Assembly: GCA_965205535.1 (NCBI GenBank)
Contig: CBDBHH010000005.1
Coordinates: forward strand, 2,317,773-2,381,772
Reading direction: 5' to 3'
DNA from: Alphaproteobacteria bacterium
Lineage (GTDB): Bacteria > Pseudomonadota > Alphaproteobacteria > UBA6615
DNA length: 64,000 nt
Below are positions 1-64,000 of this stretch, piece by piece. The notes beneath the pieces were generated by a model. It made no database searches and was not told the origin of the DNA. It saw only the letters and a program-made list of their open reading frames with translations. The translations under genes and the position numbers were made by a program. Within the stretch, counting starts at the first letter, position 1; every line of letters begins with the position of its first letter.

Positions 1-2083
1 CGCGTGCCTCGTCCGGTGTCTCCATGAGCGCGCCGGCCGCCATGGCCGCCTTGCGGTCGACGGGGACGGGGTCGGGCGTATCGGGCGGCGGCATCATGTT
101 GGCGTGGTAATAGGCCATGCGCTGCTTGGCCGGATCGACCTTGCGTGACGGGTCGATCTCGCGCTGGTTGACCCCCTTGGGCGCGACCGTGCGGTCGCCG
201 ACCACTTCATGATCGAACCACCATTTCTTTTTCAGATTACGCCTGCCGTTGCCCAGCGCGTCGTCCAGCCAGGTCGCGATCGGTACCATGATCGGTTTCA
301 GGAACAGGGCGTTGACCCCCATCCAGCTCGCCAGGCGGGTGAGCAGGGCGCCGTCGGTATCGACCACCTTGTTGATGGGACAGGTCTTCATGCAGCGCCC
401 ACAGGCCGACCCGTGCGGATTGGTGACACGGTAGCGCGCGCAACGTTCGGCGTCCGGCTTCCAGATCTCGTAGCCGTTGAACATTACCTTGTCGCCGAAC
501 GGGATGGCGTCGCATGGGCATTCGCGCGCGCATTTAAGGCAGTTGTTGCAGAAGGTCTGGAGCCCGAAATCGATCGGCTTGTCGGCCTCGAGTGGTATGT
601 CCGTGGTCAGCACGACGGATTTGAAGCGCGGCCCGACAAACGGGTTCAACACCAGCTCACCAATTCGGCTCATTTCGCCCAACCCCGCGAGCAGAACCAG
701 GGGGATCTGCAATACGTCGCTGTCGGCGTTGGTCTGGGCGCGGGCGGGAAACCCCAACTGGCCGAGCATGTGAGACATCACGCCGGCGATCTCCGCCCCG
801 CGCTGGTAACCGCGCATCGACTGACTGCCGGAAATCCAGTCGTCGCCGCTGGCGCCTTCCATCGTGTCGAAGCCCTGGTCGATCAGCATCACCACGGCAT
901 ATTTGTGATACATCTCGATTTCAGTGCCGTCATCCTTGTGGGAATACCAGGCATAGCGGGGGATCTCGCAAATGCCTGTCAGGTCGGCCCCCAGAAAGTA
1001 GGACAGCGACTTCAGTGCCTTGCTGTTCTGTGCCGCGTCGGAATATTTCGACATATCCGGCGCGGTTGTCGGGTTGCCATCCTGATGGGGCACCATGGCG
1101 CGGATCAAAGACACCATCGAGCGGGCGAGCGGGTGCTTCGTGGCAAACCGGGCGCGTTCGCGTTGGGCCTTGTCGCCGAGATCGCCCTGGAGGGCACGCT
1201 CAAAAAACGCCGCCCGCTTTGGCACCCGCGGGACTTCGTCATCGAGAATAAGCGTCGTGGGCCGATCAATGCGTTTGACCGTTTCCATCGGGTAGCGGCT
1301 GGCATGTGACGGGCGTCCTGCGCGGCGGTTTCGTTCGCGGCCGGACTGGGCGTCGTTGATGCCCCACCAGTAGCGCAGGCCCTTGGCATTCATCGCCTTC
1401 GCGGCCAGGGGGCGGTCGCATTCAAGCTGATAGCTGGTCGAGATGACGGCGAAGGTGAAGTTCTCGATATACGGGTTGGCGAGGCTGTCATCGTCGTTGC
1501 GGATGGCGATACCGGCCAGCACGGCGAGGCGGTCTTCGTCGAGCATCCGGTCGCCGGGAACGTCGGCGCGTGCGTCATAGCCCATCAGCCGGATATGGCC
1601 TGCAATATTGACGGCGATCTCGGTGGCCCGCATTTCGGCCGTCTCGACCACCGCGGGTTTTGTCCACTCCGCCGAGAGCGGCTCATCATCGGGCACGCGG
1701 CTATGTTCGACCATGATGACGATCGCGTGGCTGTGGGGCAGGGGCGTCGTGCCGGTTCGCCACGCGCTTTCGGGGATCAGGCAAATACCGGCCTGGCTTG
1801 CATCCAGGAAATAAGCCGCGCCCATGATGTCGACCGTGCAGCGTTTCACATCATCGGTATCGGGGGCGGTCTCGGGCGCAACATCACCGACCGCGAATTG
1901 CGCAAACATGTCGCGGAAGTTGCGCGTGACTTCGCCGAGCAGCGGCGACGCCGGGCGATCATCGGCCGGTGGGGCGGGCGGTCGTGATATTTCAAGTGTC
2001 CCGAGAGAGTCGTCTCGAGGCAACGTTTCCAGGGGAAACGAACCCAGATGAAACGGCCGATTTCCGTTCTTCAGCAGGTGCAT
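1..2083 (-). CDS. reductive dehalogenase-like protein (RdhA family, corrinoid plus two [4Fe-4S]); C-terminus runs off the window start
   Basis: Hand translation of the minus strand gives an open frame from ATG at 2083-2081 (in-frame TGA at 2098-2096) to position 1 with no stop. The C-terminal part contains FCNNCLKCARECPCDAIPF (CxxCxxCxxxCP, plus coords ~520-470) and CARYRVTNPHGSACGRCMKTCP (C-x11-CxxCxxxCP, ~455-385), the two-cluster arrangement typical of RdhA. The N-terminus has no twin-arginine motif. It is absent from the ORF track because no stop lies inside the window. Confidence 0.6.
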   Translation of the reverse strand, partial: MHLLKNGNRPFHLGSFPLETLPRDDSLGTLEISRPPAPPADDRPASPLLGEVTRNFRDMFAQFAVGDVAPETAPDTDDVKRCTVDIMGAAYFLDASQAGICLIPESAWRTGTTPLPHSHAIVIMVEHSRVPDDEPLSAEWTKPAVVETAEMRATEIAVNIAGHIRLMGYDARADVPGDRMLDEDRLAVLAGIAIRNDDDSLANPYIENFTFAVISTSYQLECDRPLAAKAMNAKGLRYWWGINDAQSGRERNRRAGRPSHASRYPMETVKRIDRPTTLILDDEVPRVPKRAAFFERALQGDLGDKAQRERARFATKHPLARSMVSLIRAMVPHQDGNPTTAPDMSKYSDAAQNSKALKSLSYFLGADLTGICEIPRYAWYSHKDDGTEIEMYHKYAVVMLIDQGFDTMEGASGDDWISGSQSMRGYQRGAEIAGVMSHMLGQLGFPARAQTNADSDVLQIPLVLLAGLGEMSRIGELVLNPFVGPRFKSVVLTTDIPLEADKPIDFGLQTFCNNCLKCARECPCDAIPFGDKVMFNGYEIWKPDAERCARYRVTNPHGSACGRCMKTCPINKVVDTDGALLTRLASWMGVNALFLKPIMVPIATWLDDALGNGRRNLKKKWWFDHEVVGDRTVAPKGVNQREIDPSRKVDPAKQRMAYYHANMMPPPDTPDPVPVDRKAAMAAGALMETPDEAR

Positions 2084-2217
2084 GGAAGGCGTGCCTCAGT
2101 GTCAGGTCGGAAGGGTGCTTCGACGCTCGAAGCGGGACCATTCTCGCGGTGAACGCCCTTAACCACAACCGCCATCGCGCGGCGACAAGTTGGCATGCAG
2201 ATTGCTCTAGAGGGGGT

Positions 2218-2430
2218 ATGAACAATCTATCTCTCATCCGTGGCCGGAATCACGATGTTGCCAATGATGTTGGCCACTCTGATGCGGACCGCGAGGCAAT
2301 GCGCAGCTGGATCACAATGCTGCGAAAGGAAGCCAAGAACCTTCGTTCCGAGGCGCAACACATGCTCGAAGTCGCTGAAGAGGCCGAAACACTGGCCGGC
2401 CGGATCGATTTTCAGCTGAAAAGCCAATAA
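2218..2430 (+). CDS. small hypothetical protein (70 aa), divergent from the rdhA-like gene
   Basis: ATG at 2218 inside ORF 1969..2430 (MNNLSLIRGRNHDV...). It is followed by a hairpin and T-run at 2504-2545. No recognisable domain. Confidence 0.25.
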   Translation: MNNLSLIRGRNHDVANDVGHSDADREAMRSWITMLRKEAKNLRSEAQHMLEVAEEAETLAGRIDFQLKSQ

Positions 2431-2503
2431 ATGCGAGCAACAGGCACGCCGGTTGCATCGTTAGGGGTAGGACACTTGAGTGTATTTGTGTCCTCCTCCC
2501 CCA

Positions 2504-2545
2504 ATAAGGCGGCGTCCAACCTGGTCGCCGCCTTTATTGTTTTCG
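2504..2545 (+). terminator. intrinsic terminator-like hairpin (aaggcggcg-N11-cgccgcctt) followed by tattgttttcg; possibly bidirectional
   Basis: GC stem of 9 bp plus a T-rich tract seen directly; an A-rich tract on the other side could serve the minus-strand Fis-like gene. Confidence 0.4.
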
Positions 2546-2722
2546 GGCCGAAACAGATTAAAACAACAATTAAATCAAATGCTTGATATGAATTATTGGT
2601 CTCGATCAGCGCTACGAACCGACCTCTGCGGGTGCGCCGCCATTGTGTCTTCGCGGTCGCAGTTTGAGACACGAAATCGCATTGTGAAACGTGATACCGC
2701 AGTCAAAATGCGAGGCGAAAGC

Positions 2723-2914
2723 CTAGTCTGCGTCGACGGCCGGGTCGGTTTCGTCCCATTTAGCGCGCTTGCGGTAGAGCGTGGCGGGCGAGACTTCCAG
2801 ATACGTCGCCGCCATACGCACATTGCCATCGCACAACTCGATCGCGCGCTCGATGGCGTCGCGCTCCATATCCTCCAACGGCCGAATGTCATCCGGCACA
2901 TTGTCCGTCGTCAT
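2723..2914 (-). CDS. small Fis-family (HTH_8) DNA-binding protein, 63 aa
   Basis: ERDAIERAIELCDGNVRMAATYLEVSPATLYRKRAKW matches the Fis/NtrC C-terminal helix-turn-helix. The start codon lies 7 bp from the IS3 element end. Confidence 0.6.
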   Translation of the reverse strand: MTTDNVPDDIRPLEDMERDAIERAIELCDGNVRMAATYLEVSPATLYRKRAKWDETDPAVDAD

Positions 2915-2974
2915 ATAAAATGGGACATCAGAGTGGTTTGAGCATTGGAGTCTCTGGCTCGTTTGTGTGATTGA

Positions 2975-3955
2975 TTATGCGGCTTGTTTCTGATGTTGCA
3001 AGCGGCGTTGTTTGATTGTGTTTTTCTTAATCTTTTCCCTTTCTCTGAGAATTGCTTTGTCGCGGCCGAAGTAGACGTCGACTGGTGTGACGTTGTTCAG
3101 GCTCTCGTGGTAGCGCCGGTTGTTGTAGTATTCGACGAAGGCCCCGATCTGGCGTTCAAGATCGCCTGGCAGATAGTAATTCTCCAGCAGAACCCGGTTC
3201 TTCATGGTCTGGTGCCAGCGTTCGATTTTGCCTTGGGTTTGTGGGTGGAACGGCGCGCCGCGAACATGCGTCATTTTTTGATCCTCCAACCAGTTGGCCA
3301 GATCGCCGGAGATGTAGCATGAACCGTTGTCGCTGAGCAGACGTGGCTTGTGACGCACAACCGCCTGGTCGCAACCAGACGCCGTCAGCGCCAGCTCGAT
3401 CGTGTCTGTCACGTCCTCAGCACGCATGTTGGTGCAAAGCTTCCACGCAATGATGTAGCGGCTGTAATCATCGAGGATCGTGCTCAGATAATACCAGCCC
3501 CAGCCAATGATCTTGAAGTAGGTGAAGTCTGTTTGCCACATCTCGTTGATGGCCGTGGTTTTGTCGGTGAACTCGTCGGCAGCTTTGATCACCATGTAGT
3601 CTGGCGCGGTGATGAGGTCAGCTGCTTTGAGAATGCGATAAGCTGATGATTCAGAGACAAAATACCGCCTCTCATCCGTGTATTTGACCGCCAGTTCCCG
3701 TGTGGTCAGCGCCTCATGTTCCAGCGCGAACTCGATCAGGTCATCACGACGAGCATCAGGGATGCGGTTCCAGACCGATCCTGGGCGTGGGGATTTGTCA
3801 GCCAGTCCATCCAGGCCGCCGTCAATATAGAGATCATACCATCGGTAGAATGTCGTGCGTGGGATGCCCAGCATGTCGAGGGTTTGTTTCACCGGCAGAT
3901 GTGATCCCTCAACGGTGCGGATGATCTCCAGTTTCTCAGACGCAGGGTATCTCAT
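2975..3955 (-). CDS. IS3 family transposase OrfB (integrase core, DDE)
   Basis: Protein with WQTDFTY...DNGSCY...QTQGKIERWH motifs typical of IS3 OrfB (rve domain); expressed as an OrfAB fusion by -1 frameshifting. Confidence 0.9.
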   Translation of the reverse strand: MRYPASEKLEIIRTVEGSHLPVKQTLDMLGIPRTTFYRWYDLYIDGGLDGLADKSPRPGSVWNRIPDARRDDLIEFALEHEALTTRELAVKYTDERRYFVSESSAYRILKAADLITAPDYMVIKAADEFTDKTTAINEMWQTDFTYFKIIGWGWYYLSTILDDYSRYIIAWKLCTNMRAEDVTDTIELALTASGCDQAVVRHKPRLLSDNGSCYISGDLANWLEDQKMTHVRGAPFHPQTQGKIERWHQTMKNRVLLENYYLPGDLERQIGAFVEYYNNRRYHESLNNVTPVDVYFGRDKAILREREKIKKNTIKQRRLQHQKQAA

Positions 3956-4326
3956 TCCTCGAACTCCCCAGCCCCTGTCATGCTTTTTTTGAGCAGACGG
4001 TTCTCAAGGGTGAGATCGGCAACGCATTCCTTTAATGCCAGCGACTCCGAGCGCAGATCCTTCACTTCGGGCGGCGTAGCCTGCCGTGCCGTGTCACCAG
4101 ATAACCGGCGCTTGCCAGCTTCGAGAAATTCCTTGGACCAGCTATAATACAGGCTCTCGGCAATCCCCTCGCGGCGGCACAGCACCGAGATGCTTTCCTC
4201 GCCACGCAGGCCCGCCAAGACGATGCGGATTTTCTCTTCAGCTGAATAGGTTTGCCGCGTCTTGCGGCGGATGTTCTTAACCACCTTGCCGGCGGCGTCT
4301 TTCGATGTCTGGGGCTTCTTCGTCAT
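3952..4326 (-). CDS. IS3 family transposase OrfA (HTH)
   Basis: RRKTRQTYSAEEKIRIV...LKKS pattern of IS3 OrfA; ends at the AAAAAAG slippery site. Confidence 0.9.
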   Translation of the reverse strand: MTKKPQTSKDAAGKVVKNIRRKTRQTYSAEEKIRIVLAGLRGEESISVLCRREGIAESLYYSWSKEFLEAGKRRLSGDTARQATPPEVKDLRSESLALKECVADLTLENRLLKKSMTGAGEFEE

Positions 4327-4480
4327 CTCGATCTCCTAATCGATAAGATGAACCAGAAATCCTCCGTTATTCAAATCCTCAATTCTGTCCCACGGGTGCT
4401 GACGTCAGACAGGGATACATGCTACAGGTGTCGCAGTCGCCTACCAAAGGCCAAAATCGTCAGTATAGGGGGGGCATCGC

Positions 4481-5101
4481 ATGACCGAGTCCAGTCTGAG
4501 GCGCTACACAAACCTTTCTGCCACGCTTCATATTTTGCAGGACAGGAGTCTCACGCTGCTCAGCCCAAGTAGTTGGGATGATAGAAATGACGCTTATTAT
4601 CTGACCGAGTATCAAAGAAGAGTCCATGCGCAGTCTGTGCTCGCTCTTTGTTTTGCAGAAGCACCCGAGACCTACCACCATTGGCGGGTGTTTTCGTCCG
4701 GCTCTGGTGGCGTATGTTTGGAGTTTGATAAAGCCAAGGTCGAAAAGTGTGTTCAGGACGATGGTCGGTTTACATGCAGATCAGTTGATTACAGGACGAT
4801 TGATGCTGCCGCGACAAAGGGTTTTGAGACAGATCAACTGCCATTTGTTAAGCGGTTTCCTTACTCGGATGAGAAAGAATTTCGCATAATCTTTGTTGAC
4901 AAGGATGATGGCAAAAATATTCAGCGGATGGAAATCTCTCTAAATGCAATCAGACGCATAACGCTCAGCCCTTGGATGCCAAGACCCCTCGCAGATGCAG
5001 TGAAATCGACGTTGAAAGGTATAAAAGGGTGCCAACACTTGAAAGTTTATCGCTCCACTCTTGTCGATAATGAACGTTGGAAAAACGCTGTTAATCAATA
5101 A
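4481..5101 (+). CDS. hypothetical protein (206 aa) in a low-GC module
   Basis: ORF with G-rich RBS (ggggggg) upstream; visibly AT-richer than flanking DNA; no confidently recognised domain. Confidence 0.5.
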   Translation: MTESSLRRYTNLSATLHILQDRSLTLLSPSSWDDRNDAYYLTEYQRRVHAQSVLALCFAEAPETYHHWRVFSSGSGGVCLEFDKAKVEKCVQDDGRFTCRSVDYRTIDAAATKGFETDQLPFVKRFPYSDEKEFRIIFVDKDDGKNIQRMEISLNAIRRITLSPWMPRPLADAVKSTLKGIKGCQHLKVYRSTLVDNERWKNAVNQ

Positions 5102-5310
5102 CTCAAGTGACTCCAATGCGTGACCCGCGCATATGGTTGTGTGGCACCGGGTCTTCTTGATGGGATGTATTGGGCGAGATAAGGGGTCTTACGCAGGTAA
5201 AGTGGCTTTCAAAGAGAGAACCCTAAAAACAGTATATTCAATAGGTTGACAGTTTTAAGTGCCTTTATCAGGTGTCGAGCGTTCGCAAAAACTAGGAAAT
5301 CTAACAATCG

Positions 5311-6387
5311 ATGGATGAGATTCCCCATACACCGAGAACGGTTTTTGTAGATACAGGCGAATACCGGTCGAAGAATTTTCATTTCGGCAACCCGGCTTTG
5401 TCGGCATTAAAATCGCATGCAAAAGAAAGAAGGGTCAGACTAATTTCGACCTCAATCACCGAAATGGAAATTCGGCGAAAAATTGCTGAATCGGTGAAAG
5501 ACGGCCTATCAAAATTATCCGGCGCTCAGGCGAATCTCGCATCTCTCCGAGATGTGCCTTCCGATGTTTATACCTTCACGCGGATCAAATTTTCTGAAGC
5601 CGGGTTGATTAGAAAAGTACATGAACTCTATGAAGCTTATTTCCGTGATTGCTCCGGAACCGTTCTGGATGCTTTTCAATGTGATGCCGAAAGCATTTTT
5701 AACGACTACTTCCACGTAAAGCCGCCCTTCAAGGAAGGCAAAAAATCAAAAGAATTTCCGGACGCTTTCGTAATGGCGACGTTGAAAGAATGGAGCGAAA
5801 CTAACGGACAAAAGCTGCACGTGATTAGCACCGACGGCGATATCAAGGCGTTCTGCGAGGTGACAGATCAGCTAATACATTTTCCGTCAACCGAAGCCTA
5901 TGTGAACTTTTTGTTTGTTGGCGAGGATATAGCCAGCGCGGAAACGCTAACCGCCTTTAACAGGATGAAACCCAAAATTGAGAAACGAATTATCGACTGG
6001 GTTCCCAACAATTTTGGCGACCTCGGCTTTGTAATCGAAGACCAGTATGACGGTGAGGTTTCTAATGTTGATGTACACGATACGGCCATCGTTGATTGGT
6101 ATGTATTGGATGTAAGCGATGACCATGTTCATGCCGAGGTGAAGTTAGAAGTGGAATTTGAAGCGGAATTTTCGTATCCCGACTACGACACTGCCTCATA
6201 CGATAGTGAGGATAAGGTGCTCATACCATGGCGCGACATTTCAGGCTCCAAGTTGACGACAACTACCGTGATGGCCGAACTTCACTACAAGGTAGATCAC
6301 AAAAAACCTGAAAACTCTGCAATCGAATCTCTGCAGTTGCCGACCCTATCAACTATCGAGATTGATGTCGGAGACGAAGGCCTGTAG
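5311..6387 (+). CDS. PIN-like domain protein (DUF4935-like N-terminus), 358 aa, acidic C-terminal half
   Basis: The N-terminus TVFVDTGEYRSKNFHFGN...RLISTSITEMEI resembles PIN-like/DUF4935 openings. Low-GC context. Family assignment is from memory and not verified. Confidence 0.45.
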   Translation: MDEIPHTPRTVFVDTGEYRSKNFHFGNPALSALKSHAKERRVRLISTSITEMEIRRKIAESVKDGLSKLSGAQANLASLRDVPSDVYTFTRIKFSEAGLIRKVHELYEAYFRDCSGTVLDAFQCDAESIFNDYFHVKPPFKEGKKSKEFPDAFVMATLKEWSETNGQKLHVISTDGDIKAFCEVTDQLIHFPSTEAYVNFLFVGEDIASAETLTAFNRMKPKIEKRIIDWVPNNFGDLGFVIEDQYDGEVSNVDVHDTAIVDWYVLDVSDDHVHAEVKLEVEFEAEFSYPDYDTASYDSEDKVLIPWRDISGSKLTTTTVMAELHYKVDHKKPENSAIESLQLPTLSTIEIDVGDEGL

Positions 6388-6462
6388 CCTTTCCGATGAG
6401 AAATATGTCACAGTATATTACACAGTGAGTCTGTAACTCATTGAAAAATAACAAGAACAATA

Positions 6463-6520
6463 GGACTTAAAATCCCTCGGCCTCACGGCCTTGCCGGTTC
6501 AAGTCCGGCCGCCCGCACCA
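6463..6520 (+). other. tRNA 3' fragment (type II tRNA, Leu-like; variable arm, T-arm, acceptor 3' strand, CCA), putative island attachment-site repeat
   Basis: ggcctcacggcc (variable-arm hairpin), gccGGTTCAAGTCCggc (T-arm), cgcccgc-A-CCA (acceptor plus CCA) ending at 6520. No matching 5' acceptor strand (gcgggcg) or D-arm upstream, so this is only the 3' part. Confidence 0.45.
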
Positions 6521-6554
6521 AATTCCTTCTATTGGTACGCTGCACCCTGAAGGA

Positions 6555-7238
6555 TCACGCGGCGTCCGCAGCGTCGCGGGCGCGGGCGTTGAGGTCGTCG
6601 AAATCATCGGGCCAGTTGTCGGCGAGCCAACGCAGATAGGTCTTTATGTTCGCCGGGTCGATGCGCACGGAGCCCCGGATCTTGTCCACCTCGGGCTGCG
6701 CCTCGATCGGCAGCTTCAGGGAATCGTTGAAGCGGTTGATCATGTTGAACATCGCGCAGATCAGTGTCAGCTCGATGATCTCGGCTGAATCAAACTGCGC
6801 CTCTACGCGCTCGAACACGTCGTCGCGCGCAGCGGCGGTGTTCTTGGTCATGTGTTCGGCCCACTCGATGGCGGCGCGTTCGCGCGCGTCAAACAAGTCA
6901 GATGTCAGGTAGTCGTCGGACGAGATGGCAATCACCTGGTCGTGTGAGATGCCGGCCGCCTCACCGAGTGCGGTGTTGTGGGCGTAGCAATATTCGCAGC
7001 CGTTGACGTGGCTGGTCTTGATGATGACCATTTCCTTGAGCTTCGATGACAGGTGCACGCCCGGCCACTCGCGCTGGTTAGCAGCCTGGAAGGGCAGGTA
7101 CAGCATCGCCAGGTAGGGTGCATGCGCCATCGTGCGATAGGCGTTCGGGACCCGGCCGACGAGGCCCGTGACCGCGTCATAGAAATGCTTGAGCTCGTCC
7201 GGGGCATTCTCGGGATTGATGTTCGGTACGCGCGACAT
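6555..7238 (-). CDS. carboxymuconolactone decarboxylase family protein (AhpD-like, CxxC)
   Basis: HVNGCEYCYAHN motif and 227 aa length; strong RBS AGGAGAGAAAGC before the ATG. Confidence 0.8.
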   Translation of the reverse strand: MSRVPNINPENAPDELKHFYDAVTGLVGRVPNAYRTMAHAPYLAMLYLPFQAANQREWPGVHLSSKLKEMVIIKTSHVNGCEYCYAHNTALGEAAGISHDQVIAISSDDYLTSDLFDARERAAIEWAEHMTKNTAAARDDVFERVEAQFDSAEIIELTLICAMFNMINRFNDSLKLPIEAQPEVDKIRGSVRIDPANIKTYLRWLADNWPDDFDDLNARARDAADAA

Positions 7239-7255
7239 GCTTTCTCTCCTGGTGC

Positions 7256-8242
7256 CTAGTCGTCCGCCCAGCGTTTGGTGTCATTCCAACTCCGCTTGGG
7301 CTCGGTAAACTCAGTCGGTGGATTGTTCATCTGTATGAACTGTTCCACAAGGGCAGATACGGTCTCCGGCGCATCTTCCTGAAGATAATGCCCGACGCCC
7401 GGCAGGGAAATAAGCGGTCCGTTGGGCCAGAAGCTCTTGAAGCGGAACTTCACCCAGTGGGGCGGCATGGCCCGGTCTTCCTCGCCGACGATGCACATCG
7501 CGGGGATGGTCTTGAGCACATTGATGTCGTGGGTCTCAGCCATTTCATTGAAAAAGCCGAACGTGTCCGGGTTGGCGATCGCCCGCGGGAAGGCCAGCGC
7601 GCCGCGGCAGGATTCGACGGTCGGGAAGGGGCCGGAGAAGGCGCGGACCCAGGTCTCGTCGACATGATTGGTATTCTCGAAGCCGACACGCTTCATGACC
7701 GACAGGATGGTCGAGCCGAGATGGGACAGGGTCGGCTCGAACTCGTGGGTCTGGGTCCAGTTGAACCATTTGTGGTGTTCGGTCGGGAAGGTGGCGTCCA
7801 TCGGCTCGTCGGACCAGGGCGCGTAGGTGTTGCAGATCGCCAGGCATTTGACCCGGTCGGGGTGGCGCAGCGCAAAGCTGATGCCGATTGAGCCGCCCCA
7901 ATCCTGCATGATGAAGGTGATGTTGCGTACATCCAGATCGAGCAGCAGCCGCTCCAGATTGTCGGCGTGATCGCGGATCGAGTAGTCGCGGTCCTGTGGC
8001 GTTTCGCTTTTCCCGAAGCCCATATGGTCCGGCACGATGACCCTGCCGACCTTGCTTAACCGGGGGATGAAGTTCCGGTAGAGGTAGCCCCAGGTCGGTT
8101 CCCCATGGAGGGGGATGATGACGTCATCCGCGCCATCGGGCGCGTTGTTCACATCGACATAGTGCTGGCGAAAGCCATTGCCCTCGAAAAAATGCGGCGC
8201 GTACGGCCAGGTGCCGTCGAATGTCTCGTCTGCCGGTATCAT
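7256..8242 (-). CDS. dhlA: haloalkane dehalogenase, HLD-I (DhlA-like) alpha/beta hydrolase
   Basis: LHGEPTWGYLYRN...HMGFGKSE...QDWGGSIG (Asp nucleophile and Trp) closely parallel Xanthobacter DhlA. Start reassigned to MIPADETF with RBS GGAGAA, since the track ORF is over-extended to 8356. Confidence 0.8.
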   Translation of the reverse strand: MIPADETFDGTWPYAPHFFEGNGFRQHYVDVNNAPDGADDVIIPLHGEPTWGYLYRNFIPRLSKVGRVIVPDHMGFGKSETPQDRDYSIRDHADNLERLLLDLDVRNITFIMQDWGGSIGISFALRHPDRVKCLAICNTYAPWSDEPMDATFPTEHHKWFNWTQTHEFEPTLSHLGSTILSVMKRVGFENTNHVDETWVRAFSGPFPTVESCRGALAFPRAIANPDTFGFFNEMAETHDINVLKTIPAMCIVGEEDRAMPPHWVKFRFKSFWPNGPLISLPGVGHYLQEDAPETVSALVEQFIQMNNPPTEFTEPKRSWNDTKRWADD

Positions 8243-8420
8243 GATGTTCTCCCTTATTGGCATACAGCCTAACAATGGCCGGAACCGTCGAACTATGGAT
8301 AAGTTCCGCGTCTCAATGCCTGAGCGCAATCCATTCTGCCCACACGGCCCTGACAATCGTCGCCAGACAGCCTATTTTCAGGGGCACCTATTCGTTTGAC
8401 CTCACGTCGGAGCCTCCGCA

Positions 8421-9404
8421 ATGCCCACCATCGATATCCATACCCACATGTTCGGCGACGGCTGGCTCGACATGATCAAGAAGCATGGCGCGCCCGCCTA
8501 TGAGATTGCCGATATGGAAGACCGGCGCAACTATCTGGTCGAATACGGCACGCCGGCCTGCGCCCTGGAGGTCGAGGCGTTCGACTATGACAAGCGTGTA
8601 GAGATGATGGACCGGCTGGGCATCGACATCTCCATCGTCTCGCTGACCTCGCCCAATGTGCATTTCGGCGACGAGGCGATCAGCGTGGCCACCGCGCGCC
8701 TGGCGAATGACGAGATGGCCGCCGGGCAGACGGCGCACCCCGACCGCATCCGCTGGTTTGCGTCCCTGCCATGGGAGTACCCCGATGCCGCCATTGCCGA
8801 GCTCGACCGCTGCATCGCGCTGGGCGCTGTCGGCGTCATGTGCGTGGCCCATATCGGCCAGCGGCACCTGATCGATCCGCTGTTCGCGCCGGTCTGGGAC
8901 GCGCTGAACAAGCGCGCGTTCCCGGTGCTCATCCATCCGACCGCGCCGCTGGGGGCCAAGGACGTCAACTTCGGCTTCGAGCGCATCCTGATGCCGGCGG
9001 CAGGCTTCATGTATGACACCACGATCGCGCTCGCGCGGATGGCCATCGACGGCTTCTTCGAGCGCTATTCGGACATCAAGATGATCGCCAGCCATGGCGG
9101 CGGCTATCTTCCGTTCGTGAATGGTCGCGTGGATATGTTCTTCGGCGTCGAGACCCTGGCGAAGTTCGATATTCCCAAGCTGCCGAGTGACTATTTCAGC
9201 CAGCTCTATTATGACGCCATCGTCTACGATCCGGCGGCGCTGCAGCTGGTGATCGATATCGCCGGCCCCGAAAAGGTGATGTTCGGCACCGACCTGCCGA
9301 TGCCGGCGGATGTCCCCAAGCTCTACGACCTCGTGGATGGCCGCCCCGCGGACGAAATCGCGGCGATTCGCGGTGACAACGCGGTCCGGGTATTCGGGCT
9401 ATAG
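8421..9404 (+). CDS. amidohydrolase 2 family protein (ACMSD/2-pyrone-4,6-dicarboxylate hydrolase-like)
   Basis: MPTIDIHTHMF...; PF04909-type metal-binding HxH start and length of 327 aa. Confidence 0.8.
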   Translation: MPTIDIHTHMFGDGWLDMIKKHGAPAYEIADMEDRRNYLVEYGTPACALEVEAFDYDKRVEMMDRLGIDISIVSLTSPNVHFGDEAISVATARLANDEMAAGQTAHPDRIRWFASLPWEYPDAAIAELDRCIALGAVGVMCVAHIGQRHLIDPLFAPVWDALNKRAFPVLIHPTAPLGAKDVNFGFERILMPAAGFMYDTTIALARMAIDGFFERYSDIKMIASHGGGYLPFVNGRVDMFFGVETLAKFDIPKLPSDYFSQLYYDAIVYDPAALQLVIDIAGPEKVMFGTDLPMPADVPKLYDLVDGRPADEIAAIRGDNAVRVFGL

Positions 9405-9428
9405 AATGTTGCGATCCGGAGCAATGGC

Positions 9429-9833
9429 ATGACCGTGCATGATTCACCTGTGCGTTATCTTGCACCCGCAGGTGCCATCGAACCCACAGGTACCTGGTCG
9501 TTGGCGAGCCGTGCCGGGGACTATGTGTTTGTCGCCGGCATGCGCGGTATCGACCCCGCCACGAACGCATTGGTCGAAGGCGATGAGAACCGCATACGCC
9601 AGGCATTTGTGAACATGGCGCATATTGCGGCGTCGGAAGGCGCGGGATTGGGCGATGCTGTCCGACTGACCGTCTATGTCACCGATATGGACCGCTATCG
9701 GCCGATCGTGAACAAGGTGCAGGAAGAGATGTGGTCCGGCGGGCCCTATCCGCCGCGCACGATCCTGGAGGTGTCGGCCTTGAACCAGGATGATATCTTC
9801 GAAGTCGAAGGTACTTTTTACGTCCCCGTCTGA
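9429..9833 (+). CDS. RidA/YjgF family protein (possibly an AmnD-like deaminase)
   Basis: 134 aa with RidA-like fold signature (...VRLTVYVTDMD...); RBS GGAG 7 nt upstream. The earlier ATG at 9424 hits TGA immediately. Confidence 0.8.
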   Translation: MTVHDSPVRYLAPAGAIEPTGTWSLASRAGDYVFVAGMRGIDPATNALVEGDENRIRQAFVNMAHIAASEGAGLGDAVRLTVYVTDMDRYRPIVNKVQEEMWSGGPYPPRTILEVSALNQDDIFEVEGTFYVPV

Positions 9834-11038
9834 ACGCGGCGATTGAAGACGAAGACGAGCAGCAGCGCCGTGGTCAGGCCGAGGCCGGTGGTGGCCATCT
9901 GCGCGATGCCGAGCGGCAATGACGTAAGATGCGGGACACTGGCCACCGTAAGCGTCAGGACGAACGCCCATCCCATATGTATGAAACCGCTGAGTGCCGA
10001 TGCCGCACCGGCGTATGACGGTGTGACCGTATTGAGCGCCTGCGCATAGCAGCAGGCGAGCACCAGACCGGTGCCCAGGTTTGAAATGGCGAAGGCGCCG
10101 AGCACATGCAACGGCGTGACCTCGACCCCGCCGACTCCAAGTCCAAAGCCTAGCTGCAGCAACCCGCCGCTTGCGCTGGTCAGCGCGCCGGCCAGAACGA
10201 TCCCGTCGATCGGTACCCGCAATGTCAGCCGGCCGGCAATGTAACTGCCGACCATATAAAACATTGGCATGACCATGACGCAGATGCCGTAGATCGCGGG
10301 TGGCACGTCCATCCGAATGATCAGGACGATGGGCGACGCGGTCAGAAAGGCCTGCATGGCGCCGCTCGCCAATGCAACAGTCAGGCTGTATCCGACAAAG
10401 ACCGGATTTCCCAATAGTCTGACATAGGTCACGAGCTGCTCGCCGATGTGTGCAGTCCGTCGCTGGCTGGGCGGCAAGGTCTCTTCGAGATAATGCAGTA
10501 CGGCGAAGGTTGTGACGGCGCCGATCAGGCAGGTGAAATAGAACGTGGCACGCCAGTCAAACCAGGTCACGAGCTGACCGCCGAAGAGAGGCGCGGCTGA
10601 CGGACCGACGGCCATCGCAATGGCGAGTGCACTCATCGCGCGCGCCGCCGCCGCGCCCTGGGCGGTATCGCGGATGATGGCGCGCGCCACGACCATGGTC
10701 GCGCAGGCTCCGCTGGCCTGCAGGGCGCGCGCGGTCAGAAGCAATTCGATGTCGGGTGCCAACGCCGCGGCGAGGCTGGCCAGACTGAACAATCCCAGGC
10801 CGCCGATGATCACACGCCGGCGTCCGAAGGAATCCGACAGGGGGCCGACGACGAGTTGTGCGATCGCGAAGGAACCGAGATAGGCCGGCAGCAACATTTG
10901 TGCGGCCGAAAGGCTTGTCTGCAGATCATTCGCGATGCCCGGCAGTCCGGGCAGGAAAATCGTGGTGGCGAGCTGGCTCGCAAACATCATCGCGAACAGC
11001 AGCGGCATTGATGGCGCCTGGGGGGCGGCTCTGGTCAT
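9818..11038 (-). CDS. MFS transporter (Bcr/CflA-type drug efflux family)
   Basis: 406 aa with 12 predicted TM helices and the GPLSDSFGRRRV motif. Confidence 0.85.
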   Translation of the reverse strand: MTRAAPQAPSMPLLFAMMFASQLATTIFLPGLPGIANDLQTSLSAAQMLLPAYLGSFAIAQLVVGPLSDSFGRRRVIIGGLGLFSLASLAAALAPDIELLLTARALQASGACATMVVARAIIRDTAQGAAAARAMSALAIAMAVGPSAAPLFGGQLVTWFDWRATFYFTCLIGAVTTFAVLHYLEETLPPSQRRTAHIGEQLVTYVRLLGNPVFVGYSLTVALASGAMQAFLTASPIVLIIRMDVPPAIYGICVMVMPMFYMVGSYIAGRLTLRVPIDGIVLAGALTSASGGLLQLGFGLGVGGVEVTPLHVLGAFAISNLGTGLVLACCYAQALNTVTPSYAGAASALSGFIHMGWAFVLTLTVASVPHLTSLPLGIAQMATTGLGLTTALLLVFVFNRRVQTGT

Positions 11039-11089
11039 GGCGTCATCAGTGATGTTGTCTCGTGGGACCGTTCCGCACGATCAGGAAAG

Positions 11090-11128
11090 AAAAAGGGCGC
11101 CGGCTGGTGCCGACGCCCTTTTCTTGTT
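11090..11128 (-). terminator. intrinsic terminator (palindromic hairpin with flanking A- and T-runs) downstream of the OmpA-like gene
   Basis: aaaaagggcgccggc-tggt-gccgacgcccttttcttgtt seen directly. Confidence 0.5.
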
Positions 11129-11143
11129 CGGTATCAATGTCGC

Positions 11144-11998
11144 TTACGGCGCGACAGAAACCTCAACGCGACGGTTCTTGGCTTCGTCAACACCATCCGC
11201 GGTGCGCTTGGCCAGGAAGTCCTCGCCATAGCCATCCATCTTCATGTTATCGCGCGAGATGCCGCGGATACGAAGAGCGGCTGCGACCACAGCGGCACGG
11301 CGCTTCGAAAGCGCATCGTTGCTGGCAGCGCTGCCGACCGTGTCGGTGTAACCGCTGACGACAACCTGAACCGGGCTGAAGTTCGCGGAATACTTGACCG
11401 CGTCGGTCAGAACCGCGTTTGCGGCCGCATCAAGCTTGGCACCACCGGTCGGGAAGTTCACGACGAAGGTCTTGCCCTTCGGCGGCTTGGCTTTCTTCGC
11501 AGGCGCGGCTTCGGCAACGGCCGTTGCATTACGCAGCGCCGGGATCAGCCCATCGAGCTGGTCGCGACATGCTTCGATATGCGGCGGCTGGTTGTTCTCT
11601 TCGAGTTCCTGGGTCCAGCACTCGTAGGCCACCTGTGCGGCGGCAGCGAGCTGCGGTGCGCGAACGCGGGCGCCGGCTTCAAGAACCTCAGCGAGCTCCT
11701 GGCGGGCCGTGGCGACATAGATCGCGTCGGCTTTCGGCAGGTTGCGCACGTTTGCTTCCGGAAGGTCAACCACCTTCTGGGGGTTCGCCGCTGCCATGGA
11801 CTGGAGAGCGAAATAGTCGGCGTCGGCGTAGTCGCCTTCGGCCTGTTCGGACTGAGCCAGCCGCAGATAGCCGGCCGCCAGTGCGTTATCGAACTCTGTA
11901 CTGTCCGCTGCAGTCATCTGCGCCTTGCCCAGTTGCTGCCCCGTGCACGCTGTCAGTGCGATCATTGCCGCGGCAGCGAGTAATGCCTTTTTGGTCAT
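11144..11998 (-). CDS. OmpA-family lipoprotein (C-terminal OmpA peptidoglycan-binding domain)
   Basis: MTKKALLAAAAMIALTAC lipobox start (RBS AGGGGA); C-terminus ...VSGYTDTVGSAASNDALSKRRA...NRRVEV, the OmpA motif. Track ORF over-extended to 12067. Confidence 0.8.
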   Translation of the reverse strand: MTKKALLAAAAMIALTACTGQQLGKAQMTAADSTEFDNALAAGYLRLAQSEQAEGDYADADYFALQSMAAANPQKVVDLPEANVRNLPKADAIYVATARQELAEVLEAGARVRAPQLAAAAQVAYECWTQELEENNQPPHIEACRDQLDGLIPALRNATAVAEAAPAKKAKPPKGKTFVVNFPTGGAKLDAAANAVLTDAVKYSANFSPVQVVVSGYTDTVGSAASNDALSKRRAAVVAAALRIRGISRDNMKMDGYGEDFLAKRTADGVDEAKNRRVEVSVAP

Positions 11999-12154
11999 CC
12001 TAAGGATCCCCTTGTAAAATTTATTCCGGTCGATGTTAGGGAACGACTTTACACGGCCCCCGCTCACATACTCCCCCGACCGGTTTTGTCCGATCGTGGG
12101 GATTTTACCAAAGTAGAAAATTAATCCAACCCGTTAGGTACCAAGATATGCAGT

Positions 12155-12640
12155 TTATGATTCATTCAGACATAGCATGAACAAAGCCAGCGCTTCCGCG
12201 GAAAACCGCCACATATTGGCGCTACGGTCGCCATTTCCGGTCTCAATCGTCGATACTTTGGACACAGGCCCGGATACGGCAATGCAAGTATGTCCCGCAT
12301 CGTCGCCATATCTGTTACCCGTGGGCCCGGCGGCGCCCGTCTCTGCCAACCCCCAAGTTGCCCCGAGGCGCACGCGCAATGTCTCTGCCAGAAGCTGCGC
12401 AAACGGCTCGCTGCTGGAGCGAATACCGGCCATGTCCTCGTCCGTAATCCCGGCCAGACCCACACGGGATTCGCCGGTGTAGAGCACCCCGCCTCCCAGG
12501 AAATAGGCAGAGGCCCCCGGGACCGCGAGGAGCTGGGCTGATACCAAACCGCCGGCAGATGTCTCGGCGACGGCGACTGTCTCGCCGCGAGCCTTCAGCA
12601 GTTCGGCAATGGCGCTTGTGTGTTCGAGCAGGTCGGTCAT
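12155..12640 (-). CDS. CinA C-terminal domain protein (PncC-like nicotinamide-nucleotide amidohydrolase)
   Basis: MTDLLEH...AETSAGGL...HTCIAVSG typical of CinA_C; RBS GGAGAAAAAG; ATGA overlap with the upstream EamA gene stop. Confidence 0.8.
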   Translation of the reverse strand: MTDLLEHTSAIAELLKARGETVAVAETSAGGLVSAQLLAVPGASAYFLGGGVLYTGESRVGLAGITDEDMAGIRSSSEPFAQLLAETLRVRLGATWGLAETGAAGPTGNRYGDDAGHTCIAVSGPVSKVSTIETGNGDRSANMWRFSAEALALFMLCLNES

Positions 12641-13539
12641 GGCTTTTTCTCCATATTGGCGCTGGGGATGCGTATGTCGGTCAAGCGTAGCGACACGACG
12701 GCCGCGATGACCAGAGCGGCGCCGAGCATTTGCAAGGTGCTCAGGGCCTGGCCGAGAATCAGGAATCCGAACATCAGGCTCGCCACGGGTTCCACGTTCA
12801 TCGACATCGCGGCCGGGGCAGGCCCTGCAAGAGAGATGGCAACGAAGACGGTAACAATGGCGAAGGCGTAAGCGCTTGGTCCGATAAGGAAGCCGGTCCA
12901 CCCCGACAGCGTCTGAGGCAGGGCGTAGTCGCCGGCGATCCAGGTGACGAGGGCGAATATGATCGACGCCGACAGCATCATGTGGAACGTGATCGGCTGG
13001 GAATCCCCGTCACCCACCAGCCGGTTGTTGAGGATGATTACGGTGGTGAGGCCCAGCGCCGCCATCGCGGCGAGGCCGACGCCCCGGAGGTCGAGTGCTG
13101 CGGCGCCCTGGATATCGAGCGCCAGGACGAGCCCGAAGAACGCCACGAGCAATGCGCCGACAGACAGGAATGTCGGTCGTTCCTGGCCGCTGACCCATGT
13201 GTAGATGCTTGTCAGAAGCGGGAAGGTGTAGAGGATCAGGATGGCGAGGGCGACGGGGATAAACTGGATCGATGCCAGCGTGCCATAGGAATAGATCGCG
13301 AGCAGGCCGCCGATCGCGATCGCTGCCAACCTGCGCCGCATCGGCATGTGCAGGCTCCGCCGGTTCGCGAGAATGATGATCAGAACGAGGATGGCCGCGA
13401 GCGCCGAGCGCAGGGTCAGGAATGTCAGGGGGTTTGTGCCGCCTTCATAGGCCACCTTTGCCGCGGTGGAATTCGTGGCAAAGCCTATACCGGCGGCACC
13501 CGCCAATGCGGCACCGAGCAACATGTTGGGACGTGACAT
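12637..13539 (-). CDS. DMT superfamily (EamA-like) transporter
   Basis: ~300 aa, 10 TM helix pattern with two EamA-like halves; start chosen at MSRPNMLLG (uncertain; the track ORF runs to 13701). Confidence 0.7.
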   Translation of the reverse strand: MSRPNMLLGAALAGAAGIGFATNSTAAKVAYEGGTNPLTFLTLRSALAAILVLIIILANRRSLHMPMRRRLAAIAIGGLLAIYSYGTLASIQFIPVALAILILYTFPLLTSIYTWVSGQERPTFLSVGALLVAFFGLVLALDIQGAAALDLRGVGLAAMAALGLTTVIILNNRLVGDGDSQPITFHMMLSASIIFALVTWIAGDYALPQTLSGWTGFLIGPSAYAFAIVTVFVAISLAGPAPAAMSMNVEPVASLMFGFLILGQALSTLQMLGAALVIAAVVSLRLTDIRIPSANMEKKP

Positions 13540-13649
13540 CGTGTGCCGTTTCAGTGGACCATGTGTTCGCGTGACATTGGACATATCGGACGCGCCGATC
13601 AACACATCAGGTTCAATCGGCGATATCGGTATCTGCAGAGCAGGAGAGA

Positions 13650-15089
13650 GTGGTGACGGCGTTTGATGAATTTGAAGACCATGACGCAGTGGGATTGGCA
13701 ACGCTGATCAGGGAAGGTGAAGTCACGGCCGCCGATGTACTTGAAGCCGCGATTGCCCGCTGCGAGGCGCGCAATCCGGCACTTAATGCGGTTGTTATGG
13801 AGCTTTATGACCACGGCCGGACGGCAGTGGCTGGCGATCTTCCCGATGGCCCGCTGGCGGGTGTTCCTTATCTGATCAAGGACCTCGGGGCGGCCCTGGC
13901 CGGGACGCCTACGACGGGCGGCAGCAAGTTCATGGCCGGTGTTGTGCCGGACGCGGACAGTGAAACCGTCACGCGCCTGAAGGCGGCGGGGATGGCGATC
14001 TTCGGCAAGACCAACACCTGCGAGTTCGGCATGTCGATCACCTGTGAGCCGCAGCTTTACGGCCCGACACGCAACCCATGGGATGACGCGGTCACCCCCG
14101 GCGGGTCGTCGGGTGGGGCGGCCTCCGCGGTGGCTGCGCGCATTTTGCCCGCGGCCCACGCCAGCGACGGGTTCGGGTCCATACGTGTGCCGGCGTCGTG
14201 TTGCGGGCTGGTCGGGATGAAGCCGACGCGTGGCCGCAACAGCTTCTCGCCGGGGCTCGGTGAGCGCATGGGTGGGATTGTTGCCGAGCACACGGTCTCG
14301 ATTTCCGTGCGCGATCACGCAGCGATCCTCGATGCGACGGCGGGCCCGGCACCGGGAGATCCGTACTATGCGCCGCCACCGTCACGGCCATTTCTGGATG
14401 AAGTGGGGGTCGATCCGGGGAAACTGCGGATCGGGTTCAGTTATGGCGGGGCCACGGGTGCACGTACGGATGGCGAGCATACACGCGTGCTCGACGAGAC
14501 CCTGTCGGTGCTGGCGGGGCTCGGCCATGACCTGGTCGAGGCAGATCCGCCCCTCGACAATGATGAGATGCAGGAGATTTTTCGCACCCTGATGGCGTCG
14601 AATGCGGCGCAGACCATTCGCTTGCATCCGACCAAGGGGCGCTTGCCGGAACCGGGCGAGGTCGAGAATGTCGTCGCGGCGACGGCTGAGAAGGGCAAGA
14701 GCGTGACCGGATACGATGTGTTCCTGGCGCAGGGCCGGATGCATCAGGCCGGCCGGCGCATGGCGGCGTTCCACGACGATTACGATGTACTGTTAACCCC
14801 GGGGCTCGGTCACATGCCGCCGAAGCTCGGTTGGCTCGACATGATGATGGACGATGCCGATGAGTATTGGGGTCGGGTGGCCGCGTTTTCCCCGTTCACG
14901 GTCTGGTTCAACCTGACCGGTCAGCCGGCGATCAGTCTGCCCGTGGGGACGACCGATGAAGGTTTCCCGGTTTCGGTTCAGGCAGTCGGACGCTTTGCGG
15001 ATGAGGCGACGTTATTCCGCCTTTCGGCGCAGCTCGAGGAGGCGATGCCGTGGCGTGACCGAAAACCGCCGGGGCTTCCGGCCGCCTGA
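13650..15089 (+). CDS. amidase (amidase-signature family)
   Basis: [13 protein letters not shown] and KDL...G motifs; GTG start after RBS AGGAGA. Confidence 0.85.
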
Positions 15090-15094
15090 AGTTG

Positions 15095-16507
15095 CTAGAC
15101 GTAGCCCGGTGCCGCGGCGAATGGCTGCGCTTTTTCGTAGGCGCGTGCGGTCCTGAGCACCAGCGCGTCTTCCCAGTGGCGGCCGACAAGCTGGAATGCA
15201 ACGGGCAGGCGTTCGCTCCCTAACCCGCAAGGGACGGAACAGGCCGGTTGCATGGTCAGGTTGAACGGATAGGTGAACGGGCACCAGTCGACCCACTGCT
15301 TCATGTCCCGCCCGTCGGGCACGGTCTTGCCGGCCTCGATCGCTTCCAGCGGCATTTGCGGGGTCAGCAGCAGGTCATAATTCTCGTGAAACACGGCCAT
15401 CCGGTTGCCCAGCTCGACGCGTGCGGCGTGGGCGCCCACCAGGTCGGTGACGCTTAGCTTGCGCCCTTCCTCGGCGATGGCCAGCAGACCGGGATCCATG
15501 AGTTCATGTTTGTCGGCCGGTATCTGGTCCACCAGCCACGCATCTGCCGCAGCCCAGATGACTTCGATGATCGGCCGGACGGGCGGAATGTCGGGATCGA
15601 CCTCTTCGACGACGGCACCAAGTTCACGCAAGGTTTCGGCAGCCGCAGCGACGGCGGCGGCGACATCGTCATCCGCCCAGCCATTCTCGCCCAGGGTCGG
15701 GCTGTAGGCGATACGTACGCCTTCGATGCCGGCGTCGAGGGCGTTCAGATAGTTTTCGTTCTGGGCCGATGCCGGGGCGGCCATCGAATCTCGCGAATCC
15801 GCGCTGGCGAGAATATTCAGCATCAACGCGGCGTCGGTCACCGTCCGGGTCATGGGGCCCATGTTGGCCAGGTTGCCGATATGGCCGGGCAGGGGATAGT
15901 TGGGCACGAGGCCGAAGGTCGGCTTGTGGCCGAAGATGCCTGCGAAGGCAGCGGGAATCCGGATCGAACCTGCCGCGTCCGAGCCTTGATGCAAAGGCCC
16001 CATGAAGGACGCGCAGGCCGAAGACGCACCACCGGAAGATCCCCCCGGCGTGCGCTCAGGGTTCCACGGGTTGCGCGTGATCCCGGTGAGCGGGTTGTCG
16101 GTGACACCCTTCCAGCCGAATTCGGGCGTCGTTGTTTTGCCGGTGAGCACCGCCCCCGCTTCGCGAAGGCGCGCCGTCGCCGGGGCATCTTCATCCCACG
16201 GACCGTCGGGGTTGCCCGTGCGCGATCCACGCATGGTGGGCCAGCCCTTGGTGAGGGTCAGGTCCTTGATCGAAACGGGAACACCGTCGATAGCGGACAG
16301 AGGTTCGCCTTTTTGCCAGCGCGCTTCCGATGCGCGCGCTGTCTCAAGCGCAGAGTCCGGGTCGACCAGGCAGAAGCAGTTCAGGGTCGGGTTGTGCGTC
16401 TCGATCTGATCGAGCACGGCCTGCGTTGCATCCACAGGTGAAGCCTCGCCACTGGCGTACAGATCACTCAGCTGGGTGGCGGTAAGTGCAGCAAGATTGT
16501 CAGTCAT
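15095..16507 (-). CDS. amidase (amidase-signature family)
   Basis: GGSSGGASSA and SIKDL motifs; start MTDNLAAL overlaps the upstream aminotransferase stop by 8 nt (translational coupling). Confidence 0.85.
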   Translation of the reverse strand: MTDNLAALTATQLSDLYASGEASPVDATQAVLDQIETHNPTLNCFCLVDPDSALETARASEARWQKGEPLSAIDGVPVSIKDLTLTKGWPTMRGSRTGNPDGPWDEDAPATARLREAGAVLTGKTTTPEFGWKGVTDNPLTGITRNPWNPERTPGGSSGGASSACASFMGPLHQGSDAAGSIRIPAAFAGIFGHKPTFGLVPNYPLPGHIGNLANMGPMTRTVTDAALMLNILASADSRDSMAAPASAQNENYLNALDAGIEGVRIAYSPTLGENGWADDDVAAAVAAAAETLRELGAVVEEVDPDIPPVRPIIEVIWAAADAWLVDQIPADKHELMDPGLLAIAEEGRKLSVTDLVGAHAARVELGNRMAVFHENYDLLLTPQMPLEAIEAGKTVPDGRDMKQWVDWCPFTYPFNLTMQPACSVPCGLGSERLPVAFQLVGRHWEDALVLRTARAYEKAQPFAAAPGYV

Positions 16508-17897
16508 CCATCGTCCCCTGGTCACGCAGCATCGCAAGTGTGTCGTCGAGCGCACGCGTGAAACGCTTGATCATCTCCGCGATCTCGTCCTTGTTGATAA
16601 TCAGCGGCGGGCAGAATGAGATGGTGTCGCCGATGGCACGCACGATCAGCCCATGTTCCTCCGCGCGTTCATTGCAGTAGGGGCCGACGCCGAGTGCCGG
16701 GTCGAAGGCCTCGCCCGTCGTCCTGTCGCGGACCAGTTCCACACCAGCCACGAGGCCCTTGCCGCGCACTTCGCCGACGAGGGGGTGTTCGAGCAGCGCT
16801 TCTAATCCACCCATGAAGTGCGGTTCCATGGCCCGAACATGGCCGACGATGTCTTCCTCTTCGTAGATGCGCAGGGTTTCGCGGGCCACGGCCGCCGACA
16901 CCGGATGTCCGGAATAGGTGAAACTCAGCCCGAACACGCCGACCCGGTCGCTTTCTTCCGCGATCACGTCGAACACGCGGGCATTCACCATCAGTGCCGA
17001 AATCGGGATGTATGCGCTCGACAGGCCCTTGGCGCAGACCAGCATATCGGGCTCCAGGCCCATCGTGGTCGTGCCGAACATATTGCCGGTTCGCCCGAAG
17101 GCCGTGATCACCTCGTCGGCAATCAGCAGCATGTCGTGCTTGCGGATGACCGCCTGGATTTTCTCGTAATAGGTCGGCGGCGGCACGATCACGCCGCCAG
17201 AGCCCATGATCGGCTCTGTGAAGAACGCGCCCACCGTCTCGGGACCCTCGGCCTCGATCAGCGCGTCGAGTTCATCGGCCAGGCGGGTGGCGAAATCTTC
17301 CTCGCTCTCGCCCGGTTTTGCGTAGCGATAGTGATGGGGCGGGGTGACATGCAGGAAGCCGTCGAGCGGCAGTCCGAATGACGCGTGATTGTAGTGCATG
17401 CCCGACAGGCTGGCCGAGGCAATCGTGTTGCCGTGATAGGCGCGTTGATGGGCGATGATCTTTCGCTTCTCGGGCTTGCCCATCGCGTGCCAGTAGTACC
17501 AGACGATCCGCGCGGCGCTGTCGTTGCCTTCCGAGCCTGAATTGGCGAACCAGATTTTCGACATTGGCACAGGCGCGAGTTCGAGCAGCTTCTCCGCCAG
17601 GTCGATCACCGGCGAATGGCTCTTGTGATTGGTGAGGTGATAGTAGGGCAGGCGGGCCATCTGGTCGGCGGCGGCCTTGACCAGCCGGTCCTGCCCGTAG
17701 CCCAGCGAGATACACCACAGGCCAGCCATGCCCTCGATGTATTTCTTGCCATGGGCATCCGCGACCCAAACGCCCTTGCCCTCTTCGATGACGACAGGGC
17801 CTTTGTCCAGATGCGTCTTCAGGTTGGTGAGCGGGTGGATTACCGATGCGGCATCACGCGCTTCGGGCGAGTTTGGGCGAGGTGAATCGTCGGGCAT
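16500..17897 (-). CDS. class III aminotransferase (omega-transaminase, beta-alanine/pyruvate-type family)
   Basis: PLP fold-type I class III motifs (...FIADEVITAFGRTG..., ...CAKGLSS...); start MPDDS with RBS GGAGA. Confidence 0.85.
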   Translation of the reverse strand: MPDDSPRPNSPEARDAASVIHPLTNLKTHLDKGPVVIEEGKGVWVADAHGKKYIEGMAGLWCISLGYGQDRLVKAAADQMARLPYYHLTNHKSHSPVIDLAEKLLELAPVPMSKIWFANSGSEGNDSAARIVWYYWHAMGKPEKRKIIAHQRAYHGNTIASASLSGMHYNHASFGLPLDGFLHVTPPHHYRYAKPGESEEDFATRLADELDALIEAEGPETVGAFFTEPIMGSGGVIVPPPTYYEKIQAVIRKHDMLLIADEVITAFGRTGNMFGTTTMGLEPDMLVCAKGLSSAYIPISALMVNARVFDVIAEESDRVGVFGLSFTYSGHPVSAAVARETLRIYEEEDIVGHVRAMEPHFMGGLEALLEHPLVGEVRGKGLVAGVELVRDRTTGEAFDPALGVGPYCNERAEEHGLIVRAIGDTISFCPPLIINKDEIAEMIKRFTRALDDTLAMLRDQGTMDD

Positions 17898-17959
17898 GCC
17901 GGTCTCCAGTCTGGAAGCCATCATGATACATCACCGAAACCCGGTGCGGTATCGGTGGG

Positions 17960-19315
17960 CTATGCGGCCAGCTTGATACCCTTGAGGACGCGCCGGCCGG
18001 ATTTGGCGAGTTCATCCATCTTGCCGCGCAGACCGCGATATTTGAGCTTGCCGTTCTGCTTCTGGATCTTGCCCGCGATCATGACCGTGTCCACGTTGCC
18101 GCCATGGGCGTGGAAGACCACGCTTTCGATCGGGTTGTGAACCGGGAACAGGTTCAGGTCGTTCCCATTGATCATAATGATATCGGCCTGTTTGCCGACC
18201 TTGAGTGAGCCGACTTTCCGCTCCAGGCCCATCGCCCTGGCAGCGTTGATGGTCGCCCATTCAAGCGCTTCGCGCGGTTTGATCGAAAGGCTGCCCACCA
18301 TGGCCTTGGTCTTGTGGAACGTCGCCTGATTGTCGAGCAGGCGTTGGGGCTGCATGGCCATGCGCATCACCGTGAACATATCGCCGGAGATGTTGCACTC
18401 CACATCAATGCCGATGCTCGGCTTGCCGCCCAGTGCGCGCACACGCCCGATCAACGGGTTGCCGTGCCCCATCTGGATCTCGACTTCGGGCGTGATTGTT
18501 GTCGACGCACCGCTGTCGATGACGAGCTTGAGTTCCGCGTCCGACAGGTAGTTGCCGTGAACCATGTTGTGCCGGCGGTCGAGCAAATTGAGTTTGGCGA
18601 GTTTCTTGTAGCCGTCGGGGTTCAGACGATTGGGCGCGCCCCAGACATGGGTGCTGATGATCAGGTCGAGTTCCTTGGCCAGTCGGAAATCATGCTCAAC
18701 GACGTCCCATGTAGAAAAGTCGACACCGAGTGCCGACATCGCCAGCGTGACGAGGCCGTCGTCGTCGGACAGGGCGCCTGCGCGCAATCTCTCCAGCTCG
18801 GCCCGCGGGTGCGGAATTTCGCTGAAATGTTTTGCGCCTTTTTTGGCGTCGGGTTTGGGTGAGCCGTGGCCGAACAGGGCCCGCACTCCCGCTTCCTGTA
18901 GCCCCCGAACGCCGGCATCGGAATGGGCCGGGGTCGAGTTGTTGTGGCACCAGTCGAATATTGTGGTCGCACCCAGATTGATCTGGTTCAGGGCACCAAC
19001 AAGATTGCCGAGATAGGTATCGTTCGCTGTGTAGCGCGGCGCGATCGTGGCGTGCATCTGGTGCAGATATTCAGGAATGGACCAGTTGCCTGCGACCCCA
19101 CGAATGCCGGTCTGCCAGGTGTGAAGATGGGCATTCACGAAGCCCGGCATAACGATCATGCCGGTCGCATCGATCACTTTTGCGCCCGGTGAACGGATCG
19201 ACTTGCCGATTTTCTCGATTTCGCTGCCATTGACGAGAATGTCGCCCTTGGCCAAGTCACCGGTCTTGCGGTCCATCGATATGATGGCGCCGCCCTTGAT
19301 GAGGGTCTTGGTCAT
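17960..19315 (-). CDS. amidohydrolase (cytosine deaminase/chlorohydrolase-like, HxH metal site)
   Basis: MTKTLIKGGAIISMD...GFVNAHLHTWQ... typical of amidohydrolase_1 deaminase/chlorohydrolase enzymes; RBS AAGGAA. Confidence 0.8.
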   Translation of the reverse strand: MTKTLIKGGAIISMDRKTGDLAKGDILVNGSEIEKIGKSIRSPGAKVIDATGMIVMPGFVNAHLHTWQTGIRGVAGNWSIPEYLHQMHATIAPRYTANDTYLGNLVGALNQINLGATTIFDWCHNNSTPAHSDAGVRGLQEAGVRALFGHGSPKPDAKKGAKHFSEIPHPRAELERLRAGALSDDDGLVTLAMSALGVDFSTWDVVEHDFRLAKELDLIISTHVWGAPNRLNPDGYKKLAKLNLLDRRHNMVHGNYLSDAELKLVIDSGASTTITPEVEIQMGHGNPLIGRVRALGGKPSIGIDVECNISGDMFTVMRMAMQPQRLLDNQATFHKTKAMVGSLSIKPREALEWATINAARAMGLERKVGSLKVGKQADIIMINGNDLNLFPVHNPIESVVFHAHGGNVDTVMIAGKIQKQNGKLKYRGLRGKMDELAKSGRRVLKGIKLAA

Positions 19316-19334
19316 TGGTGGGTTCCTTGAAAAT

Positions 19335-20273
19335 TTACTCGGCGGCGTCTTTCAGGCCGTCATCGACCTCGACATTCTCGGCCTTGATCTCGTAGCCGGC
19401 GGCCTTCGCCTGCATCTTGATCAGCGCGGCGAAATCGTCTTCTCCGTGGCCCGCACCAATCAGCGCCTGGACCATCTCGCGGGTCAGATTGGTGATGGGC
19501 ATCGGCACTTCCAGGTCACGCGCCTCGGCGAGGGCCAGATCGAGGTCCTTGCGCAGCATCTTCGACGTATGGGTCGCCGTGTAGTCGAGGTTTACCAGGG
19601 CCGGTGCCTTGTAATTGGTGAAGATCGACGACATGGCGCTGTTGTTGAAATAGTTCAGGAAGGCATGGCGCTCAATTCCGCCTTTCTCGCAAAGAACCGT
19701 AATTTCGGCCATGCATTGCGCGACAACGCCGAGCATGACGTTGTGCGCGAGCTTCGCGAGACGTGAGGAATCACCCTCGCCGATATATGTCTCGGCGCGC
19801 CCGAGGGCGCCGATATAAGGTCGCGCGATGTCGTAGGCCTCGCGCGGGCCGGATACCCCCAGTGTTGCCTTGCCCGCGGCCACCGCATGGCCGTTGCCGC
19901 TGATCGGCGTGGCCAGGAACATGACACCCTTGGCCTCGCATGCAGCGCGCATTTCCATCGATGTTTCAATCGAGATCGTCGAGCTGTCACTGATGATTTT
20001 CGGCAAGGCCGAACCGGACAGCACACCGTCCGGGCCTGTGATCATTTCACGGATTGCCGTGTCGTCGGTGACGATCGTGAAGACGATATCCCGGTCGGCG
20101 AGATCGGACGGCTTACCGACAACTTCGACGCCCAGTGGTTCCGCCTTGACGGCCGTGCGATTGTAGGCTTTCACATCGGCGCCCGCCGCGATCAGAAGCC
20201 CGGCCATCGGGTAGCCCATCTTGCCCGTACCGATCCAACCGACGGTATGTGACTTCAGATTGTCGCCAGACAT
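19335..20273 (-). CDS. NAD(P)-dependent dehydrogenase, 3-hydroxyisobutyrate dehydrogenase family
   Basis: VGWIGTGKMG dinucleotide fold plus HIBADH-family C-terminus; RBS GAGGGAGAG. Confidence 0.8.
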   Translation of the reverse strand: MSGDNLKSHTVGWIGTGKMGYPMAGLLIAAGADVKAYNRTAVKAEPLGVEVVGKPSDLADRDIVFTIVTDDTAIREMITGPDGVLSGSALPKIISDSSTISIETSMEMRAACEAKGVMFLATPISGNGHAVAAGKATLGVSGPREAYDIARPYIGALGRAETYIGEGDSSRLAKLAHNVMLGVVAQCMAEITVLCEKGGIERHAFLNYFNNSAMSSIFTNYKAPALVNLDYTATHTSKMLRKDLDLALAEARDLEVPMPITNLTREMVQALIGAGHGEDDFAALIKMQAKAAGYEIKAENVEVDDGLKDAAE

Positions 20274-20378
20274 TATTCTCTCTCCCTCGGGAATGCTGTT
20301 TGATTGTTAGCGTAACAGGTGCTGGGCTATACCGCGTCGACTTTCTATCGAACGGTTCGCACCGCGTACGGAATTGAG

Positions 20379-21014
20379 ATGCCAGAAGAACCCGTTAATC
20401 CACCGCCGACATCCTTCGTCGAATGGAGCGATACCGCGCGCACTGCGAACCTTCGTGAAACGCTCGCCGCAGCACCCGACGCGGATACATTGTGGGTGTT
20501 TGCGGCCGGGTCCCTGATCTGGGACCCGCGTTTCGAACCCGACGAAACCCGCATCGCCACGCTGTCGGACTATCGCCGCGCCTTCAGTTTCTGGACCATT
20601 CGCTCGCGCGGATCCTTCGAGCGCCCGGGCCTCGGCCTGGCGCTGGAGCCGGGTGGCACTTGTGAAGGCATGGTGTTTCGCGTGCCAGAGACGGGGCGCG
20701 ACGAGATTCTGGATGCCTTGTGGCGGCGCGAAATGAGCGGCGGGGTTTATGTGCCGACCTGGGCAAAGGCAGAAACCGACGCGGGCGAGGTCTGGGCGCT
20801 GGGGTTCGTCGCGAACCGGGATCATCTGAACTATGCGGGGCAATTGCCCGTCGAGACATCGGCGCGGATTATCGCTACCGCGCTCGGAACCTTCGGGACC
20901 TGCCACGAGTATCTCTCACTGCTGGTCGAGGCGCTGGACCACCACGGCCTCGAGGACCGAGAGACACGCGAGCTGCATGAACTTGTGCAGCGTGAGCTCG
21001 GCGCCGCGACGTGA
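20379..21014 (+). CDS. ChaC-like gamma-glutamylcyclotransferase
   Basis: WVFAAGSLIW motif and ChaC length; an alternative GTG start at 20319 is possible. Confidence 0.7.
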   Translation: MPEEPVNPPPTSFVEWSDTARTANLRETLAAAPDADTLWVFAAGSLIWDPRFEPDETRIATLSDYRRAFSFWTIRSRGSFERPGLGLALEPGGTCEGMVFRVPETGRDEILDALWRREMSGGVYVPTWAKAETDAGEVWALGFVANRDHLNYAGQLPVETSARIIATALGTFGTCHEYLSLLVEALDHHGLEDRETRELHELVQRELGAAT

Positions 21015-21625
21015 CCGAGCAACAGACATCGGCCGATCGCAATCGTGATGACATTTTTATGGTGTTGCGTGAGGTCGTGCCGGAAGCGGGAAGCATTCTG
21101 GAGATCGCGAGCGGTGCGGGAAAACATGCGGCTCATTTTGCCGCTGAGTTTGCCCCGCGCGTCTGGCAATCCAGCGAATATGATCCCGATCGGATCGAGA
21201 TCATGCGCGGACGGTTCTCGCGTCTCGATCTGCCAAATCTGCGCGACCCCGTTCTGTTGGACGTGAGTGCCGACTGCTGGCCTGTCGAGGTGAGCTGGTC
21301 CGACCCGCCGATACGCATGATCTACAACGTCAACATGATCCACATCGCACCCTGGTCGGCATGCCTGGGTCTTCTCGCCGGGGCGGCGCGCATTCTTCGC
21401 GCTGATGGCGTGTTGTTCATCTACGGACCGTTCAATCGCGATGGTGCGTACACATCGGAAGGTAACGCGGAATTTGACCGCTCACTGCGTGCGCAGAATG
21501 CCGAATGGGGATTGCGGGACCTGACCGAGGTGTGCGACGCGGCAGGGGCGGCGGGTCTTTCGCTGGACCGGGTCGTCGAGATGCCGGTCAACAACTTGTC
21601 TGTGGTATTTCGCGCCGCGAGATAG
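21011..21625 (+). CDS. DUF938 family protein (SAM-dependent methyltransferase-like)
   Basis: GTGA overlap with the chaC-like stop; EIASGAGKHAAHFA...IHIAPW pattern of DUF938. Confidence 0.65.
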   Translation: MTEQQTSADRNRDDIFMVLREVVPEAGSILEIASGAGKHAAHFAAEFAPRVWQSSEYDPDRIEIMRGRFSRLDLPNLRDPVLLDVSADCWPVEVSWSDPPIRMIYNVNMIHIAPWSACLGLLAGAARILRADGVLFIYGPFNRDGAYTSEGNAEFDRSLRAQNAEWGLRDLTEVCDAAGAAGLSLDRVVEMPVNNLSVVFRAAR

Positions 21626-21653
21626 AATGATAGCCCGGCTTGGGGAGGCCATG

Positions 21654-21997
21654 ATGACCGTCAAGAAACTTCAGAACGCTTACTATGTCACGGCAGACAT
21701 GGACCGTGCGATCGCGTTTTACCGCGACACGCTGGGGCTCGATCTGGCGTTTCAGGACGGTGGAAAATGGGCCCAGCTCAAGGCAACTTCGCGCTGAGTT
21801 CTGCCGAGGAGGCCCCCGAAGGTGCGGTTGGCGCGACCGTGGTGTTCGAAGTGCCCGATGCGGCGGCGGCGGGTGCCGCTATTGCAGAAGCGGGCGGTGA
21901 AATTCTCGGCGAACGGGACATGGGCGACCATGGCAAGACGCTGACCTTCCGTGACCCCGACGGCAATCTCGTGCAGCTGTTCCAGCGCGCGTCCTGA
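21654..21997 (+). pseudogene. VOC (glyoxalase/bleomycin-resistance) family gene interrupted by a 1-bp frameshift near 21785
   Basis: N-part MTVKKLQNAYYVTADMDRAIAFYRDTLGLDLAFQDGGKWAQLKA hits TGA at 21796. The C-part (NFALSSAEEAPEGAVGATVVFEVPD...DPDGNLVQLFQRAS) continues in the +1 frame (track ORF 21767..21997). Confidence 0.5.
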
Positions 21998-22034
21998 TAT
22001 CAAATTAATCAATCAAGAGTTCGAGGAGAGAGTT

Positions 22035-23021
22035 ATGGAGACCAACGCATTCCGCATCTACAAGTTTGGCGGCACCGAGGAGATGAAGTGGGAGACCGTC
22101 GAGGTCCCCAAGCCGGGGCGCGGCGAGGTCCTGTTGCGACACACCGTTGTCGGGCTCAACCTGGCCGATACCTACCGCCGGACCGGGCTCTACCCGATGC
22201 CGCTGCCAAATGGCATGGGCAACGAGGCCGTGGGCGTGGTTGAGGCGGTTGGCCCGGGCGTGCGCGCCCTGAAGGTCGGTGACCGGGTGGGCTATATCGG
22301 TGGCCAGACATTCGATGCGTATTCAAAACGTCGCGTGGCGAAGGTGTCGGGCCTGATTCCGCTGCCGAAGTTCATCAACGACCGCACCGCTGCGGCCGCC
22401 TTGCTCAAGGGAATCACCGCGCAGTATCTCCTGCGTGACGCCTACAAGGTGAAGCGGGGCGACACGATCCTCGTACACGCCGCCGCAGGCGGTGTCGGGC
22501 TCATCATGTGCCAGTGGGCCAGTGCCATCGGGGCGACGGTGATCGGTACAGTCAGCACCGCGGCAAAGGCGAAGATCGCCAAGCGCAACGGCTGCCATCA
22601 CCCCATCGTGGTCAAGCGCAAGGGGCCGAAGTTCGCCAAGAAGGTCCGCGAACTGACGGACGGCAAGGGTGTGCATTGCGTATATGACTCTGTCGGCAAG
22701 GAAACCTGGGAAGAATCCCTGGCCTCGGTTCGCCTCCGCGGCTCCGTCATCAATTTCGGCAGCGCGTCGGGTAACCCGCCGCTCACGGACATCGCTGCCA
22801 CCGGACCGATCGGCTCTCCCTATATCGCGCGCTGCGCCCTGGTGAACTACACGACCAGCCGCAAGGAAACGATGGCGCGCGCCGACGACCTGTTCAAGGC
22901 GATCAAGAAGGGCCATGTCAAAATCCGCGTGAATCAGCGCTATCCCTTGAAGGATGCCGCCAAGGCACACCGTGATATCGAGGGCCGCCGGACGACCGGA
23001 CAGACGATCCTGATTCCGTAA
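22035..23021 (+). CDS. NADPH:quinone oxidoreductase (zeta-crystallin/Qor family)
   Basis: METNAFRI... start with RBS GAGGAGAGAG; AAGGVGL NADPH motif; MDR superfamily. Confidence 0.85.
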   Translation: METNAFRIYKFGGTEEMKWETVEVPKPGRGEVLLRHTVVGLNLADTYRRTGLYPMPLPNGMGNEAVGVVEAVGPGVRALKVGDRVGYIGGQTFDAYSKRRVAKVSGLIPLPKFINDRTAAAALLKGITAQYLLRDAYKVKRGDTILVHAAAGGVGLIMCQWASAIGATVIGTVSTAAKAKIAKRNGCHHPIVVKRKGPKFAKKVRELTDGKGVHCVYDSVGKETWEESLASVRLRGSVINFGSASGNPPLTDIAATGPIGSPYIARCALVNYTTSRKETMARADDLFKAIKKGHVKIRVNQRYPLKDAAKAHRDIEGRRTTGQTILIP

Positions 23022-23045
23022 CCCAAAGCACGTGAAGGACGCGAG

Positions 23046-23924
23046 ATGACCTGGACAGACAAGAAGTTTGCCGACGTCAACGGCCGCCGTATGGCCTATG
23101 TGGAAACCGGCGACCTCGATGGCGATCCCATCCTGTTTCTGCACGGCAATCCCACGTCCAGCTATCTCTGGCGTAACATCATCCCCTATGCCGAGGGCCT
23201 CGGGCGCTGTCTTGCGCCCGACCTCATCGGCATGGGGGATTCCGAGAAACTTCCCGATAGCGGGCCGGACCGGTACCGCTTCGTCGAGCATCGCGAATAT
23301 CTCGACGCGCTGCTCGACCAGCTTGGCGTGAACGCCAATGTCACCCTGGTGATTCACGACTGGGGGAGCGGGCTCGGATTCGACTGGGCAAACCGCAATC
23401 GTGATGCGGTTAAGGGCATCGCGTACATGGAAGCCATGGTCAAACCGCGCAGTTGGGAGGATTTCCCGGAGCGTGCGCGGCCAGCCTTCCAGGCGATGCG
23501 TTCGCCCAAAGGCGACGAGATGGTGCTCGAGAACAACTTCTTCGTCGAGACGATGTTGCCGGGGTCGATCCTGCGGGACCTGACCCAGACGGAGCATGAC
23601 GAGTATCGCCGGCCATTCACCGAGCCCGGCGAGGCCCGTCGTCCTACCCTGACCTGGCCGCGCCAGCTTCCCATTGATGGCGAGCCGGCCGATGTCACGC
23701 AGATCATGGAAGACTATGCCGAATGGCTTTCGACGTCCGAGGTACCGAAACTGTTCGTAGACGCCAGTCCCGGTGCGATTCTCAGTGATGGTCCGAGCCG
23801 GGATTTCTGTCGAACATGGCCGAACCAGACCGAGGTCCAGGTCAAGGGATCTCATTTCATCCAGGAAGATTCACCCGACGAGATCGGCCAGGCGCTTGCC
23901 GATTGGCTGAAGGCTATCGGCTAG
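23046..23924 (+). CDS. dhaA: haloalkane dehalogenase, HLD-II (DhaA/LinB-like)
   Basis: LHGNPTSSYLWRNIIP, DLIGMGDS, IHDWGSGLGF, IAYMEAM and a C-terminal HFIQED-like His region match DhaA/LinB almost motif-for-motif; 292 aa. Confidence 0.9.
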   Translation: MTWTDKKFADVNGRRMAYVETGDLDGDPILFLHGNPTSSYLWRNIIPYAEGLGRCLAPDLIGMGDSEKLPDSGPDRYRFVEHREYLDALLDQLGVNANVTLVIHDWGSGLGFDWANRNRDAVKGIAYMEAMVKPRSWEDFPERARPAFQAMRSPKGDEMVLENNFFVETMLPGSILRDLTQTEHDEYRRPFTEPGEARRPTLTWPRQLPIDGEPADVTQIMEDYAEWLSTSEVPKLFVDASPGAILSDGPSRDFCRTWPNQTEVQVKGSHFIQEDSPDEIGQALADWLKAIG

Positions 23925-23933
23925 GCTCGCGCG

Positions 23934-24679
23934 ATGGAGTTTGACCTTGCCGGACTGGCGCTCGTGGCCGCCGTGTTCGGCGCTGCGGGAATTGTGAAGG
24001 GCGTCATCGGGTTTGGACTGCCGACCATCTCGATGGGCGTTCTCGGTGCCCTGATCGCACCGGATGTTGCCGCCGCGATCCTGATCATCCCGACATTCCT
24101 GACCAATGTCTGGCAGTCCTTCGCGGGCCGCATGTGAAAGCGGTTCTGCGGCGTTTCTGGCCGATGCTTGCGGGCGTCTTCATCGGCACGCTGGCGACCG
24201 CCGGTGTGATCACGGGCGCCGACCCGCGCATCGCCGTGCCGCTGATCGGCACGATGCTTGTCACTTATGCCGTGTTCGGGCTGTCGAGGCCGCGTTTTCG
24301 CGTTCCGCGGAAGGCCGAGATTGCCGCCAGTCCGGTCGCGGGGTTGACGACAGGCCTGATTAACGGTGCGACGGCGATCTTCGTTCTGCCGGGCGCCCCC
24401 TATATGCAGGCGCTGGACCTCGAAAAGGGCGAGCTCATTCAGGCGCTGGGGTTCGTCGGCCTGGTGGCGCCGCTGGCCCTGGCCCTTGGTTTCGGGCTGA
24501 ACCGGCCGTTCGAGCTCGAATTGTGGCCGGCCGTCCTTGTCGCCCTGGTTGCCGCCATCGCGGGGATGACCATCGGGCAACGCGTACGCGGCCGGCTCTC
24601 CCTCGCGGTCTTTCAGCGGTGGGTGCTGATCGGACTGGGCGCGCTTGGCGCTTCGATGATCGCGCGCGTGCTGGTCTGA
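23934..24679 (+). pseudogene. TauE/SafE (DUF81) sulfite-exporter family membrane protein, apparently frameshifted at ~24125
   Basis: N-part (67 aa) ends ...SFAGRM*. The remainder continues in another frame from GPHVKAVLRRF (track ORF 24134..24679). A single missing base in gcgggccg would restore one ~248-aa protein. Confidence 0.5.
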
Positions 24680-24682
24680 CAG

Positions 24683-24721
24683 CGCTTAGGTCGCCGCCTG
24701 CCAGTCGTTGCGCACAAGACG
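24683..24721. repeat. direct repeat copy A: decayed duplicate of the gloB 3' end
   Basis: tcgccgcctgccagtcgttgcgcacaagacg versus copy B tcgccgcctaccaatcgttgcgcaagaggcg (26/31 identical in the core, ~45 bp with flanks). Confidence 0.6.
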
Positions 24722-24740
24722 TAGACCGCGCACCTGCCCG

Positions 24741-26660
24741 TCAATCGGCGCGCAGGGTCTCGAGGATAACCTTGGTCAGCTTTTCGGACATGTTCGGCCA
24801 GAGATGGGAATGATCGAGCGTGTAGAGTTGCTCGCCGTCATGCGCCTGACACTTTCCGTCTTTGCAGAACACGTCGATCGCGGAGACGAACTCAACACCT
24901 TCGTCGCGCGCCAGTTTTGCGAGATTCTTGTCCAGTGGACCACGCGGCCCCTGACCAAGTGTCACATACTCCGGGTATGATTTTGTCTTGGCGAATTCTT
25001 CCTGAAGCAGCTCAAGTGGCTTCTTGCCCCACATCGGGCTCGGCCCGATCACCAGAATTTTGCTGTCGACGTTTTCCTTTATCCTTTTGATCGTATCTTT
25101 CAGTTCGTCCAGCTCAGACAATGTGCCGGCGGCAATCACGATGTAGTCGGGTTCCGTGCTCACGAGGTCTTCGAAAATCTCGTCGTTCACGACCGCGCAT
25201 CTGGCACCCAACTTGCCATTCTGTGTGCCAGTGAAATTCAGCAGAGGCTGGCACCCCGATATTGATCGGCTGATGATCGGCGTTCTAGGTGGAAGCAGGC
25301 GCGTGAAGCCCGTGTAGAGATGCCAGACATGGCTATCTCCCCAGAGAAAATAGGATTCCTTATCGAAATCGAACGCGGTCTCGTCAGCCCTGCAATTGTC
25401 AAAGAGATTGTCCTTCATCACCATATCGGGCGATCGATGGCCACAAATAGGCTGACCGTGACTGCGATATTCGTTAGGTGACGTCGCGGCGGTGTTCTTG
25501 ACAATTGTTTCGAACGGGAACCGGCCCGGGAGACCATTCGAGATATAGAAGTGGCTGTATGCGGCGAGTAAGGCCAGAAAGACTGGCGCTGACAAGATCA
25601 CAAATCGCTTTGTTGAAACGCGACGACGATTTCGCATTGGTCGTTCAATTGCGTAGAACGTCACCGTCGCCCCGAACAGCGATATTCCCACGCCCGCAAG
25701 CATGTCAGTATTTGACGGGATGTCGACATAGGTTCGGACGAATGCGAACACAGTGAAATGCCATAGATAAAGGCTGTAGGAGATCAAGCCGATCCATACG
25801 AGCGGCCGCATCGACAAGATTCTGGTCGAGAGGCCGTCAGTATTCGAAAACCAGATGACCAACATGGTTCCGAGGACGGGCGCCAGGGTGAGAAACGACG
25901 GGTGGCTGGTGTTCTCGTCGAAAAATGCGATCGATCCGAAAATCAAAAGAAATCCAACGATCGGCATTGCAAGATTGAGGGAGCGGCTACTGGCCCGTCC
26001 CTTTCTCAGTTCGATCCGCGCGAGAATCGCTCCCCCCATCAACTCCCAGATTCGCGTGGGCAGAAGATAGAACGCAGCGTCGGGGTCTACATCGCTTTCA
26101 AACTGCGAGAACAGCAAAGAGAGCAGGAAAACAACGGCAAGCGCGCCAGTGATATACTTTCCGGCAAACCTCCACATCGCGATGAGAAAGATCGGATAAA
26201 GCAGATAGAACTGCTCTTCGACGGCCAGCGACCAGGTGTGCAGAAACGGCTTGAGTTGGCTCGCCACCGCCAGGTAGCTGTTTTCTTGCCAGAACCAGAT
26301 ATTCGAGCTGAAGAACAGCGCTGCCAGCGCTGATCCGGCGTACTGCTTCATTTCGTAGGGGAAGAGAAGCAGCCATGCGGCGGGAATCGAAATCACCATC
26401 ACGGTGAACAGTGATGGGAGAAGGCGCCGCGCGCGCCTTAGATAAAAGTCCTTGATGGAGAATTGGTCGGCACCGAGGTCTTTCATTATCAACGAGGTAA
26501 TCAGGTAACCCGAGATAACGAAAAAGACGTCGACCCCCAAAAAGCCGCCGCGGAGAAATTTGTCACCGCTCGAGAAAACAAAATCGGCATGGAAAAGAAC
26601 GATCGAAATCACTGCGATCGCGCGCAAGCCGTCAATTTCTGGGCGATATCTCAACGACAT
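24741..26660 (-). CDS. acyltransferase family 3 (OafA/YrhL-like) with C-terminal SGNH hydrolase domain
   Basis: MSLRYRPEIDGLRAIAVISIVLFHAD... with ~10 TM helices and a C-terminal GDSH-type domain; lower GC than neighbours. Confidence 0.85.
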   Translation of the reverse strand: MSLRYRPEIDGLRAIAVISIVLFHADFVFSSGDKFLRGGFLGVDVFFVISGYLITSLIMKDLGADQFSIKDFYLRRARRLLPSLFTVMVISIPAAWLLLFPYEMKQYAGSALAALFFSSNIWFWQENSYLAVASQLKPFLHTWSLAVEEQFYLLYPIFLIAMWRFAGKYITGALAVVFLLSLLFSQFESDVDPDAAFYLLPTRIWELMGGAILARIELRKGRASSRSLNLAMPIVGFLLIFGSIAFFDENTSHPSFLTLAPVLGTMLVIWFSNTDGLSTRILSMRPLVWIGLISYSLYLWHFTVFAFVRTYVDIPSNTDMLAGVGISLFGATVTFYAIERPMRNRRRVSTKRFVILSAPVFLALLAAYSHFYISNGLPGRFPFETIVKNTAATSPNEYRSHGQPICGHRSPDMVMKDNLFDNCRADETAFDFDKESYFLWGDSHVWHLYTGFTRLLPPRTPIISRSISGCQPLLNFTGTQNGKLGARCAVVNDEIFEDLVSTEPDYIVIAAGTLSELDELKDTIKRIKENVDSKILVIGPSPMWGKKPLELLQEEFAKTKSYPEYVTLGQGPRGPLDKNLAKLARDEGVEFVSAIDVFCKDGKCQAHDGEQLYTLDHSHLWPNMSEKLTKVILETLRAD

Positions 26661-26752
26661 TCAGAACAGCAATCTCAAAAACCCACCAATCGCACACCCC
26701 GCAAGCCTATCCCGCTGACGTGTGTCGGGGCCAATCACCAAACCAAGCGGCT

Positions 26753-26792
26753 GCGCGCAGATCGCCGCCTACCAATCGTTGCGCAAGAGGCG
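26753..26792. repeat. direct repeat copy B: authentic 3' end of gloB (encodes ...SLRLLRNDW*)
   Basis: See copy A; the two copies sit 2070 bp apart and bracket the acyltransferase gene. Confidence 0.6.
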
Positions 26793-27557
26793 CAGGCTGA
26801 GGAACACATCCTCGTCGCTCGGTGTGTCGGGCAGGTCCGGGAACTTCGCCTTAATGCCGGCGACGACGCCCGCGCTGTCGAGGCGCATGAAGGTGTTCAC
26901 CTTCCGCTCCATGCCCAGCGTCGTCACAAGTGCGTCGTCGGGATCCTGACCCTCGACGTCGGCCAGAAGGGCTTTTGCGTCTGCGTTGTCGGGCTCGCGG
27001 TCGAGGGTGAACTGCAGATTGTTCGTGATGTAGTCATGCCCGGGGTAAATTCGCGTGGCGTCCGGCAGTTTCGAGATTTTGTCCCGAAAGGTCGCGTACA
27101 GCACGTTCGGGTCGCCCGAGTGGCAATGGCCCACACCGGCGTTGAACACGGTGTCGCCGCACAGCAGGTGTGGTTCGTCATTCTCGCCGAACAGCGAGAT
27201 ATGGATCGGGGTGTGCCCCGGGGTCTCGATGACTTCCAGGTCGACCGTGTTTCCGAGTTTCAGATGGTCACCCTCGCGCACGCCTTCGTCGATTCTCGGG
27301 ATGCGGTTGCCGGAATTGTACGGCGCGATCAGCTTGGCGCCAGTTGCCGCAATCACGTCGTCGTTGCCGGCGATATGGTCGGCATGTTCGTGGGTGTTGA
27401 AAACGCGGGTGATGTCCCAGCCCTTGTCCTTGGCCACGGCCAGACATTTGGGCGGGTCGATCGGATCAATGGCCATGGCTTCGCCCGTGTCCGAGCATGC
27501 GACCATGTAGAAGAAGTTGCGGCCCGAATTCCCGGTCCATATCTGTTCGACGATCAT
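26769..27557 (-). CDS. gloB: hydroxyacylglutathione hydrolase (glyoxalase II, MBL fold)
   Basis: THEHADHIAGN metal-binding motif, 262 aa, GloB-like C-terminal domain. Confidence 0.85.
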   Translation of the reverse strand: MIVEQIWTGNSGRNFFYMVACSDTGEAMAIDPIDPPKCLAVAKDKGWDITRVFNTHEHADHIAGNDDVIAATGAKLIAPYNSGNRIPRIDEGVREGDHLKLGNTVDLEVIETPGHTPIHISLFGENDEPHLLCGDTVFNAGVGHCHSGDPNVLYATFRDKISKLPDATRIYPGHDYITNNLQFTLDREPDNADAKALLADVEGQDPDDALVTTLGMERKVNTFMRLDSAGVVAGIKAKFPDLPDTPSDEDVFLSLRLLRNDW

Positions 27558-27636
27558 GTCTCTACCCCGTGATTTGTCCTGTTGGCCTCAACATACGCCG
27601 CCACCGGTACCTAGGCTAGGTTCCGGCGAACGGGAA

Positions 27637-28728
27637 TCAGTCGATCATGCCGCGCTTGCGCATGAGCTTGAACAGCAGTGGCACCAGCATCACCACGACG
27701 GTGATGCGTACGATATGGTGGGTCGCGACGAACGCCGTATCGACATTAAGTGCCAGCGCCACGAGGCTCATTTCTGTCAATCCGCCCGGTGAGAAGGCGA
27801 GCACGAGGGATTCGAACGGTATCCCCGTCAGCGCGTTCAGGCCGACGGCAAAAGCTCCTGTGATGGTCAGCAGAATGATCGTTGCAATCCCTCCCAGCCG
27901 CAGCACACGTCCCAGATCGCGGTAAGTCAGCCCCGCGAACCGCGCGCCAACCGAAGCGCCGAGCAGAATTTGCGCGGCGGCCACCACGATGACCGGCGGC
28001 GCGGCGTGCGTCAGGCCCAACAGATGCACCGTCGCACTGGCGACCATCGGGCCCGCCAGATGCGGCGCGGGCAGCCGCAGGAATCGTGCGACATAGAGCC
28101 CGACGATGGCGCTCCCGGCGAGCATCATGAAATCGCTGACGGTGAGCGGCGCCCCGTCACCCGAGAATGTCCGCAAGCCGGGATCGAAGTCCTCGATCAG
28201 GCGAAACAGGAAGGGCAGGATCATCACCACGAGGAAGATACGTGTTGTGTGCGCGACGCTGACCTGGCGTTCATCGCCGCCCATCGATCCCGTCAGCGTC
28301 ACCATTTCGTTCAGCCCGCCGGGCACCCCGGAAAAGAAGGCGGTCTTGGGTTCGAACCCGGCGATGCGGAAATAGATGTACCCCGTCACCGTGCTAAGGA
28401 GCACATAGCCGGCCAGCGAGACGAGCGTGATAGGCCAGAGGGCCGCCCGGTCCAGGATCTCGGGTGAGAACGCGCTGCCGAGCAATACCCCCAGCACGAT
28501 GATCATCAGGGTGCGCAACCGAACATCCATGTTCGTCTCGATCCGCATCAACGTGACCGACCCGGTGGCCATCATCGCACCCAGCATCCAGGGCAGCGGC
28601 AGATTGAGGGCGTTGAATATGGCGCCGCCGACAAAGGCGATCGCGACCGTCCGCATGAACACCGGCATATCCGCTCGCTTCAGGCGACGGACCGGGATGA
28701 TCTCTGGTGACGGCTGCGTATCAGACAT
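27637..28728 (-). CDS. AbrB-family membrane protein (putative ammonia monooxygenase-like duplicated AbrB domains)
   Basis: 363 aa polytopic membrane protein with two similar halves (PF05145-like). Confidence 0.65.
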   Translation of the reverse strand: MSDTQPSPEIIPVRRLKRADMPVFMRTVAIAFVGGAIFNALNLPLPWMLGAMMATGSVTLMRIETNMDVRLRTLMIIVLGVLLGSAFSPEILDRAALWPITLVSLAGYVLLSTVTGYIYFRIAGFEPKTAFFSGVPGGLNEMVTLTGSMGGDERQVSVAHTTRIFLVVMILPFLFRLIEDFDPGLRTFSGDGAPLTVSDFMMLAGSAIVGLYVARFLRLPAPHLAGPMVASATVHLLGLTHAAPPVIVVAAAQILLGASVGARFAGLTYRDLGRVLRLGGIATIILLTITGAFAVGLNALTGIPFESLVLAFSPGGLTEMSLVALALNVDTAFVATHHIVRITVVVMLVPLLFKLMRKRGMID

Positions 28729-29719
28729 CGAAGCGCTTCTCGATCTGGTGCTGGCGACCCAGTCGAACCGCGGTTTGTCCGGCAGTCGGTTGGCGCGATG
28801 GCATGATCAGGACGCAATCGTCATAGGGTGTGCGTATGGGAGACATGCCGTCGTGGGCGATCACCGTGCCACGATCCGCGATCACCTCCATGCCAACGAA
28901 AGGTTTGGTGAATTGCGCATTGCGATGGCGCGGAATGAAACTTCCGGTCACCTCGATCCAGTGCTTCGGCGTGTCGTCCGCCAACAGGTAATCGGCCGCC
29001 ACCGACGCCGTGGTCATGCCGGACGCCAGCAGGAAACGGTAGGCGGTATCGATGGCCGTCGTTTCCGTTTCGGCCTTCCAGTGCTGACCGCATTCCGCGA
29101 GGACAGATTTCTGCGGTTGGCCCGGGGTGTTGAACGGACCAAAGTCCCGCAGCCGTGTTCCATTGGCGTGCCCGGTGTCGCAAACAATCACGGCCGGGCT
29201 TGAAAGGCTGTGAGAAAAGCTTCGGCCCTTCTCGCCAGGCCCTGCGAGCAACAGGGCGGGGCTTTCCGATTGCATGGAGTGCAGATCAAGCAACAGGTCG
29301 ACGGTTTCGAAGAACGGTCGCAGAGCCTGTACACGCATGCCTTCAACGGATGCGCGTTCGACGGCTTGGTCGATGTTGGTACCCCAAAGTCGGTTCATGT
29401 CATGGTCGACATACCGCGACGCACTCGGGTTGTGCCGGTCGAATTTTTCATAGGCCACAACGTTGGCGAAAACCATTGAGAGCGTGCCGGAAGCAGGTCG
29501 TAAATAGCTGCGCAGGAGGTGGTCCAGAGCCAGGGCGCCCGATATTTCGTTGCCATGGGTCAGCGCCACGATCGCGGCGTGGGGCCCCGGGCGACCGCTG
29601 CGGAAGCTGGTCACATAGGGGATGCCGGTGTTTCCCGCTCGGTAAGCCGAAATATCCGGTGGTTCGAGTTCCACCCTGTCGGCGTTGCCGGCGTGCATCG
29701 AAGTGCGGCCGGCGCTCAT
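28721..29719 (-). CDS. succinylglutamate desuccinylase/aspartoacylase family protein
   Basis: AstE/AspA family Zn-carboxypeptidase-like motifs (HGNE..., ...DLH...); start overlaps the nadK stop (TAATG). Confidence 0.75.
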   Translation of the reverse strand: MSAGRTSMHAGNADRVELEPPDISAYRAGNTGIPYVTSFRSGRPGPHAAIVALTHGNEISGALALDHLLRSYLRPASGTLSMVFANVVAYEKFDRHNPSASRYVDHDMNRLWGTNIDQAVERASVEGMRVQALRPFFETVDLLLDLHSMQSESPALLLAGPGEKGRSFSHSLSSPAVIVCDTGHANGTRLRDFGPFNTPGQPQKSVLAECGQHWKAETETTAIDTAYRFLLASGMTTASVAADYLLADDTPKHWIEVTGSFIPRHRNAQFTKPFVGMEVIADRGTVIAHDGMSPIRTPYDDCVLIMPSRQPTAGQTAVRLGRQHQIEKRFDV

Positions 29720-30525
29720 TATGGCGCGAACTGTTCCTTGAGGATCCGTTCCTCGAGGTTGGTCTCCGGATCGAAGAGGATTTCGAAACTTCGTGTCCGG
29801 TCCTCCCGGATGCTGACCTCGACGACGTTGCGGACTTCGAAATCATCGGCAGTCGCGCTGACCGGTCGCTTCTCGGCTTCGAGAATGCGGAAGACGACGT
29901 CGGCGTCGTGGGGCAGCAATGCGCCGCGCCAGCGTCTCGGCCGAAATGCGCTGATCGGCGTGAGCGCCAGGATTTCCGCGCTGAGAGGGATGATCGGACC
30001 GTGCGCGGATAGATTATAGGCCGTGCTGCCCGCCGGGGTGGAGACCAGCGCGCCGTCGCAGATCAGTTCCGGCATGCGTACGACACCGTCGACCAGGATT
30101 TCGAGTTTGGCTGCCTGATAGGTCTCGCGCAGCAGGGAGACTTCGTTGATGGCCACGGATTCCTGAGTGCTGCCTCCGACCGTCTTGGCGATCATTTGCA
30201 GCGGATACAGGGTCACGGCCTGGGAGTTTTTCAGTCGATCGGGCAGGTCCTCGGGCCTGAATTCATTCATGAGGAAGCCGACCGAACCGCGGTTGAGGCC
30301 GAATACGGGCACGCTGCTGTCGATGAAGCGACGCAGGGTCTGCAACATAAAACCGTCACCACCCAGTGCCACGACCACGTCGGCATCTTCCGGTGCGACA
30401 TTGTCATAGGTTGACGTCAGGCTCTTCAGCGTCTCTTGGGCGGCGTCAAAGTTTGCTGCGACGAATGCGATACGATCGGCTCTGATTTCGCTCGCCTTGT
30501 CGGATGTTGCTTGGGACACGGTCAT
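29719..30525 (-). CDS. nadK: NAD kinase
   Basis: GGDGFML and NEVS...[18 protein letters not shown] motifs. Confidence 0.85.
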
Positions 30526-30689
30526 GCACGCGGGTAACAGGGTTTGGCCGTCGGCCGGGGAAAATGCAGTATATCGTAGGGATATGGTGACAAACCAGCC
30601 GTAGTCACGCTAACGACGTCACGGTATCCACGTCATGCCAGCGTGTTGCGGGACCAGATGCCGCTCCAGTTTCCGAAGGACGAACGCCA

Positions 30690-31088
30690 ATGAAGTTCTA
30701 TCGTTTGATGACCATAACGTTGGTCGCCGGGTTGGCAGTGCCAGCGTTCGGGATGTCTGCCCACGCCCAGTCGAATGACCGTCATGTCGGATACTATTAT
30801 CCCGCGCCAGCGACGTTTGAGGTTTACGAAGTCCGGGTCCCGATTCTGCCGGGCAGCGACCGCCGGCGCCGTGTCGGTTTCGTCACCGTCATGACGAACG
30901 AGATGCTTAAGAATCCCTACCCGCCGGAGTTCGCGATTTTGACAGCCATCGCGCGTGGCACACCATTCTTCCAGGAACAGCCTGAATCCGACCGCTTCAC
31001 ATTCTTCGATCTTGCGAAGCTTTTGGGGTTTAGCCAGATCACCTACACCGACGGGGCGTCATTCGCACATCAGATAGAACTTCGGTGA
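30690..31088 (+). CDS. hypothetical secreted protein (signal peptide)
   Basis: MKFYRLMTITLVAGLAVPAFGMSAHAQ signal sequence; 132 aa. Confidence 0.5.
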   Translation: MKFYRLMTITLVAGLAVPAFGMSAHAQSNDRHVGYYYPAPATFEVYEVRVPILPGSDRRRRVGFVTVMTNEMLKNPYPPEFAILTAIARGTPFFQEQPESDRFTFFDLAKLLGFSQITYTDGASFAHQIELR

Positions 31089-31095
31089 AGTGCTG

Positions 31096-33516
31096 CTAGG
31101 CGCCGAATGAACGCAGCGTGCGCGCAACGTCACGGTGTTTGCCTTCGATCGCGTAATCGAGCGCCGATTTTCCGTTGCCGTCTTTCAAGCCCGCACGTGC
31201 GCCGGATTCGATCAGCAGACGCACGATCGTATCATGGCCGTTCCATGCGGCCCGCATCAGGGGTGTAAGTCCGTCGCCATCGATCACATTGGGGCGCGCG
31301 CCGGCCTCGACGAGCTTCTGCACGATATCCTTGTGACCGTTGCTCGCGGCCCAGGATACGGCTGTGCGGCCGTCATAATCCGTGACGTTGAAGTCTGCGC
31401 CCAGTTCGACAAGAAGATCGACAACTTCGGTTCGTCCGCGCCATGAAGCATTGATAACGGCGGTGCGCCCCGATGTGTCGTTGCCCTCGAGGTCGGCGCC
31501 GCGTGATAGCAATTCGGCGATCTTCGCCGTATTGCCGGCCGCCGCCGCGTCGAGCAGTTCATCGCGCAGCCCGTCACCTGACGAACCCCGTGCGCGCGGC
31601 TGAGCGACCGCATCGAGCAGACGTTTGTATTCCCGCGCCAATCGACGGGAATCGGCGATCTCTCTCGGCGCCATCTGGCGTTCGAGGACCGGCAGGATTT
31701 CATTCGCCTCTTCGCTGCCCTGCGCCGCGGCCAGATCGAAGAAAACATGAGACTGGACCGTATCCTGGGGCACGATACGTCCGTCGGCGAATAATGCGCC
31801 GAGCATGAGTTGCGCTTCCTCATCGCCGCGTTCGGCGGCGTTACGAAGCAGTTCGATCAGCTCATCGGGATCGCTTCCGTCGACGAGGCCGAGAACGTAG
31901 CGCTTCGCGAGTTTGGTCTGTGCCTGTGCCAAACCGGCTTCTGCGGCCTTCTCCAGAATTTCGTTGGTGCGCTGGGTGCCGGGATCGGGAACACCGCCAA
32001 TCGTGTCGAAGGGACTGGGGTCGGAAAAGGCGCGCGCGAATGTTTCGTCCTCGCCTGCGATTGCCGCGATGACCTTGGCGAGCGGGTCGTCTTCGCCGTC
32101 GCGCAGTGCGGGCCTGTCGAATTCGTTGGTTTCGGGCGCACGGAAAGCCTCGCCGGGCTTTACGGCTGCGATCTCTGTGCCGGCCAGGTCGGAATCCTCG
32201 GATTTTTCAGCCCGCTCCAGTTCGCTTTCCGGTGCGCCGTCTCTCACTTCTTCGGATTTCCGCGCAAGCAGAGGTGCGTCGGCCAGACCCTCGGCGACCT
32301 TTACCTGTCGCTGGGGGGTATCCTCATTCTGGCCGATCAGCCCGTCTTCCTGTTCGGTCACACCGGCGAGCTTCGAGCCGATGCGAGCCAAAGAGGTTCC
32401 GACTTCCTCGGGTTCTCGTAGTTGCTGATGGTCCTTGATCTGCGGTGCGGGCGTGAGGGCACCCGGAATACCCTTGAGCGGCACCGCCACGGTCTGTTGC
32501 GCCTGGGCCGTGATATCGGCCGGGATCGGTTCATTCTTTGGTTTCACTTCCGGACCGGCGTCGGGCAGGCCAGGCTGGCCGGTTGCGGCCTGAACGGCCG
32601 TGGTTTGTTCGGATGCTTCGGCCACGCCGGTCGGGTCTTCATCCTGGTTGATCGCAGCGGTGGTCTGTGTCGGGGCCAATGAATTCTCGTTTGCGACCGG
32701 CACGGTGTCCGGGAGGCCGCCCTCGACGTCCGCTTTCGCCGCTGCGGTGCCGCTGGTAGCTGAGTTTTCGCCGATTTCGGGGGCGATGGCCTTGGTCGGG
32801 TCGATTGTGCTCTGACGACCCTCGGCGCTCTCACCGTCCTCCGGGGCATCGGGATCGCCGGCGCGCTCTGCGTCGGGTTCGACAGTTGGTTCGGTTTCGT
32901 CGAGCGCGGCAAGCTGTGCCAGCGCTTCGCCTGCCGTCTCAGCGGAAATCGGTGCGGGTATATCGGTGGGGCCGGCTTCGCGTGCCGGGTCGGCCTCGAC
33001 GACTTCCTGATCGGGCTCGGGTTCGGGCCGGAGGTTAACGAAAATTATGATCTCGCGTGTGGCTTCACCCACTTCTTCTGCATCACCCGTGTCGCCTTCG
33101 TCCTCACGTTCGCCCTCGAGGCTGGCCTCCTTGGCCTGATCCTCGCCCTGGCCGGCGCCGCCGGCAGGCTCGTTCAGCTGGCGAAGGGCATCGGGCGAAC
33201 CGCGCCGCGTGTCGGTCTGGGATGATTCGCCGACTTCGTCGAAGCCGAAATCGCCGCTGGTAAGGCTGTCGACATCGTCATCGGGATCGACGCCGGAAGC
33301 ATTTTCATCCTCGATGGTCTCGCCCGGGGTGTCGGTCAGCGCGCCGGTCGAGAACTTGCTCTGGAATTCATTGCTTTCCTCATAGGACAGGACGTCGCGG
33401 GTGGCGCCGCGACCGAAACGGTCTCCGAAGGCCAGTTCGATGGCGGGCAGAGTACCCAGCGATGCTGCCACAATGACAACATGGACGATGCCCGAAGTGC
33501 CGGTCGAGAAATACAT
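31096..33516 (-). CDS. membrane-anchored ankyrin-repeat/Sel1-repeat protein with a ~500-aa acidic low-complexity linker
   Basis: N-terminal TM helix (GIVHVVIVAASLGTLPAIELAF), long D/E/P-rich region, Sel1-like repeat (AQTKLAKRYVLGL...GDEEAQLMLGALF), and C-terminal ankyrin repeats (GRTAVINASWRGRTEVVDLLVELGADFN..., GLTPLMRAAWNGHDTIVRLLIESGA...). Confidence 0.75.
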   Translation of the reverse strand: MYFSTGTSGIVHVVIVAASLGTLPAIELAFGDRFGRGATRDVLSYEESNEFQSKFSTGALTDTPGETIEDENASGVDPDDDVDSLTSGDFGFDEVGESSQTDTRRGSPDALRQLNEPAGGAGQGEDQAKEASLEGEREDEGDTGDAEEVGEATREIIIFVNLRPEPEPDQEVVEADPAREAGPTDIPAPISAETAGEALAQLAALDETEPTVEPDAERAGDPDAPEDGESAEGRQSTIDPTKAIAPEIGENSATSGTAAAKADVEGGLPDTVPVANENSLAPTQTTAAINQDEDPTGVAEASEQTTAVQAATGQPGLPDAGPEVKPKNEPIPADITAQAQQTVAVPLKGIPGALTPAPQIKDHQQLREPEEVGTSLARIGSKLAGVTEQEDGLIGQNEDTPQRQVKVAEGLADAPLLARKSEEVRDGAPESELERAEKSEDSDLAGTEIAAVKPGEAFRAPETNEFDRPALRDGEDDPLAKVIAAIAGEDETFARAFSDPSPFDTIGGVPDPGTQRTNEILEKAAEAGLAQAQTKLAKRYVLGLVDGSDPDELIELLRNAAERGDEEAQLMLGALFADGRIVPQDTVQSHVFFDLAAAQGSEEANEILPVLERQMAPREIADSRRLAREYKRLLDAVAQPRARGSSGDGLRDELLDAAAAGNTAKIAELLSRGADLEGNDTSGRTAVINASWRGRTEVVDLLVELGADFNVTDYDGRTAVSWAASNGHKDIVQKLVEAGARPNVIDGDGLTPLMRAAWNGHDTIVRLLIESGARAGLKDGNGKSALDYAIEGKHRDVARTLRSFGA

Positions 33517-33534
33517 GTCGGGGCGCTACCCTGA

Positions 33535-34581
33535 CTAGCCGCCCGTCACGCTCATGTGACGGCCGACCGCCGGAGCATTGTGGCGTCGATCGATGACGAA
33601 ATCATGGCCCTTCGGTTTGCGGCCGATGGCTTCATGGATGGCTTCCGTCAGGAGGGCGTCGTCTTCGCTGGCCCGCAAGGGTGCGCGCAAATCCGCCGCA
33701 TCATCCTGCCCGAGGCACATGAACAAAGTGCCGGTGCAGGTCAGGCGAACCCGGTTGCAGGATTCGCAGAAATTGTGGGTCAGCGGGGTGATGAAACCCA
33801 ACCGCTGGCCGGTTTCGGCCAGTTCGAAGTAGCGTGCCGGGCCGCCGGTCGAATGATCGGATTCGGTCAGGGTCCAGCGTTCCGCGAGGTCGCTCCGGAC
33901 CATCGAGAGCGGGAGATACTGGTCGAGCCGCTGCTCGCCAATCTCGCCCATCGGCATGACTTCGATGAAGGTCAGGTCGAAATCACATTCACCACACCAG
34001 TTGATCAGGCGATCGATCTCGTCATCGTTCACGCCGCGCAGTGCGACCGTGTTGATCTTGATCGCCAGGCCGGCCTTGCGGGCGGCAGCAACGCCGTCGA
34101 GCACCTGGTCGAGGTCGCCCCACCGGGTGATCGCCTTGAACTTCACGGGATCGAGCGTGTCGAGGGAGATGTTGATCCGGCGAACGCCGGCATCCGCGAG
34201 GTCGTCTGCATAACGCGCCAGCTGCGTGCCGTTCGACGTCAGCGTCAGTTCGTCCAGTGCGCCGGTATCGAGGTGACGGCCAAGGCGCCGGATCAGCCAC
34301 ATGATGTTTTTGCGTACCAGCGGTTCGCCGCCGGTCAGGCGCAGTTTCCGCACACCCAGATCGACAAATGTGCTGCACAGCCGGTCCAGTTCTTCCAGGG
34401 ACAGGATCTCGGCCTTGGGCAGGAAGGTCATATCTTCCGCCATGCAATACACGCAGCGGAGGTCGCACCTGTCCGTGACCGAGACCCGCAAATAGTCGAT
34501 TGGCCGCGCATACGGGTCAATCAACGCCGGTTCGGTTGGTGCCTTCTGGGAATTCGCGTTTTTAGACAGTTCAGTGCTCAT
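33535..34581 (-). CDS. moaA: GTP 3',8-cyclase (molybdenum cofactor biosynthesis protein A)
   Basis: Radical-SAM CDLRCVYC motif, C-terminal second cluster [13 protein letters not shown], and GG tail; start at MSTELSKN. Confidence 0.85.
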
Positions 34582-34756
34582 GCTTGTGTATGTAGTACAT
34601 TTCGCGAACGGTATGTAGGGCACGATCCGCGTCAATTCGGCCTTATCGGCGTAAAAGTGCATACTTCCGGCGCTTTTTGCGTCGAATAGTCAATTCTCTT
34701 CAGTATCAAAGAAGCATGTTTCGTGCCACGCACGGCGTTCATGCCGCAGCATCAGG

Positions 34757-35887
34757 TCATGGTGACGGCGGCTTTGGCCTGTCACGCGGTATCGGGACGT
34801 CTATCCCACGCGCCAGTCCAAGCGGTGGCGGTCGATCGGGTATGCTCGGCTTGATCCGCGGTCGCGGCCCGGCGATGTCTGCCCAATCAACAACCGAGCG
34901 TTGGCCGAGGGCGGTTTCGCGTTCAAGAGCCGCTATATCGATACGGGCACGCGCGTCCTGATTGACCACCAGATGGGATGCCCGCGCGCGTTCGAAGGGC
35001 GCGCGTGAGGCAGCATCATCCTCCAGAATTCGTGCGACGAGATTGCCGAGCTGGACACCGATCCCGAAGGGTTCCACGACCATTGCTGCCAGCGCGCCAC
35101 GAACCACGCTGTCCTCGTCATTTGCAAACAGCGGAAGTTTTCGGGTCTCGGCCGCGGCGGCAAGCGCCTCGACCGGGGCGTTCGACAACAGGTCCCGGTC
35201 CAGAAGGATGACGCTGGTTTTCGGGTCGAGTTCCGAGATCCTGTTGCTGACGGCGTTTTGAAGCACCGAAACCGGCAGCGGCATGATCGACAGTCCCTTG
35301 CGTCGCGCGGTTGCGGTCAGCGCACGCAAACGGGTTTGCATGTTCCCGTCGATCGGGTCCACCGGCACGGCGACTGTCTTGGTTTCCGGTGCCAGTTTCC
35401 GGATCAGGTCGAGCTGTTCGTTGTGGGTGTCGCCGGACACGATGCCGGTTACCGTCCGGCGACGTCGCGTGCGTTTATGGGCTTCTGCTGTCTCGAGAGA
35501 GACCCCGGCCACCACCAGCGGGAGGCGCGAATTTGCTGCCACGGCCGCTTCGATCGATGGACCGGAGATCGCGACCAGAATGTCGGCACCGCGCCGTACG
35601 AACGCGCGCACCTGTTCCGTTGCGCGCGTGGCGTCTGCCCCGGCGTCGGCGATTTCGATGGTGATCGTATCACCGGGCCAGCGGTCACGTTGCGCAAGTT
35701 GATCGCGCATTCCGTCGATGATCGCCTGGGTTTCTGCGCTACTGGTGATTGTCGTCACCGCAATGAACGGCGTTTTCTTTTCCGCGTCGCGGTCCTGGGC
35801 GTGCACAACACCGCCGCTCGCGAACAAGGCGATGAGCATAATCGCGAGTGCAGCAATGATTCTCCGGGAAGATGAGATTCCGACCAT
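34757..35887 (-). CDS. ABC transporter substrate-binding protein (ABC_sub_bind/PF04392-like)
   Basis: Signal/TM start MVGISSSRRIIAALAIMLIALFASGG; periplasmic-binding fold pattern. Family assignment is tentative. Confidence 0.55.
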   Translation of the reverse strand: MVGISSSRRIIAALAIMLIALFASGGVVHAQDRDAEKKTPFIAVTTITSSAETQAIIDGMRDQLAQRDRWPGDTITIEIADAGADATRATEQVRAFVRRGADILVAISGPSIEAAVAANSRLPLVVAGVSLETAEAHKRTRRRRTVTGIVSGDTHNEQLDLIRKLAPETKTVAVPVDPIDGNMQTRLRALTATARRKGLSIMPLPVSVLQNAVSNRISELDPKTSVILLDRDLLSNAPVEALAAAAETRKLPLFANDEDSVVRGALAAMVVEPFGIGVQLGNLVARILEDDAASRAPFERARASHLVVNQDARARIDIAALERETALGQRSVVDWADIAGPRPRIKPSIPDRPPPLGLARGIDVPIPRDRPKPPSP

Positions 35888-35939
35888 ATCGACAGCGTGG
35901 CGGTGTCGGTTTGGCACGTCAATCATGGCCTTTCGCGGC

Positions 35940-36761
35940 CTACCGGACGGGTGCGAAGGGTGGTTCGCCGTCGACCCGGAAGTCGCCGATAAAGGATTGC
36001 CCCACCGGTCCGGTCAGCCAGTCCACGAACTTCTGGGCCGACGTCGCGGCAACATGGGGGTGGCGTTCGGGATTGACCGGGATGATGGCGTAAGGGTTGG
36101 CCAGATGTGGGCCGCCCTCAAACAGCACATCGAGATCGCCGCGATTGGCGAAATTCGTCCAGGAGCCGCTTTCGGTGAAGGTGTAGGCGAACAGCACGCT
36201 CGCCATGTTCAAGGTCGCGCCCATGCCCGATCCGGTCTCCCGGTACCAGCGGGCGCGATCGATCCACGGCGTCTGTTTCGCCAGACCCCAAAGGCCCCGC
36301 TCCGCGGCGTTGGTGCCGCTTTCATCACCGCGCGAAATAAAGCCGAACTCGCCGTCCGCGATCCGGGCCAATGCTGTTGCAGCGTCCGGCGCGTTGCGGA
36401 CATTCGCCGGGTCGTTCCCGGGGCCGACGATCAGGAACCGGCTGGTCATCACCGGGTGGCGGGCAACGCCGTCGCCGCCCGCAACGAAGGCCGCCTCGGC
36501 CCGGGGGTGATGAACCAGAACCGCGTCGAAATCACCGCTGCGCCCGAGCTGGAGGATCGCGCCGGTGCCGCGAATGACCGCGCGCACCTCGATTCCGGTC
36601 TCGTCGTAAAACGCATCGAGCAGGGGGGCGAGCAGGCCGGAATTGTCGACCGACGTGGTGGTACCGAGTAACAGCGTGCTGTCATCGTCTGCCGCCATGG
36701 CCCGAGCGGGCGCCAGCAACATGATCGCGACAATGCTTATGCGGGCCCATTGCACTACCAC
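35940..36761 (-). CDS. tupA: tungstate/molybdate ABC transporter substrate-binding protein (TupA-like)
   Basis: Signal peptide and PBP-like domain (GTTTSVDNSGLL...) typical of TupA/WtpA. Confidence 0.7.
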   Translation of the reverse strand: MVVQWARISIVAIMLLAPARAMAADDDSTLLLGTTTSVDNSGLLAPLLDAFYDETGIEVRAVIRGTGAILQLGRSGDFDAVLVHHPRAEAAFVAGGDGVARHPVMTSRFLIVGPGNDPANVRNAPDAATALARIADGEFGFISRGDESGTNAAERGLWGLAKQTPWIDRARWYRETGSGMGATLNMASVLFAYTFTESGSWTNFANRGDLDVLFEGGPHLANPYAIIPVNPERHPHVAATSAQKFVDWLTGPVGQSFIGDFRVDGEPPFAPVR

Positions 36762-37477
36762 AGCAGTTCGCCGGCGATGAAGGCGCGACCCTCTTCGGTC
36801 TGGGGTTTATCGAAAAACGTTGCCGCATCCGAAGCCTCCAGGAGCCGGCCCTTGTGCAGAAAAAGGATGTCGTCGGCGATCCGACGGGCCTGACCCAGGT
36901 CATGGGTCGCCATGACGATCTTGGTGTCGGCGGCGTGGAACCCCTCGATCAGCGTCTCGACGGCGCGGGTGGCGGCCGGGTCGAGGCTCGCCGTCGGCTC
37001 GTCGAGGAACAGTATCTCCGGTTCGGTCGCCCAGGCGCGTGCCAGCGCGAGACGTTGCTGCTCGCCGCCGGAGAGCACCCGGGCCGGTCGGCGCGCGGCA
37101 GGGGTGAGCCCCGCCAGTGCGAGTGCCGCGTTCGCGCGGGGTATCCTGTCGGCACGCGGCACGCCATGCGCGGCGAGCGCGTGGCTGATATTGCCGATCG
37201 CCGAGCGTCGCAGCATCACCGGCTGTTGGAAGACCATGGCTTGCCGCCGCGCGGACCGCCGCGTGTCGATGGCCCAGCGCACCTCGCCCGATGTGGGCTG
37301 GAGGAGCCCGTGACACAGGCGGAGCAGGAGGCTTTTTCCCGCACCGTTCGGGCCCAGCAGAACCGTGCGCCGCCCGGCTTGCAGATTGAAGGACACGTCG
37401 TCGAGCAGACGTGAGCCGCCGGCCTCGAAGGCCAGGCGGTGGGCCTGCAGGGGCAGGATCGAGGCGGGGCCGCTCAT
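36755..37477 (-). CDS. tupC: ABC transporter ATP-binding protein (TupC-like)
   Basis: Walker A GPNGAGKS, signature LSGGEQQRLALARA, Walker B LFLDEP. Confidence 0.8.
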   Translation of the reverse strand: MSGPASILPLQAHRLAFEAGGSRLLDDVSFNLQAGRRTVLLGPNGAGKSLLLRLCHGLLQPTSGEVRWAIDTRRSARRQAMVFQQPVMLRRSAIGNISHALAAHGVPRADRIPRANAALALAGLTPAARRPARVLSGGEQQRLALARAWATEPEILFLDEPTASLDPAATRAVETLIEGFHAADTKIVMATHDLGQARRIADDILFLHKGRLLEASDAATFFDKPQTEEGRAFIAGELLW

Positions 37478-37487
37478 GGAAGCCTGC

Positions 37488-38198
37488 TCATGCCAGCGCT
37501 GCCCGTTTGCCGGCCGAGGTGTTGATGATCTGCACGGCGGCGTTGACCGTGAGAGCCAGGAACAGCAACACGATGCCGAGCCCGAGTGCGGTCGAGAGAT
37601 TGCCCTTGCTGGTCTCGAGCGCGATGGCGCTGGTCATCACCCGGGTCACATGATCGATGTTGCCGCCGACAATCATCACCGCGCCCACTTCGGCGATCGC
37701 CCGGCCGAATCCGGCGAGCACGACCGTGGCGAGAGAATAGCGCGCATCCGTGATCAGGGTCGCGAGTGTGGTCACGGGTCCGGCATCCAAAGAACGCAGA
37801 TGCTCGCCATATTCGACCCACAGGTCGGCAACGATCTGCCGGGTCAGCGCCGCCACGATGGGTGTGACCAGGATCGTCTGGGCGATGATCATGGCTGTCG
37901 GGGTGAACAGCAGGCCCAGCACGCCGAGTGGGCCGGCGCGGGACAGGATCAGAAACACGATCAGGCCGACGACGACCGGCGGCAGGCCCATGAAGGTGTT
38001 GAGCAGCAGGATGACGAAACCGCGGCCTGGAAAGCGCTTCAGCGCGACGATGGCGCCCAGGGGAAAGCCGATCAGGCAGGCCAGTGCGACCGCCGTCAGG
38101 CTGACACGCAGCGACAACCCGACGATGGACATGAAGTCGGGGTCGAAGCTGACCAGCAGGGCGCCGGCTTCCGCGAAGGCTGTGGCGAAGGTTTCCAT
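37488..38198 (-). CDS. tupB: ABC transporter permease (TupB-like)
   Basis: Six-TM BPD_transp_1 permease; start chosen at METFATAF (the track ORF runs to 38240). Confidence 0.75.
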   Translation of the reverse strand: METFATAFAEAGALLVSFDPDFMSIVGLSLRVSLTAVALACLIGFPLGAIVALKRFPGRGFVILLLNTFMGLPPVVVGLIVFLILSRAGPLGVLGLLFTPTAMIIAQTILVTPIVAALTRQIVADLWVEYGEHLRSLDAGPVTTLATLITDARYSLATVVLAGFGRAIAEVGAVMIVGGNIDHVTRVMTSAIALETSKGNLSTALGLGIVLLFLALTVNAAVQIINTSAGKRAALA

Positions 38199-38302
38199 CT
38201 GGTTTCCGAGTAAATCCGCTGGTTTGGGTCCAAGGCCCATTATCTATGCAGGCCGGCCGCGCATGTCCAATCACGCGGCGTTTTTGATATGCTCTGGTCA
38301 CC

Positions 38303-39139
38303 ATGGCATCCGACGACAGCATTCAGCCCAATCCGGACGATCCGCGCCTGACCGAACCGGTCCGCGGGATCGATCAGGACGGCAATCCTGTCGACGCGCG
38401 GGTTGTGGTCGAGCGTCCGCTCACCCTGTTCCTCAACGGGCAGGAGATCGTCACCATGATGACCATCGGCGACTATCCCGATTATCTCGCCGTCGGTTAC
38501 CTGGCCAACCAGAACATGCTGCTGCCCGACGACGAGATCATCGGTATCGATCATGACGATGACCTGGGGGTCGTGGTGGTCCGCACAAACCGGGAGACCG
38601 ACTACGAGGCGCGGCTCAAGAAGAAGACGCTGACCAGCGGCTGCGCCCAGGGGACTGTGTTCGGCGACCTGATGGAAAGCCTTGAAGGCGTGGTCCTGAA
38701 GCCGGATGCGGAGCTACGGACCTCATGGCTGTATGCGTTGACCAAGACCATCAACACCATGCCGAGCCTTTATCTCGCCGCCGGCGCGATTCATGGTTGC
38801 GTTCTGTGCGAAAAAGACCGGCCGCTGATCTACATGGAAGACGTTGGCCGACATAACGCGGTGGACAAGATCGCCGGCTACATGCGCCTCAAGGGCATCC
38901 CGGCCGACGACAAGATATTCTACACCACCGGCCGGCTCACCTCGGAGATGGTCATCAAGACCGTGCATATGGGCATCCCCATCCTGGTCTCCCGCTCGGG
39001 CTTCACGGCCTGGGGCGTGGACCTGGCGCGCGAGGCAAATCTCACCCTAATCGGCCGCGCCCGGGGCAAGCGCTTCATGGCACTGGCGGGGGAAGACCGG
39101 ATTACGTTTGATGCAGACATCGGTGAGGTCGCGGAATGA
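38303..39139 (+). CDS. fdhD: formate dehydrogenase accessory sulfurtransferase FdhD
   Basis: 278 aa with the conserved SGCxxG motif (TLTSGCAQGTV) and FdhD fold length. Confidence 0.85.
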   Translation: MASDDSIQPNPDDPRLTEPVRGIDQDGNPVDARVVVERPLTLFLNGQEIVTMMTIGDYPDYLAVGYLANQNMLLPDDEIIGIDHDDDLGVVVVRTNRETDYEARLKKKTLTSGCAQGTVFGDLMESLEGVVLKPDAELRTSWLYALTKTINTMPSLYLAAGAIHGCVLCEKDRPLIYMEDVGRHNAVDKIAGYMRLKGIPADDKIFYTTGRLTSEMVIKTVHMGIPILVSRSGFTAWGVDLAREANLTLIGRARGKRFMALAGEDRITFDADIGEVAE

Positions 39140-39531
39140 CTGATGAGGCCAACAACTTGTCCGAAGATGATTGGGAGTTTCGCCATCCGCGCATGTTGTG
39201 GATTGCGATCGCGGCCCTGGCGCCTCTCTCCATTGCTGCCGTCGTCTCCTACGGCTTGTTGGGGATTGGGCTGCCGATCCTGCCGTGGTTCGGCGCGGCG
39301 ATGTTCGCCGCTGCGACGGTTGTCTTCGCGGTGCTGCTGGCGATCCTGATCGCCGATTTCGGTATTCTCATCTGCTTTGTCGTCATGGCCGACGGCGGAG
39401 ACATTCCCGGCACGGTCATGTCGATCTGGCTCGTCGGGTCCTTTCTGATGTGGCTGCTCGGCACCCCGATCGCGTTTCTCCGCGTGCTGCTGTTCGGCTA
39501 CATCGCGCTCGGGCGGATCCCCGGGCGTTGA
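39136..39531 (+). CDS. small hypothetical membrane protein (131 aa, 3-4 TM helices)
   Basis: ATGA overlap with the fdhD stop; hydrophobic segments. The overlapping frame (track ORF 39171..40148 N-terminal part) is Arg-rich nonsense, which supports this frame. Confidence 0.55.
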   Translation: MTDEANNLSEDDWEFRHPRMLWIAIAALAPLSIAAVVSYGLLGIGLPILPWFGAAMFAAATVVFAVLLAILIADFGILICFVVMADGGDIPGTVMSIWLVGSFLMWLLGTPIAFLRVLLFGYIALGRIPGR

Positions 39532-40148
39532 CCGGTTCGCCTTCCATCCTCGGTGTCATCCTCGCAGGCGGGCAGGCGCGGCGTCTCGGCGGCGGGGACA
39601 AGGCGCTGCGGGAGGTCGCGGGTCGGCCGCTGCTGGCTCACGCGATCGAGCGGCTCACACCGCAGGTTACGCGAATCGCGATCAACGCCAATGGCGACCC
39701 GCGACGGTTTGAGCCGTTCGGGTTGCCTGTTGTCCCCGACAGCGTTGCGGGCGCCGGCCCGCTGGCGGGGGTGCTTGCGGGGCTCGACTGGGCGGCGAAA
39801 AACACACCTGATTGCGAGTGGGTGGCGACCGTGGCGACGGACGCACCGTTCTTTCCCCAAGACCTCGTCGCGCACCTCCTGTCGGCGACGACGTCAGAGT
39901 CTGCCGACCTCGCATGCGCGGAAACCGGGGGGCGAACGCATCCGGTGTTCGGTTTATGGCCGGTGAGGCTACGAGGCGACTTGCGTCATGCGCTGGTCGA
40001 TGAGGGCATCCGCAAGGTCGATCTCTGGACTGCACGCCACAGGTTGGCCGTGGTTTCGTTTCCCGCTCCAGTGGTCGATCCGTTCTTTAATATCAACCAT
40101 CCCGAAGATGTCGTTGCGGCGGAAGATATATTCGCAATCAAGAAATAG
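39528..40148 (+). CDS. mobA: molybdenum cofactor guanylyltransferase MobA
   Basis: ILGVILAGGQARRLGGGDKAL... matches the MobA N-terminal nucleotide-binding motif; probable TTG start at 39528 overlapping the previous stop. Start is uncertain. Confidence 0.75.
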   Translation: MTGSPSILGVILAGGQARRLGGGDKALREVAGRPLLAHAIERLTPQVTRIAINANGDPRRFEPFGLPVVPDSVAGAGPLAGVLAGLDWAAKNTPDCEWVATVATDAPFFPQDLVAHLLSATTSESADLACAETGGRTHPVFGLWPVRLRGDLRHALVDEGIRKVDLWTARHRLAVVSFPAPVVDPFFNINHPEDVVAAEDIFAIKK

Positions 40149-40392
40149 TCCGAAGAGATGAGACGTGAATTGACTCTTGTCTCCGGACTCACTTAAATCG
40201 CGTCCGCAGAATAAAGCACCCTGGCAAAGCCGAGGTGTCGCGCACCAGCCGGAAGCAAATTTTGGCGGTGCGCATGACGGCCCGAGGGAGGGGAGGAGAG
40301 GAGAGCAAAGACGGACGAGCGCCTGGCGCTCAACCAGCGGGAACGGAACAAAAATAGACCTACCCGTGGAAAATGCTCTTGCTTAGATCTGA

Positions 40393-40431
40393 GGGGTCCG
40401 GTGCGGATACGCGCCGGACCTTTTCTTTTTG
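40393..40431 (+). terminator. intrinsic terminator (ggtccggtgcg-gatac-gcgccggacc plus ttttcttttt)
   Basis: Perfect GC-rich hairpin followed by a T-run on the plus strand. Confidence 0.6.
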
Positions 40432-40470
40432 CCCACCACAAATCCGTGAATTGCCGGGCACAGTATTGCG

Positions 40471-41019
40471 CTACTCGAGCTCTTTGAGATTTCCGTCATC
40501 GTCCACTTCAAGGCCGGTCTCCCGCGCGCGGTCGATCACGCTTGGGTGCCAGGCGACGTTCCCGGCGTCGGGCCCACCGACGATGGCCAGCATCAGCGCG
40601 TCGTCTTCATCGGTGATGCAGCGGAAACCGCGATAGACGCCTGTCGGTACGCTGACCACGTCCAGCGGTTCCAGTGCAATCGCGCGTTCCTCGTCCCCCT
40701 CCAGCCAGACCACTTCCCAGGTGCCCTTCATGGGCACGAACACCTCCTCGGTCTGGTGCACATGGAAGGCCGGACCTGCGCCGCCGTCATTCGTCCGCTT
40801 GTTGTAGACGAGGGAGAAGCCCACCGCGTTGCCCAGCTTCGGGACCAAATCGGGGTCGTCGCGATTCTCCGTCACGTTCATGCCGATGACGTTGACGATC
40901 TCGCGCTCATGCCCGGGCATGCGCTGGTCGAGATAGGCGAGCTCTGACCCGTTGCAGTCGGCGTAGCGCACGACATGGTTTTTCTCCATGTCGGCGGTGG
41001 AAACTTTCGGTGTGTCCAT
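40471..41019 (-). CDS. cupin domain protein
   Basis: Two-His cupin motif region (GPAFHVHQTEEVFVPMKGTWEV); start MDTPKV with RBS GGGAGG. Confidence 0.7.
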   Translation of the reverse strand: MDTPKVSTADMEKNHVVRYADCNGSELAYLDQRMPGHEREIVNVIGMNVTENRDDPDLVPKLGNAVGFSLVYNKRTNDGGAGPAFHVHQTEEVFVPMKGTWEVVWLEGDEERAIALEPLDVVSVPTGVYRGFRCITDEDDALMLAIVGGPDAGNVAWHPSVIDRARETGLEVDDDGNLKELE

Positions 41020-41085
41020 GGGGCGTCCTCCCGTTGTCGAGCGGGAAAGTCTCGGGCGGCCCAAAGGCGAAGTCAATCTTGGTGG

Positions 41086-43857
41086 TTACTCCGCGGCACT
41101 CCTGGCGCCGGCTTCCACCTTCGCTGCGCAGAATTTGAACTCGGGGATTTTGCCGACCGGGTCCAGTTGCGGGTTTGTCAGCAGGTTGGCTGCCGCTTCG
41201 GCGAAGCAGAAGGGAATGAACACCATGCCCTCGGGCACATCGCGATCCGAACGCGCCGCGATCTCGATGGTGCCGCGCCGGGTCGAGACCTGGATCGGGT
41301 CGCCGGGCCAGACATCGAGGCGCTTCATCTCACGCGGATGGAGCGAGGCCACTGCGGCGGGCTCGAGATGGTCGAGGATTGTCGCGCGCCGGGTGATCGC
41401 ACCGGTGTGCCAATGTTCGAGCAGGCGCCCGGTCGACAGCACCATCGGGTAGTCCGGGTCCGGCAACTCGTCGGGGGGCAGCACTTCGGTCGGCACGAAT
41501 TTGCCGCGGCCGGATTTCGTGGGGAAGCCGTTGGCAAACATGATTTCCGTGCCGGGACCGTCCTCATGGTCACACGGATAGGTCACAGCATCCTCGCGCT
41601 CCAGCCGCTCCCAGCTGATGCCGTCGATCGAGTGCATGGCCTCGCGCAACTCGCCATAGACTTCGGCCGGCCCCTCATAGTTCCAGTCGAGCCCGACACG
41701 TCGTGCGAGTTCCTGGATAATCCACCAATCCTGTCTGGCTTCACCCGGCGCATCCAGGGCGGGGCGGCCGAGCTGGACCTGGCGGTTGGTGTTGGTGACC
41801 GTGCCGGATTTCTCGGGCCAGGCGGACGCGGGCAGGATCACGTCCGCATGAAACGCCGTCTCGGTTAGGAAGATTTCCTGCACCACCAGATGATCGAGGG
41901 CGGCCAGGCCCTGGCGGGCGTGATGCTGGTCCGGGTCCGACATGGCCGGGTTCTCGCCCATCACATACATGGCGCGGATGTCGCCTGCGCGTGCGGCGTC
42001 CACGATCTCGACCACGGTCAGCCCCGGTTCGGGGTTGAGATTCTCGACATCCCACAGCTTTTCGAACTTTGCCTTCGTGTCGGGGTCGGCCAAGCTCTGG
42101 TAGTCGGGATAGACCATCGGGATCAGGCCCGCGTCCGACGCGCCCTGGACGTTGTTCTGGCCCCGTAGCGGGTGCAGGCCGGTGCCGGGGCGGCCCACCT
42201 GGCCGGTCATCAGCGCCAGCGAGATCAGGCAGCGCGCATTGTCGGTGCCGTGGACATGCTGGGAGATGCCCATGCCCCAGAAGATGATCGCCCGCTCGGC
42301 GGTGGCATAGGTGCGGGCAATGGTTTTGATGGTCTCGGCGTCGACGCCGCAGACCTCCGACATGGCCTCGGGCGTGAAGTCGATGAGGGACGCGCGCAGC
42401 GCCTCATAATCTTCCGTATAGCCGGCGATATATTGCTCGTCGGTCAGCTCTTCGGCGACGATCGTGTGCATGATCGCGTTCAAAAGTGCGACGTCCGTTC
42501 CCGGCTTGAACTGCAGGAAGTGATCGGCATGGCGGGTCAGCGCGTAGCCGCGCGGGTCCATGATGATCAGCTTTGCCCCGCGCTTGGCCGCATCCTTGAT
42601 GTAGGTGGCCGCGACCGGGTGGTTTTCCGTCGGCCGTGCGCCGATGACGATGATGCAGTCGGTGTCTTCGGCCGCCGTGAACGGTGCGGTGACCGCACCC
42701 GAGCCGATGGTCTCCATCAGCGCCGCCACGGAACTGGCGTGACACAAACGCGTGCAGTGATCGACATTGTTGGTGTGGAACCCGGCGCGGATCAGTTTCT
42801 GAAACAGATACGCCTCTTCGTTGGAGCCCTTGGCCGAGCCGAACCCGGCGACGGCGTTGCCACCATGGGCGTCACGCACCCGGTTCAGGCCCCCGGCGGC
42901 CACTTCGAGGGCTTCTTCCCAGCTTGCCTCGCGGAAATGGGTCGAGGGGTTGGTCGGGTCGACCTGGTCGTCCCAGCGTTTGCCCACACCGTCCTTGCGG
43001 ATCAGCGGCGTGGTCAGTCGGTGGGGGTGGTGCACATAGTCGAGCCCGAAGCGGCCTTTCACACATAGCCGCTGCTCGTTGGCCGGGCCGTCGCGGCCCT
43101 CGACCTTCTGAATCTTGCCGTCTTTCAGATGATAGGTGATCTGGCAGCCGACCCCGCAGAAGGGGCACACGCTGTCGACCGTCTCGTCCGCCTTCGCCAC
43201 GCCGATACCGGCTTCGTCGACCATGGTCGACGGTAGCAGCGCGCCGGTCGGACAGGCCTGCACGCATTCGCCGCAGGCCACGCAGGTCGACTGGCCCATG
43301 GGATCGTCGAAGTCGAACACGATCTTCGATTCCGCGCCGCGCATGGCCATGCCGATCACATCGTTCGACTGGACCTCGCGGCACGCCCGCACACACAGAT
43401 TGCAATGGATACAGGCGTCGAGATTGACCGCCATGGCCGCGTGGCTGGAATCGGCCTCTGGTGCTGAATCACGTGCGGGAAACCGGCTGGATTCAACATT
43501 CATCCGGTCGGCCCACTGCCAGAACTTGGAATCCCCGTCATGGGCCGTCGCGCGATCCGGCTGATCGGCCGCCAGCATCTCGATGACCATTTCACGGGCC
43601 TTGCTGGCGCGCTCGGCCTCAGTGTCGACCACCATGCCGTCGGTTGGCTGGCGCAGGCATGATGCTGCCAGCACGCGTTCGCCCTCGATATGGACCATGC
43701 AGGCACGGCAATTGCCGTCGGGCCGGTAGCCCGGCTCGGGGGCATAACAGAGATGCGGAATCTCGGTGCCTTCGCGGGCCGCGACCTGCCAGATGGTCTC
43801 ATCGGGCGCGGCGGTGACCTCGCGCCCGTTGAGGGTGAAACGGATCGTGTTGCTCAT
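41086..43857 (-). CDS. fdsA: formate dehydrogenase alpha subunit (NAD-dependent FdsA-type molybdopterin enzyme with N-terminal 2Fe-2S/4Fe-4S domains)
   Basis: 923 aa; N-terminal ferredoxin-like Cys clusters, molybdopterin oxidoreductase domain, and C-terminal molybdopterin dinucleotide-binding domain. Confidence 0.9.
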   Translation of the reverse strand: MSNTIRFTLNGREVTAAPDETIWQVAAREGTEIPHLCYAPEPGYRPDGNCRACMVHIEGERVLAASCLRQPTDGMVVDTEAERASKAREMVIEMLAADQPDRATAHDGDSKFWQWADRMNVESSRFPARDSAPEADSSHAAMAVNLDACIHCNLCVRACREVQSNDVIGMAMRGAESKIVFDFDDPMGQSTCVACGECVQACPTGALLPSTMVDEAGIGVAKADETVDSVCPFCGVGCQITYHLKDGKIQKVEGRDGPANEQRLCVKGRFGLDYVHHPHRLTTPLIRKDGVGKRWDDQVDPTNPSTHFREASWEEALEVAAGGLNRVRDAHGGNAVAGFGSAKGSNEEAYLFQKLIRAGFHTNNVDHCTRLCHASSVAALMETIGSGAVTAPFTAAEDTDCIIVIGARPTENHPVAATYIKDAAKRGAKLIIMDPRGYALTRHADHFLQFKPGTDVALLNAIMHTIVAEELTDEQYIAGYTEDYEALRASLIDFTPEAMSEVCGVDAETIKTIARTYATAERAIIFWGMGISQHVHGTDNARCLISLALMTGQVGRPGTGLHPLRGQNNVQGASDAGLIPMVYPDYQSLADPDTKAKFEKLWDVENLNPEPGLTVVEIVDAARAGDIRAMYVMGENPAMSDPDQHHARQGLAALDHLVVQEIFLTETAFHADVILPASAWPEKSGTVTNTNRQVQLGRPALDAPGEARQDWWIIQELARRVGLDWNYEGPAEVYGELREAMHSIDGISWERLEREDAVTYPCDHEDGPGTEIMFANGFPTKSGRGKFVPTEVLPPDELPDPDYPMVLSTGRLLEHWHTGAITRRATILDHLEPAAVASLHPREMKRLDVWPGDPIQVSTRRGTIEIAARSDRDVPEGMVFIPFCFAEAAANLLTNPQLDPVGKIPEFKFCAAKVEAGARSAAE

Positions 43858-43904
43858 ATCCCGTTTATATCACGCGGGAAGGGCCTGCGCGGAGGTCTGT
43901 TGAG

Positions 43905-44351
43905 CTACCTGATCTCGATCAGTTCGACGTCGAACATCAGCGTGGCGTTCGGCGGAATGACGCCGCCCGCGCCGCGCGCGCCGTAACCGAGCGCGGGGGG
44001 AATGATCAGCGTCCGTTTGCCGCCCGGGCGCATGCCCGCCACGCCTTCATCCCAGCCACCGATCACGCGACCGGCGCCCAGCGGGAAGTTGAAGGGCTGA
44101 TTGCGGTCGACCGAGCTGTCGAACTTGCTGCCCTTCTCACCATCGACATAGAGCCAGCCGGTGTAGTGGACGACCACGTTGTCGCCGGCCTTGGCCGCTT
44201 CGCCGGCGCCTTGGGCGTTGTCGACATAGCGCAGACCGCTGGACGTGGTGATGGTGTCTTGGGCGTTTGAATCGTTGGGCATGATGAAAACCATTGCCGC
44301 GGCCAGAAGCATCGCGGTCAGCAAGTGTTGGAGACGATTTAGGCGTGCCAT
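43905..44351 (-). CDS. FKBP-type peptidyl-prolyl cis-trans isomerase (secreted)
   Basis: Signal peptide then the FKBP domain GDNVVVHYTGWLYVDGEKGSKFDSSVDRNQPFNFPLGAGRVIGGWDEGVAGM; start MARLNRL with RBS GAGG. Confidence 0.8.
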   Translation of the reverse strand: MARLNRLQHLLTAMLLAAAMVFIMPNDSNAQDTITTSSGLRYVDNAQGAGEAAKAGDNVVVHYTGWLYVDGEKGSKFDSSVDRNQPFNFPLGAGRVIGGWDEGVAGMRPGGKRTLIIPPALGYGARGAGGVIPPNATLMFDVELIEIR

Positions 44352-44437
44352 GGGATACCTCTGATTTGAATAGTACGGGACCGGACCAGCACTAGCCCGG
44401 TCCTGCACTCTATCGAAATAAACAGCGCGTGAAGACA

Positions 44438-44881
44438 TCACGCGTTGGCCTGGAGAACACCCCGTTGCACCGCGCTCGTCAGCGCTGGACCTTCATAAAG
44501 TCCCATCGCGTTGGTTTGCGGCAGGAATCCGAACTTTGCGTAGAAATCCTCCTTGCCGAAAACCGACGTCAGGAAAATCCGCTCGAACGGGAGCTTTGCC
44601 AGCAGGCCCTCCATCAGCATCCGACCGACCCCGCAGCCCTGATGCTCTGTGGCGACCACCACATCGAATACCGTTGCGTAATAGACCCCGTCGGATGTCG
44701 CGCGTGCGGCGGCGACGAGTTCGTCGCCCTTATGGACGAAAACCGATGCGTAGCTACTGTGAAAGGCGCGCGCGATATCGAATGCCTTGCGGTCGAACAG
44801 GTTCGCCGCGGCCATGATGTTGGCCAGCGCCCACCAGTCGATGGTCGAGAGTTCGTCGCTTAGTCTGTATTCGCTTTGCAT
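44438..44881 (-). CDS. GNAT family N-acetyltransferase
   Basis: Acetyl-CoA binding motif QGCGVGRMLMEGL; 147 aa. Confidence 0.8.
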   Translation of the reverse strand: MQSEYRLSDELSTIDWWALANIMAAANLFDRKAFDIARAFHSSYASVFVHKGDELVAAARATSDGVYYATVFDVVVATEHQGCGVGRMLMEGLLAKLPFERIFLTSVFGKEDFYAKFGFLPQTNAMGLYEGPALTSAVQRGVLQANA

Positions 44882-44924
44882 GGTTCGGTCCCCGCTCGCT
44901 TGGGTTGTTTGCCGGGTCCACGCA

Positions 44925-44960
44925 CAAAAAAACCGCCGTGCATGTTGCCGGCGGTCCGTT
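44925..44960 (-). terminator. intrinsic terminator downstream of fdsB (hairpin ccgccg-N9-cggcgg plus T7 on the minus strand)
   Basis: aaaaaaaccgccgtgcatgttgccggcgg on the plus strand equals hairpin plus T-run on the minus strand. Confidence 0.55.
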
Positions 44961-45191
44961 GGTCTTCTGTGATGTGATGGGTGCTAAGCCATCGTCCTCA
45001 CAAACACGGAACCGCCCTCGCTCGCGCGTCGCGCGGCAAGTTTCCACATGTAATTCGTCATGGCGGTTCGGTTTGTCATGGCGCGGCTTTTATGCGCGTT
45101 CACGCACCGGGTCAACCCGTGAATGTTGACCGCGCAGGTGTCGCGTAGCATTGAAGAAATGGCGCGGCGACCGGTTCTCGGACGCGCGTCG

Positions 45192-46880
45192 CTAGTCGGT
45201 GAAGTGCTTCAGCACGCTTTCCATGGGGTTGGGGGCAGCCTGGCCGAGCCCGCAGATCGAGGCGTCGCGCATGGTCTGTGACAACTCACCGAGCAGTTCC
45301 GCGTCCCAGTTGTCGGCCTGCATCAGCGTGACGGCCTTCTCACAGCCGACCCGGCAGGGCGTGCACTGGCCGCAGCTCTCATCCTCGAAGAACTGCGTGA
45401 GGTTGAGCGCGACGGCACGGACATCGTCTTCCTGCGAGAGCACGACGACCGCGCCGGACCCGACGAACGCGCCATGTTTCTCGAGCGACCCGAAGGCCAG
45501 CGGCAGGTCGGCCATGGATGCGGGCAGAATGCCGCCCGACGCGCCGCCGGGCAGATAGGCACGAAGTTCGTGGCCGTCGGCCATGCCGTCGCAATATTCT
45601 GCGACCAGTTCGTTGAGGGTAATGCCGTTGGGTGCAATTTTGACGCCCGGTGTCCTGACCCGGCCCGAGACGGAATAGGCCCGCACGCCGGCATGCCCGC
45701 GGCGGCCCTGATCCTTGTACCAATCAACACCGGTTTCCAGGATCTCACGAATCCAGAAGACGGTTTCGACATTGTGCATCAGGGTCGGCTGACCGAAGAC
45801 ACCGTTCTGGGCCACATAGGGTGGCCGGTGGCGGGGCAGGCCGCGCTTGCCCTCGATGGATTCGATGAGGGCGCTTTCCTCGCCACAAATATACGCACCC
45901 GCGCCGCGCCGGAGCTGGATGAAGCCCGGCCCGATGATACCCGCTTCCTCGATGGCCGCGATTTCGCGCCGGAGTATCTCCCGCGCGGCGGGATACTCAT
46001 CACGCGGATATATCCATAGTGATTCCGCATCGACCGCCCAGGCCGCGATCAGCGCGCCTTCAAGAATGGAATGCGGCGAGCGCTCGAGAAAATGCCGGTC
46101 CTTGAAGGTACCCGGTTCGCCTTCGTCGGCGTTGATCACGACCGCGCGTGCGCCATCTTCGGCGCGCACGAAGTCCCATTTGCGCGCCACGGGGAAACCG
46201 GCACCGCCCATGCCGCGCAGGTCTGCTTTTTCAAGGGCGGCGTGTACCTCCTCGTAGGTTCTGTGATCCGAGACGCAAGACTGGAAAATGCCATAGGCGC
46301 CGCGCTTCAAGGCGACATCGAGGGTCTGATAAGGCTCGATACGGGCCTCGGTCTCACCCGCGGAAACGGCCGCGACGACATTCTCCTGGGTGGCGAAGTC
46401 GATGTGCCGATGGCCCACTTCGGCGACGGGTGCATGATCGCAGCGGCCCATGCAAGGCGCACGCACGACGCGCACATCGTCTGCCGTGTCGGCCGCCAAT
46501 GCGGCCAACAACTGGTCCGCGCCGGCCTGCATGCAGGGCAGGCTGTCACACACCCGGATGGTCAGCGCGGGCATATCCACGTCGTCGTCGGTCGCGACGT
46601 CGAAATGGGCGTAGAAGGTCGCGACCTCGTATACCTCGACCAGGGACAGTTTCATCAGCTCGGCCAGTGCCGCCAGATGGCGTGGTGACAGGCCGTTCCA
46701 GGCGTCCTGGATCAGATGCAGATGCTCGATCAGGAAGTCGCGGCGTATTGGTGCATCGCCGAGGAGCGTCTGCACTTCCGCCATTGCGTCGGGATCAACC
46801 TGCCGGCCCTTGGGCAAAGACGGCGCCTTTCGGCGCCCGCTGCCCGGGTGGTGAAAGTCCTGTGGCGTCTGTTCACTCAT
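45192..46880 (-). CDS. fdsB: NAD-dependent formate dehydrogenase beta subunit with fused gamma (NuoE-like plus NuoF-like)
   Basis: N-terminal thioredoxin-like 2Fe-2S NuoE-type region (CDSLPC...CMGRC) followed by the NuoF-type NADH/FMN domain (GGAGFP, GEPGTFKDR) and a C-terminal 4Fe-4S (ESCGQCTPCR). Confidence 0.85.
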   Translation of the reverse strand: MSEQTPQDFHHPGSGRRKAPSLPKGRQVDPDAMAEVQTLLGDAPIRRDFLIEHLHLIQDAWNGLSPRHLAALAELMKLSLVEVYEVATFYAHFDVATDDDVDMPALTIRVCDSLPCMQAGADQLLAALAADTADDVRVVRAPCMGRCDHAPVAEVGHRHIDFATQENVVAAVSAGETEARIEPYQTLDVALKRGAYGIFQSCVSDHRTYEEVHAALEKADLRGMGGAGFPVARKWDFVRAEDGARAVVINADEGEPGTFKDRHFLERSPHSILEGALIAAWAVDAESLWIYPRDEYPAAREILRREIAAIEEAGIIGPGFIQLRRGAGAYICGEESALIESIEGKRGLPRHRPPYVAQNGVFGQPTLMHNVETVFWIREILETGVDWYKDQGRRGHAGVRAYSVSGRVRTPGVKIAPNGITLNELVAEYCDGMADGHELRAYLPGGASGGILPASMADLPLAFGSLEKHGAFVGSGAVVVLSQEDDVRAVALNLTQFFEDESCGQCTPCRVGCEKAVTLMQADNWDAELLGELSQTMRDASICGLGQAAPNPMESVLKHFTD

Positions 46881-46996
46881 GGTCGGCCGGCTGCTCGCGG
46901 TTGATCGTGTGAATGGGGTGGGCGAATCGCATTAGATTGCCCCCCGTAGCCGCGGTCAACCGGGCGGTGAGATTGGCAGACTATCGAGGACCAGTG

Positions 46997-47632
46997 ATGG
47001 AACCGACAATCGAATTGCGGGTCGCCGAACTTCTCGCATCGCGCCTGTGTCATGATCTCATCAGCCCCGTGGGTGCGGTGAACAGCGGCATCGAGCTGAT
47101 GACCGAGTTCGGCGACGATCCGGACGGCGAGAGCATGGCGTTGATTACGAGCAGCGCGCGCACGGCCTCGGACAAGTTGCTGTTTTTCCGGATCGCCTAT
47201 GGCAATGCGGGCTCGGGGACCAACGTGCCGTTGGCGGACGGTCTCAACCTTGTCGCGCCGGTGTGCGTGAACCAGCGCACGGAGACCGTGATCGATGACG
47301 CGAGTGCAGGGACGATGCCTGGGGCGGGGGCAGTCAAGCTGCTGCTTTGTGTCGTGCTTATGGCCGGGGAATGCCTGCCGCGTGGTGGCACGCTCACGGT
47401 GCGGGTCGGCCCGGATATGACGGCAGAAATCACAGCTGCCGGAGAGGGCGCGCGTATCAGTGAGGACGAGAAGGCCGCTCTGGATGGCACATTCGACGTC
47501 GATGGGCTCGATCCGAAAACCGCGCATGCCTATTTCACCCGTTGCGTCAGCCAGCGTCTGTCGGTCGACGTGGCGGTTTCGGCCACGGATGACCGCGTGA
47601 GTTTCAGCGCGCAATTGCCCGCCGGAGCCTAG
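46997..47632 (+). CDS. chpT: histidine phosphotransferase ChpT
   Basis: RLCHDLISPVGAVNSGIELM (HisKA-like HPt motif of ChpT); start MEPTIEL with RBS GAGGA. Confidence 0.8.
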   Translation: MEPTIELRVAELLASRLCHDLISPVGAVNSGIELMTEFGDDPDGESMALITSSARTASDKLLFFRIAYGNAGSGTNVPLADGLNLVAPVCVNQRTETVIDDASAGTMPGAGAVKLLLCVVLMAGECLPRGGTLTVRVGPDMTAEITAAGEGARISEDEKAALDGTFDVDGLDPKTAHAYFTRCVSQRLSVDVAVSATDDRVSFSAQLPAGA

Positions 47633-47646
47633 CCGGCGCCGCAAAT

Positions 47647-47676
47647 GCAAACGGCCGGCAAAATGCCGGCCGTTGT
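47647..47676. terminator. perfect palindrome aacggccggca-aaa-tgccggccgtt between convergent chpT and ctrA (bidirectional terminator candidate)
   Basis: 11-bp inverted repeat seen directly in the 65-bp convergent intergenic space. Confidence 0.5.
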
Positions 47677-47697
47677 AAATGCTTCGGAAAGACTGAC

Positions 47698-48414
47698 CTA
47701 GGCGGCTTTCGCCTTGGCCTTCTTCGTTTGGGGTTCTTCGACCGGGTCGCGGAGCACATAGCCGCGCCCCCAGACCGTTTCGATGTAATTTTCGCCGTCG
47801 GTGGCGGTCGACAGCTTCTTGCGCAGCTTGCACACGAACACATCGATGATCTTGAGTTCGGGCTCGTCCATCCCGCCATAAAGGTGGTTCAGGAACATTT
47901 CCTTCGTCAGGGTTGTGCCCTTGCGCAGGCTCAACAGTTCGAGGATGCCATATTCCTTGCCGGTGAGATGAACCGGCTTGCCTTCGACCGACACGGTCCG
48001 GGCGTCGAGGTTCACGTCCATCAGGCCGGTATGGATGACCGAATCTGCATGCCCCTTGGACCGGCGAACGATGGCCTGGACGCGGGCGACCAGCTCACGC
48101 TTGTCGAACGGCTTGGTCAGATAGTCATCGGCGCCGAACCCGAGGCCCTTGATCTTGTTGTCCGGCTCGTTGAGGCCGGAAAGGATCAGGATCGGTGTTT
48201 CAACGCGGGCCTCGCGGAGGCGTCGCAGGACCTCGTAGCCATCCATGTCGGGCAGCATCAGATCCAGGATAATGATGTCGTAGTCGTAGAGTTTGCCGAT
48301 CTCCAGGCCGTCTTCGCCGAGATCGGTGGTGTCGCAAATATACCCCTCGGACTTGAGCATCATCTGGATGCTCTGGGCGGTTGCGGTATCGTCCTCAACT
48401 AATAGAACACGCAT
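47698..48414 (-). CDS. ctrA: cell-cycle response regulator CtrA (OmpR family)
   Basis: [25 protein letters not shown]...[23 protein letters not shown]... near-identical in pattern to Caulobacter CtrA; winged-helix C-terminus. Confidence 0.95.
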
Positions 48415-48462
48415 TCTATCTCTCCGTAGATTGCCCACCCATGTGCCAGGGTGTTCTTCGCC

Positions 48463-48477
48463 TTAATCATCGTTAAC
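48463..48477. promoter_or_regulatory. CtrA box TTAA-N7-TTAA in the ctrA/fliI divergent intergenic region
   Basis: ccTTAAtcatcgtTTAAca matches the CtrA full-site consensus TTAA-N7-TTAA; a half-site TTAAC recurs ~17 bp downstream. Confidence 0.5.
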
Positions 48478-48630
48478 AGACTAGGCCCAAATGGTTAACG
48501 GAATGTTGCCAGATTTGGCCAGAGCTGAAATTCCCCGGCACATATTCACTCTTCCTTAAACACGATGCGGGCAGAATTGCTTGGTTCTCAGGGGTTTGGG
48601 CGGTTTTCGAGGCCGTTCTCTCCCAGCATA

Positions 48631-49803
48631 ATGAACCCAAGCGATGGGTGTTACGTGGTTAATTTTCGTCATCTTTTGTCCCAGGTCGACGCCATTCCCG
48701 ACTGTTACCGGCATGGGCGCGTTGCCGCCGTTAAAGGCATGATGGTTGAAGTCGGGGGTGTCCACAGATCACTTTCGGTGGGCGGACGCTGCAATATAGA
48801 GAAGCGTGGCGGCGGGCATGTCGCGTGCGAAGTTGTCGGCTTTCGCGATGACCGGGCATTGCTGATGCCGTTCGATACGCTCGATGGCGTGGGTATCGGT
48901 TCACGCGCCGAGCTGGCCGATTCCTCTCCGATGGTGCGCCCCGACCCGAGCTGGCTCGGCCGGGTGGTCAATGCCATGGGGGAGGCAGTTGACGGAAAGG
49001 CGCCGATTGAAAGCGGAAGTCAGGCTTATCCGCTGCGCGCGAATCCGCCCCCGGCCCACCAACGCCGCCGGGTCGGCGAGAAACTCGATTTGGGCGTGCG
49101 CGCACTCAACACCATGCTTACTTGCTGTCGCGGTCAGCGCATGGGGATTTTCTCGGGCTCGGGCGTCGGCAAGTCGGTGCTGATGTCGATGCTGTCGCGC
49201 TACACCAGTGCGGATGTAAATGTCATCGGACTGATCGGCGAACGCGGGCGCGAGGTGCAGGAATTTCTCGAGGATAATCTGGGCCCCGAAGGCCTGGCCA
49301 AGAGTGTGGTCGTCATCGCCACGTCGGATGAGTCTCCGCTCATGCGTCGGCAGGCCGCCTACCTGACGATGTCGATCGCTGAATATTTCCGCGATCAGGG
49401 CAATGAGGTTCTGTGCCTGATGGACAGCGTGACCCGATTTGCCCAGGCTCAGCGCGAGATCGGCCTGAGTGCGGGTGAACCGCCGGCCAGCAAGGGTTAT
49501 ACCCCGACGGTCTTCTCCGAACTGCCCAAGCTTCTGGAGCGGGCGGGGCCGGGTGTGGAGGGCACCGGCAATATTACGGGCCTGTTCACGGTCCTGGTTG
49601 AAGGAGACGACCATAATGAGCCGGTCGCGGATGCCGCCCGCGGAACGCTCGATGGTCATATTGTGCTGGAACGCGCCATTGCGGAACGCGGGCGGTACCC
49701 GGCGGTGAACATCCTGCGATCTATTTCGCGAACAATGCCGGACTGCAATGACAGTTTCGAGAACTCGCTCGTGCTGCGCGCGCGCTTTGCTCTCTCGCTA
49801 TGA
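48631..49803 (+). CDS. fliI: flagellum-specific ATP synthase FliI (reading frame broken at ~49785; C-terminal part continues in another frame to 50170)
   Basis: Walker A GSGVGKS, Walker B, and the FliI-type N-terminal domain. After ...[11 protein letters not shown] the homologous sequence ([24 protein letters not shown]...AFLSQ) continues in the +1 frame (track ORF 49748..50170). The shift sits in a (GC)5 repeat at 49776-49785. Confidence 0.7.
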
Positions 49804-50166
49804 AGATATGGCCGAGATGATACGACTGGGCGCTTACCGCCACGGCGCCGATCCGGATGTCGACGAGGCGATCAAGTATTACCCCGCGCTTGAAGCGTTC
49901 CTGTCACAAGCCATCGACGAGCGTTGCACCCTCGACGAGGGTTACGCCGCCCTGGGGCAAATTCTCGAAATGTCGAACAACGATGCTCTCGATTTCGACC
50001 TGCCACCGGGGGCACAGCCATTATCCGACCCGGGAATAAACAACCCGGAAGCCATTGCTTCGGCATTCGGCGCTGACCTTCCGGAATTCGGAGAGGCGAC
50101 GCCGGACGAACCGCCAGTTTCCTTTTCGCCCCAGCCTATCGGAACCGCGCTGGCACCGAGTGACGC

Positions 50167-50586
50167 ATGAAATCACTCACGACCCTGATCCGTCTCCGCA
50201 AGCATACCCTCGATGAAGCCCGACGTGAGTTGACCGTGTTGCAGCAGGCCGTTGATGCGATTCATGCAGCACGTGAAAACCTCGAACGTGAGCTGGCGGC
50301 CGAATCTGCGACCGCCCGGGACGATGTCGAAGCGTCCTACCGGTATGGCAACTACCTGGTCACGGTGCGCGAGCGTCACCGGCTGCTTGATGCCCAGGAG
50401 AACGAACTCCTGCAGAAAATTGCACTGGCGGAAGCCGGGGTGCGCGAGGCGTTTCGCGATCTAAAACAGTTCGGAATCGCCGATGCGCAGCGTCTCGAAA
50501 AAGAGCGCGCCGCGGCGGGTCACCGTGAGCAGGCGGCACTGGATGAAGTGGCGCTGTCGGCGTTTCGCAACCGGGAAAACGGCTAG
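50167..50586 (+). CDS. fliJ: flagellar export protein FliJ
   Basis: 139 aa coiled-coil protein immediately after fliI (ATGA overlap with the extended fliI frame). Confidence 0.65.
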   Translation: MKSLTTLIRLRKHTLDEARRELTVLQQAVDAIHAARENLERELAAESATARDDVEASYRYGNYLVTVRERHRLLDAQENELLQKIALAEAGVREAFRDLKQFGIADAQRLEKERAAAGHREQAALDEVALSAFRNRENG

Positions 50587-50653
50587 GTTGAGCACGTCTC
50601 GCGCGCACTGCGAGGCGCTTGATCCCCGCTGACGAGACCAAACACAGGTAGCG

Positions 50654-51469
50654 CTAGAAGTACCGCCGCAGGCTTTTGGAGATTTTCTCCACATCGCCGG
50701 CCGCGGTGGCTGTCGGATGGCGGGTCATCATCAGGGTTTGATTGCGAATGGTCTCGGTGACCAGTCGGTCGACATGGATGATGCCGGCCAGCTGTGGCGT
50801 GTTTCCGAGAAACTTTTCGCATGCCTTGGACAGCGTTTGGTAGACGCGCTCACCCTCGGCCGTGCTGGCAGCCTGGTTGACGACAATACGCATGTCTTTT
50901 TCGGGTTCGCGCATCTTCATCAGTTTGACGAATGCGTAGGCATCCGTCAGAGCTGTCGGTTCGGTCGTCGTCACCACCAATATGATGTCGGCGCTGGCGG
51001 CGAGCGAGCGCACCATGTTGTCCACGCCGGCGCCAAGATCCAGGATCATGCGATCATAGTCGCGGCTGACAATATCAAGGTCGGCGAGTAACCGGTCGAT
51101 TCTACCCTGCGGGAGTGTTGCCAGGGCTGCCGTCCCGGAACTACCGGCGATGACATCCAGATTGTCGGCCACGTCGGTTGTCACGGAATCTTCGATCCGT
51201 GCGCGCCCGGCAATAACTTCGGACAAGTCCGTCTCGGGGGAAATTCCGAGTTGAACATCGACGTTTGCGAGACCCAGATCGCCATCGAACAACAAGGTGC
51301 GACGGCCCTTGAGCGCAAAGTTATGCGCAAGCGTTGACGAGAACCATGTCTTGCCGACACCGCCTTTGCCCGATGCGACCGCGATCCGCAGGACATCTGT
51401 ACCTGGCGTTGTGTTCGGCGTGGCGGACGGCGCCGCCGTTGGGTCCTGATGCGTGCCAAGTTCGGTCAT
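50654..51469 (-). CDS. flhG: MinD/ParA-family ATPase FlhG (FleN)
   Basis: Deviant Walker A SGKGGVGKT; position directly downstream of flhF. Confidence 0.8.
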   Translation of the reverse strand: MTELGTHQDPTAAPSATPNTTPGTDVLRIAVASGKGGVGKTWFSSTLAHNFALKGRRTLLFDGDLGLANVDVQLGISPETDLSEVIAGRARIEDSVTTDVADNLDVIAGSSGTAALATLPQGRIDRLLADLDIVSRDYDRMILDLGAGVDNMVRSLAASADIILVVTTTEPTALTDAYAFVKLMKMREPEKDMRIVVNQAASTAEGERVYQTLSKACEKFLGNTPQLAGIIHVDRLVTETIRNQTLMMTRHPTATAAGDVEKISKSLRRYF

Positions 51470-52521
51470 GATGCCGAAATCCTTTCTGCACCAAAGGCGG
51501 GTTTCTCCGCCTCTGCGTCTTCGTGAAGTAACATTGCCGGGAGCATCAACCGCGCCAGCGCGACCGGATTCAGGGTGCCCAGTCCGCCGCCGTTTTGCCC
51601 CAGAATCTCGGGAGATACGGAAACGTCGGAGAAGGCCAGACCGCCCTCATGCGCAGCGTCGAGCAGGCTGCCGAGACGACGTGTCATATCGACCCGCGTC
51701 ACGATCATTCGTTTGCATTTGAGTTGCGTGAAGGCATGCGCCGTTTCGATCGCATCGACCCGGTCGATACCGGCCGGCATGACCAGGATCGGTTCGACAT
51801 CTGCTGCCTCGATGAATTCGGAAAGATGATCGACGTCGACACTGTCAAACGGGTTGATGCCACTGCTGTCGATAATCGACACATCGCCCGTGCTGCCGGC
51901 AACCAGTGCCGCCAGCTCTCGCGGGTCCTGCGCGGCCCGCATGCCCACGCCGAGCGCCTCGGCCAGCGCACGCAGATGGTCAATGCCGCCTGTCTTGAGG
52001 GTGTCGATCGAATAGAGGCGTACACCATGTCCGGCGCGATCTGCGCGGGCGGCCATTTTCGCCGCGGTGACTGTTTTGCCTGAGCCCGGTGGGCCAATAA
52101 GCAACGTTGCGCGTTTGAGGCCGGCGTCGGTGACGACACGACCACCGAGTTTACCGAGCGGCTGGAAGTCGAAGACAGTATCCAGCGCGGCGGCGAGGGC
52201 GAGAGCGGGCGCGATTGGCTTGGTGACGAAGGATGCCGTTTCCAGCAGGCGCGTTGCGAGATCGCTCGTGACACCATTGTCGGCCAGTGCGGCGCGCAGT
52301 GTGGGAATCGGATCGTCGACCGGTTGTCCGTTGAATGGCTTTTTGTCGATGACGAGCGAATTGGCGTCCGTGTCCTTCTCCGGGATCGCGGCGGTGACGC
52401 GCATCGCCTTGCCCTTCTTGACCCGGTCGGTGGAAACGATCAGGGCGTCTTCGCCAAACGTCTCGCGTACCTTCTTGATTGCGTCCTGCAAACTTCCAGC
52501 TTCGAAACTCTTTAGTCGCAT
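51466..52521 (-). CDS. flhF: flagellar biosynthesis GTPase FlhF (SRP-like)
   Basis: LIGPPGSGKTVTAAKMAA G1 motif, DTLKTG G3-like motif, FlhF N-terminal region. Confidence 0.8.
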   Translation of the reverse strand: MRLKSFEAGSLQDAIKKVRETFGEDALIVSTDRVKKGKAMRVTAAIPEKDTDANSLVIDKKPFNGQPVDDPIPTLRAALADNGVTSDLATRLLETASFVTKPIAPALALAAALDTVFDFQPLGKLGGRVVTDAGLKRATLLIGPPGSGKTVTAAKMAARADRAGHGVRLYSIDTLKTGGIDHLRALAEALGVGMRAAQDPRELAALVAGSTGDVSIIDSSGINPFDSVDVDHLSEFIEAADVEPILVMPAGIDRVDAIETAHAFTQLKCKRMIVTRVDMTRRLGSLLDAAHEGGLAFSDVSVSPEILGQNGGGLGTLNPVALARLMLPAMLLHEDAEAEKPAFGAERISAS

Positions 52522-52533
52522 GGGGTTTTGCTC

Positions 52534-54783
52534 CTAGACCGCACCAAGGGTCCGGATGCGGACCTTCGGATGAACTTCGTTCTGGGACAGGATTGTCGTT
52601 TGTGGCCGGAACCGCTCGACGACGGAGCGAACAAACGGCCGCACACCGGGGCTGGTGAGCAGAATGGGAGCCGCACCTTCCAGAGCCTGGCGGTCGAACT
52701 CCTGGCGCACGATCGTGATGAAGTCCTGAAGCTTGGATGGCGCTATCGCGAGATGGATATCGTCACCCTCGCCGATCAGTGATTCCGAGAATGCCTGTTC
52801 CCAGTCCGGCGACATCGTGACAATTGGCAGGAAACCATCGTCATTGATGTGGCTGTCGCTGAGTTGGCGCGCCAGACGCGAGCGCACATGTTCGGTTATG
52901 GCGGTCACGTTGCGCGTCGCGACACAGGCTTCGTTGATTGCCTCGAGGATGGTGGCGAGGTCACGGATCGACACCCGCTCGGTCAGCAAGTTCTGCAGTA
53001 CCCGTTGGATGCCGCCGACCGTGATCTGGTTGGGGACCAGGTCCTCGATCAGCTTCTGGTGATCCTTGTCGAGCTCGTCGAGGAGGCGTTGGGTTTCGCT
53101 GAATGACAACATTTCGGACATGCTGTCCTTCACCACTTCGGTCAGGTGGGTGGTGATAACCGTTGGCGGGTCGACGACGGTGTAGCCGCGGAAAAGGGCT
53201 TCTTCCTTGTGGCCATCGGAGACCCACATGGCCGGCAGCCCGAAGGTGGGTTCGACGGTATCTTCGCCCGGCAGAGTGATCGGCTCGCCGCGCGGGTCCA
53301 TCGTCAGCAGCATGTTCGGGCGCACATCACCACGCCCGGCAGCGATTTCCTTGACCCGTACGACATAGGCGTTGGGCCCCAGTTGCATATTGTCCTGGAT
53401 ACGTACGGCGGGAAGTATGAAACCCATCTCGGACGCGAGCTGGCGGCGTAATGCCTTGATCTGATCGGTCAGGCGTTGGCCTTTCTCCGAATTGATCATC
53501 GACAGTAATCCGTAGCCGAGCTCGAGCCGGATCTGGTCGATCTGCAGCGCCGTTGAAATGGGTTCGTCCTCGACCGGCACAGCCGCCGCTTCGGCTGCTT
53601 CCGCGTCCACGACTTCTTGGGCTTCGTTTTGGTTGCGCTTCATCAACGCATACGCACCCGCACCGGTGGCACCCGCCAATGCCAGGAATGGCAGGGACGG
53701 AATCCCGGGCAGCAGCGCGAGGCAAACCATCAGAAAAGAGCTGACGCCGAGCGCGCTCGGATAGCCTGACAGCTGGCCGAACACCGCTTTGTCTGCGCTG
53801 CCGCTGACGCCGGCCTTGGTGACGACCATGCCGGCTGCCGTCGAGACAATCAGCGCCGGGATCTGGCTAACGAGCCCATCGCCGACCGTCAGCAATGTAT
53901 AAGTGTCAGCCGCTTGCGAGAATGTCAGGCCCTGCTGGCCCACACCGATGATGATGCCGGCGACGACGTTGATAAAGGTAATCATCAGCCCGGCGATGGC
54001 GTCGCCGCGCACGAACTTCGCGGCACCGTCCATGGCGCCGAAAAAGCTCGATTCTTCTTCCAATGTGCGCCGTCGGGTGCGCGCGTCATCCTCGCTGATC
54101 AGTCCGGCCGAGAGATCGGCATCGATGGCCATCTGCTTGCCCGGCAACGCATCGAGGCTGAATCGCGCCGCGACTTCCGCGATGCGCCCGGAACCTTTGG
54201 TGATGACGATGAAGTTCACGATGATAAGGATCGCGAATACGATAATTCCGATGACGAAATTACCGCTCATGACAAAGTTGCCGAAGGCCTCGATGACCCC
54301 GCCTGCCGCCGCGGTACCTTCATGCCCGTGACCAAGAATCAGCCGTGTTGAAGCCAAGTTTAGCGAAAGCCGCAGCATGGTCGCGATCAACAGAATCGTG
54401 GGGAAGGAACTGAACTCGAGCGGTGTTCGAATAAACAGCGCCGTCATCAGGATCAACACAGCGAAGGTGATCGAAATGGCGAGGCTCATATCGAGCAGCC
54501 ATTTCGGCATGGGCAGGATCAACACCACGAGGATGGCGACAATGCCGAGCGCCAGCCCGATGTCACCGCGCCGGAGGAGCGCCTGAAGCATGCCGCTCAG
54601 ATCGAAGGTGGTTACAGTCGATCGGTCGACGTCGAAAGTCTCGCCGCCGCTGCCAGGCATCGGCTGCGCCAGTCCCGGTTCGGTTGAATCACCTGTTCCC
54701 CCCGAGCCGCCATGTCCGCCGCCACCGGTTACCGGCACAACGGATGTAGGCGCGGGTAGCGCATTGGTGGAAAGATCGCTCAT
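52534..54783 (-). CDS. flhA: flagellar biosynthesis protein FlhA (with ~64-aa Gly/Ser/Thr-rich N-terminal extension if the start is at 54783)
   Basis: Canonical FlhA starts at ...MLQALLRRGDIGLALGIVAILVVLILPMP. The upstream 64 residues are G/S/T/P-rich. No SD before either start, so the alternative start is 54591. Confidence 0.85.
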   Translation of the reverse strand: MSDLSTNALPAPTSVVPVTGGGGHGGSGGTGDSTEPGLAQPMPGSGGETFDVDRSTVTTFDLSGMLQALLRRGDIGLALGIVAILVVLILPMPKWLLDMSLAISITFAVLILMTALFIRTPLEFSSFPTILLIATMLRLSLNLASTRLILGHGHEGTAAAGGVIEAFGNFVMSGNFVIGIIVFAILIIVNFIVITKGSGRIAEVAARFSLDALPGKQMAIDADLSAGLISEDDARTRRRTLEEESSFFGAMDGAAKFVRGDAIAGLMITFINVVAGIIIGVGQQGLTFSQAADTYTLLTVGDGLVSQIPALIVSTAAGMVVTKAGVSGSADKAVFGQLSGYPSALGVSSFLMVCLALLPGIPSLPFLALAGATGAGAYALMKRNQNEAQEVVDAEAAEAAAVPVEDEPISTALQIDQIRLELGYGLLSMINSEKGQRLTDQIKALRRQLASEMGFILPAVRIQDNMQLGPNAYVVRVKEIAAGRGDVRPNMLLTMDPRGEPITLPGEDTVEPTFGLPAMWVSDGHKEEALFRGYTVVDPPTVITTHLTEVVKDSMSEMLSFSETQRLLDELDKDHQKLIEDLVPNQITVGGIQRVLQNLLTERVSIRDLATILEAINEACVATRNVTAITEHVRSRLARQLSDSHINDDGFLPIVTMSPDWEQAFSESLIGEGDDIHLAIAPSKLQDFITIVRQEFDRQALEGAAPILLTSPGVRPFVRSVVERFRPQTTILSQNEVHPKVRIRTLGAV

Positions 54784-54819
54784 GCGGGTTCGGTGTCGCG
54801 TCTGGCGGAAATATCGAGG

Positions 54820-56187
54820 TTACGCTGCGGCGCCGGTACTGGCGCCGGCGCCTGGCATGGGCACCTCGGTGCCCTGCTCGGTGTAGAGTTTGAGCTTGTT
54901 GCGCAGGGTGCGGATTGAGATGCCTAGTATGTTTGCCGCATGGGTGCGATTGCCCAACGTGTGGCTCAGCGTGTCGAGAATGAGCTCGCGTTCGACTTCG
55001 GCCACAGTACGGCCGACCAATGCCTCGGTCGTGGCATCGTCCAGGATTTCGCCGTCAGTCCCGAGCGCGGTTGTTGCCTGACCCATGGTCGCGCTTGTCA
55101 GCTGGACGGCCTCCGGTCCGATTTCGTCACCCGACGCCAGCAGGACGGCGCGATGCATGGCATTTTCGAGTTCGCGAACATTCCCGCGCCAGTGATGGCT
55201 TCGCAGCAGTGCCAGGGCGGTTTCGGATACCGGCAGCAAAGGTACGGCATTGGCCTCGGCGTACTTTTGGGCGAAATGGTCGGCCAACAGCGAGATATCC
55301 AGGGGGCGTTCGCGCAATGGCGGCAGCGTCAGGTTCATAACGTTCAAACGGAAGTACAGATCCTCGCGAAACTTGCCTTCGGCAGCTTCGGTCGCGAGAT
55401 CGCGGTTGGATGTTGCGATCAAGCGGATATCGACTTTGATCGGCTCGTTGTTTCCGACGCGTGAGATCTCGCGTTCCTGAATGGCCCGCAGGAGTTTGGC
55501 CTGCAATCGGATGTCCATCTCCGAGATTTCGTCCAGCAGCAGGGTGCCGCCGTCGGCCTCCTCGAAGCGGCCGATCCGCCGGGCCACCGCGCCGGTGAAG
55601 GCGCCTTTTTCATGGCCGAACAGTTCCGATTCCAGGAGATTCTCCGGGATCGCGGCACAATTGACCGATACGAAACTTGCCTTTGCGCGTTTCGACTTTC
55701 GATGAATATGGCGCGCCATCAATTCCTTGCCCGTCCCGGATTCGCCGAGGATCAGAATTGAAGCCTCCGATGGCGCGACCTTTTCGGCCAGCGTGATGAC
55801 ATCTGCGGTCACGGGATCGCGAAAGATGATTTCGCTATCTTCCTCGACCACGGCCTCCAGCACTGCGGCGATAAGCTCGGGGTCGGGGGGCAGGGGGATG
55901 TATTCTTTCGCGCCGGCCTTGATGGCCGCGACAGCGGCTTCGGCGTCGTTACGGAACCCGCAGGCAACGACCGGAACGCTGATACGTTCGCTCGCGAGGC
56001 TTGTCACCAGCCCGGCGATATCGAGATCAATATCGACCATCACCAGTTCGGCGCCATAGCCCGACCGAATGGTGTTCATGCCGGCTTCGACATCATCGAC
56101 CTGGGTGACTTTCGCCCCGCGGGCGATGGCGATCTTGCTCGCCATGGTGATGTGGCCTTCGAGGCTACCGATGATCAACAAACGCAT
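54820..56187 (-). CDS. flbD: sigma-54-dependent flagellar transcriptional regulator FlbD (receiver-AAA+-HTH)
   Basis: GESGTGKE Walker A, GAFTGA sigma-54 contact motif, and a C-terminal Fis HTH; RBS TGGAGA. Confidence 0.85.
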   Translation of the reverse strand: MRLLIIGSLEGHITMASKIAIARGAKVTQVDDVEAGMNTIRSGYGAELVMVDIDLDIAGLVTSLASERISVPVVACGFRNDAEAAVAAIKAGAKEYIPLPPDPELIAAVLEAVVEEDSEIIFRDPVTADVITLAEKVAPSEASILILGESGTGKELMARHIHRKSKRAKASFVSVNCAAIPENLLESELFGHEKGAFTGAVARRIGRFEEADGGTLLLDEISEMDIRLQAKLLRAIQEREISRVGNNEPIKVDIRLIATSNRDLATEAAEGKFREDLYFRLNVMNLTLPPLRERPLDISLLADHFAQKYAEANAVPLLPVSETALALLRSHHWRGNVRELENAMHRAVLLASGDEIGPEAVQLTSATMGQATTALGTDGEILDDATTEALVGRTVAEVERELILDTLSHTLGNRTHAANILGISIRTLRNKLKLYTEQGTEVPMPGAGASTGAAA

Positions 56188-56224
56188 GTGATTTCTCCAA
56201 TACGGACGGGATTTGTCCGGTGGT

Positions 56225-57100
56225 TCATCCGAAGTAGGAAATTCGTTTTGCCGGCGGCAGGATTGTGTTCAGCAGAACTTCCAGCCGGCGGGGGTGTTCC
56301 TGGCGGGCGACCGAGACGATCGCGAGCAGGTGGATTTCATTGAGCAGCGCTTCCTTGTCGGATTTGCGCTCCAGTTTCGCGGCGAGCGGTCCGAAGACCA
56401 TGCTGCCCAGAACCGCGCCATAGAAGGTGGTGAGCAAGGCAACAGCCATTGCCGGGCCGATCGCTGCCGGATCGTCGAGATTACCCAACATTTGCACCAG
56501 GCCGACCAACGTGCCGATCAGTCCCATCGCGGGTGCGACTTCCGCGGCGCGTCTGAGAATGTCCGCGCCCTTGTTGTGACGTTCGGCGATCGCATGCATC
56601 TCGGTCTGCATGACACGTTCGGTTTCGCCTGCCGGTGTGCCGTCGATCACGAGACCCAGGCCGCGTCCGAGAAACGGGTCTCCGCGGCCCTCGTCCAGAT
56701 AGTTCTGCAGCGACAAGACACCGTCCTTGCGGGCGCGTTCGGCAAGTTGGAGTGAACCCAATGCGGATTCGGCCGGGTCGCGTGAGATGTTGAAGATGCT
56801 CTTCGCGACCACGCGCTGGGAGCGCAGGATGTCCGTCAGATTGAAACTGATGCTGGTGACGGCGACCGTGCCGAGAAACACGATCAACACGACCGGCACA
56901 TCGATAAAGCCGCCGATCGAACCACTCATGAACATCGCCCCGACGATCAATGCGAGGCCACCCGATAATCCGGCGACCGTCGCGATGTCGATGCTGCGGC
57001 TCCGGCTTGGTTCGACCAGCGGTGTGTCGCCGTTCGAACCCTTCCGGTTGCGTTTTTGCGCGACCGAATTGGCCGTTGCGGGGGCGGTGGTTTCGCTCAT
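56225..57100 (-). CDS. motA: flagellar motor stator protein MotA
   Basis: MotA/TolQ/ExbB family with the ...APAMGLIGTLVGLVQM... plug/TM3-4 region. Confidence 0.8.
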   Translation of the reverse strand: MSETTAPATANSVAQKRNRKGSNGDTPLVEPSRSRSIDIATVAGLSGGLALIVGAMFMSGSIGGFIDVPVVLIVFLGTVAVTSISFNLTDILRSQRVVAKSIFNISRDPAESALGSLQLAERARKDGVLSLQNYLDEGRGDPFLGRGLGLVIDGTPAGETERVMQTEMHAIAERHNKGADILRRAAEVAPAMGLIGTLVGLVQMLGNLDDPAAIGPAMAVALLTTFYGAVLGSMVFGPLAAKLERKSDKEALLNEIHLLAIVSVARQEHPRRLEVLLNTILPPAKRISYFG

Positions 57101-57107
57101 TTTGCGT

Positions 57108-57510
57108 TCAGTCGGCCTTGATGATTTCCGTCATCGTCACGCCCAGGCGCTCATTGACGACAACGACCACGCCGGCGTACGACCAGGCGGTTGTTGACGT
57201 AGATATCGATGGCCTCGCCGACCTTTCGATCGAGTTCGACGACCGCGCCGCGCCCCAGTTTCAGAAGCTGACTGACCTGCATCTGGGAGGTGCCCAGAAC
57301 GGCGGCGATCTGAACCGGGATGTCGTAAACCGCACCGAGACCGGCGGCATTGAGCTCCGGATCTTCGCCGTCGGCAGGCAACACCTCCTGGCCCACGTCG
57401 AGCGCCTCGAGATCCTCGGCGTTGAGCATTGGCTCAGCGCTGACGGCCTCCGGTGGTGCTTCGGGTTCGGTGTCCAGATCGGATAGTTCGAGATTTTCAG
57501 TTTCATCCAT
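57108..57510 (-). CDS. fliN: flagellar motor switch protein FliN (apparent +1 frameshift at ~57170-57177; the annotated frame stops at 57151)
   Basis: The acidic N-terminus and SpoA-like region ...LLKLGRGAVVELDRKVGEAIDIYVNNRLVV, then the frame reads RRRGRCRQ* and stops. The other frame continues GVVVVVNERLGVTMTEIIKAD*, which matches the FliN C-terminus (stop at 57110-57108). An extra C in cgccggcg explains the break. Confidence 0.7.
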
Positions 57511-58249
57511 GCCCGCTCTCCTGTTTCGCGGTGTCGTTTTCGACGGTCGTGGGGGTCTGCGCGGCTGCGGCGATATGCGCGTCCGGCAGGTCGTTGGGTT
57601 GTGCCGTCAGGCCTTCGAGATCCTCGAGAGGCGATGCCGGCGTCGGTTGTGTTCTTGTGTCGTCAAGCGTGCTGACGGCGGTGGTGAGCTCGGCCCAAAG
57701 TCGGTCGAGTTTCCGTTCCGCACCGCCATCGGCCCAAAGCAGACTGCAATCGGTCTCGGCGAGCTCGTCGTCGCCCAGCAGCACGAGCGATCCCTCGAAG
57801 GCTCCGGCCATCCGCTCGAAACGGGTTTGCAGGTCTTCAACCTTGGCGTCGGCGACACGCACGACGAGGCGAGGTTCGTCCTGCATTTCGGTAATCGTAC
57901 GTACGATCCACCCTTCGATTTCGGTCATGGCATTTTGGGCCGAGAGTGTTGGCAGAATTTTTCGACAGATGGTCAGCGCGAGCTCTCCTGCCTGCGTGGC
58001 TGCATTGTCGATTTCGGATCTCCGTTGCGTGCAAAGGCTCTCCACAGCACCGGACAGCTGCGTGAGAAGCGTGAATATTTCCTGTTCGTCGGCGGCCTCT
58101 TGTTCCGCCTGCATGGCGGCGCGGCCCTCCGCAAAACTTTGCGCGCGTGCGGCCGCCAAATCCTCATCGGTGTGGATCGCGGCACGTTTGCGCGCCTCAT
58201 CGGGATGGGCGAAGTCGTTTTCGAAGAGAAATTTCTGTCCTGCGCCCAT
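57503..58249 (-). CDS. fliH: flagellar assembly protein FliH (FlbE-like)
   Basis: Position between fliG and fliN as in Caulobacter (flbE); a coiled-coil N-terminus and FliH-like C-terminal domain. Confidence 0.6.
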   Translation of the reverse strand: MGAGQKFLFENDFAHPDEARKRAAIHTDEDLAAARAQSFAEGRAAMQAEQEAADEQEIFTLLTQLSGAVESLCTQRRSEIDNAATQAGELALTICRKILPTLSAQNAMTEIEGWIVRTITEMQDEPRLVVRVADAKVEDLQTRFERMAGAFEGSLVLLGDDELAETDCSLLWADGGAERKLDRLWAELTTAVSTLDDTRTQPTPASPLEDLEGLTAQPNDLPDAHIAAAAQTPTTVENDTAKQESGHG

Positions 58250-58252
58250 GAT

Positions 58253-59275
58253 CTAGTACACCAGCTCATCTTCGTCTTTGGTGTCGGCGATCATGATCTC
58301 GCCCTTGTCGGCAAGCTCCTTTGCCGTGTTCACGATTTCGACCTGTGCATCGTCGACGTCGCGCAGTTTCACGGGGCCCATCCCCTCCATGTCCTCGCGC
58401 AGAATTTTGCCCGCGCGTTCGGACATGTTCGAGAAGAAGAGCTCGCGGATCTGTTCCGAAGAGCCCTTCATGGCCATGGCCAGTTTGTCTTTCTCGACTT
58501 CACGTAACAGGGTCTGAACGCCCGAGGCCTCCAGGTTCAACAGGTCCTCGAAGGTGAACATCAGCGCCTTGATTTTCTCTGCGGCGTCCTTGTTGCGGTC
58601 TTCGAGCGAAGTCAGGAACTGGGCCTCGGTCTGACGGTCGAGACCGTTGAATATTTCCGCCATCATTTCGTGGGAGTCCGTCCGCTGCGCGCGTGCGAGA
58701 TTCGACATGAATTCGGTGCGCAAGGTGCGCTCGACATCGTCCAGAATTTCCTTCTGAACCGATTCCATGTTGAGCATCCGCATCACCACTTCCATGGCGA
58801 AGGATTCCGGAAGCGTGGCCAGGACCTTGGCCGCGTGTTCCGAACGGATTTTGGACAGAATCACCGCGACCGTTTGCGGATATTCGTTCTTCAGGTAGTT
58901 GGCGAGCACCTGTTCGTTCACGTTGGCCAGCTTGTCCCACATGGTGCGACCGGCCGGCCCCCGGATCTCTTCCATGATGCCCTTGACCCGATCGTCAGGA
59001 AGCACCTTGGCGAGCAGCCGTTCGGTGCTGTCCATCGAACCGGTCAGCGAACCGGTTGCGGACATCTGGTCGACGAACTCGTGGAAAATCTTCTCGACGA
59101 TCTTGGAGTCGATGGTTCCAAGGTTGGCCATCGACTGGGAAACCTCGCGGATTTCCTCATCGTCCATCATGCCGAAGAGACGCGATGCGCCTTCTTCACC
59201 AACCGCAAGCATCATGATCGCTGCTTTTTCGGCACCGTTGATTGCACGGATGTCTTCGCGTAGCCGTCCCGCCAT
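58253..59275 (-). CDS. fliG: flagellar motor switch protein FliG
   Basis: 340 aa with FliG N/M/C domains and a conserved charged C-terminus (...[20 protein letters not shown]...). Confidence 0.9.
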
Positions 59276-59286
59276 CTCAAATGCTC

Positions 59287-60984
59287 CTAGGCGTCCTGGT
59301 ACATCCAGCCGCGCATGATCGAAATCGTCTCGTCGGGATGCTTCTCGACGATCTGGTTGATCTGCGACAGCGAGGATTTCTTCACTTTGCCATCCACCTG
59401 GGCGATATCGATTTCGGGATCATCATCCTCATCGATTTCACGCGGCATGGGTTCGGCTTCGGCACTCATATCAAGCGCTTCGTAATCACCCGACGGCGGT
59501 GCCAGGCGCATTTGTTCGGCACCCGCAGGCAACATGGCCGCAGCTTCGCCTGCAGCATTTGCCGTTGCCGCGGCATCGAACGCGCGGGTCAGAAGCGGAC
59601 GCACGACGAGCAGCAGGACGAGCACCGAGACGATCCCGAGCACCAGCATTTCGGCCAGCCGGAAAAGGTCGTTCTTCTGGAAACCGAGCAAGCCGGCTTC
59701 CACCGCAACCTCGTCACCGATATCCGGGGCGACGAATTGCTGGTTGATCACCTGCACGACGTCGCCACGCTCTTCGTTGAAGCCGATTGCCGACTTCACC
59801 AATGCAACGTAGTTCTCGAGATCTTCGGCAGAACGCGGTGAATAGCTTCCCTCGGCGTCATAGGTGCCATCGACCAGGACCGCGACACTGATGCGTTTTA
59901 CCTGGCCGGATTCACGGACCAGCGTTGTGACTTTTCGCGAAATCTCGAAATTGACGGTTTCTTCCGCACGGCGGGAATTGTTGGTGTTGCGGTTGGCATC
60001 TCCGGCACCATCGACGCTCCCAGCGTTGGGCAGGTTATTGGTGATCGATACGGAATCATTGTTCTGCGCTTCGCTGTTGGCGTCTTCCTGTTCGACCGAT
60101 TGGGTCGAGCGCACGACCTGGCCGTCGGGATCATAGGATTCATCAGTCGTCGTGACCCGGTCGAAGTCGATTTCGGCCGAGATTTCGGCCCGAACACCAC
60201 CAAATCCGATCGTGCTTTCGAGGAGTTTCTCGATCGAACGGGCGAGGCGCGCTTCATACCGCTGACGCGCTTCCTCGCCGTTGGCGCCGGACAGGCCGTC
60301 ATCGCTTGATCCGCCGCCGCGTGCGTGCAGGCGTCCGGTATGGTCGACGACCGATATCTGATCCGTGGTCAGGCCGGGAACGGCGGATGCAACAAGGTTC
60401 TGGACAGCCAGGACCTGGCTCGCCTGGATCGACGAGCCGCGGAGTTTCAGGACCACAGACGCGGTCGGCTCCTGTTTGTCGCGGGTGAACAATTCACGGC
60501 GCGGCAGCACAAGATGCACTCTGGCGGTCTGAACCTGCGCGAGCGCACTGATGGTGCGCGCCAGTTCGCCTTCGAGTGCACGAACATGGTTAATGCGCTG
60601 GACAAAATTAGTCGTGCCGATGGCGTCGGTCTGGTCGAACAGTTCATAGCCGACCGAGCCGCCGTTTGGCAGACCATCTGCCGCCATCGTCAGGCGCAGG
60701 CGCCCGACGGAATCTGACGGTACGTATATTTGAGTGCCATTCCCGCGAACTTCGAAGGGAATGTTGCTGGATTCGAGCCGCTGGGAAATCGCACCGGCGT
60801 CCTCAACGGCGAGATCGCCGAACAGGAGCGACATATCGGTGCTTCCGAGGCGGGTGGACATGAACATGAAGAAGGCGACCAGGCCCACCGCGACGAAGCC
60901 CATGATCGCGAGCCGGGCAGGACCCAGCTGTTGCAGCATTTGTTGAAACCCGTTCACCCTGTCGACCGTCCCTGAGTAACCCAA
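59287..60984 (-). CDS. fliF: flagellar M-ring protein FliF
   Basis: 565 aa, N-terminal TM then a YscJ/FliF domain, a second TM near residue ~440, and a C-terminal FliG-binding tail. Confidence 0.9.
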
Positions 60985-61178
60985 AAAAATCTGCCCACCG
61001 GTTGCGGCGGGAACAGGGGCAATTTAGGGGTGCCGGATGAAGAAGCAGTTAACAGGCGGCAAGAATTGCCGCCTCACTGGGAAAAGTTTTCCCAGTGCGG
61101 AATCTCTGGCGTCACACCGTTCAGGCGTGATGGCAAGAAGGTCGTCACCGCGCCGGTCGCCCGTCGCGGTGGGTCGGC

Positions 61179-61466
61179 CTATCGATAGTCCTGAAGCCGA
61201 GTGACCCGCAGCGCGCGAACCCCGTGCTCGTCGATCAGACGTTGCCAGGAAAGGAACTCCTCGACGGTCAGACCGTATCGTTCGCAAGCCTGCTCAACCG
61301 TCAGGAGACCATCGCGCACGCCGTTCACGACAGCGGCTTTGCGACGAACGACCCAGCGCTTCGTATCGCGCGGGGGCAGTTCCTCCATATTGGTAAGTCG
61401 ACGTTTTGCGATCGTATCGATGGGTGACACTTCGGCGTCCTGCCGGGTGTAAAATTGACTGTCCAT
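61179..61466 (-). CDS. sciP: DUF1153 family HTH protein (SciP-like CtrA inhibitor homolog)
   Basis: RWVVRRKAAVVNGVRDGLLTVEQACERYGLTVEEFLSWQRLIDEHGVRALRVTRLQDYR matches the DUF1153/SciP pattern; ~95 aa; RBS GGAAGAGGTGG. Confidence 0.65.
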   Translation of the reverse strand: MDSQFYTRQDAEVSPIDTIAKRRLTNMEELPPRDTKRWVVRRKAAVVNGVRDGLLTVEQACERYGLTVEEFLSWQRLIDEHGVRALRVTRLQDYR

Positions 61467-61648
61467 TATGCAACCACCTCTTCCTGATTGTGGTCCGAGG
61501 AAGGTAGTGCTCCGTGGTTTAAGGAAAGGCTAAATGGCGGATTTTATATGGTTGGATTTTAGGTATCTGCCGTCGCCGAACGCGGCTACGGCCCCGATGC
61601 TCCCTGCCACGTTGGAAGCATCGGGGTCGCCGCTTCACCCGCGGGCGC

Positions 61649-62968
61649 CTACCGCTTGATTCGCACCAACTCTTCAAGCATCTGATCCGCCGTCGTGATG
61701 ATTCGACTTGAGGCGGAGTAGGCACGCTGGGTGATAATCATGTTGGTGAATTCCTCACCTAGATCGACAGTCGAGGCCTCGAGGCTCGCGGGTGAGATGT
61801 TGCCTGCCGAGGCCGTGCCGGCCGGGTTGAGGAACACGTTGCCGGCATTGACCGTATGTGACCAAGCGTTGCCGCTCTGGGCCTGCAATGCGTTCGGGTT
61901 TGCAAATGTTGCGACCGGCAGCTTGTAGATTGACCGGGTGCCACCATTGTCGAACAGGGCATTCACGCCACCATTCTCATCGACCTCGATCGACTGGAAG
62001 CGGCCAAAGGTGACGCCATTCTGGTTGATCGACGTGATCGAATAGTTCGATGCGAATTGGGTAATGCCGTCTGCCTGGTTGGCCGTGCCCAGGTCGAAAG
62101 TGATGCTGCTGGAAGCCGCAGCGGTCGTCCAATCGGCGGTCGGGATCGCCAGGGCGGTTGGCGTGTAGCTCGCCGGTGTACCGTCGCCGTTGAACACCAC
62201 GGTGTCCAGGGTCAGAGGCAAGGAGGCGAGGGTCGCACCCTGCAGGGATGCCGCACCATTGTCGGACCGGGTGATGCCGGTCGCGTTGACCTGCCATGTC
62301 GGCGGTGCGGCGACGGTCTTGGTCCACTCCAGCGCGACGTTGTGACCAACCCCGAGGGAGTCATAGACGAGAACCGTCAGGTTTTGGGTATCGCTGACCG
62401 CAGCTGTCGCCGGCAGGTTGAGCGCCAGGGTCACATTGGATGTCGGGGTTGCGGTGCCCGACAGGCTGGTAACCTGGATGGACTGAAGGTTGGTCAGGCT
62501 CGTCGGGTCGGGCACGCTGCCATCGTCGACGCCGTTCTGATCAACATCGTAGGATCCGTCGGGAAGGGTCGGCCAACCGAGCAGATACTGCCCGGTGTTG
62601 TTCACCAGATAGCCGTTTGCGTCGACCGAGAACTGCCCGGCGCGGGAGTAGAGATAGGTGCCCGCCGTGGGGGTGGAGTCCGAGTTGACGACAAAGAAGC
62701 CTTTGCCCGCGACGGCGAGATCGGTGGGATTCTGCGAGGCCTGCAGGAGGCCCTGGCGGTCAACCATCTGGAACGGATTGGATTGCACACCGCCAGGTGC
62801 GTAGCGGTTCAACGAAGAGGCGTTGGTGACCAGGGTCGAGAACCGGGCCTGGGTGTGCTTGTAACCAATCGTGTTCAGATTGGAGATGTTGTCGGAAATC
62901 ATGCCCATCGCCTGACTGTTGGCATTGAGGCCTGATACGCCCGAGAACATTGCGCCGTAGATACTCAT
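61649..62968 (-). CDS. flgE: flagellar hook protein FlgE
   Basis: N-terminus MSIYGAMFSGVSGLNANSQAMGMISDNISNLNTIGYK and C-terminus ITQRAYSASSRIITTADQMLEELVRIKR, the flagellar rod/hook family termini. Confidence 0.9.
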   Translation of the reverse strand: MSIYGAMFSGVSGLNANSQAMGMISDNISNLNTIGYKHTQARFSTLVTNASSLNRYAPGGVQSNPFQMVDRQGLLQASQNPTDLAVAGKGFFVVNSDSTPTAGTYLYSRAGQFSVDANGYLVNNTGQYLLGWPTLPDGSYDVDQNGVDDGSVPDPTSLTNLQSIQVTSLSGTATPTSNVTLALNLPATAAVSDTQNLTVLVYDSLGVGHNVALEWTKTVAAPPTWQVNATGITRSDNGAASLQGATLASLPLTLDTVVFNGDGTPASYTPTALAIPTADWTTAAASSSITFDLGTANQADGITQFASNYSITSINQNGVTFGRFQSIEVDENGGVNALFDNGGTRSIYKLPVATFANPNALQAQSGNAWSHTVNAGNVFLNPAGTASAGNISPASLEASTVDLGEEFTNMIITQRAYSASSRIITTADQMLEELVRIKR

Positions 62969-63016
62969 ATTCGGTTCTCCACTTGGGGTTGGAAAGCAGC
63001 TGAAACGGTGGCCGAA

Positions 63017-63694
63017 CTATTCGGCGGGAATTTCGTCGGGCGTTGCCGCCGCGAAAATTGATGTGAGAGGTATGTTGATCGGGCCGACCTGGACGAAGGT
63101 CTGTCCTGATTCCTGGGTTACGCCCGTGGCCGTGCCTTTGAGGAAGACCGAAACGGGGTCGAGCGGGACGTCGTCCTGATCCAGCGCACTGACGAGAATC
63201 GAGTAAATTCCGTCGGCCTGCAGGACACCCTGTTCGTTCAGACCGTTCCAGGATCCACTGTGATGTCCCGGGTCGGTCTCGGCCGGCAGGGTCTTGATGA
63301 TATTGCCGTCGGCATCGAAGACCGTGATCGACGTGGTGTGTGCGCCGACCGGCATGTCGTATGAAAATTCCGTGCTGCCGCCGTCGAGATAAACTGCGGA
63401 GCTTTGTGCCTCGATCTCGGTGCCCAGATAGGACAGTGCGGCCGTGGCCTCGGCCGACTGCTGGAGCGCGATGACCTGTTCCAGGTTGTCGTTCGCCTTT
63501 ATCTCCTGCTCGAGCTGGCTGAACATGACGAGCTGGTTGGTGAACTCTGTCGAATCCATCGGCGAGAGCGGGTCCTGGTTCTGAAGCTGGACGGTCAGCA
63601 TAGTCAGGAACTGGTCGAAATTCTCCGACAGCGATTTCTTGGCGACATCGGCGTCAGATGCGCTCGCGCCGGCGGTGAGTGCTGCGATATCCAT
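63017..63694 (-). CDS. flgD: flagellar hook assembly/capping protein FlgD
   Basis: FLTMLTVQLQNQDPLSPMDSTEFTNQLVMFSQLEQ is the FlgD N-terminal signature, followed by the C-terminal Ig-like/Tudor region. Confidence 0.85.
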   Translation of the reverse strand: MDIAALTAGASASDADVAKKSLSENFDQFLTMLTVQLQNQDPLSPMDSTEFTNQLVMFSQLEQEIKANDNLEQVIALQQSAEATAALSYLGTEIEAQSSAVYLDGGSTEFSYDMPVGAHTTSITVFDADGNIIKTLPAETDPGHHSGSWNGLNEQGVLQADGIYSILVSALDQDDVPLDPVSVFLKGTATGVTQESGQTFVQVGPINIPLTSIFAAATPDEIPAE

Positions 63695-63705
63695 CGGATT
63701 CCTTC

Positions 63706-64000
63706 CTAGACTTCCACATCCAGCAGGCCGTCATGGGTCCGCCGGTTGGAGGTTTCGACCTCGACCAGGTCACTGCCGTCTTCTTGCTGCGAGGGATCGG
63801 AACCGTTTGCTCCGTTCGATGTTTCCTGTTCGGAGTCCGCGGCGTTGTCGACCGTTGCACCCGGATCCCGGCGTTCAAAGGAGAGGCTGTCGGAGTTGGT
63901 CCGCAGTCCCGCTTCTTCAAGCGCGCGCTGCAGAGTTCGTGCATCGCGCTCCAGGATGTCGAGCGTCTCGGGCTTCTCAGCCGTCACGATCGCCTGCACG
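63706..64000 (-). CDS. fliK: flagellar hook-length control protein FliK, C-terminal fragment (N-terminus beyond the window end)
   Basis: ...LDILERDARTLQRALEEAGLRTNSDSLSF... resembles the FliK C-terminal (T3S4) domain; position upstream of flgD. Confidence 0.55.
   Translation of the reverse strand, partial: VQAIVTAEKPETLDILERDARTLQRALEEAGLRTNSDSLSFERRDPGATVDNAADSEQETSNGANGSDPSQQEDGSDLVEVETSNRRTHDGLLDVEV

Follow-up and report, generated by a model that had tools for sequence, protein, structure and literature searches.

What kind of enzyme is encoded by the reading frame that runs off the left edge of this window (the whole 64,000-nucleotide stretch analysed here)? The initial annotation had translated the minus strand from position 2083 and proposed a cytoplasmic reductive dehalogenase (RdhA) of the non-respiratory type. 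Our analysis points to the same answer: sequence comparisons indicate, with a probability of roughly 90%, that the minus strand from 2083 to 1 encodes a cytoplasmic, non-respiratory 'catabolic' reductive dehalogenase of the stand-alone type exemplified by NpRdhA. Two overlapping features occupy the locus:

1..2083, minus strand: partial rdhA coding sequence, 694 of ~739 codons, with its ATG at 2083 and its 3' end beyond the left window edge
209..1309, plus strand: antisense 366-aa ORF, a shadow ORF and not a gene

The minus-strand frame is, as had been described, still open at the window edge, running from the ATG at 2083 through 694 codons to position 2 without a stop. This ATG is the first possible start because the frame is closed by stops 5 and 7 codons before it, and it lines up with Met1 of NpRdhA in the alignment. 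Comparison with L003, a relative on a genome contig that is 97% identical to the window at the amino acid level and 89.7% at the nucleotide level, reveals differences at 18 of 694 residues and substitution counts of 21, 4 and 192 at codon positions 1, 2 and 3, a pattern that indicates purifying selection on rdhA. This pattern and the match of the product to the NpRdhA structure 4RAS (E = 9.4e-192) place the frame far beyond chance.

The antisense ORF is a shadow of rdhA. It matches no Pfam family, it is interrupted by four stops in the L003 ortholog (where 107 of 367 residues differ), and its GC content by codon position (0.80/0.44/0.59) mirrors the high GC3 of the sense frame. The initial annotation was right that the supplied ORF track lists this antisense ORF and omits rdhA; the omission arises because the track leaves out any ORF that extends past an end of the source. 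It is an artefact of the window edge and not the mis-annotation hazard that had been read into it: rdhA orthologs appear as annotated genes in public assemblies, often under the vague names 'Fe-S protein' or 'ferredoxin'.

The best match of the rdhA product is chain A of 4RAS, to which residues 1–694 align essentially end to end (NpRdhA residues 1–690), and global identity to native NpRdhA is 50%. Matches to the respiratory enzyme PceA (4UQU, E = 5e-22) and to the reductive dehalogenase complex 8Q4H (E = 3e-20) cover only residues ~394–621. The reductive dehalogenase model TIGR02486 scores the 694-codon fragment at 159.1 bits over residues 380–572, 1.2 bits under its cut-off of 160.35, and scores the full-length 97%-identical ortholog (173.7 bits) and NpRdhA (171.8 bits) above it. 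A search against Pfam Dehalogenase (PF13486), which had been suggested as a check, returned no match in the rdhA product at E ≤ 1, nor did it detect the crystallised NpRdhA or the full-length ortholog. PF13486 misses the whole NpRdhA-type subfamily and the test is thus uninformative here. The gene is a fresh member of an already described, characterised and large family (217 clusters at 50% identity, E ≤ 1e-30), and its nearest relatives come from Rhodospirillaceae/Alphaproteobacteria metagenome-assembled genomes, which supports the alphaproteobacterial origin proposed at the outset.

Mapping onto NpRdhA resolves the following parts of the protein:

1184..2083, minus strand: N-terminal vestigial, non-cobalamin-binding duplicate of the core (~residues 1–300), aligned with NpRdhA 1–300
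569..1126, minus strand: predicted cobalamin-binding core (~residues 320–505), from the TIGR02486 match and NpRdhA residue mapping
806..808, minus strand: Y426, in the cobalamin core with S422 and M423
620..622, minus strand: catalytic K488, mapped onto NpRdhA
377..550, minus strand: two [4Fe-4S] motifs, from regular expressions and the NpRdhA alignment, with a Fer4_7 match at residues 512–570
515..550, minus strand: Fe-S motif 1, CNNCLKCARECP, C512/C515/C518/C522 (residues 512–523)
377..442, minus strand: Fe-S motif 2, C548-x12-CGRCMKTCP, C548 and C561/C564/C568 (residues 548–569)
428..430, minus strand: substrate-binding R552, mapped onto NpRdhA

A vestigial N-terminal duplicate of the core marks catabolic RdhAs (PMC10463259). 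The corrinoid-binding core that the initial annotation had expected is present, with its catalytic tyrosine, lysine and arginine: Y426, K488, R552 and S422 carry identical residue numbers in NpRdhA and the rdhA product, and in NpRdhA they form a catalytic Tyr–Lys dyad and a hydroxyl-binding Arg/Ser pair (PMC7565698). M423 and the equivalents of NpRdhA F290 and F310 are also conserved, as are all eight Fe-S cysteines, and all of these residues are invariant across 30 homologs. Two ferredoxin-type motifs do occur in the arrangement of RdhA enzymes, but the spacing in the second is x12, as in NpRdhA, and not the x11 given earlier. An AF2 model of the product is confident for residues 10–275, with two usable alpha/beta domains, and poor for residues 507–694 (pLDDT <50), which comprise the Fe-S and C-terminal part. 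Foldseek searches with this model placed NpRdhA chains (6ZXU/4RAS) in all top positions (E ~1e-51, TM 0.67, ~697 columns), followed by PceA (~3e-9) and then QueG (~1e-3).

By homology, the rdhA product should follow the mechanism of NpRdhA, acting as a monomer whose vestigial N-terminal copy packs against the cobalamin-binding core. Electrons would presumably come from a ferredoxin and an NAD(P)H-ferredoxin reductase separate from the enzyme, and would travel one at a time through the two [4Fe-4S] clusters to the corrinoid. The substrate would plausibly be a phenolic compound halogenated in the ortho position, for example 3,5-dibromo-4-hydroxybenzoate or a bromophenol, with its hydroxyl gripped by S422, K488 and R552 and its halogen bound directly to the cobalt. 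The carbon–halogen bond would be cleaved on reduction, after which Y426 would protonate the carbon. In this scheme we infer cobalamin loading, substrate class, electron donor and expression in the organism. A six-frame motif scan of the whole window for ferredoxin partners recovered only rdhA itself and a formate dehydrogenase alpha subunit, and no ferredoxin or ferredoxin-reductase partner is visible within the window. An Rfam scan of the whole window gave no match, and thus no cobalamin riboswitch.

The region upstream of rdhA contains four further features:

2149..2430, plus strand: hydrophilic small ORF pointing away from rdhA, with 93 codons if started at GTG 2149 or 70 if started at ATG 2218
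2191..2205, plus strand: predicted sigma-54-type -24/-12 element, TGGCATGCAGATTGC, between rdhA and the small ORF and facing away from rdhA
2726..2902, minus strand: remnant of an NtrC-type sigma-54 activator, its last 58 codons and stop, with a Fis-type helix-turn-helix
2902..4412, minus strand: IS3-family insertion sequence with orfA (3952..4326) and orfB (2975..3955), matching HTH_Tnp_1 and rve

The small ORF is 82% identical to a called 93-aa gene in L001 and also occurs in L003, L006 and L009; it has no Pfam or NCBIfam match. We considered this 93-aa neighbour as a candidate RdhB and rejected it, as it is hydrophilic and lacks a membrane helix (maximum 19-residue Kyte–Doolittle hydropathy 0.19). 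The element TGGCATGCAGATTGC is an exact match to the sigma-54 consensus, for which 0.32 occurrences are expected per window, and sigma-54-type elements occupy the equivalent position within otherwise diverged flanks in L003, L004, L006 (TGGCACAAGACTTGC) and L009 (TGGCACGCTGTTTGC). This conserved element is a predicted sigma-54 promoter that would drive the small divergent ORF. For rdhA itself, a scan of 1900..2950 for sigma-70 promoters and terminators found nothing; the blocks GGTTGTGG and GCGAGAAT, which are conserved upstream of the gene and fall outside the sigma-70 scan criteria, may represent a promoter.

Relatives carry an NtrC-type sigma-54 activator gene upstream of rdhA. The remnant in the window (HTH_8, E = 2e-11) matches the C-terminus of a 486-aa regulator in L001, and homology between the window and L003 stops at window position 2897. 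Insertion of the IS3 element, which across 97% of its length is 84% identical in nucleotide sequence to annotated IS3 transposase elements on plasmids of Hoeflea sp. IMCC20628, truncated this neighbouring activator to 58 codons. Since the regulator gene has been destroyed, expression of rdhA in this genome is uncertain.

Orthologous loci supply the context on the other side of the gene. In L001–L006 the gene directly downstream of rdhA encodes a separate, soluble 239-aa alpha/beta hydrolase of esterase type, similar to SABP2, hydroxynitrile lyase and pyrethroid hydrolase. All-against-all clustering of the ORFs from 80 rdhA loci identified no conserved family-wide neighbour (ferredoxin, reductase or transporter) beyond the shadow ORFs of rdhA, and a set comprising the esterase, an Amidohydro_2 protein, orf108 and a Rieske protein is common only to the close clade of L003–L006, L009 and L013. 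The window also carries two hydrolytic haloalkane-dehalogenase-type genes.

Several other readings of the frame must be weighed against a stand-alone catabolic enzyme. The proposal that the product is QueG, an epoxyqueuosine reductase, or a generic Fe-S protein draws on the public names of some homologs ('Fe-S protein', 'ferredoxin', 'epoxyqueuosine reductase QueG') and on the class-III cobalamin fold that QueG shares, but QueG (5D08) is matched at E = 0.06 against 9.4e-192 for NpRdhA, the QueG model TIGR00276 scores 22.1 bits, far below its cut-off of 200, and the Foldseek TM for QueG is 0.15–0.18. The protein is moreover roughly twice as long as QueG, with the N-terminal duplicate and the catalytic Tyr/Lys/Arg of RdhA, and this alternative, named in the initial annotation among the outcomes that would overturn its assignment, is virtually excluded. 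A cobalamin core and two Fe-S motifs would likewise be expected of a respiratory, energy-conserving RdhA, and the product has them in common with PceA. Such a role is nonetheless extremely improbable: neither an RR pair in the first 60 residues nor a [ST]RRxF[LIV]K Tat motif is found in the product, whose start is fixed by the upstream stops, and no RdhB-like membrane protein lies beside rdhA in the window or beside its orthologs, where the neighbours are the hydrophilic upstream ORF and, at six loci, the soluble hydrolase downstream. The earlier claims that a twin-arginine signal and an adjacent rdhB are absent are thus both borne out, and the vestigial N-terminal domain is in addition typical of monomeric catabolic enzymes.

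More closely related to the stand-alone catabolic enzyme is the self-sufficient BhbA/JtRdhA type, in which a phthalate-dioxygenase-reductase-like domain would lie beyond the window edge and account for the open frame. The frame indeed lacks a stop inside the window, most catabolic RdhAs carry such a domain (PMC10463259), and representatives of 1041–1087 aa occur in the family. These fused representatives are, however, only 40–45% identical to the rdhA product, whereas the 120 closest proteins are 700–750 aa long, plus one of 832 aa. Orthologs at 97%, 92% and 80% identity stop at 736–739 aa (the first two at 739 aa, where the L003 and P0001 proteins end), after a low-complexity C-terminal tail that starts exactly at the window end; the frame of the 97%-identical ortholog is undisrupted through to its stop, and the separate hydrolase follows in L001–L006. 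A relative on a metagenome contig, L083, is only 76% identical. Because the close orthologs end at 736–739 aa, the window presumably lacks ~45 low-complexity codons and no fused reductase domain is expected. Judged from these orthologs, with the 3' end outside the window, a fused C-terminal PDOR-like reductase is very likely absent, and the self-sufficient arrangement appears very improbable. Divergence in substrate or reaction on the same fold and cofactors deserves more weight, though we still consider it unlikely: the enzyme could act on a substrate other than simple ortho-bromophenols, or serve a pathway that combines ester hydrolysis by the downstream esterase with dehalogenation. The pocket departs from NpRdhA at three positions, where P311, A419 and K307 are replaced by A314, G419 and R310 in the window protein, so that the two enzymes may not have exactly the same substrate. 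Within the clade G419 is invariant, the segment 580–606 exceeds its NpRdhA counterpart by 8 residues and is more hydrophobic, a C-terminal tail is added, and an esterase-type gene lies directly downstream in six loci of the clade. Against this, the residues that fix the phenolic hydroxyl and donate the proton are all conserved, and every catabolic RdhA characterised so far acts on ortho-halogenated phenols (PMC10463259).

A more speculative proposal, which we regard as doubtful, builds on the stand-alone catabolic reading. The marine Rhodospirillaceae-like clade might possess a distinct module comprising rdhA with its invariant G419, the SABP2/pyrethroid-hydrolase-like esterase, the sigma-54 activator and the small sigma-54-driven ORF. 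Such a module could first de-esterify halogenated aromatic esters of natural origin and then remove the halogen with the help of a redox partner, and in the present genome the IS3 insertion would have uncoupled it from its regulator.

As soluble B12 enzymes that tolerate oxygen, catabolic RdhAs are relevant to bioremediation and to the marine bromine/iodine cycle. The rdhA gene adds one further uncharacterised member from a pelagic alphaproteobacterial clade and leaves the understanding of the family unchanged. It is also a further case of a gene of a kind that tends to carry only the names 'Fe-S protein' or 'ferredoxin'.

The rdhA product can be compared with four known systems. QueG (5D08), from the same superfamily of class-III cobalamin enzymes and likewise equipped with a two-cluster ferredoxin module, shows only marginal similarity to the product. 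The cobalamin core and a pair of [4Fe-4S] clusters also occur in the respiratory PceA of Sulfurospirillum multivorans (4UQU) and in 8Q4H, but respiratory RdhAs carry a Tat signal and are paired with an RdhB anchor, both missing here, form dimers and lack the N-terminal duplicate. The self-sufficient BhbA of Comamonas sp. 7D-2 and JtRdhA of Jhaorihella thermophila have the same catabolic core and vestigial N-terminal domain, and likewise display the catabolic traits of a cytoplasmic location, oxygen-tolerant chemistry and ortho-halophenol substrates (PMC10463259); unlike these fused enzymes, the orthologs of the window gene end at ~739 aa.

The closest counterpart is NpRdhA of Nitratireductor pacificus pht-3B (4RAS, 6ZXU/6ZXX/6ZY0/6ZY1; native length 698 aa), with which the rdhA product is collinear at 50% identity. 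Both have the vestigial N-terminal domain, the cobalamin core and eight cysteines at identical spacing, including C-x12-CxxCxxxCP, and neither has a Tat signal or an RdhB. NpRdhA also lacks a fused reductase, as the window gene very likely does, judged from its orthologs. The window protein differs in the 8 additional, more hydrophobic residues around 580–606, its clade in an added low-complexity stretch of ~40 aa at the C-terminus. The genomic setting is likewise unlike that of NpRdhA: in the clade, the gene for the esterase-like alpha/beta hydrolase follows rdhA, and a divergent Amidohydro_2/Rieske-ferredoxin unit lies nearby.

We found the rdhA frame on the minus strand to be stop-free for 694 codons from position 2083 to the window edge, as read in the initial annotation. 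The ATG at 2083 is the first possible start, since the frame has stops 5 and 7 codons before it, and in alignment it matches Met1 of the closest characterised protein, the catabolic reductive dehalogenase NpRdhA of Nitratireductor pacificus pht-3B. The features at this end of the window are as follows.

209..1309, plus strand: antisense ORF of 366 aa, a shadow ORF of rdhA
2149/2218..2430, plus strand: small hydrophilic ORF, divergent from rdhA
2191..2205, plus strand: sigma-54 -24/-12 element, TGGCATGCAGATTGC, a perfect consensus match
2726..2902, minus strand: NtrC-type sigma-54 activator remnant, last 58 codons with a Fis-type HTH (HTH_8, E 2e-11)
~2902..4412, minus strand: IS3-family element, matching plasmid-borne IS3 copies of Hoeflea sp. 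IMCC20628 at 84% nucleotide identity

Sequence comparison supports the initial interpretation of rdhA as a reductive dehalogenase gene. In a PDB sequence search, residues 1-694 aligned with residues 1-690 of NpRdhA (4RAS, also 6ZXU and 6ZY0; E 9.4e-192), followed by respiratory PceA (E 5e-22) and the RDH complex 8Q4H (E 3e-20). The epoxyqueuosine reductase QueG, which the initial annotation had named as one identity that would displace a dehalogenase, reached only E 0.06 (5D08), and the QueG profile, whose cut-off is 200, scored just 22 bits; we therefore reject it. The reductive dehalogenase model NCBIfam TIGR02486 scored the 694-residue fragment at 159.1 bits, 1.2 below its cut-off of 160.35, and placed both native NpRdhA (171.8 bits) and a 97%-identical full-length ortholog (173.7 bits) above it. 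The proposed check against Pfam PF13486 returned no match in RdhA, just weak Fer4 matches, and cannot discriminate here because NpRdhA, scanned as a control, likewise lacks a match. We recovered the two ferredoxin-type motifs of the initial annotation: residues 512-523 read CNNCLKCARECP, and residues 548-569 read C548-x12-CGRCMKTCP, where the spacing is x12, as in NpRdhA, rather than the x11 first reported.

An AlphaFold2 model (mean pLDDT 66.9, pTM 0.70) is confident at residues 10-275 and 316-505 and poor at 507-694. Foldseek matched this model best to PDB chains that were all NpRdhA (E ~1e-51, TM 0.67, ~697 columns), then to PceA (~3e-9) and QueG (~1e-3).

The gene is intact and truncated only by the window edge. 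Its closest genomic relative, locus L003 from an Alphaproteobacteria MAG, shares 89.7% DNA identity across 6..2897 and 97% RdhA identity at the protein level. The 217 nucleotide differences between the two rdhA sequences split 21/4/192 by codon position, which indicates purifying selection. L003 rdhA ends at a stop after 739 aa, as does P0001, a database protein 92% identical to the window RdhA; judging from these two, the residues cut off by the window edge form a low-complexity tail, ARAAAG.PAPAHYTPTPPMGAG...NPYAADFKDVKAADAD, that runs on past the NpRdhA C-terminus. The mechanical ORF list contains the antisense ORF and lacks rdhA, as the initial annotation observed, only because it omits ORFs that run off the source end. 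That antisense ORF has no family match, has four stops in L003 (where 107 of 367 residues differ) and has a GC content by codon position (0.80/0.44/0.59) that mirrors the rdhA frame (0.64/0.46/0.79), so we rejected it as a gene.

Of the four groups into which PMC10463259 sorts RdhAs, one is respiratory, one transmembrane and two are catabolic subfamilies, with or without a fused phthalate-dioxygenase-reductase-like domain; the hallmark of the catabolic enzymes is a vestigial second copy of the core domain at the N-terminus. A motif search identified no Tat motif in the window RdhA, in keeping with the initial annotation. The claimed lack of an adjacent rdhB also held: the neighbouring 93-aa ORF is too strongly hydrophilic to be an RdhB, and orthologous loci have a soluble alpha/beta hydrolase next downstream. 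The 120 closest database proteins are all 700-832 aa. Among 50%-identity representatives, the nearest full-length matches are stand-alone proteins of 729-737 aa, and those long enough for a fused reductase domain (1041-1087 aa) appear only at 40-45% identity. Together, these features group rdhA, by homology, with NpRdhA in the catabolic clade of stand-alone ("naturally truncated") enzymes. Since the 3′ end lies outside the window, we infer the absence of a fused reductase from the orthologs.

Aligned globally, the window protein is 50% identical to native NpRdhA (698 aa, taken from the N. pacificus locus L074) and keeps all eight Fe-S cysteines, Y426, K488, R552, S422, M423 and residues equivalent to F290 and F310. 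According to PMC7565698, NpRdhA uses Y426 with K488 as its proton-donating dyad and holds the phenolic OH through S422/K488/R552, and A419 forms part of the pocket wall around the second halogen. Three pocket positions differ in the window protein, which has A for P311, G for A419 and R for K307. The conserved residues, and G419 as well, are invariant among 30 homologs (65-92% identical). The A419 to G change would enlarge the second-halogen pocket, compatible with di-halogenated or bigger (iodo) substrates. At residues ~580-606 (265..346, minus strand), the clade segment ASWMGVNALFLKPIMVPIATWL exceeds the matching NpRdhA helix by 8 residues and is the more hydrophobic of the two; its hydropathy over 19 residues peaks at 1.39, below a transmembrane threshold, and the segment might serve in contacts with the membrane or a partner.

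By homology, NAD(P)H would supply the electrons, which a separate reductase and a ferredoxin would relay to the pair of [4Fe-4S] clusters and from there to base-off cobalamin. The substrate would be an ortho-halogenated phenolic compound, its OH held by S422/K488/R552 and its halogen bound to cobalt; once reduction had broken the C-halogen bond, Y426 would donate a proton to the ring carbon. We identified no stand-alone ferredoxin motif within the window. In the close clade (L003-L006, L009 and L013), a 121-aa Rieske ferredoxin with no evident connection to RdhA is encoded ~2.5 kb downstream of rdhA in a divergent unit.

Comparison of rdhA loci from relatives showed no neighbour conserved across 80 loci. 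The six close-clade loci have in common the divergent Amidohydro_2/orf108/Rieske unit, the small divergent ORF upstream of rdhA and a 239-aa esterase-type alpha/beta hydrolase gene 50-70 bp downstream on the rdhA strand (outside the window; L001 4558..5277, L003 12260..12976). The hydrolase, a possible operon partner of rdhA, has a GASYAG nucleophile motif, and in the PDB it most resembles SABP2, hydroxynitrile lyases and a pyrethroid hydrolase.

Three loci (L001, L003 and L004) carry an NtrC-type sigma-54 activator gene upstream of rdhA, and in the window the IS3-family element has cut this gene. The rest of it is absent from the window, with no N-terminal part beyond the far IS3 side; the sole other match is a 39%-identical NtrC-type paralog (match 54877..55869, gene 54820..56187). 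At L003 7900..9500, the activator region reads as a series of short ORFs on the plus strand, and a 484-aa minus-strand ORF there matches HlyD_3; assembly indel errors or a shadow ORF may be the cause. The sigma-54 consensus has 0.32 expected matches per window. The element at 2191..2205 is directed away from rdhA, lies 12 nt upstream of the small-ORF ATG (2218) and keeps its position in L003, L004, L006 and L009 despite diverged flanks. With this spacing, transcription would begin nearly on that ATG and the transcript would be leaderless-like, yet the interval between element and ATG contains a Shine-Dalgarno-like GAGGGGG. The small ORF has no family match.

Elsewhere in the window, we noted the following features.

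4481..5101, plus strand: ORF with weak DUF2971 similarity
5311..6387, plus strand: ORF with a PIN_12 domain (E 8e-22)
6555..7238: AhpD/CMD-family gene, following the hydrolase at 7256..8356
7256..8356, minus strand: second haloalkane-dehalogenase-like alpha/beta hydrolase (NF002043 end to end, 157 bits, below the cut-off of 265)
8421..9404: Amidohydro_2 gene, adjoining that hydrolase
23046..23924, plus strand: bona fide hydrolytic haloalkane dehalogenase (NCBIfam NF002938, 434 bits, cut-off 241)
41086..46880, minus strand: NAD-dependent formate dehydrogenase alpha subunit (TIGR01591, 760 bits) and fused NuoE/NuoF-like subunit
48000..64000, right end: probable flagellar gene cluster, judged only on the N-termini of its proteins

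The first two ORFs lie in a low-GC block (4413..~6500, ~45% versus ~62% in its surroundings) that adjoins the IS3 element, looks like horizontally acquired DNA and is possibly defence or toxin related. The bona fide haloalkane dehalogenase is ~21 kb from rdhA. The hydrolase at 7256..8356 has a DhlA-like QDWGG nucleophile motif and is also adjoined by a RidA gene and an MFS transporter gene.

Relatives of rdhA occur in marine and aquatic Alphaproteobacteria and Rhodospirillaceae MAGs, with more distant ones in Gamma- and Betaproteobacteria. Among 8000 candidates scored, 3146 proteins fell at E<=1e-10, and the family comprises 217 clusters (50% identity) at E<=1e-30. What is mildly novel is clade-specific only: the esterase partner, the G419 pocket, the longer, hydrophobic 580-606 segment, the C-terminal tail and the IS-disrupted regulator. 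The family itself is already known and large, and the window gene is one further NpRdhA-type catabolic reductive dehalogenase.

Follow-up and report, generated by a model that had tools for sequence, protein, structure and literature searches.

Three dehalogenase-family genes within 24 kb of a marine alphaproteobacterial chromosome

Genes and features of the region

Three dehalogenase-type ORFs, all of them real, lie within 24 kb of a marine alphaproteobacterial chromosome, at the beginning of the window (the whole stretch of 64,000 nucleotides that was analysed). They correspond to a reductive dehalogenase gene (rdhA), called RdhA-like in the initial annotation as well, which runs off the window start on the minus strand, an alpha/beta-hydrolase gene resembling haloalkane dehalogenases (the HLD-like gene) and a haloalkane dehalogenase gene of subfamily II (HLD-II). 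The annotation and organization of the region are provided in Table 1. The G+C content of the three genes (57-63%) is native, and they would belong to three separate transcription units; the HLD-like and HLD-II genes are 14.8 kb apart.

Table 1. Coordinates of the features annotated in the region
Feature	Position	Strand	Remarks
rdhA, NpRdhA-type (catabolic, cytoplasmic) reductive dehalogenase	2..2083	-	~45 C-terminal codons beyond window start
Sigma-54-type promoter	2191-2206	+	TGGCATG-N4-TTGC, invariant in three lineages
Small hydrophilic ORF with its promoter	2191..2430	+	ATG 2219 to stop 2430; divergent from rdhA
Candidate small RNA	2442..2545	+	Conserved; second sigma-54-type promoter, then hairpin, CCUCCUCCCCC stretch, intrinsic terminator
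3' remnant of sigma-54-dependent response regulator	2723..2901	-	Last ~64 codons, HTH_8 region; tblastn
IS3-family insertion sequence	2902..4411	-	orfA 3952-4326, orfB 2975-3955; HTH_Tnp_1 and rve (Pfam)
Low-GC (~48%) segment, absent from relatives	4412..6463	+	Composition; L013 is collinear from 6463 onward
PDC-S31-like candidate defence gene	4481-5101		In low-GC segment; PADLOC PDC-S31, E 2.9e-14
PIN_12 protein gene	5311-6387		In low-GC segment; Pfam
CMD/AhpD-like 'peroxidase-related' gene	6555..7238	-	PF02627; TIGR01926 63 bits, below cut-off
HLD-like alpha/beta hydrolase, 328 aa	7256..8242	-	HLD-I-type pentad, outside HLD-I/II/III
Amidohydro_2 gene	8421..9404	+	Pfam; divergent from HLD-like gene
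Intervening block	9818..21625		MFS, OmpA-like, CinA, EamA, two amidases, class-III aminotransferase, Amidohydro_1, 3-hydroxyisobutyrate-dehydrogenase-like, ChaC, DUF938 (Pfam)
Glyoxalase/VOC gene	21654-21994	+	Frameshifted in window sequence
NADPH:quinone-reductase-like gene (QOR)	22035-23021	+	Directly upstream of HLD-II
HLD-II haloalkane dehalogenase, 292 aa	23046..23924	+	Pentad N35, D105, W106, E129, H270
TauE/SafE-type permease gene	23940..24676	+	Downstream of HLD-II; frameshifted (L108 orthologue matches in two frames, tblastn)
GloB	26772-27557		Outside 1-23924

The HLD-like gene and the Amidohydro_2 gene form a divergent pair that is retained among relatives (83-97% identity). The block that follows is syntenic in relatives (collinear with loci L012, L013, L108, L011 and L111), and its genes have unrelated nitrogen and detoxification functions with no halogen link. 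Amidases, amidohydrolases, ChaC, GloB and a quinone reductase had been described as interleaved with the dehalogenases; this holds for two amidases, Amidohydro_2, Amidohydro_1, ChaC and the quinone-reductase-like gene but not for GloB.

On the upstream side of rdhA, the small ORF shows 82% identity to a 93-aa ORF adjoining rdhA in L006, and the conserved element behind it has a predicted fold of -35.9 kcal/mol (z -4.8). No tRNA was detected by ARAGORN across the whole window, nor any Rfam match at E<=1 anywhere in 1900-6700, which argues against the 'tRNA fragment' previously placed beside rdhA; the candidate small RNA was probably the source of that observation. A sigma-54-dependent response regulator flanks rdhA in relatives, of which only residues ~406/423-480 were matched in the window when the L006 and L008 regulators were used in tblastn. 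As a more speculative addition to our interpretation, the activator, the small ORF and the candidate small RNA may act together as a module that regulates reductive dehalogenation in this lineage.

Products of the three dehalogenase-family genes

The rdhA product aligned with NpRdhA (PDB 4RAS/6ZXU; E 1e-192) from residues 4 to 698, on chain positions 27-717 with the N-terminal domain included, and the identity was 48.7% over 680 aa. In this alignment Y426, K488, R552 and S422 of NpRdhA are kept, as are F290, F310 and M423, and the Fe-S cysteines C512, C515, C518, C522, C548, C561, C564 and C568 (plus C524) all align to Cys, in agreement with two [4Fe-4S] motifs and a Fer4_7 match (Pfam). Tyr426 and Lys488 are the proton-donor dyad of NpRdhA, and Arg552 and Ser422 bind the phenol OH (PMC7565698). 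With the curated family model TIGR02486 (RDH) the score was 159.1 bits for a cut-off of 160.35, the query being short of ~45 C-terminal residues and the match spanning only its residues 384-576. The closest homologues (92% identity, 739 aa) have no fused reductase. By eye, no RR motif of a twin-arginine signal was seen in the N-terminus (MHLLKNGNRPFHLG...), and no gene for an RdhB membrane anchor adjoins rdhA, since the upstream neighbour in the window is the hydrophilic small ORF and the downstream one, known from relatives because the window ends inside rdhA, is an alpha/beta hydrolase. On these grounds the product is an NpRdhA-type catabolic reductive dehalogenase, with predicted cobalamin binding and activity. 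Such a cytoplasmic cobalamin/[4Fe-4S] enzyme would, to judge from the conserved active-site residues, strip ortho halogens from halogenated phenolics, e.g., bromohydroxybenzoates or bromophenols, and its electrons would come from a separate ferredoxin/flavodoxin system.

The third ORF is a bona fide HLD-II, as had been proposed, and contains the HGNPTSSYLWRNIIP and IHDWGSG motifs. It scored 434.4 bits with the equivalog model NF002938 (cut-off 241), and its PDB matches were 7PW1 (E 2e-131, 66% identity), 4C6H (66% identity) and LinB (E 5e-124, 62% identity). The Asn-Asp-Trp-Glu-His pentad is complete and aligns with N38, D108, W109, E132 and H272 of LinB. In neighbour-joining (NJ) trees the protein clustered with LinB and the Agrobacterium HLD-II inside an HLD-II clade recovered in 188/200 and 268/300 bootstraps. 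The product would act as a classical SN2 hydrolytic haloalkane dehalogenase, co-transcribed with its neighbours of glyoxalase, quinone-reductase and permease type as part of a conserved operon for housekeeping or detoxification; the order glyoxalase-QOR-HLD-II was conserved in L010, L011 and L108-L113.

The HLD-like gene was less simple to classify. Its ORF does carry LHGEPTWGYLYRN and QDWGG, and an HLD-I-type Asp-His-Asp plus Trp-Trp pentad is present, with D114 as nucleophile, W115, the cap residues W159 and W162, D256, H285, and E48 in the HGEP motif. The designation as a DhlA-like HLD-I is correct for this pentad but not for the subfamily. With the HLD-I model NF002043 (cut-off 265) the protein obtained 156.9 bits and seven clade-side relatives 158-185 bits, while eight annotated HLD-I references ranged from 301 to 496. 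In the NJ trees, built by a distance method on a limited reference set with no epoxide-hydrolase outgroup, HLD-I, -II and -III were each monophyletic without the HLD-like protein (for the HLD-I references, in 194/200 and 294/300 bootstraps). It appeared as sister to HLD-I in at most 3% of the replicates, and its clade grouped with DhmeA and the Flammeovirga core in 0/300. Membership in HLD-I was ruled out by this score and this placement. It must be noted that no characterised relative closer than ~32% identity was found in the PDB, plasmid and tree-reference comparisons.

This position outside the three subfamilies and the low NF002043 scores, shared by all clade members tested, would also be expected of a hydrolase with another reaction, such as the OleB-type beta-lactone decarboxylases found among HLD-III-like proteins, in which case the region would hold only two real dehalogenases. 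We consider this a serious contender, at a little under even odds. It agrees with the low confidence of the cap region in the predicted structure and with the names given to relatives, several of them non-dehalogenase: 'alpha/beta fold hydrolase' at NCBI, and haloalkane dehalogenase, pimeloyl-ACP methyl ester carboxylesterase or oxetanone decarboxylase at JGI. There is also a precedent, given that low dehalogenase activity and other functions have been reported for HLD-III-like enzymes (PMC10503415). Against it, D114, W115, W159, W162 and H285 did not vary among the 40 clade members compared, the acid position being Asp or Glu, and no ole genes were found near the gene. Epoxide hydrolases have an HGxP-aromatic form and fluoroacetate dehalogenases an Asp-Arg form, and the HGEP of the HLD-like protein is the HLD-I form, unlike either of them. 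Furthermore, the 60 matches listed in the PDB sequence search were HLDs, engineered or ancestral HLD derivatives, or the HLD-III-like DhmeA, and the best 50 Foldseek matches of the model were all HLDs or HLD-derived, from subfamilies I, II and III. Plasmid sequences matched by tblastn (E<=1e-15) were annotated as haloalkane dehalogenase, as alpha/beta fold hydrolase or not at all. It should be added that this alternative touches a single part of our explanation and can be reconciled with everything else in it.

We thus favour, from the sequence comparisons, that the HLD-like protein is probably also a hydrolytic dehalogenase, of a separate and biochemically uncharacterised clade. Its gene would be paired with the CMD/AhpD-like gene, which lies 17 nt downstream, with the same adjacency in L013, and is probably co-transcribed with it. 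Going further, the clade might represent a fourth, biochemically unexplored HLD-family lineage, combining an HLD-I-type Trp-Trp halide clamp with a scaffold that is as distant from HLD-I as it is from HLD-II and HLD-III, a proposal that we put forward tentatively and regard as rather unlikely. The lineage includes >4000 sequences, from marine and aquatic Alphaproteobacteria, Acidimicrobiia, Dehalococcoidia (Chloroflexota), Myxococcota and others. If its members were true dehalogenases with their own substrate range, haloalkanes of natural origin would have in them a large sink that has been overlooked. Since both alpha/beta-hydrolase genes would share Asp-nucleophile hydrolytic chemistry, at most two mechanisms are represented, and the three mechanistically distinct types of the initial annotation were an overstatement.

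The IS3 junction and the conservation of the gene arrangement

The IS3 element shows 84% nucleotide identity to Hoeflea plasmid elements annotated as IS3 family transposase. Its ends, which were set from imperfect inverted repeats and BLAST, bear no target-site duplication (flanks CAT / GGG). Nucleotide homology to the rdhA locus of L006 has its last aligned base at 2903, adjoining the IS3 end at 2902, and the sigma-54 activator is cut at this end. According to the mechanism that we propose, rdhA would have come to its present site via a rearrangement at an IS3 copy, which would have deleted ~420 codons of the adjoining activator, with a short stretch of foreign low-GC DNA remaining where the two sides meet.

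A breakpoint at an IS3 end without target duplication could also be produced by a chimeric join across a repeated IS3 copy in a metagenome-assembled chromosome, and two nearby genes are frameshifted, possibly by long-read indel errors. Moreover, the records of the identical proteins are all on one 3.6-Mb contig, which comes from metagenome sources. Nevertheless, we consider an artefact of this kind very improbable. Both sides of the junction are about equally diverged (~86% nucleotide identity) from MAGs labelled Rhodospirillaceae or Alphaproteobacteria and are alike in GC content, long reads normally span a 1.5-kb IS, and the DNA to the right of the IS3 is unique, low in GC and matches no other known locus.

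Relatives were compared on MAG contigs, with flanks of up to 10 kb. Beyond the junction, positions 6463-18216 are collinear with L013 and positions 13063-24714 with L108; these two loci are on the same contig, in which the HLD-like and HLD-II genes thus have the same 14.8-kb spacing. The core block that contains both genes, in separate operons, is lineage-specific and is also present in close relatives. Past the HLD-like/CMD pair, the two nearest relatives, L013 and L012, have genes other than rdhA. The locus of rdhA in relatives has its own order (sigma-54 activator, small ORF, rdhA, 239-aa hydrolase, Amidohydro_2, Rieske), and this conserved neighbourhood contains no HLD gene. Among 80 HLD-like loci from other genomes, none had RdhA or HLD-II within 10 kb, and the most recurrent neighbour family was found in at most 12. 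In the assembly of one relative that encodes both, RdhA and HLD-II occupy two separate contigs (1.08 Mb and 0.61 Mb). Finally, the three families are very common in marine metagenomes, with 3139 matches for RdhA (E<=1e-30), 4179 for the HLD-like protein (E<=1e-20) and at least 8000 for HLD-II (E<=1e-40).

These data bear on the view that goes with the initial annotation, according to which mobile elements would have put together an organohalide-catabolism island whose reductive and hydrolytic dehalogenases jointly attack halogenated compounds of marine origin. Several observations agree with it: the three ORFs are intact with their catalytic residues, the IS3 and the foreign low-GC segment separate rdhA from the other two genes, and an AhpD/CMD-like gene also adjoins an HLD-II on an Agrobacterium pAt plasmid, a hint that this accessory gene may recur. 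However, the island view is already weakened because of synteny, the HLD-II and HLD-like genes being in a native chromosomal block of normal GC, and what lies on the rdhA side is a shortened version of a locus that relatives keep stably at another place. An IS3 does adjoin rdhA at a junction, as the idea of assembly from at least one mobile segment would have it, but low-GC or mobile DNA is limited to 2902-6463 (~3.6 kb), and the dehalogenase-family genes are outside it. Neither foreign composition nor mobile boundaries enclose the genes, the left boundary being outside the window, and their co-localisation is not conserved across genomes. They share neither a transporter nor a regulator, nor any catabolic gene downstream. 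The comparative evidence consequently gives no support to a specialisation on halogenated substrates, given the separate units, the unrelated syntenic genes between them, the lack of co-occurrence in the 80 loci and the abundance of the families, and we regard such an island as improbable.

Our preferred interpretation, with a probability of about 0.7, is that these are three independent, individually common dehalogenase-family genes, with no integrated organohalide pathway, and that rdhA was brought in by an IS3 rearrangement. Functional coupling would thus be absent, and the region is overall ordinary apart from one under-studied enzyme clade. By a rough estimate, n(w/L)^(n-1), the chance of finding three such genes in 24 kb of a ~3.6-Mb replicon is ~1e-4 if only three exist and placement is random; therefore, selection for proximity may still have played a part. 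At least one close relative keeps the HLD-like/HLD-II spacing, for which function could be the reason instead of common descent, and a larger island around rdhA is still conceivable because its left flank is outside the window.

Comparison with known systems

The rdhA product resembles NpRdhA of Nitratireductor pacificus pht-3B and the oxygen-tolerant catabolic group that includes BhbA in its full-length homology, its active-site residues, its two [4Fe-4S] motifs and the lack of a twin-arginine signal (by eye), of an adjoining anchor gene and, in full-length relatives, of a fused reductase. Relative to NpRdhA, the pocket substitutions A419G, P311A and K307R may shift halogen or substrate preference. 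The sub-lineage is distinguished by the flanking sigma-54 activator, small ORF and candidate small RNA, whereas a homologue of 73% identity lies in a different context, alongside genes for a GntR regulator and TRAP transport; in this window the activator has been destroyed.

The HLD-II product is like LinB (1CV2), 7PW1 and 4BRZ/4C6H, which we take to be HanR, with 62-66% identity, the same pentad positions and the NF002938 assignment. linB is carried on a catabolic plasmid, whereas the HLD-II gene of the window is chromosomal, in a conserved glyoxalase-QOR-HLD-TauE-GloB neighbourhood; otherwise it is unremarkable.

With the HLD-I enzymes of the DhlA/DpcA type, the HLD-like protein shares the HGEPTW and QDWGG motifs, and its residues align with D124, H289, D260 (acid after strand 7), W125 and the cap W175 of DhlA. 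It differs from them in an identity of only ~30%, in the WxxW cap motif of its clade and in a C-terminal tail of ~25 residues in its closest relatives. DhmeA, which is HLD-III-like, was the top Foldseek match of the model (8OOH/8CKP, E 4e-20), and in sequence it is about as distant (E 1e-31, 26% identity), with the acid Asp at the same position. In HLD-III the second halide-binding residue is the Asn of the HGNP motif (PMC10503415); in contrast, the HLD-like clade has Glu at this position and, in addition, the cap Trp.

Sequence assignment of the dehalogenase-family genes

Natural brominated and chlorinated compounds are abundant in the surroundings of marine bacteria, and therefore it matters to know which genomes dehalogenate, and how. 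The three dehalogenase-family ORFs that the initial annotation described as mechanistically distinct within 24 kb are real, but one of them was mislabelled. The features discussed are collected in the table below.

Positions of the features in the window
Feature	Position	Strand	Remarks
rdhA	2083 to window start	-	694-codon ORF (six-frame translation)
Sigma-54 promoter and ~70-aa ORF	2191-2430	+	promoter TGGCATG-N4-TTGC
Sigma-54-type promoter and ~75-nt element	2442-2545	+	equivalents in rdhA loci of relatives: L006:1830-1935 (-), L008:9560-9650 (-)
IS3-family element	2902-4411		orfA/orfB; inverted repeats end at 4411
Low-GC insert	4481-6387	+	206-aa PDC-S31-like and 358-aa PIN_12-domain proteins
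CMD/AhpD-like gene	6555-7238	-	"peroxidase-related"
HLD-like gene	7256-8242	-	ATG start, good ribosome-binding site; motifs quoted by the initial annotation present
Glyoxalase/VOC gene	21654-21994	+	orthologue matches split over two frames
HLD-II gene	23046-23924	+	NCBIfam HLD-II equivalog passed, 434 bits (cut-off 241)
TauE permease gene	23940-24676	+	orthologue matches split over two frames
Insertion relative to L108	24714-26753		AT3+SGNH acyltransferase gene (24741-26660, -)
Insertion relative to L108	30713-33519		matches ankyrin-repeat gene region of loci L011 and L111
Formate-dehydrogenase-like molybdopterin oxidoreductase with NuoF-like subunit; flagellar gene cluster	41086-47833; 50654-63694		FlhA, FlhF-like, MotA, FliG, FliF, FlgE, sigma-54 activator in the flagellar cluster
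Paralogous activator	54820-56187

The HLD-II assignment was borne out by the equivalog match, by identities of 66% to PDB 7PW1 and 4C6H and 62% to LinB, and by N35, D105, W106, E129 and H270, which occupy the LinB pentad positions. The HLD-I label proposed for the HLD-like gene did not stand. The HLD-I model was the top NCBIfam match of its protein at 157 bits (cut-off 265), while the same model gave 301-496 for eight plasmid-borne annotated haloalkane dehalogenases, DhlA included, 158-185 for seven clade-side relatives, and cross-scores of 112-131 for HLD-II proteins (that of the window and references). The HLD-I references grouped together without the HLD-like clade in 194/200 and 294/300 NJ bootstraps, HLD-II was recovered in 188/200 and 268/300 and the DhmeA-anchored HLD-III core in 284/300, and the HLD-like clade joined each of the three subfamilies in at most 3% of the replicates.

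With respect to DhlA (30% identity), D124, W125, D260 and H289 correspond in a MAFFT alignment to D114, W115, D256 and H285 of the HLD-like protein, W175 is covered by a cap WxxW motif and the HGEP Glu is kept; D114, W115, W159, W162 and H285 are invariant in the clade alignment (40 sequences). The nucleophile and the His are present in both HLD alignments (D105/H270 and D114/H285). The AlphaFold model (pLDDT 78, with a weak cap) retrieved only HLDs or HLD-derived structures among its best 50 Foldseek PDB matches, with the HLD-III DhmeA first and DhlA and DpcA next, and the 60 PDB sequence matches listed were all HLDs, HLD derivatives or DhmeA. We conclude that the protein is HLD-I-type in its catalytic residues, yet lies outside HLD-I. 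Readings as an epoxide hydrolase or a fluoroacetate dehalogenase were both rejected on motifs (HGEP, D-W, a single near-invariant cap Tyr); neither family appeared among the best matches, and the NJ tree covered HLD-I, -II and -III references.

It must be considered that pentad-bearing HLD-III-like proteins, e.g., OleB, can have other main activities (PMC10503415), and the dehalogenase function of the HLD-like protein is consequently attributed by inference; the enzyme would act on substrates that are possibly halogenated. The family gave 4179 matches at E ≤ 1e-20, with broad taxonomy and names differing between sources, and no report of an "HLD-IV" subfamily was found in the literature searched. 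This clade is the most useful lead, being populous, with complete catalytic residues, inconsistent annotation names and no characterized member, and the assay of one representative would fix the annotation of thousands of sequences.

Neighbour clustering of 80 HLD-like loci revealed no conserved partner pointing to a substrate, the most frequent neighbour family being present in at most 12, and in L014 (protein 87% identical) the HLD-like gene lacks all the neighbours found in the window. The directly adjoining CMD/AhpD-like gene begins 17 nt downstream of the HLD-like gene; it adjoins it in one of the 80 loci (L013) and lies 6.3 kb away in L012. A similar gene is located directly upstream of an unrelated, DatA-like HLD-II on Agrobacterium tumefaciens pAt2 (L100:1-274), and it is possible that it is a recurring HLD accessory, though not general in the HLD-like clade. 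The HLD-like gene is directly followed by one for an acyl-CoA dehydrogenase in several close relatives (L012:10997-12217, L001:11045-12256, L002:4260-5471), and just past the divergent Amidohydro_2 gene L001 and L002 have an SDR gene and one resembling extradiol dioxygenases; neither the window nor L013 has such genes. These neighbours may point to an aromatic or acyl-CoA context of the clade in some genomes. Tandem HLD-like paralogues were present in 5/80 loci (L076:9072-9989 and four more), mostly from Dehalococcoidia MAGs.

Gene proximity and the IS3 junction

The region had been viewed as specialized in organohalides, a proposal that the gene arrangement does not favour. The three genes belong to three transcription units, and no RdhA or HLD-II homologue was present in any of the 80 genome loci that surround homologues of the HLD-like gene. 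Among the relatives compared, MAGs labelled Rhodospirillaceae or Alphaproteobacteria, L013 is collinear with window 6463-18216 and L108, the closest relative, with 13063-24714 (87% nucleotide identity); both lie on one MAG contig, in which the spacing from HLD-like to HLD-II gene is also 14.8 kb. Therefore, the proximity of these two genes was inherited within a narrow lineage. In one assembly with both RdhA and HLD-II, they are on separate contigs.

A quinone-reductase-like gene (QOR) ends 24 nt before the HLD-II gene, and both are part of a run of glyoxalase, QOR, HLD-II, TauE and GloB genes preceded by amidase, aminotransferase, amidohydrolase, dehydrogenase, ChaC and DUF938 genes. Both blocks keep their content and order in relatives with 82-92% identical HLD-II, and from these conserved neighbours we infer that the enzyme would act on haloalkanes inside a detoxification-type operon. 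The split frames of the glyoxalase/VOC and TauE genes, which flank the QOR-HLD-II pair, reflect either true pseudogenes or long-read assembly indel errors.

The involvement of a mobile element, suggested initially, was supported at one joint: the rdhA locus of relatives can be aligned at the nucleotide level as far as 2903, beside the IS3 end, and the sigma-54 activator of that locus is reduced to its last ~64 codons; no tRNA or fragment was detectable where one had been reported beside rdhA. The IS3 element shares 84% identity with copies on Hoeflea plasmids and has no target duplication at its ends (flanking triplets CAT and GGG). Beyond it, 4412-6463 consists of 48%-GC DNA absent from L013. 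The insert therein encodes the PDC-S31-like protein (PADLOC candidate defence family, E 3e-14) and the PIN_12-domain protein, possibly a small anti-phage module. Past the CMD gene, L013 carries unrelated genes (GINT1_N-domain protein, MoCF/FAD-synthase-like, SfsA, M24 peptidase, adenylosuccinate-lyase-family) and L012 still others. In the simplest reading, a rearrangement associated with the IS would have taken place at a variable site and brought the rdhA locus, in truncated form, next to the HLD-like block; a minor alternative is that the assembly is chimeric at an IS copy. A plasmid megablast of 1-24000 found no match apart from IS3, and this, combined with the respiratory and flagellar genes further along the window, argues for a chromosome rather than a plasmid.

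Shared ancestry and a single rearrangement associated with the IS would account for the proximity of the genes, and most likely each of the three acts alone. Two of them are ordinary, widespread marine genes, and this case shows that the closeness of dehalogenase-family genes is an unreliable indicator of a dedicated pathway.

The rdhA gene and its sigma-54 elements

NpRdhA (PDB 4RAS/6ZXU) matches the rdhA product over its whole length (E 1e-192; 48.7% identity computed from the alignment), and the TIGR02486 score falls ~1 bit short of the NCBIfam cut-off. The proton-donor dyad Y426 and K488 and the substrate-hydroxyl binders R552 and S422 of NpRdhA (PMC7565698) are all kept, as are F290, F310, M423 and the eight aligned Cys of two [4Fe-4S] motifs; the pocket differs by A419G, P311A and K307R. 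From these residues, the enzyme would be expected to act on ortho-halogenated phenolics. The nearest database homologues, named "Fe-S protein" in Rhodospirillaceae MAGs and 92% identical, have 739 aa and no fused reductase domain, and therefore ~45 residues are absent from the ORF at the window start.

The rdhA gene is by itself on the minus strand, in a transcription unit separate from those of the two other genes. In the 92 and 81% identical relatives its neighbourhood is another one, common to both, with genes for the sigma-54 activator, small ORF, rdhA, 239-241-aa hydrolase, Amidohydro_2 and Rieske, while the 73% homologue has GntR and TRAP transporter neighbours instead. No sigma-54 promoter was found directly before rdhA on the minus strand. 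Divergent from rdhA, a conserved ~70-aa hydrophilic ORF is preceded by an invariant sigma-54 promoter. The other sigma-54-type promoter, kept in three lineages, reads TGGCAC-N5-TTGC in relatives and AGGCAC in the window; its ~75-nt element contains a hairpin, a single-stranded CCUCCUCCCCC tract and an intrinsic terminator (fold energy -35.9 kcal/mol, z -4.8), with no Rfam match. Given the truncation of the adjacent activator, both sigma-54 units may be silent in this genome without a substitute, a role that another activator, e.g., the paralogue in the flagellar region, may play. The ~75-nt element looks like an undescribed, putative sigma-54-dependent small RNA beside an NtrC-type activator, an arrangement that the Vibrio luxO/qrr1 layout resembles.

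What the first reader, a model, noticed from the sequence alone, without database searches (positions are those of the whole stretch)
4392..6520. Low-GC two-gene module (hypothetical 206-aa protein plus PIN-like 358-aa protein) bounded by an IS3 element and a tRNA 3' fragment: a candidate defence or toxin cassette on an island remnant
The DNA between 4400 and 6490 is visibly AT-richer than everything around it. It encodes two same-strand genes with their own promoter-like AT-rich leaders and ends at a tRNA-Leu-like 3' fragment at 6463-6520. The second protein opens with a PIN-like, DUF4935-like motif (VFVDTGEY...) and has a long acidic tail. The first has no recognisable domain. Small foreign-GC gene pairs with a PIN-like nuclease at integration hot-spots are typical of anti-phage or abortive-infection systems, and this pairing does not match a system I can name.
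Basis: partly seen in the sequence, partly recalled or inferred. Interest (0 to 1): 0.7.

Follow-up and report, generated by a model that had tools for sequence, protein, structure and literature searches.

The report
Two independent defence genes, island remnant
This AT-rich 2-kb stretch is the eroded end of a mobile island that inserted at a leucine tRNA gene; it carries two unrelated, probably self-sufficient anti-phage candidate genes (a DarT-like ADP-ribosyltransferase and a PIN_12 nuclease) that happen to be neighbours, so it is not a new two-gene system.

Summary
Window 4412-6461 is 45.7% GC against 61.7% elsewhere (z about -7.6 for the nearly identical span 4393-6461). It carries two intact same-strand genes and ends at a 58-nt 3' fragment of tRNA-Leu(UAA). 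An IS3 element (2902-4411, no target duplication) cuts off its left side.

The two-gene module is not supported. Only 1 of 80 A-family loci has a B-like neighbour. None of 80 B-family loci has an A-like neighbour. B relatives occur on 70 plasmids and A relatives on essentially none. In the closest A relative (81%), homology stops about 20 bp past A, and an unrelated gene follows.

Each family has an experimentally shown single-gene antiphage relative: Aristaios for DUF2971 and Cosus for PIN_12. Verdict: two new members of known kinds, side by side on an island remnant. Interest is low to moderate.

The parts
2723..2914 (-). 63-aa ORF with a Fis-type HTH_8 domain. Its ATG lies inside the IS3 terminal repeat, so it is probably the C-terminal remnant of a longer regulator gene cut by the IS. 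The 2100-2901 stretch around it is about 54% GC.
   Evidence: Pfam HTH_8 E 2.6e-11. IS left end at 2902. GC of 2200-2920 is 0.544.
2902..4411 (-). IS3-family insertion sequence, 1510 bp. It has orfA 3952-4326 and orfB 2975-3955, imperfect TG...CA terminal inverted repeats, and no target-site duplication (CAT on the left, GGG on the right). It forms the left boundary of the module.
   Evidence: rve, rve_3 and HTH_Tnp_1 domains. 339 plasmid records match, and the best match window 2902-4412 at about 84% identity, annotated as IS3 family transposase. Inverted repeats match 10/12 and 17/26, chance about 3e-5.
4412..6461 (+). AT-rich foreign module (45.7% GC) carrying genes A and B. It is the right-hand remnant of an integrated element.
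4481..5101 (+). Gene A, 206 aa. It is a DarT-like ADP-ribosyltransferase-fold protein of the PDC-S31/DUF2971 family. Family-invariant residues include R8-Y9-T10 on strand 1, Y65 and W68, and E131-x-E133 at the start of a strand (a candidate ExE motif).
5102..5310 (+). 209-bp spacer between A and B. It has no terminator-like site, no consensus promoter, no repeats and no unusual RNA structure.
   Evidence: fold z-score +0.71.
5311..6387 (+). Gene B, 358 aa, a full-length PIN_12 (DUF4935) family protein.
   Evidence: Pfam PF16289 E 7.8e-22, residues 11-177. Family of about 350-aa proteins: 4727 cluster representatives at E<=1e-3. pLDDT 90.4.
5335..5883 (+). PIN nuclease domain of B (residues 9-191). 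D14, E53, D151, S173 and D175 are conserved (D14 in at least 90% of the 42-sequence alignment, the rest invariant), and D177 is nearly invariant.
6025..6363 (+). C-terminal beta-rich acidic domain of B (residues 239-351). With the preceding helices (194-237) it probably forms an NTF2/VirB8-like fold.
6190..6231 (+). Motif TASYDSEDKVLIPW (residues 294-307). Positions A295 to P306 are nearly invariant in a family that is only 20-30% identical overall.
6432..6444 (+). 13-mer TGTAACTCATTGA just upstream of the tRNA fragment. The same 13-mer lies upstream of the tRNA-Leu(UAA) att fragment of an E. coli defence island and of two enterobacterial viral contigs. Its significance is uncertain.
6463..6520 (+). 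3' fragment of tRNA-Leu(UAA), running from the anticodon stem through the anticodon loop CUUAAAA, the long variable arm and the T arm to the acceptor 3' strand and CCA. It is interpreted as the attR-type repeat left by integration, and the core CMD-family gene (6555-7238, -) follows.

Best explanation
The region is the right-hand remnant of a mobile element that integrated into a tRNA-Leu(UAA) gene of a marine alphaproteobacterium. The displaced 3' tRNA fragment (6463-6520) marks the attR junction with the core genome. The left part of the element, where the integrase and the intact tRNA would be expected, has been lost or moved by an IS3-mediated rearrangement: the IS (2902-4411) has no target duplication and cuts an unrelated gene.

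Two cargo genes survive, and they are best read as two separate single-gene units.

Gene A is a DarT-like ADP-ribosyltransferase of the PDC-S31/DUF2971 family. The fold and the conserved residues are shown here. The mechanism is inferred: it uses NAD+ to ADP-ribosylate a nucleic acid (ssDNA as DarT does, or RNA) when a phage infects, which stalls phage gene expression in an abortive-infection manner, as reported for the DUF2971 protein Aristaios.

Gene B is a PIN_12 protein. The PIN fold with its full set of metal-binding acidic residues, and a conserved C-terminal NTF2/VirB8-like domain, are shown here. The mechanism is inferred: a Mg2+-dependent endonuclease whose activity is gated, or whose assembly is directed, by the C-terminal domain. 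It would act as a stand-alone defence or abortive-infection nuclease like the PIN_12 integron cassette Cosus.

Their adjacency reflects accumulation of defence cargo at an integration hot spot, not a functional pair.
For: Island and boundaries: GC and GC3 deviation; the tRNA fragment; the same layout at tRNA-Leu(UAA) in E. coli, where a defence island with type I R-M, DUF262 and Hhe is followed by the fragment and then core yecA; a viral-contig layout with the fragment next to an integrase-like ORF; IS3 ends without a target duplication; a core-like gene left of about 2100.

Gene B: PF16289 E 7.8e-22; PIN fold; conserved acidic residues and C-terminal motif. DUF4935 genes are 'usually mono-cistrons' (PMC5499597). 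Cosus/Brc24 has a PIN12 domain, protects against T7, and loses most protection with D14A (bioRxiv 10.1101/2024.07.02.601719).

Independence: 1 of 80 and 0 of 80 co-occurrence; no conserved neighbour for either family; B on 70 plasmids, A on one partial plasmid hit and no phage; in L170 (A 81% identical) DNA homology covers only A plus about 20 bp either side, and the next gene is unrelated to B; L171 and L172 lack PIN_12; the two A-B pairs come from distant branches. A-family genes are AT-richer than their flanks in 92% of 76 loci, as expected for a mobile single-gene cassette.
Against: No experiment bears on these two proteins. A and B have almost the same GC (46%), lie on the same strand with no terminator between them, and the same order recurs once (L019), so co-transcription and some functional link are not excluded.

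A scores just below Pfam's DUF2971 threshold (19.5 against 22 bits), and the profile search finds no sequence-level similarity to DarT. Mapping of the catalytic motifs is by position in the model, not by superposition. I could not compare the sequences of Aristaios and Cosus with A and B.

Many B-family neighbours are housekeeping or plasmid-maintenance genes, so a non-defence role is possible. B lacks the family's conserved C-terminal ...PYK end. The island's left end and integrase are not in the window, so the integration history is inferred from one junction.
Confidence: 0.68

Rival explanations
1. A and B form a genuine two-gene defence system. A DarT-like ART and a PIN_12 nuclease would work together, for example one as sensor or regulator and the other as effector, or as two effectors under one trigger.
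For: Same strand, 209-bp spacer with no terminator, and near-identical GC. The same order A then B recurs in a Hyphomicrobium MAG, L019, with a spacer of about 80 bp, next to Mrr-like and trypsin-like genes. Other branches of the B family do have tight partners, such as AbiH 2 bp downstream on IncX4 plasmids, so PIN_12 proteins can work in pairs.
Against: Co-occurrence is 1 of 80 and 0 of 80, and no B-bearing plasmid carries A. The closest A relatives (81%, 62%, 60%) lack B, and homology ends at A's borders. The closest B relative (32%) sits beside TIR and unrelated small genes. The two pairs involve distant branches: rank 139 of 265 for B and 114 of 121 for A.
Confidence: 0.1
2. The pair is a toxin-antitoxin module. 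One version is a VapC-like PIN toxin (B) neutralised by A. The other is a DarT-like toxin (A) neutralised by B in place of the DarG macrodomain.
Against: VapC toxins are single-domain proteins of about 130 aa preceded by a small antitoxin gene, whereas B is 358 aa with two domains and no such partner. No macrodomain or NADAR gene is present, and A's family has no conserved neighbour in 80 loci. The partners do not co-occur. Both proteins keep enzyme-like invariant residues, which an antitoxin role does not explain.
Confidence: 0.04
3. The genes are not defence genes. They would be mobile-element or housekeeping accessories, for example an RNA-processing PIN nuclease and an NAD-dependent modifying enzyme serving the element's own biology, or decaying cargo with no current function.
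For: There is no experimental data for these subfamilies. B's neighbours include relaxases, replication initiators, integrases and plain metabolic genes. B has no PADLOC model. PDC-S31 is only a candidate. B lacks the conserved C-terminal end of its family.
Against: Both ORFs are intact and keep all family-invariant residues. The A family is a PADLOC defence candidate and is AT-rich relative to its flanks in 92% of loci. Defence genes recur next to both families: TIR, AbiH, Mrr-NACHT, restriction enzymes and methyltransferases, and SNF2/DISARM-like helicases. Related proteins (Aristaios, Cosus) protect against phage experimentally.
Confidence: 0.18

Closest known systems
PDC-S31 (PADLOC single-gene phage-defence candidate) / DUF2971 (PF11185), including the lactococcal system Aristaios
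   Same: A gives a near full-length HMM match to PDC-S31 (E 2.9e-14). Its homologs are annotated DUF2971. It has an ART fold, a stand-alone gene organisation and a mobile, AT-rich character. Aristaios is a single-gene DUF2971 protein with an abortive-infection-like phenotype.
   Different: A is 206 aa against 316 aa for Aristaios. A itself scores below Pfam's DUF2971 cut-off. BLAST of A against the plasmid collection gave no lactococcal hit, so any relation to Aristaios is distant. No phenotype is known for PDC-S31 proteins.
DarT toxin of DarTG toxin-antitoxin/defence systems
   Different: Identity is 11-15% with no sequence-level hit. There is no adjacent DarG macrodomain antitoxin, and no conserved partner at all. 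The motif I histidine appears replaced (R8-Y9-T10). The substrate is unknown.
Cosus (Brc24), a PIN12-domain integron cassette protecting E. coli against T7
   Same: It is reported to carry a PIN_12 domain, to act as a single gene, and to depend on an aspartate at position 14. B also has D14 in the VFVDT motif.
   Different: The Cosus sequence and length were not available to me, so homology beyond the domain name is untested. Cosus is an integron cassette in gammaproteobacteria, whereas B is island cargo in an alphaproteobacterium and is no more than 32% identical to any protein found.
DUF4935/PIN_12 family as defined by Matelska et al. 2017 (VapC-like group of PIN-like domains)
   Same: About 350 residues, an N-terminal PIN with 4-5 conserved acidic residues, a C-terminal alpha/beta region without known homologs, and genes that are usually monocistronic. 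B fits every point.
   Different: My model suggests the C-terminal region is an NTF2/VirB8-like domain with the near-invariant ASYDSEDKVLIPW motif, which that paper did not describe.
VapC toxins of VapBC type II TA systems
   Same: PIN fold and acidic active-site residues.
   Different: B is nearly three times longer, has an extra conserved domain, and has no upstream VapB-type antitoxin.
tRNA-Leu(UAA) (leuZ)-associated defence island of E. coli
   Same: The architecture is the same: defence cargo and IS elements, then a 3' tRNA-Leu(UAA) fragment starting in the anticodon stem, then a core gene. A shared 13-mer lies upstream of the fragment.
   Different: The cargo is entirely different (type I R-M, DUF262, Hhe). 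Similarity outside the tRNA part is limited to 13 nt. The integrase is not available in the window.

Membership tests
PDC-S31 / DUF2971 (gene A) | Significant match to the family HMM over most of the protein | tested here: met
   PADLOC PDLC04993 E 2.9e-14, residues 6-196 against profile positions 17-235 of 245, plus two further PDC-S31 models. The PADLOC library carries no curated cut-off.
PDC-S31 / DUF2971 (gene A) | Pfam PF11185 score at or above the gathering threshold | tested here: not met
   19.5 bits against a cut-off of 22 for the window protein. Several 50-68% identical homologs carry precomputed PF11185 hits, and the L019 homolog scores 22.7 bits. Membership is therefore at the family border.
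PDC-S31 / DUF2971 (gene A) | ADP-ribosyltransferase fold with conserved Y and ExE-type motif (PMC12522546) | tested here: met
PDC-S31 / DUF2971 (gene A) | Stand-alone (single-gene) organisation | tested here: met
   No conserved neighbour across 80 loci. Homology with the closest relative is limited to the ORF.
DarTG (gene A as DarT) | Sequence membership in the DarT family | tested here: not met
   No DarT model hit in PADLOC or Pfam at E<=1. The profile search against PDB sequences finds no DarT.
DarTG (gene A as DarT) | Adjacent DarG (macrodomain) antitoxin gene | tested here: not met
   The only neighbours are the IS3 element and the PIN_12 gene.
DarTG (gene A as DarT) | NAD+-dependent ADP-ribosylation of thymidine in ssDNA | not testable with these tools
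   This needs a biochemical assay.
PIN_12 / DUF4935 (gene B) | Pfam PF16289 above the gathering threshold | tested here: met
   78.9 bits against a cut-off of 32, profile positions 1-171 of 172.
PIN_12 / DUF4935 (gene B) | PIN fold with 4-5 conserved acidic residues | tested here: met
PIN_12 / DUF4935 (gene B) | Protein of about 350 aa with a C-terminal alpha/beta region; usually monocistronic | tested here: met
   358 aa. Family members are about 350 aa and match end to end. The C-terminal domain is modelled at pLDDT above 90. No conserved neighbour across 80 loci.
Cosus (gene B) | Sequence homology to Brc24 beyond the shared domain name; anti-T7 activity | not tested
   The Brc24 sequence did not turn up in a term search of the paper's main text and supplement.
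VapBC type II TA (gene B as VapC) | Small single-domain PIN toxin with an upstream antitoxin gene | tested here: not met
   358 aa with two domains. The upstream gene is a 206-aa ART-fold protein, and no small ORF lies in the 209-bp spacer.
tRNA-integrated genomic island | tRNA 3'-end sequence at the island/core junction | tested here: met
tRNA-integrated genomic island | Second att copy with the intact tRNA, and an integrase gene | tested here: not met
   There is no tRNA in the 64 kb, no second copy of the 3' end, and no integrase among the ORFs between 2100 and 6520. The truncation by IS3 explains this absence but does not prove it.
tRNA-integrated genomic island | Compositional deviation from the host genome | tested here: met
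   z = -7.6 for GC and -4 to -4.5 for GC3.
IS3 family | orfA/orfB with a DDE (rve) transposase, TG...CA inverted repeats, and a 3-4 bp target duplication | tested here: inconclusive
   The domains and inverted repeats are met. The target duplication is absent (CAT against GGG), which points to a later rearrangement or deletion and does not argue against IS3 membership.

The most novel reading that the evidence does not exclude
The A-B juxtaposition is a real but rare two-gene system, in which a stand-alone DarT-like ART has recruited a PIN_12 protein as partner. The PIN protein would act as a sensor or second effector, or as an unconventional antidote replacing DarG. The association would have arisen at least twice (this window and Hyphomicrobium L019). 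This would fit a broader pattern in which PIN_12 proteins act as a common module that pairs with varied abortive-infection effectors (AbiH, TIR, ART).
Probability: 0.08. Interest if true: 0.6.

Novelty: new member of a known kind. Interest (0 to 1): 0.25.

Why it matters
The main value is as a clean negative: an attractive 'PIN plus unknown' pair at a tRNA hot spot resolves into two neighbouring single-gene cassettes, so it should not be catalogued as a new system.

There are secondary gains. (1) Gene A adds a compact 206-aa, DarT-like member to the PDC-S31/DUF2971 family. That family has over 1700 relatives with no antitoxin-like partner, which raises the question of how a DarT-like enzyme is kept harmless without DarG. 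(2) The PIN_12 family (thousands of cluster representatives) has a predicted NTF2/VirB8-like C-terminal domain with an almost invariant ASYDSEDKVLIPW motif, which is an obvious target for mutagenesis. (3) tRNA-Leu(UAA) appears as a defence-cargo integration site in both an alphaproteobacterium and E. coli.

Tried and rejected
NCBIfam gave no hit for A or B.

Rfam on the region embedded in 9 kb missed the tRNA fragment, which appeared only when the sequence was cut at the fragment.

Looking up the source contig through the exact A and CMD proteins failed, as neither is on record. I therefore could not examine the rest of the source genome or an empty-site relative. The single genome-collection scan did not return the source species; the best hit was 59%.

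A profile-versus-PDB sequence search for A found nothing meaningful, so the DarT relation rests on fold alone.

The 199-aa and 172-aa genes next to the closest B homolog (L001) were tested as possible A relatives and rejected.

The 256-aa gene downstream of the closest A homolog (L170) was tested as a possible B and rejected.

P0278, which has the same length as B, was tested as a possible missed ortholog and rejected at 22% identity.

A ToxIN-like RNA or repeat element in the spacers was rejected.

My first reading of the IS ends by eye (2921-4392) was wrong; BLAST against plasmid copies corrected it, and a MAFFT alignment of the ends was mis-registered.

The afdb50 fold library was unavailable.

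A literature search for 'PDC-S31' and for AbiH + PIN domain found nothing.
Full report
OBSERVATION. GC drops to 0.44-0.47 across 4600-6400, against about 0.60-0.65 on either side. Measured over 4393-6461, the module is 45.9% GC, against 61.7 +/- 2.1% for 556 same-size windows in the rest of the 64 kb (z = -7.6). Third-position GC is 0.46 for A and 0.50 for B, against 0.75 +/- 0.06 for 53 gene proxies (z = -4.5 and -4.0). The deviation is therefore real and large.

LEFT BOUNDARY. An IS3-family element lies upstream, with orfA at 3952-4326 and orfB at 2975-3955 on the - strand, carrying HTH_Tnp_1 and rve domains. 339 plasmid records hold related copies. The best, from Hoeflea and Sulfitobacter at about 84% identity, match window 2902-4412. 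The termini TGTCCGTCGTCA... and ...TGACGTCAGACA match at 10 of the first 12 and 17 of the first 26 positions (chance about 3e-5). The IS is therefore 2902-4411, the module begins at 4412 rather than 4392, and the 4412-6461 module is 45.7% GC. The 3-bp flanks differ (CAT against GGG), so there is no target-site duplication. The start codon of a 63-aa HTH_8 ORF (2723-2914, -) lies inside the IS terminal repeat, and the rest of that gene is not on the other side of the IS. The two flanks of the IS were therefore not originally contiguous, which points to an IS-mediated deletion or rearrangement. Left of about 2100 is a GC3-rich (0.79) core-like gene of at least 698 aa that runs off the window.

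RIGHT BOUNDARY. ARAGORN finds no tRNA in the 64 kb. When the sequence is cut at 6462, Infernal reports a 5'-truncated match to the tRNA clan covering model positions 30-91 (20.7 bits, E 0.02; the long variable arm makes the Sec model score best). The fragment has the anticodon loop CUUAAAA, a long variable arm, a T arm and CCA. It matches one conserved chromosomal place in 5301 of 5426 E. coli genomes at about 80% identity. From my own knowledge, that site is the leuZ tRNA-Leu(UAA) locus next to yecA. Homology starts in the anticodon stem at about 6463 and ends at CCA, position 6520. The 3' end has no second copy in the window. The core CMD-family gene follows at 6555-7238.

E. COLI PARALLEL. 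The best E. coli match is itself a fragment, since ARAGORN finds no tRNA there. It lies at the end of a defence island (type I R-M, two DUF262 genes, Hhe, and IS elements) and is followed by core yecA. Two enterobacterial viral contigs carry the same junction next to a 338-aa ORF that looks like a phage integrase by its sequence (not confirmed by a domain search), which is the layout expected of an attP. By analogy, 6463-6520 is the attR-type repeat of an element whose integrase and restored tRNA lay at the now-missing left end. This step is inferred.

GENE B. B matches Pfam PIN_12 (PF16289, formerly DUF4935) at E 7.8e-22, and has no PADLOC or NCBIfam model. A direct search finds only 11 relatives, none above 32% identity. 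The profile reaches 125 full-length relatives in the word-indexed search. In the exhaustive search it reaches 4727 cluster representatives at E<=1e-3 and 1090 at E<=1e-30, nearly all about 350 aa and matched end to end. Conserved residues are D14, E53, D151, S173, D175 and D177 in the PIN part, and a striking near-invariant ASYDSEDKVLIPW (295-307) in the C-terminal part.

ARE A AND B ONE SYSTEM? This was the core of the finding, and I tested it from both sides.

(i) From the A side, I fetched 80 A-family loci from species-representative genomes spanning Alpha-, Beta- and Gammaproteobacteria, Acidobacteria, Nitrospirota and others. Only L019, a Hyphomicrobium MAG, has a B-like ORF, and no other neighbour is conserved beyond lineage synteny.

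(ii) From the B side, I fetched 80 B-family metagenome loci. None has an A-like ORF even at E<=10, although 54 of them have at least 700 bp of upstream sequence. Their 127 immediate neighbours are heterogeneous: restriction enzymes and methyltransferases, SNF2/DISARM-like helicases, AbiH, integrases, relaxases, replication proteins, a terminase, and housekeeping genes.

(iii) On plasmids and phages, B relatives sit on 70 plasmids, 45 of them conjugative. A relatives give one partial plasmid hit and no phage hit.

(iv) Among the closest relatives, the nearest A homolog (81% aa identity, L170) shares DNA similarity with the window only from A's start codon to about 20 bp past its stop. The next gene there is 70% GC and unrelated to B (E 2.4), while A itself is 46% GC. 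The 62% and 60% A relatives also lack PIN_12. The closest B relative (32%, L001) sits with a TIR gene and two small genes unrelated to A.

(v) In the one recurrence, L019, the pair involves distant branches. Its B ranks 139th of 265 family hits to the window's B (24% identity), and its A ranks 114th of 121.

Across 76 loci, A-family ORFs are AT-richer than their flanks in 92% of cases, by a mean of 8.3 GC points. That fits a mobile single-gene cassette. The evidence therefore favours two independent units that happen to be neighbours. Against this, the two genes share the same strand and the same GC, no terminator was predicted between them, and L019 exists. I leave about 10% for a real pairing.

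MECHANISM. What is shown: the folds, the family memberships, the conserved residues, and the independence of the two genes. What is inferred: A uses NAD+ to ADP-ribosylate nucleic acid (DNA as DarT does, or RNA) on infection and so aborts phage gene expression. B cleaves RNA or DNA through its PIN site, under control of the conserved C-terminal domain. Both act alone.

COMPARISON AND NOVELTY. A is a new, compact member of PDC-S31/DUF2971. It works like DarT by fold, but it is not a DarT family member and has no DarG partner. B is a divergent but typical member of PIN_12/DUF4935, and it is not a VapBC toxin. The island architecture is standard. Nothing here is categorically new, and the proposed new pairing is not supported. 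Interest is low to moderate (0.25).

NON-CODING PARTS. There are no tandem repeats apart from a 12-nt duplication inside B, and the spacers have no unusual RNA structure. Rfam finds nothing else in 1-9000.

Noticed in passing
L166:4905-7047 (E. coli IncX4 mcr-1 plasmid pEC111, NZ_KY471146.1); also L116, L137, L140, L144, L152: One branch of the PIN_12 family has a tight, recurrent partner. An AbiH-family gene starts 2 bp after the PIN gene on IncX4 mcr-1 plasmids of E. coli and Salmonella, and the same PIN-then-AbiH order occurs in 5 of 80 metagenome loci (AbiH Pfam E 3e-64). AbiH is usually listed as a single-gene system, and I found no paper that mentions AbiH together with a PIN domain.
   Followed up: partly
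window 6432-6444; L165:19950-20050; L168:544-583; L169:1160-1199: The 13-mer TGTAACTCATTGA lies just upstream of the tRNA-Leu(UAA) att fragment in the window, in an E. coli defence island (type I R-M, DUF262 x2, Hhe) next to yecA, and in two enterobacterial viral contigs next to an integrase-like ORF. It may be a conserved integrase-binding site or a coincidence. The E. coli and viral copies are one element family, so this amounts to a single independent match.
   Followed up: partly
window 5311-6387: B's exact sequence is absent from the 15-billion-protein collection, and nothing above 32% identity exists there, although A and the neighbouring CMD protein from the same 3.6-Mb NCBI/ENA contig are present. 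B may not have been called or annotated in the source record.
   Followed up: partly
window 6364-6387 (B residues 352-358): B ends ...DVGDEGL and lacks the C-terminal ...(W)PYK/DYK ending whose Y is conserved in at least 90% of the family. Reading through the stop codon does not restore it.
   Followed up: no
window 2723-2914 and 2899-2901 / 4412-4414: The start codon of an HTH_8 (Fis-type) 63-aa ORF lies inside the IS3 terminal repeat, and the IS has no target-site duplication. The IS therefore joins two unrelated sequences, probably through an adjacent deletion or recombination between IS copies.
   Followed up: partly
L021:9940-12579: An array of 28 head-to-tail tRNA genes lies about 3.3 kb downstream of an A-family gene in an uncultured alphaproteobacterial MAG.
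   Followed up: no
L007:6691-6767 and L009:1281-1357: In two Methylocystis genomes the A-family gene ends 70-140 bp from a tRNA-His gene, so A-type cassettes sit beside tRNA genes elsewhere too.
   Followed up: no
L001:5961-9062: The closest B homolog lies in a four-gene insertion (TIR-domain protein, 172-aa and 199-aa unknowns, then PIN_12) between prephenate dehydrogenase-like and aroA/cmk housekeeping genes. This is a compact defence islet that might be a multi-gene system.
   Followed up: partly
L171:1433-4249: A 938-aa Mrr_cat / NA-iREase1 / NACHT protein lies directly upstream of a 62%-identical A homolog.
   Followed up: no
L010-L018 (Rhodobacterales), about 254 bp downstream of the A homolog, e.g. 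L010:6903-7478: A 192-aa ORF without a Pfam match is conserved downstream of A in seven Rhodobacterales loci. It could be lineage synteny or a clade-specific partner.
   Followed up: no
window 24750-26750: A second, milder low-GC stretch (about 53%) occurs elsewhere in the window.
   Followed up: no
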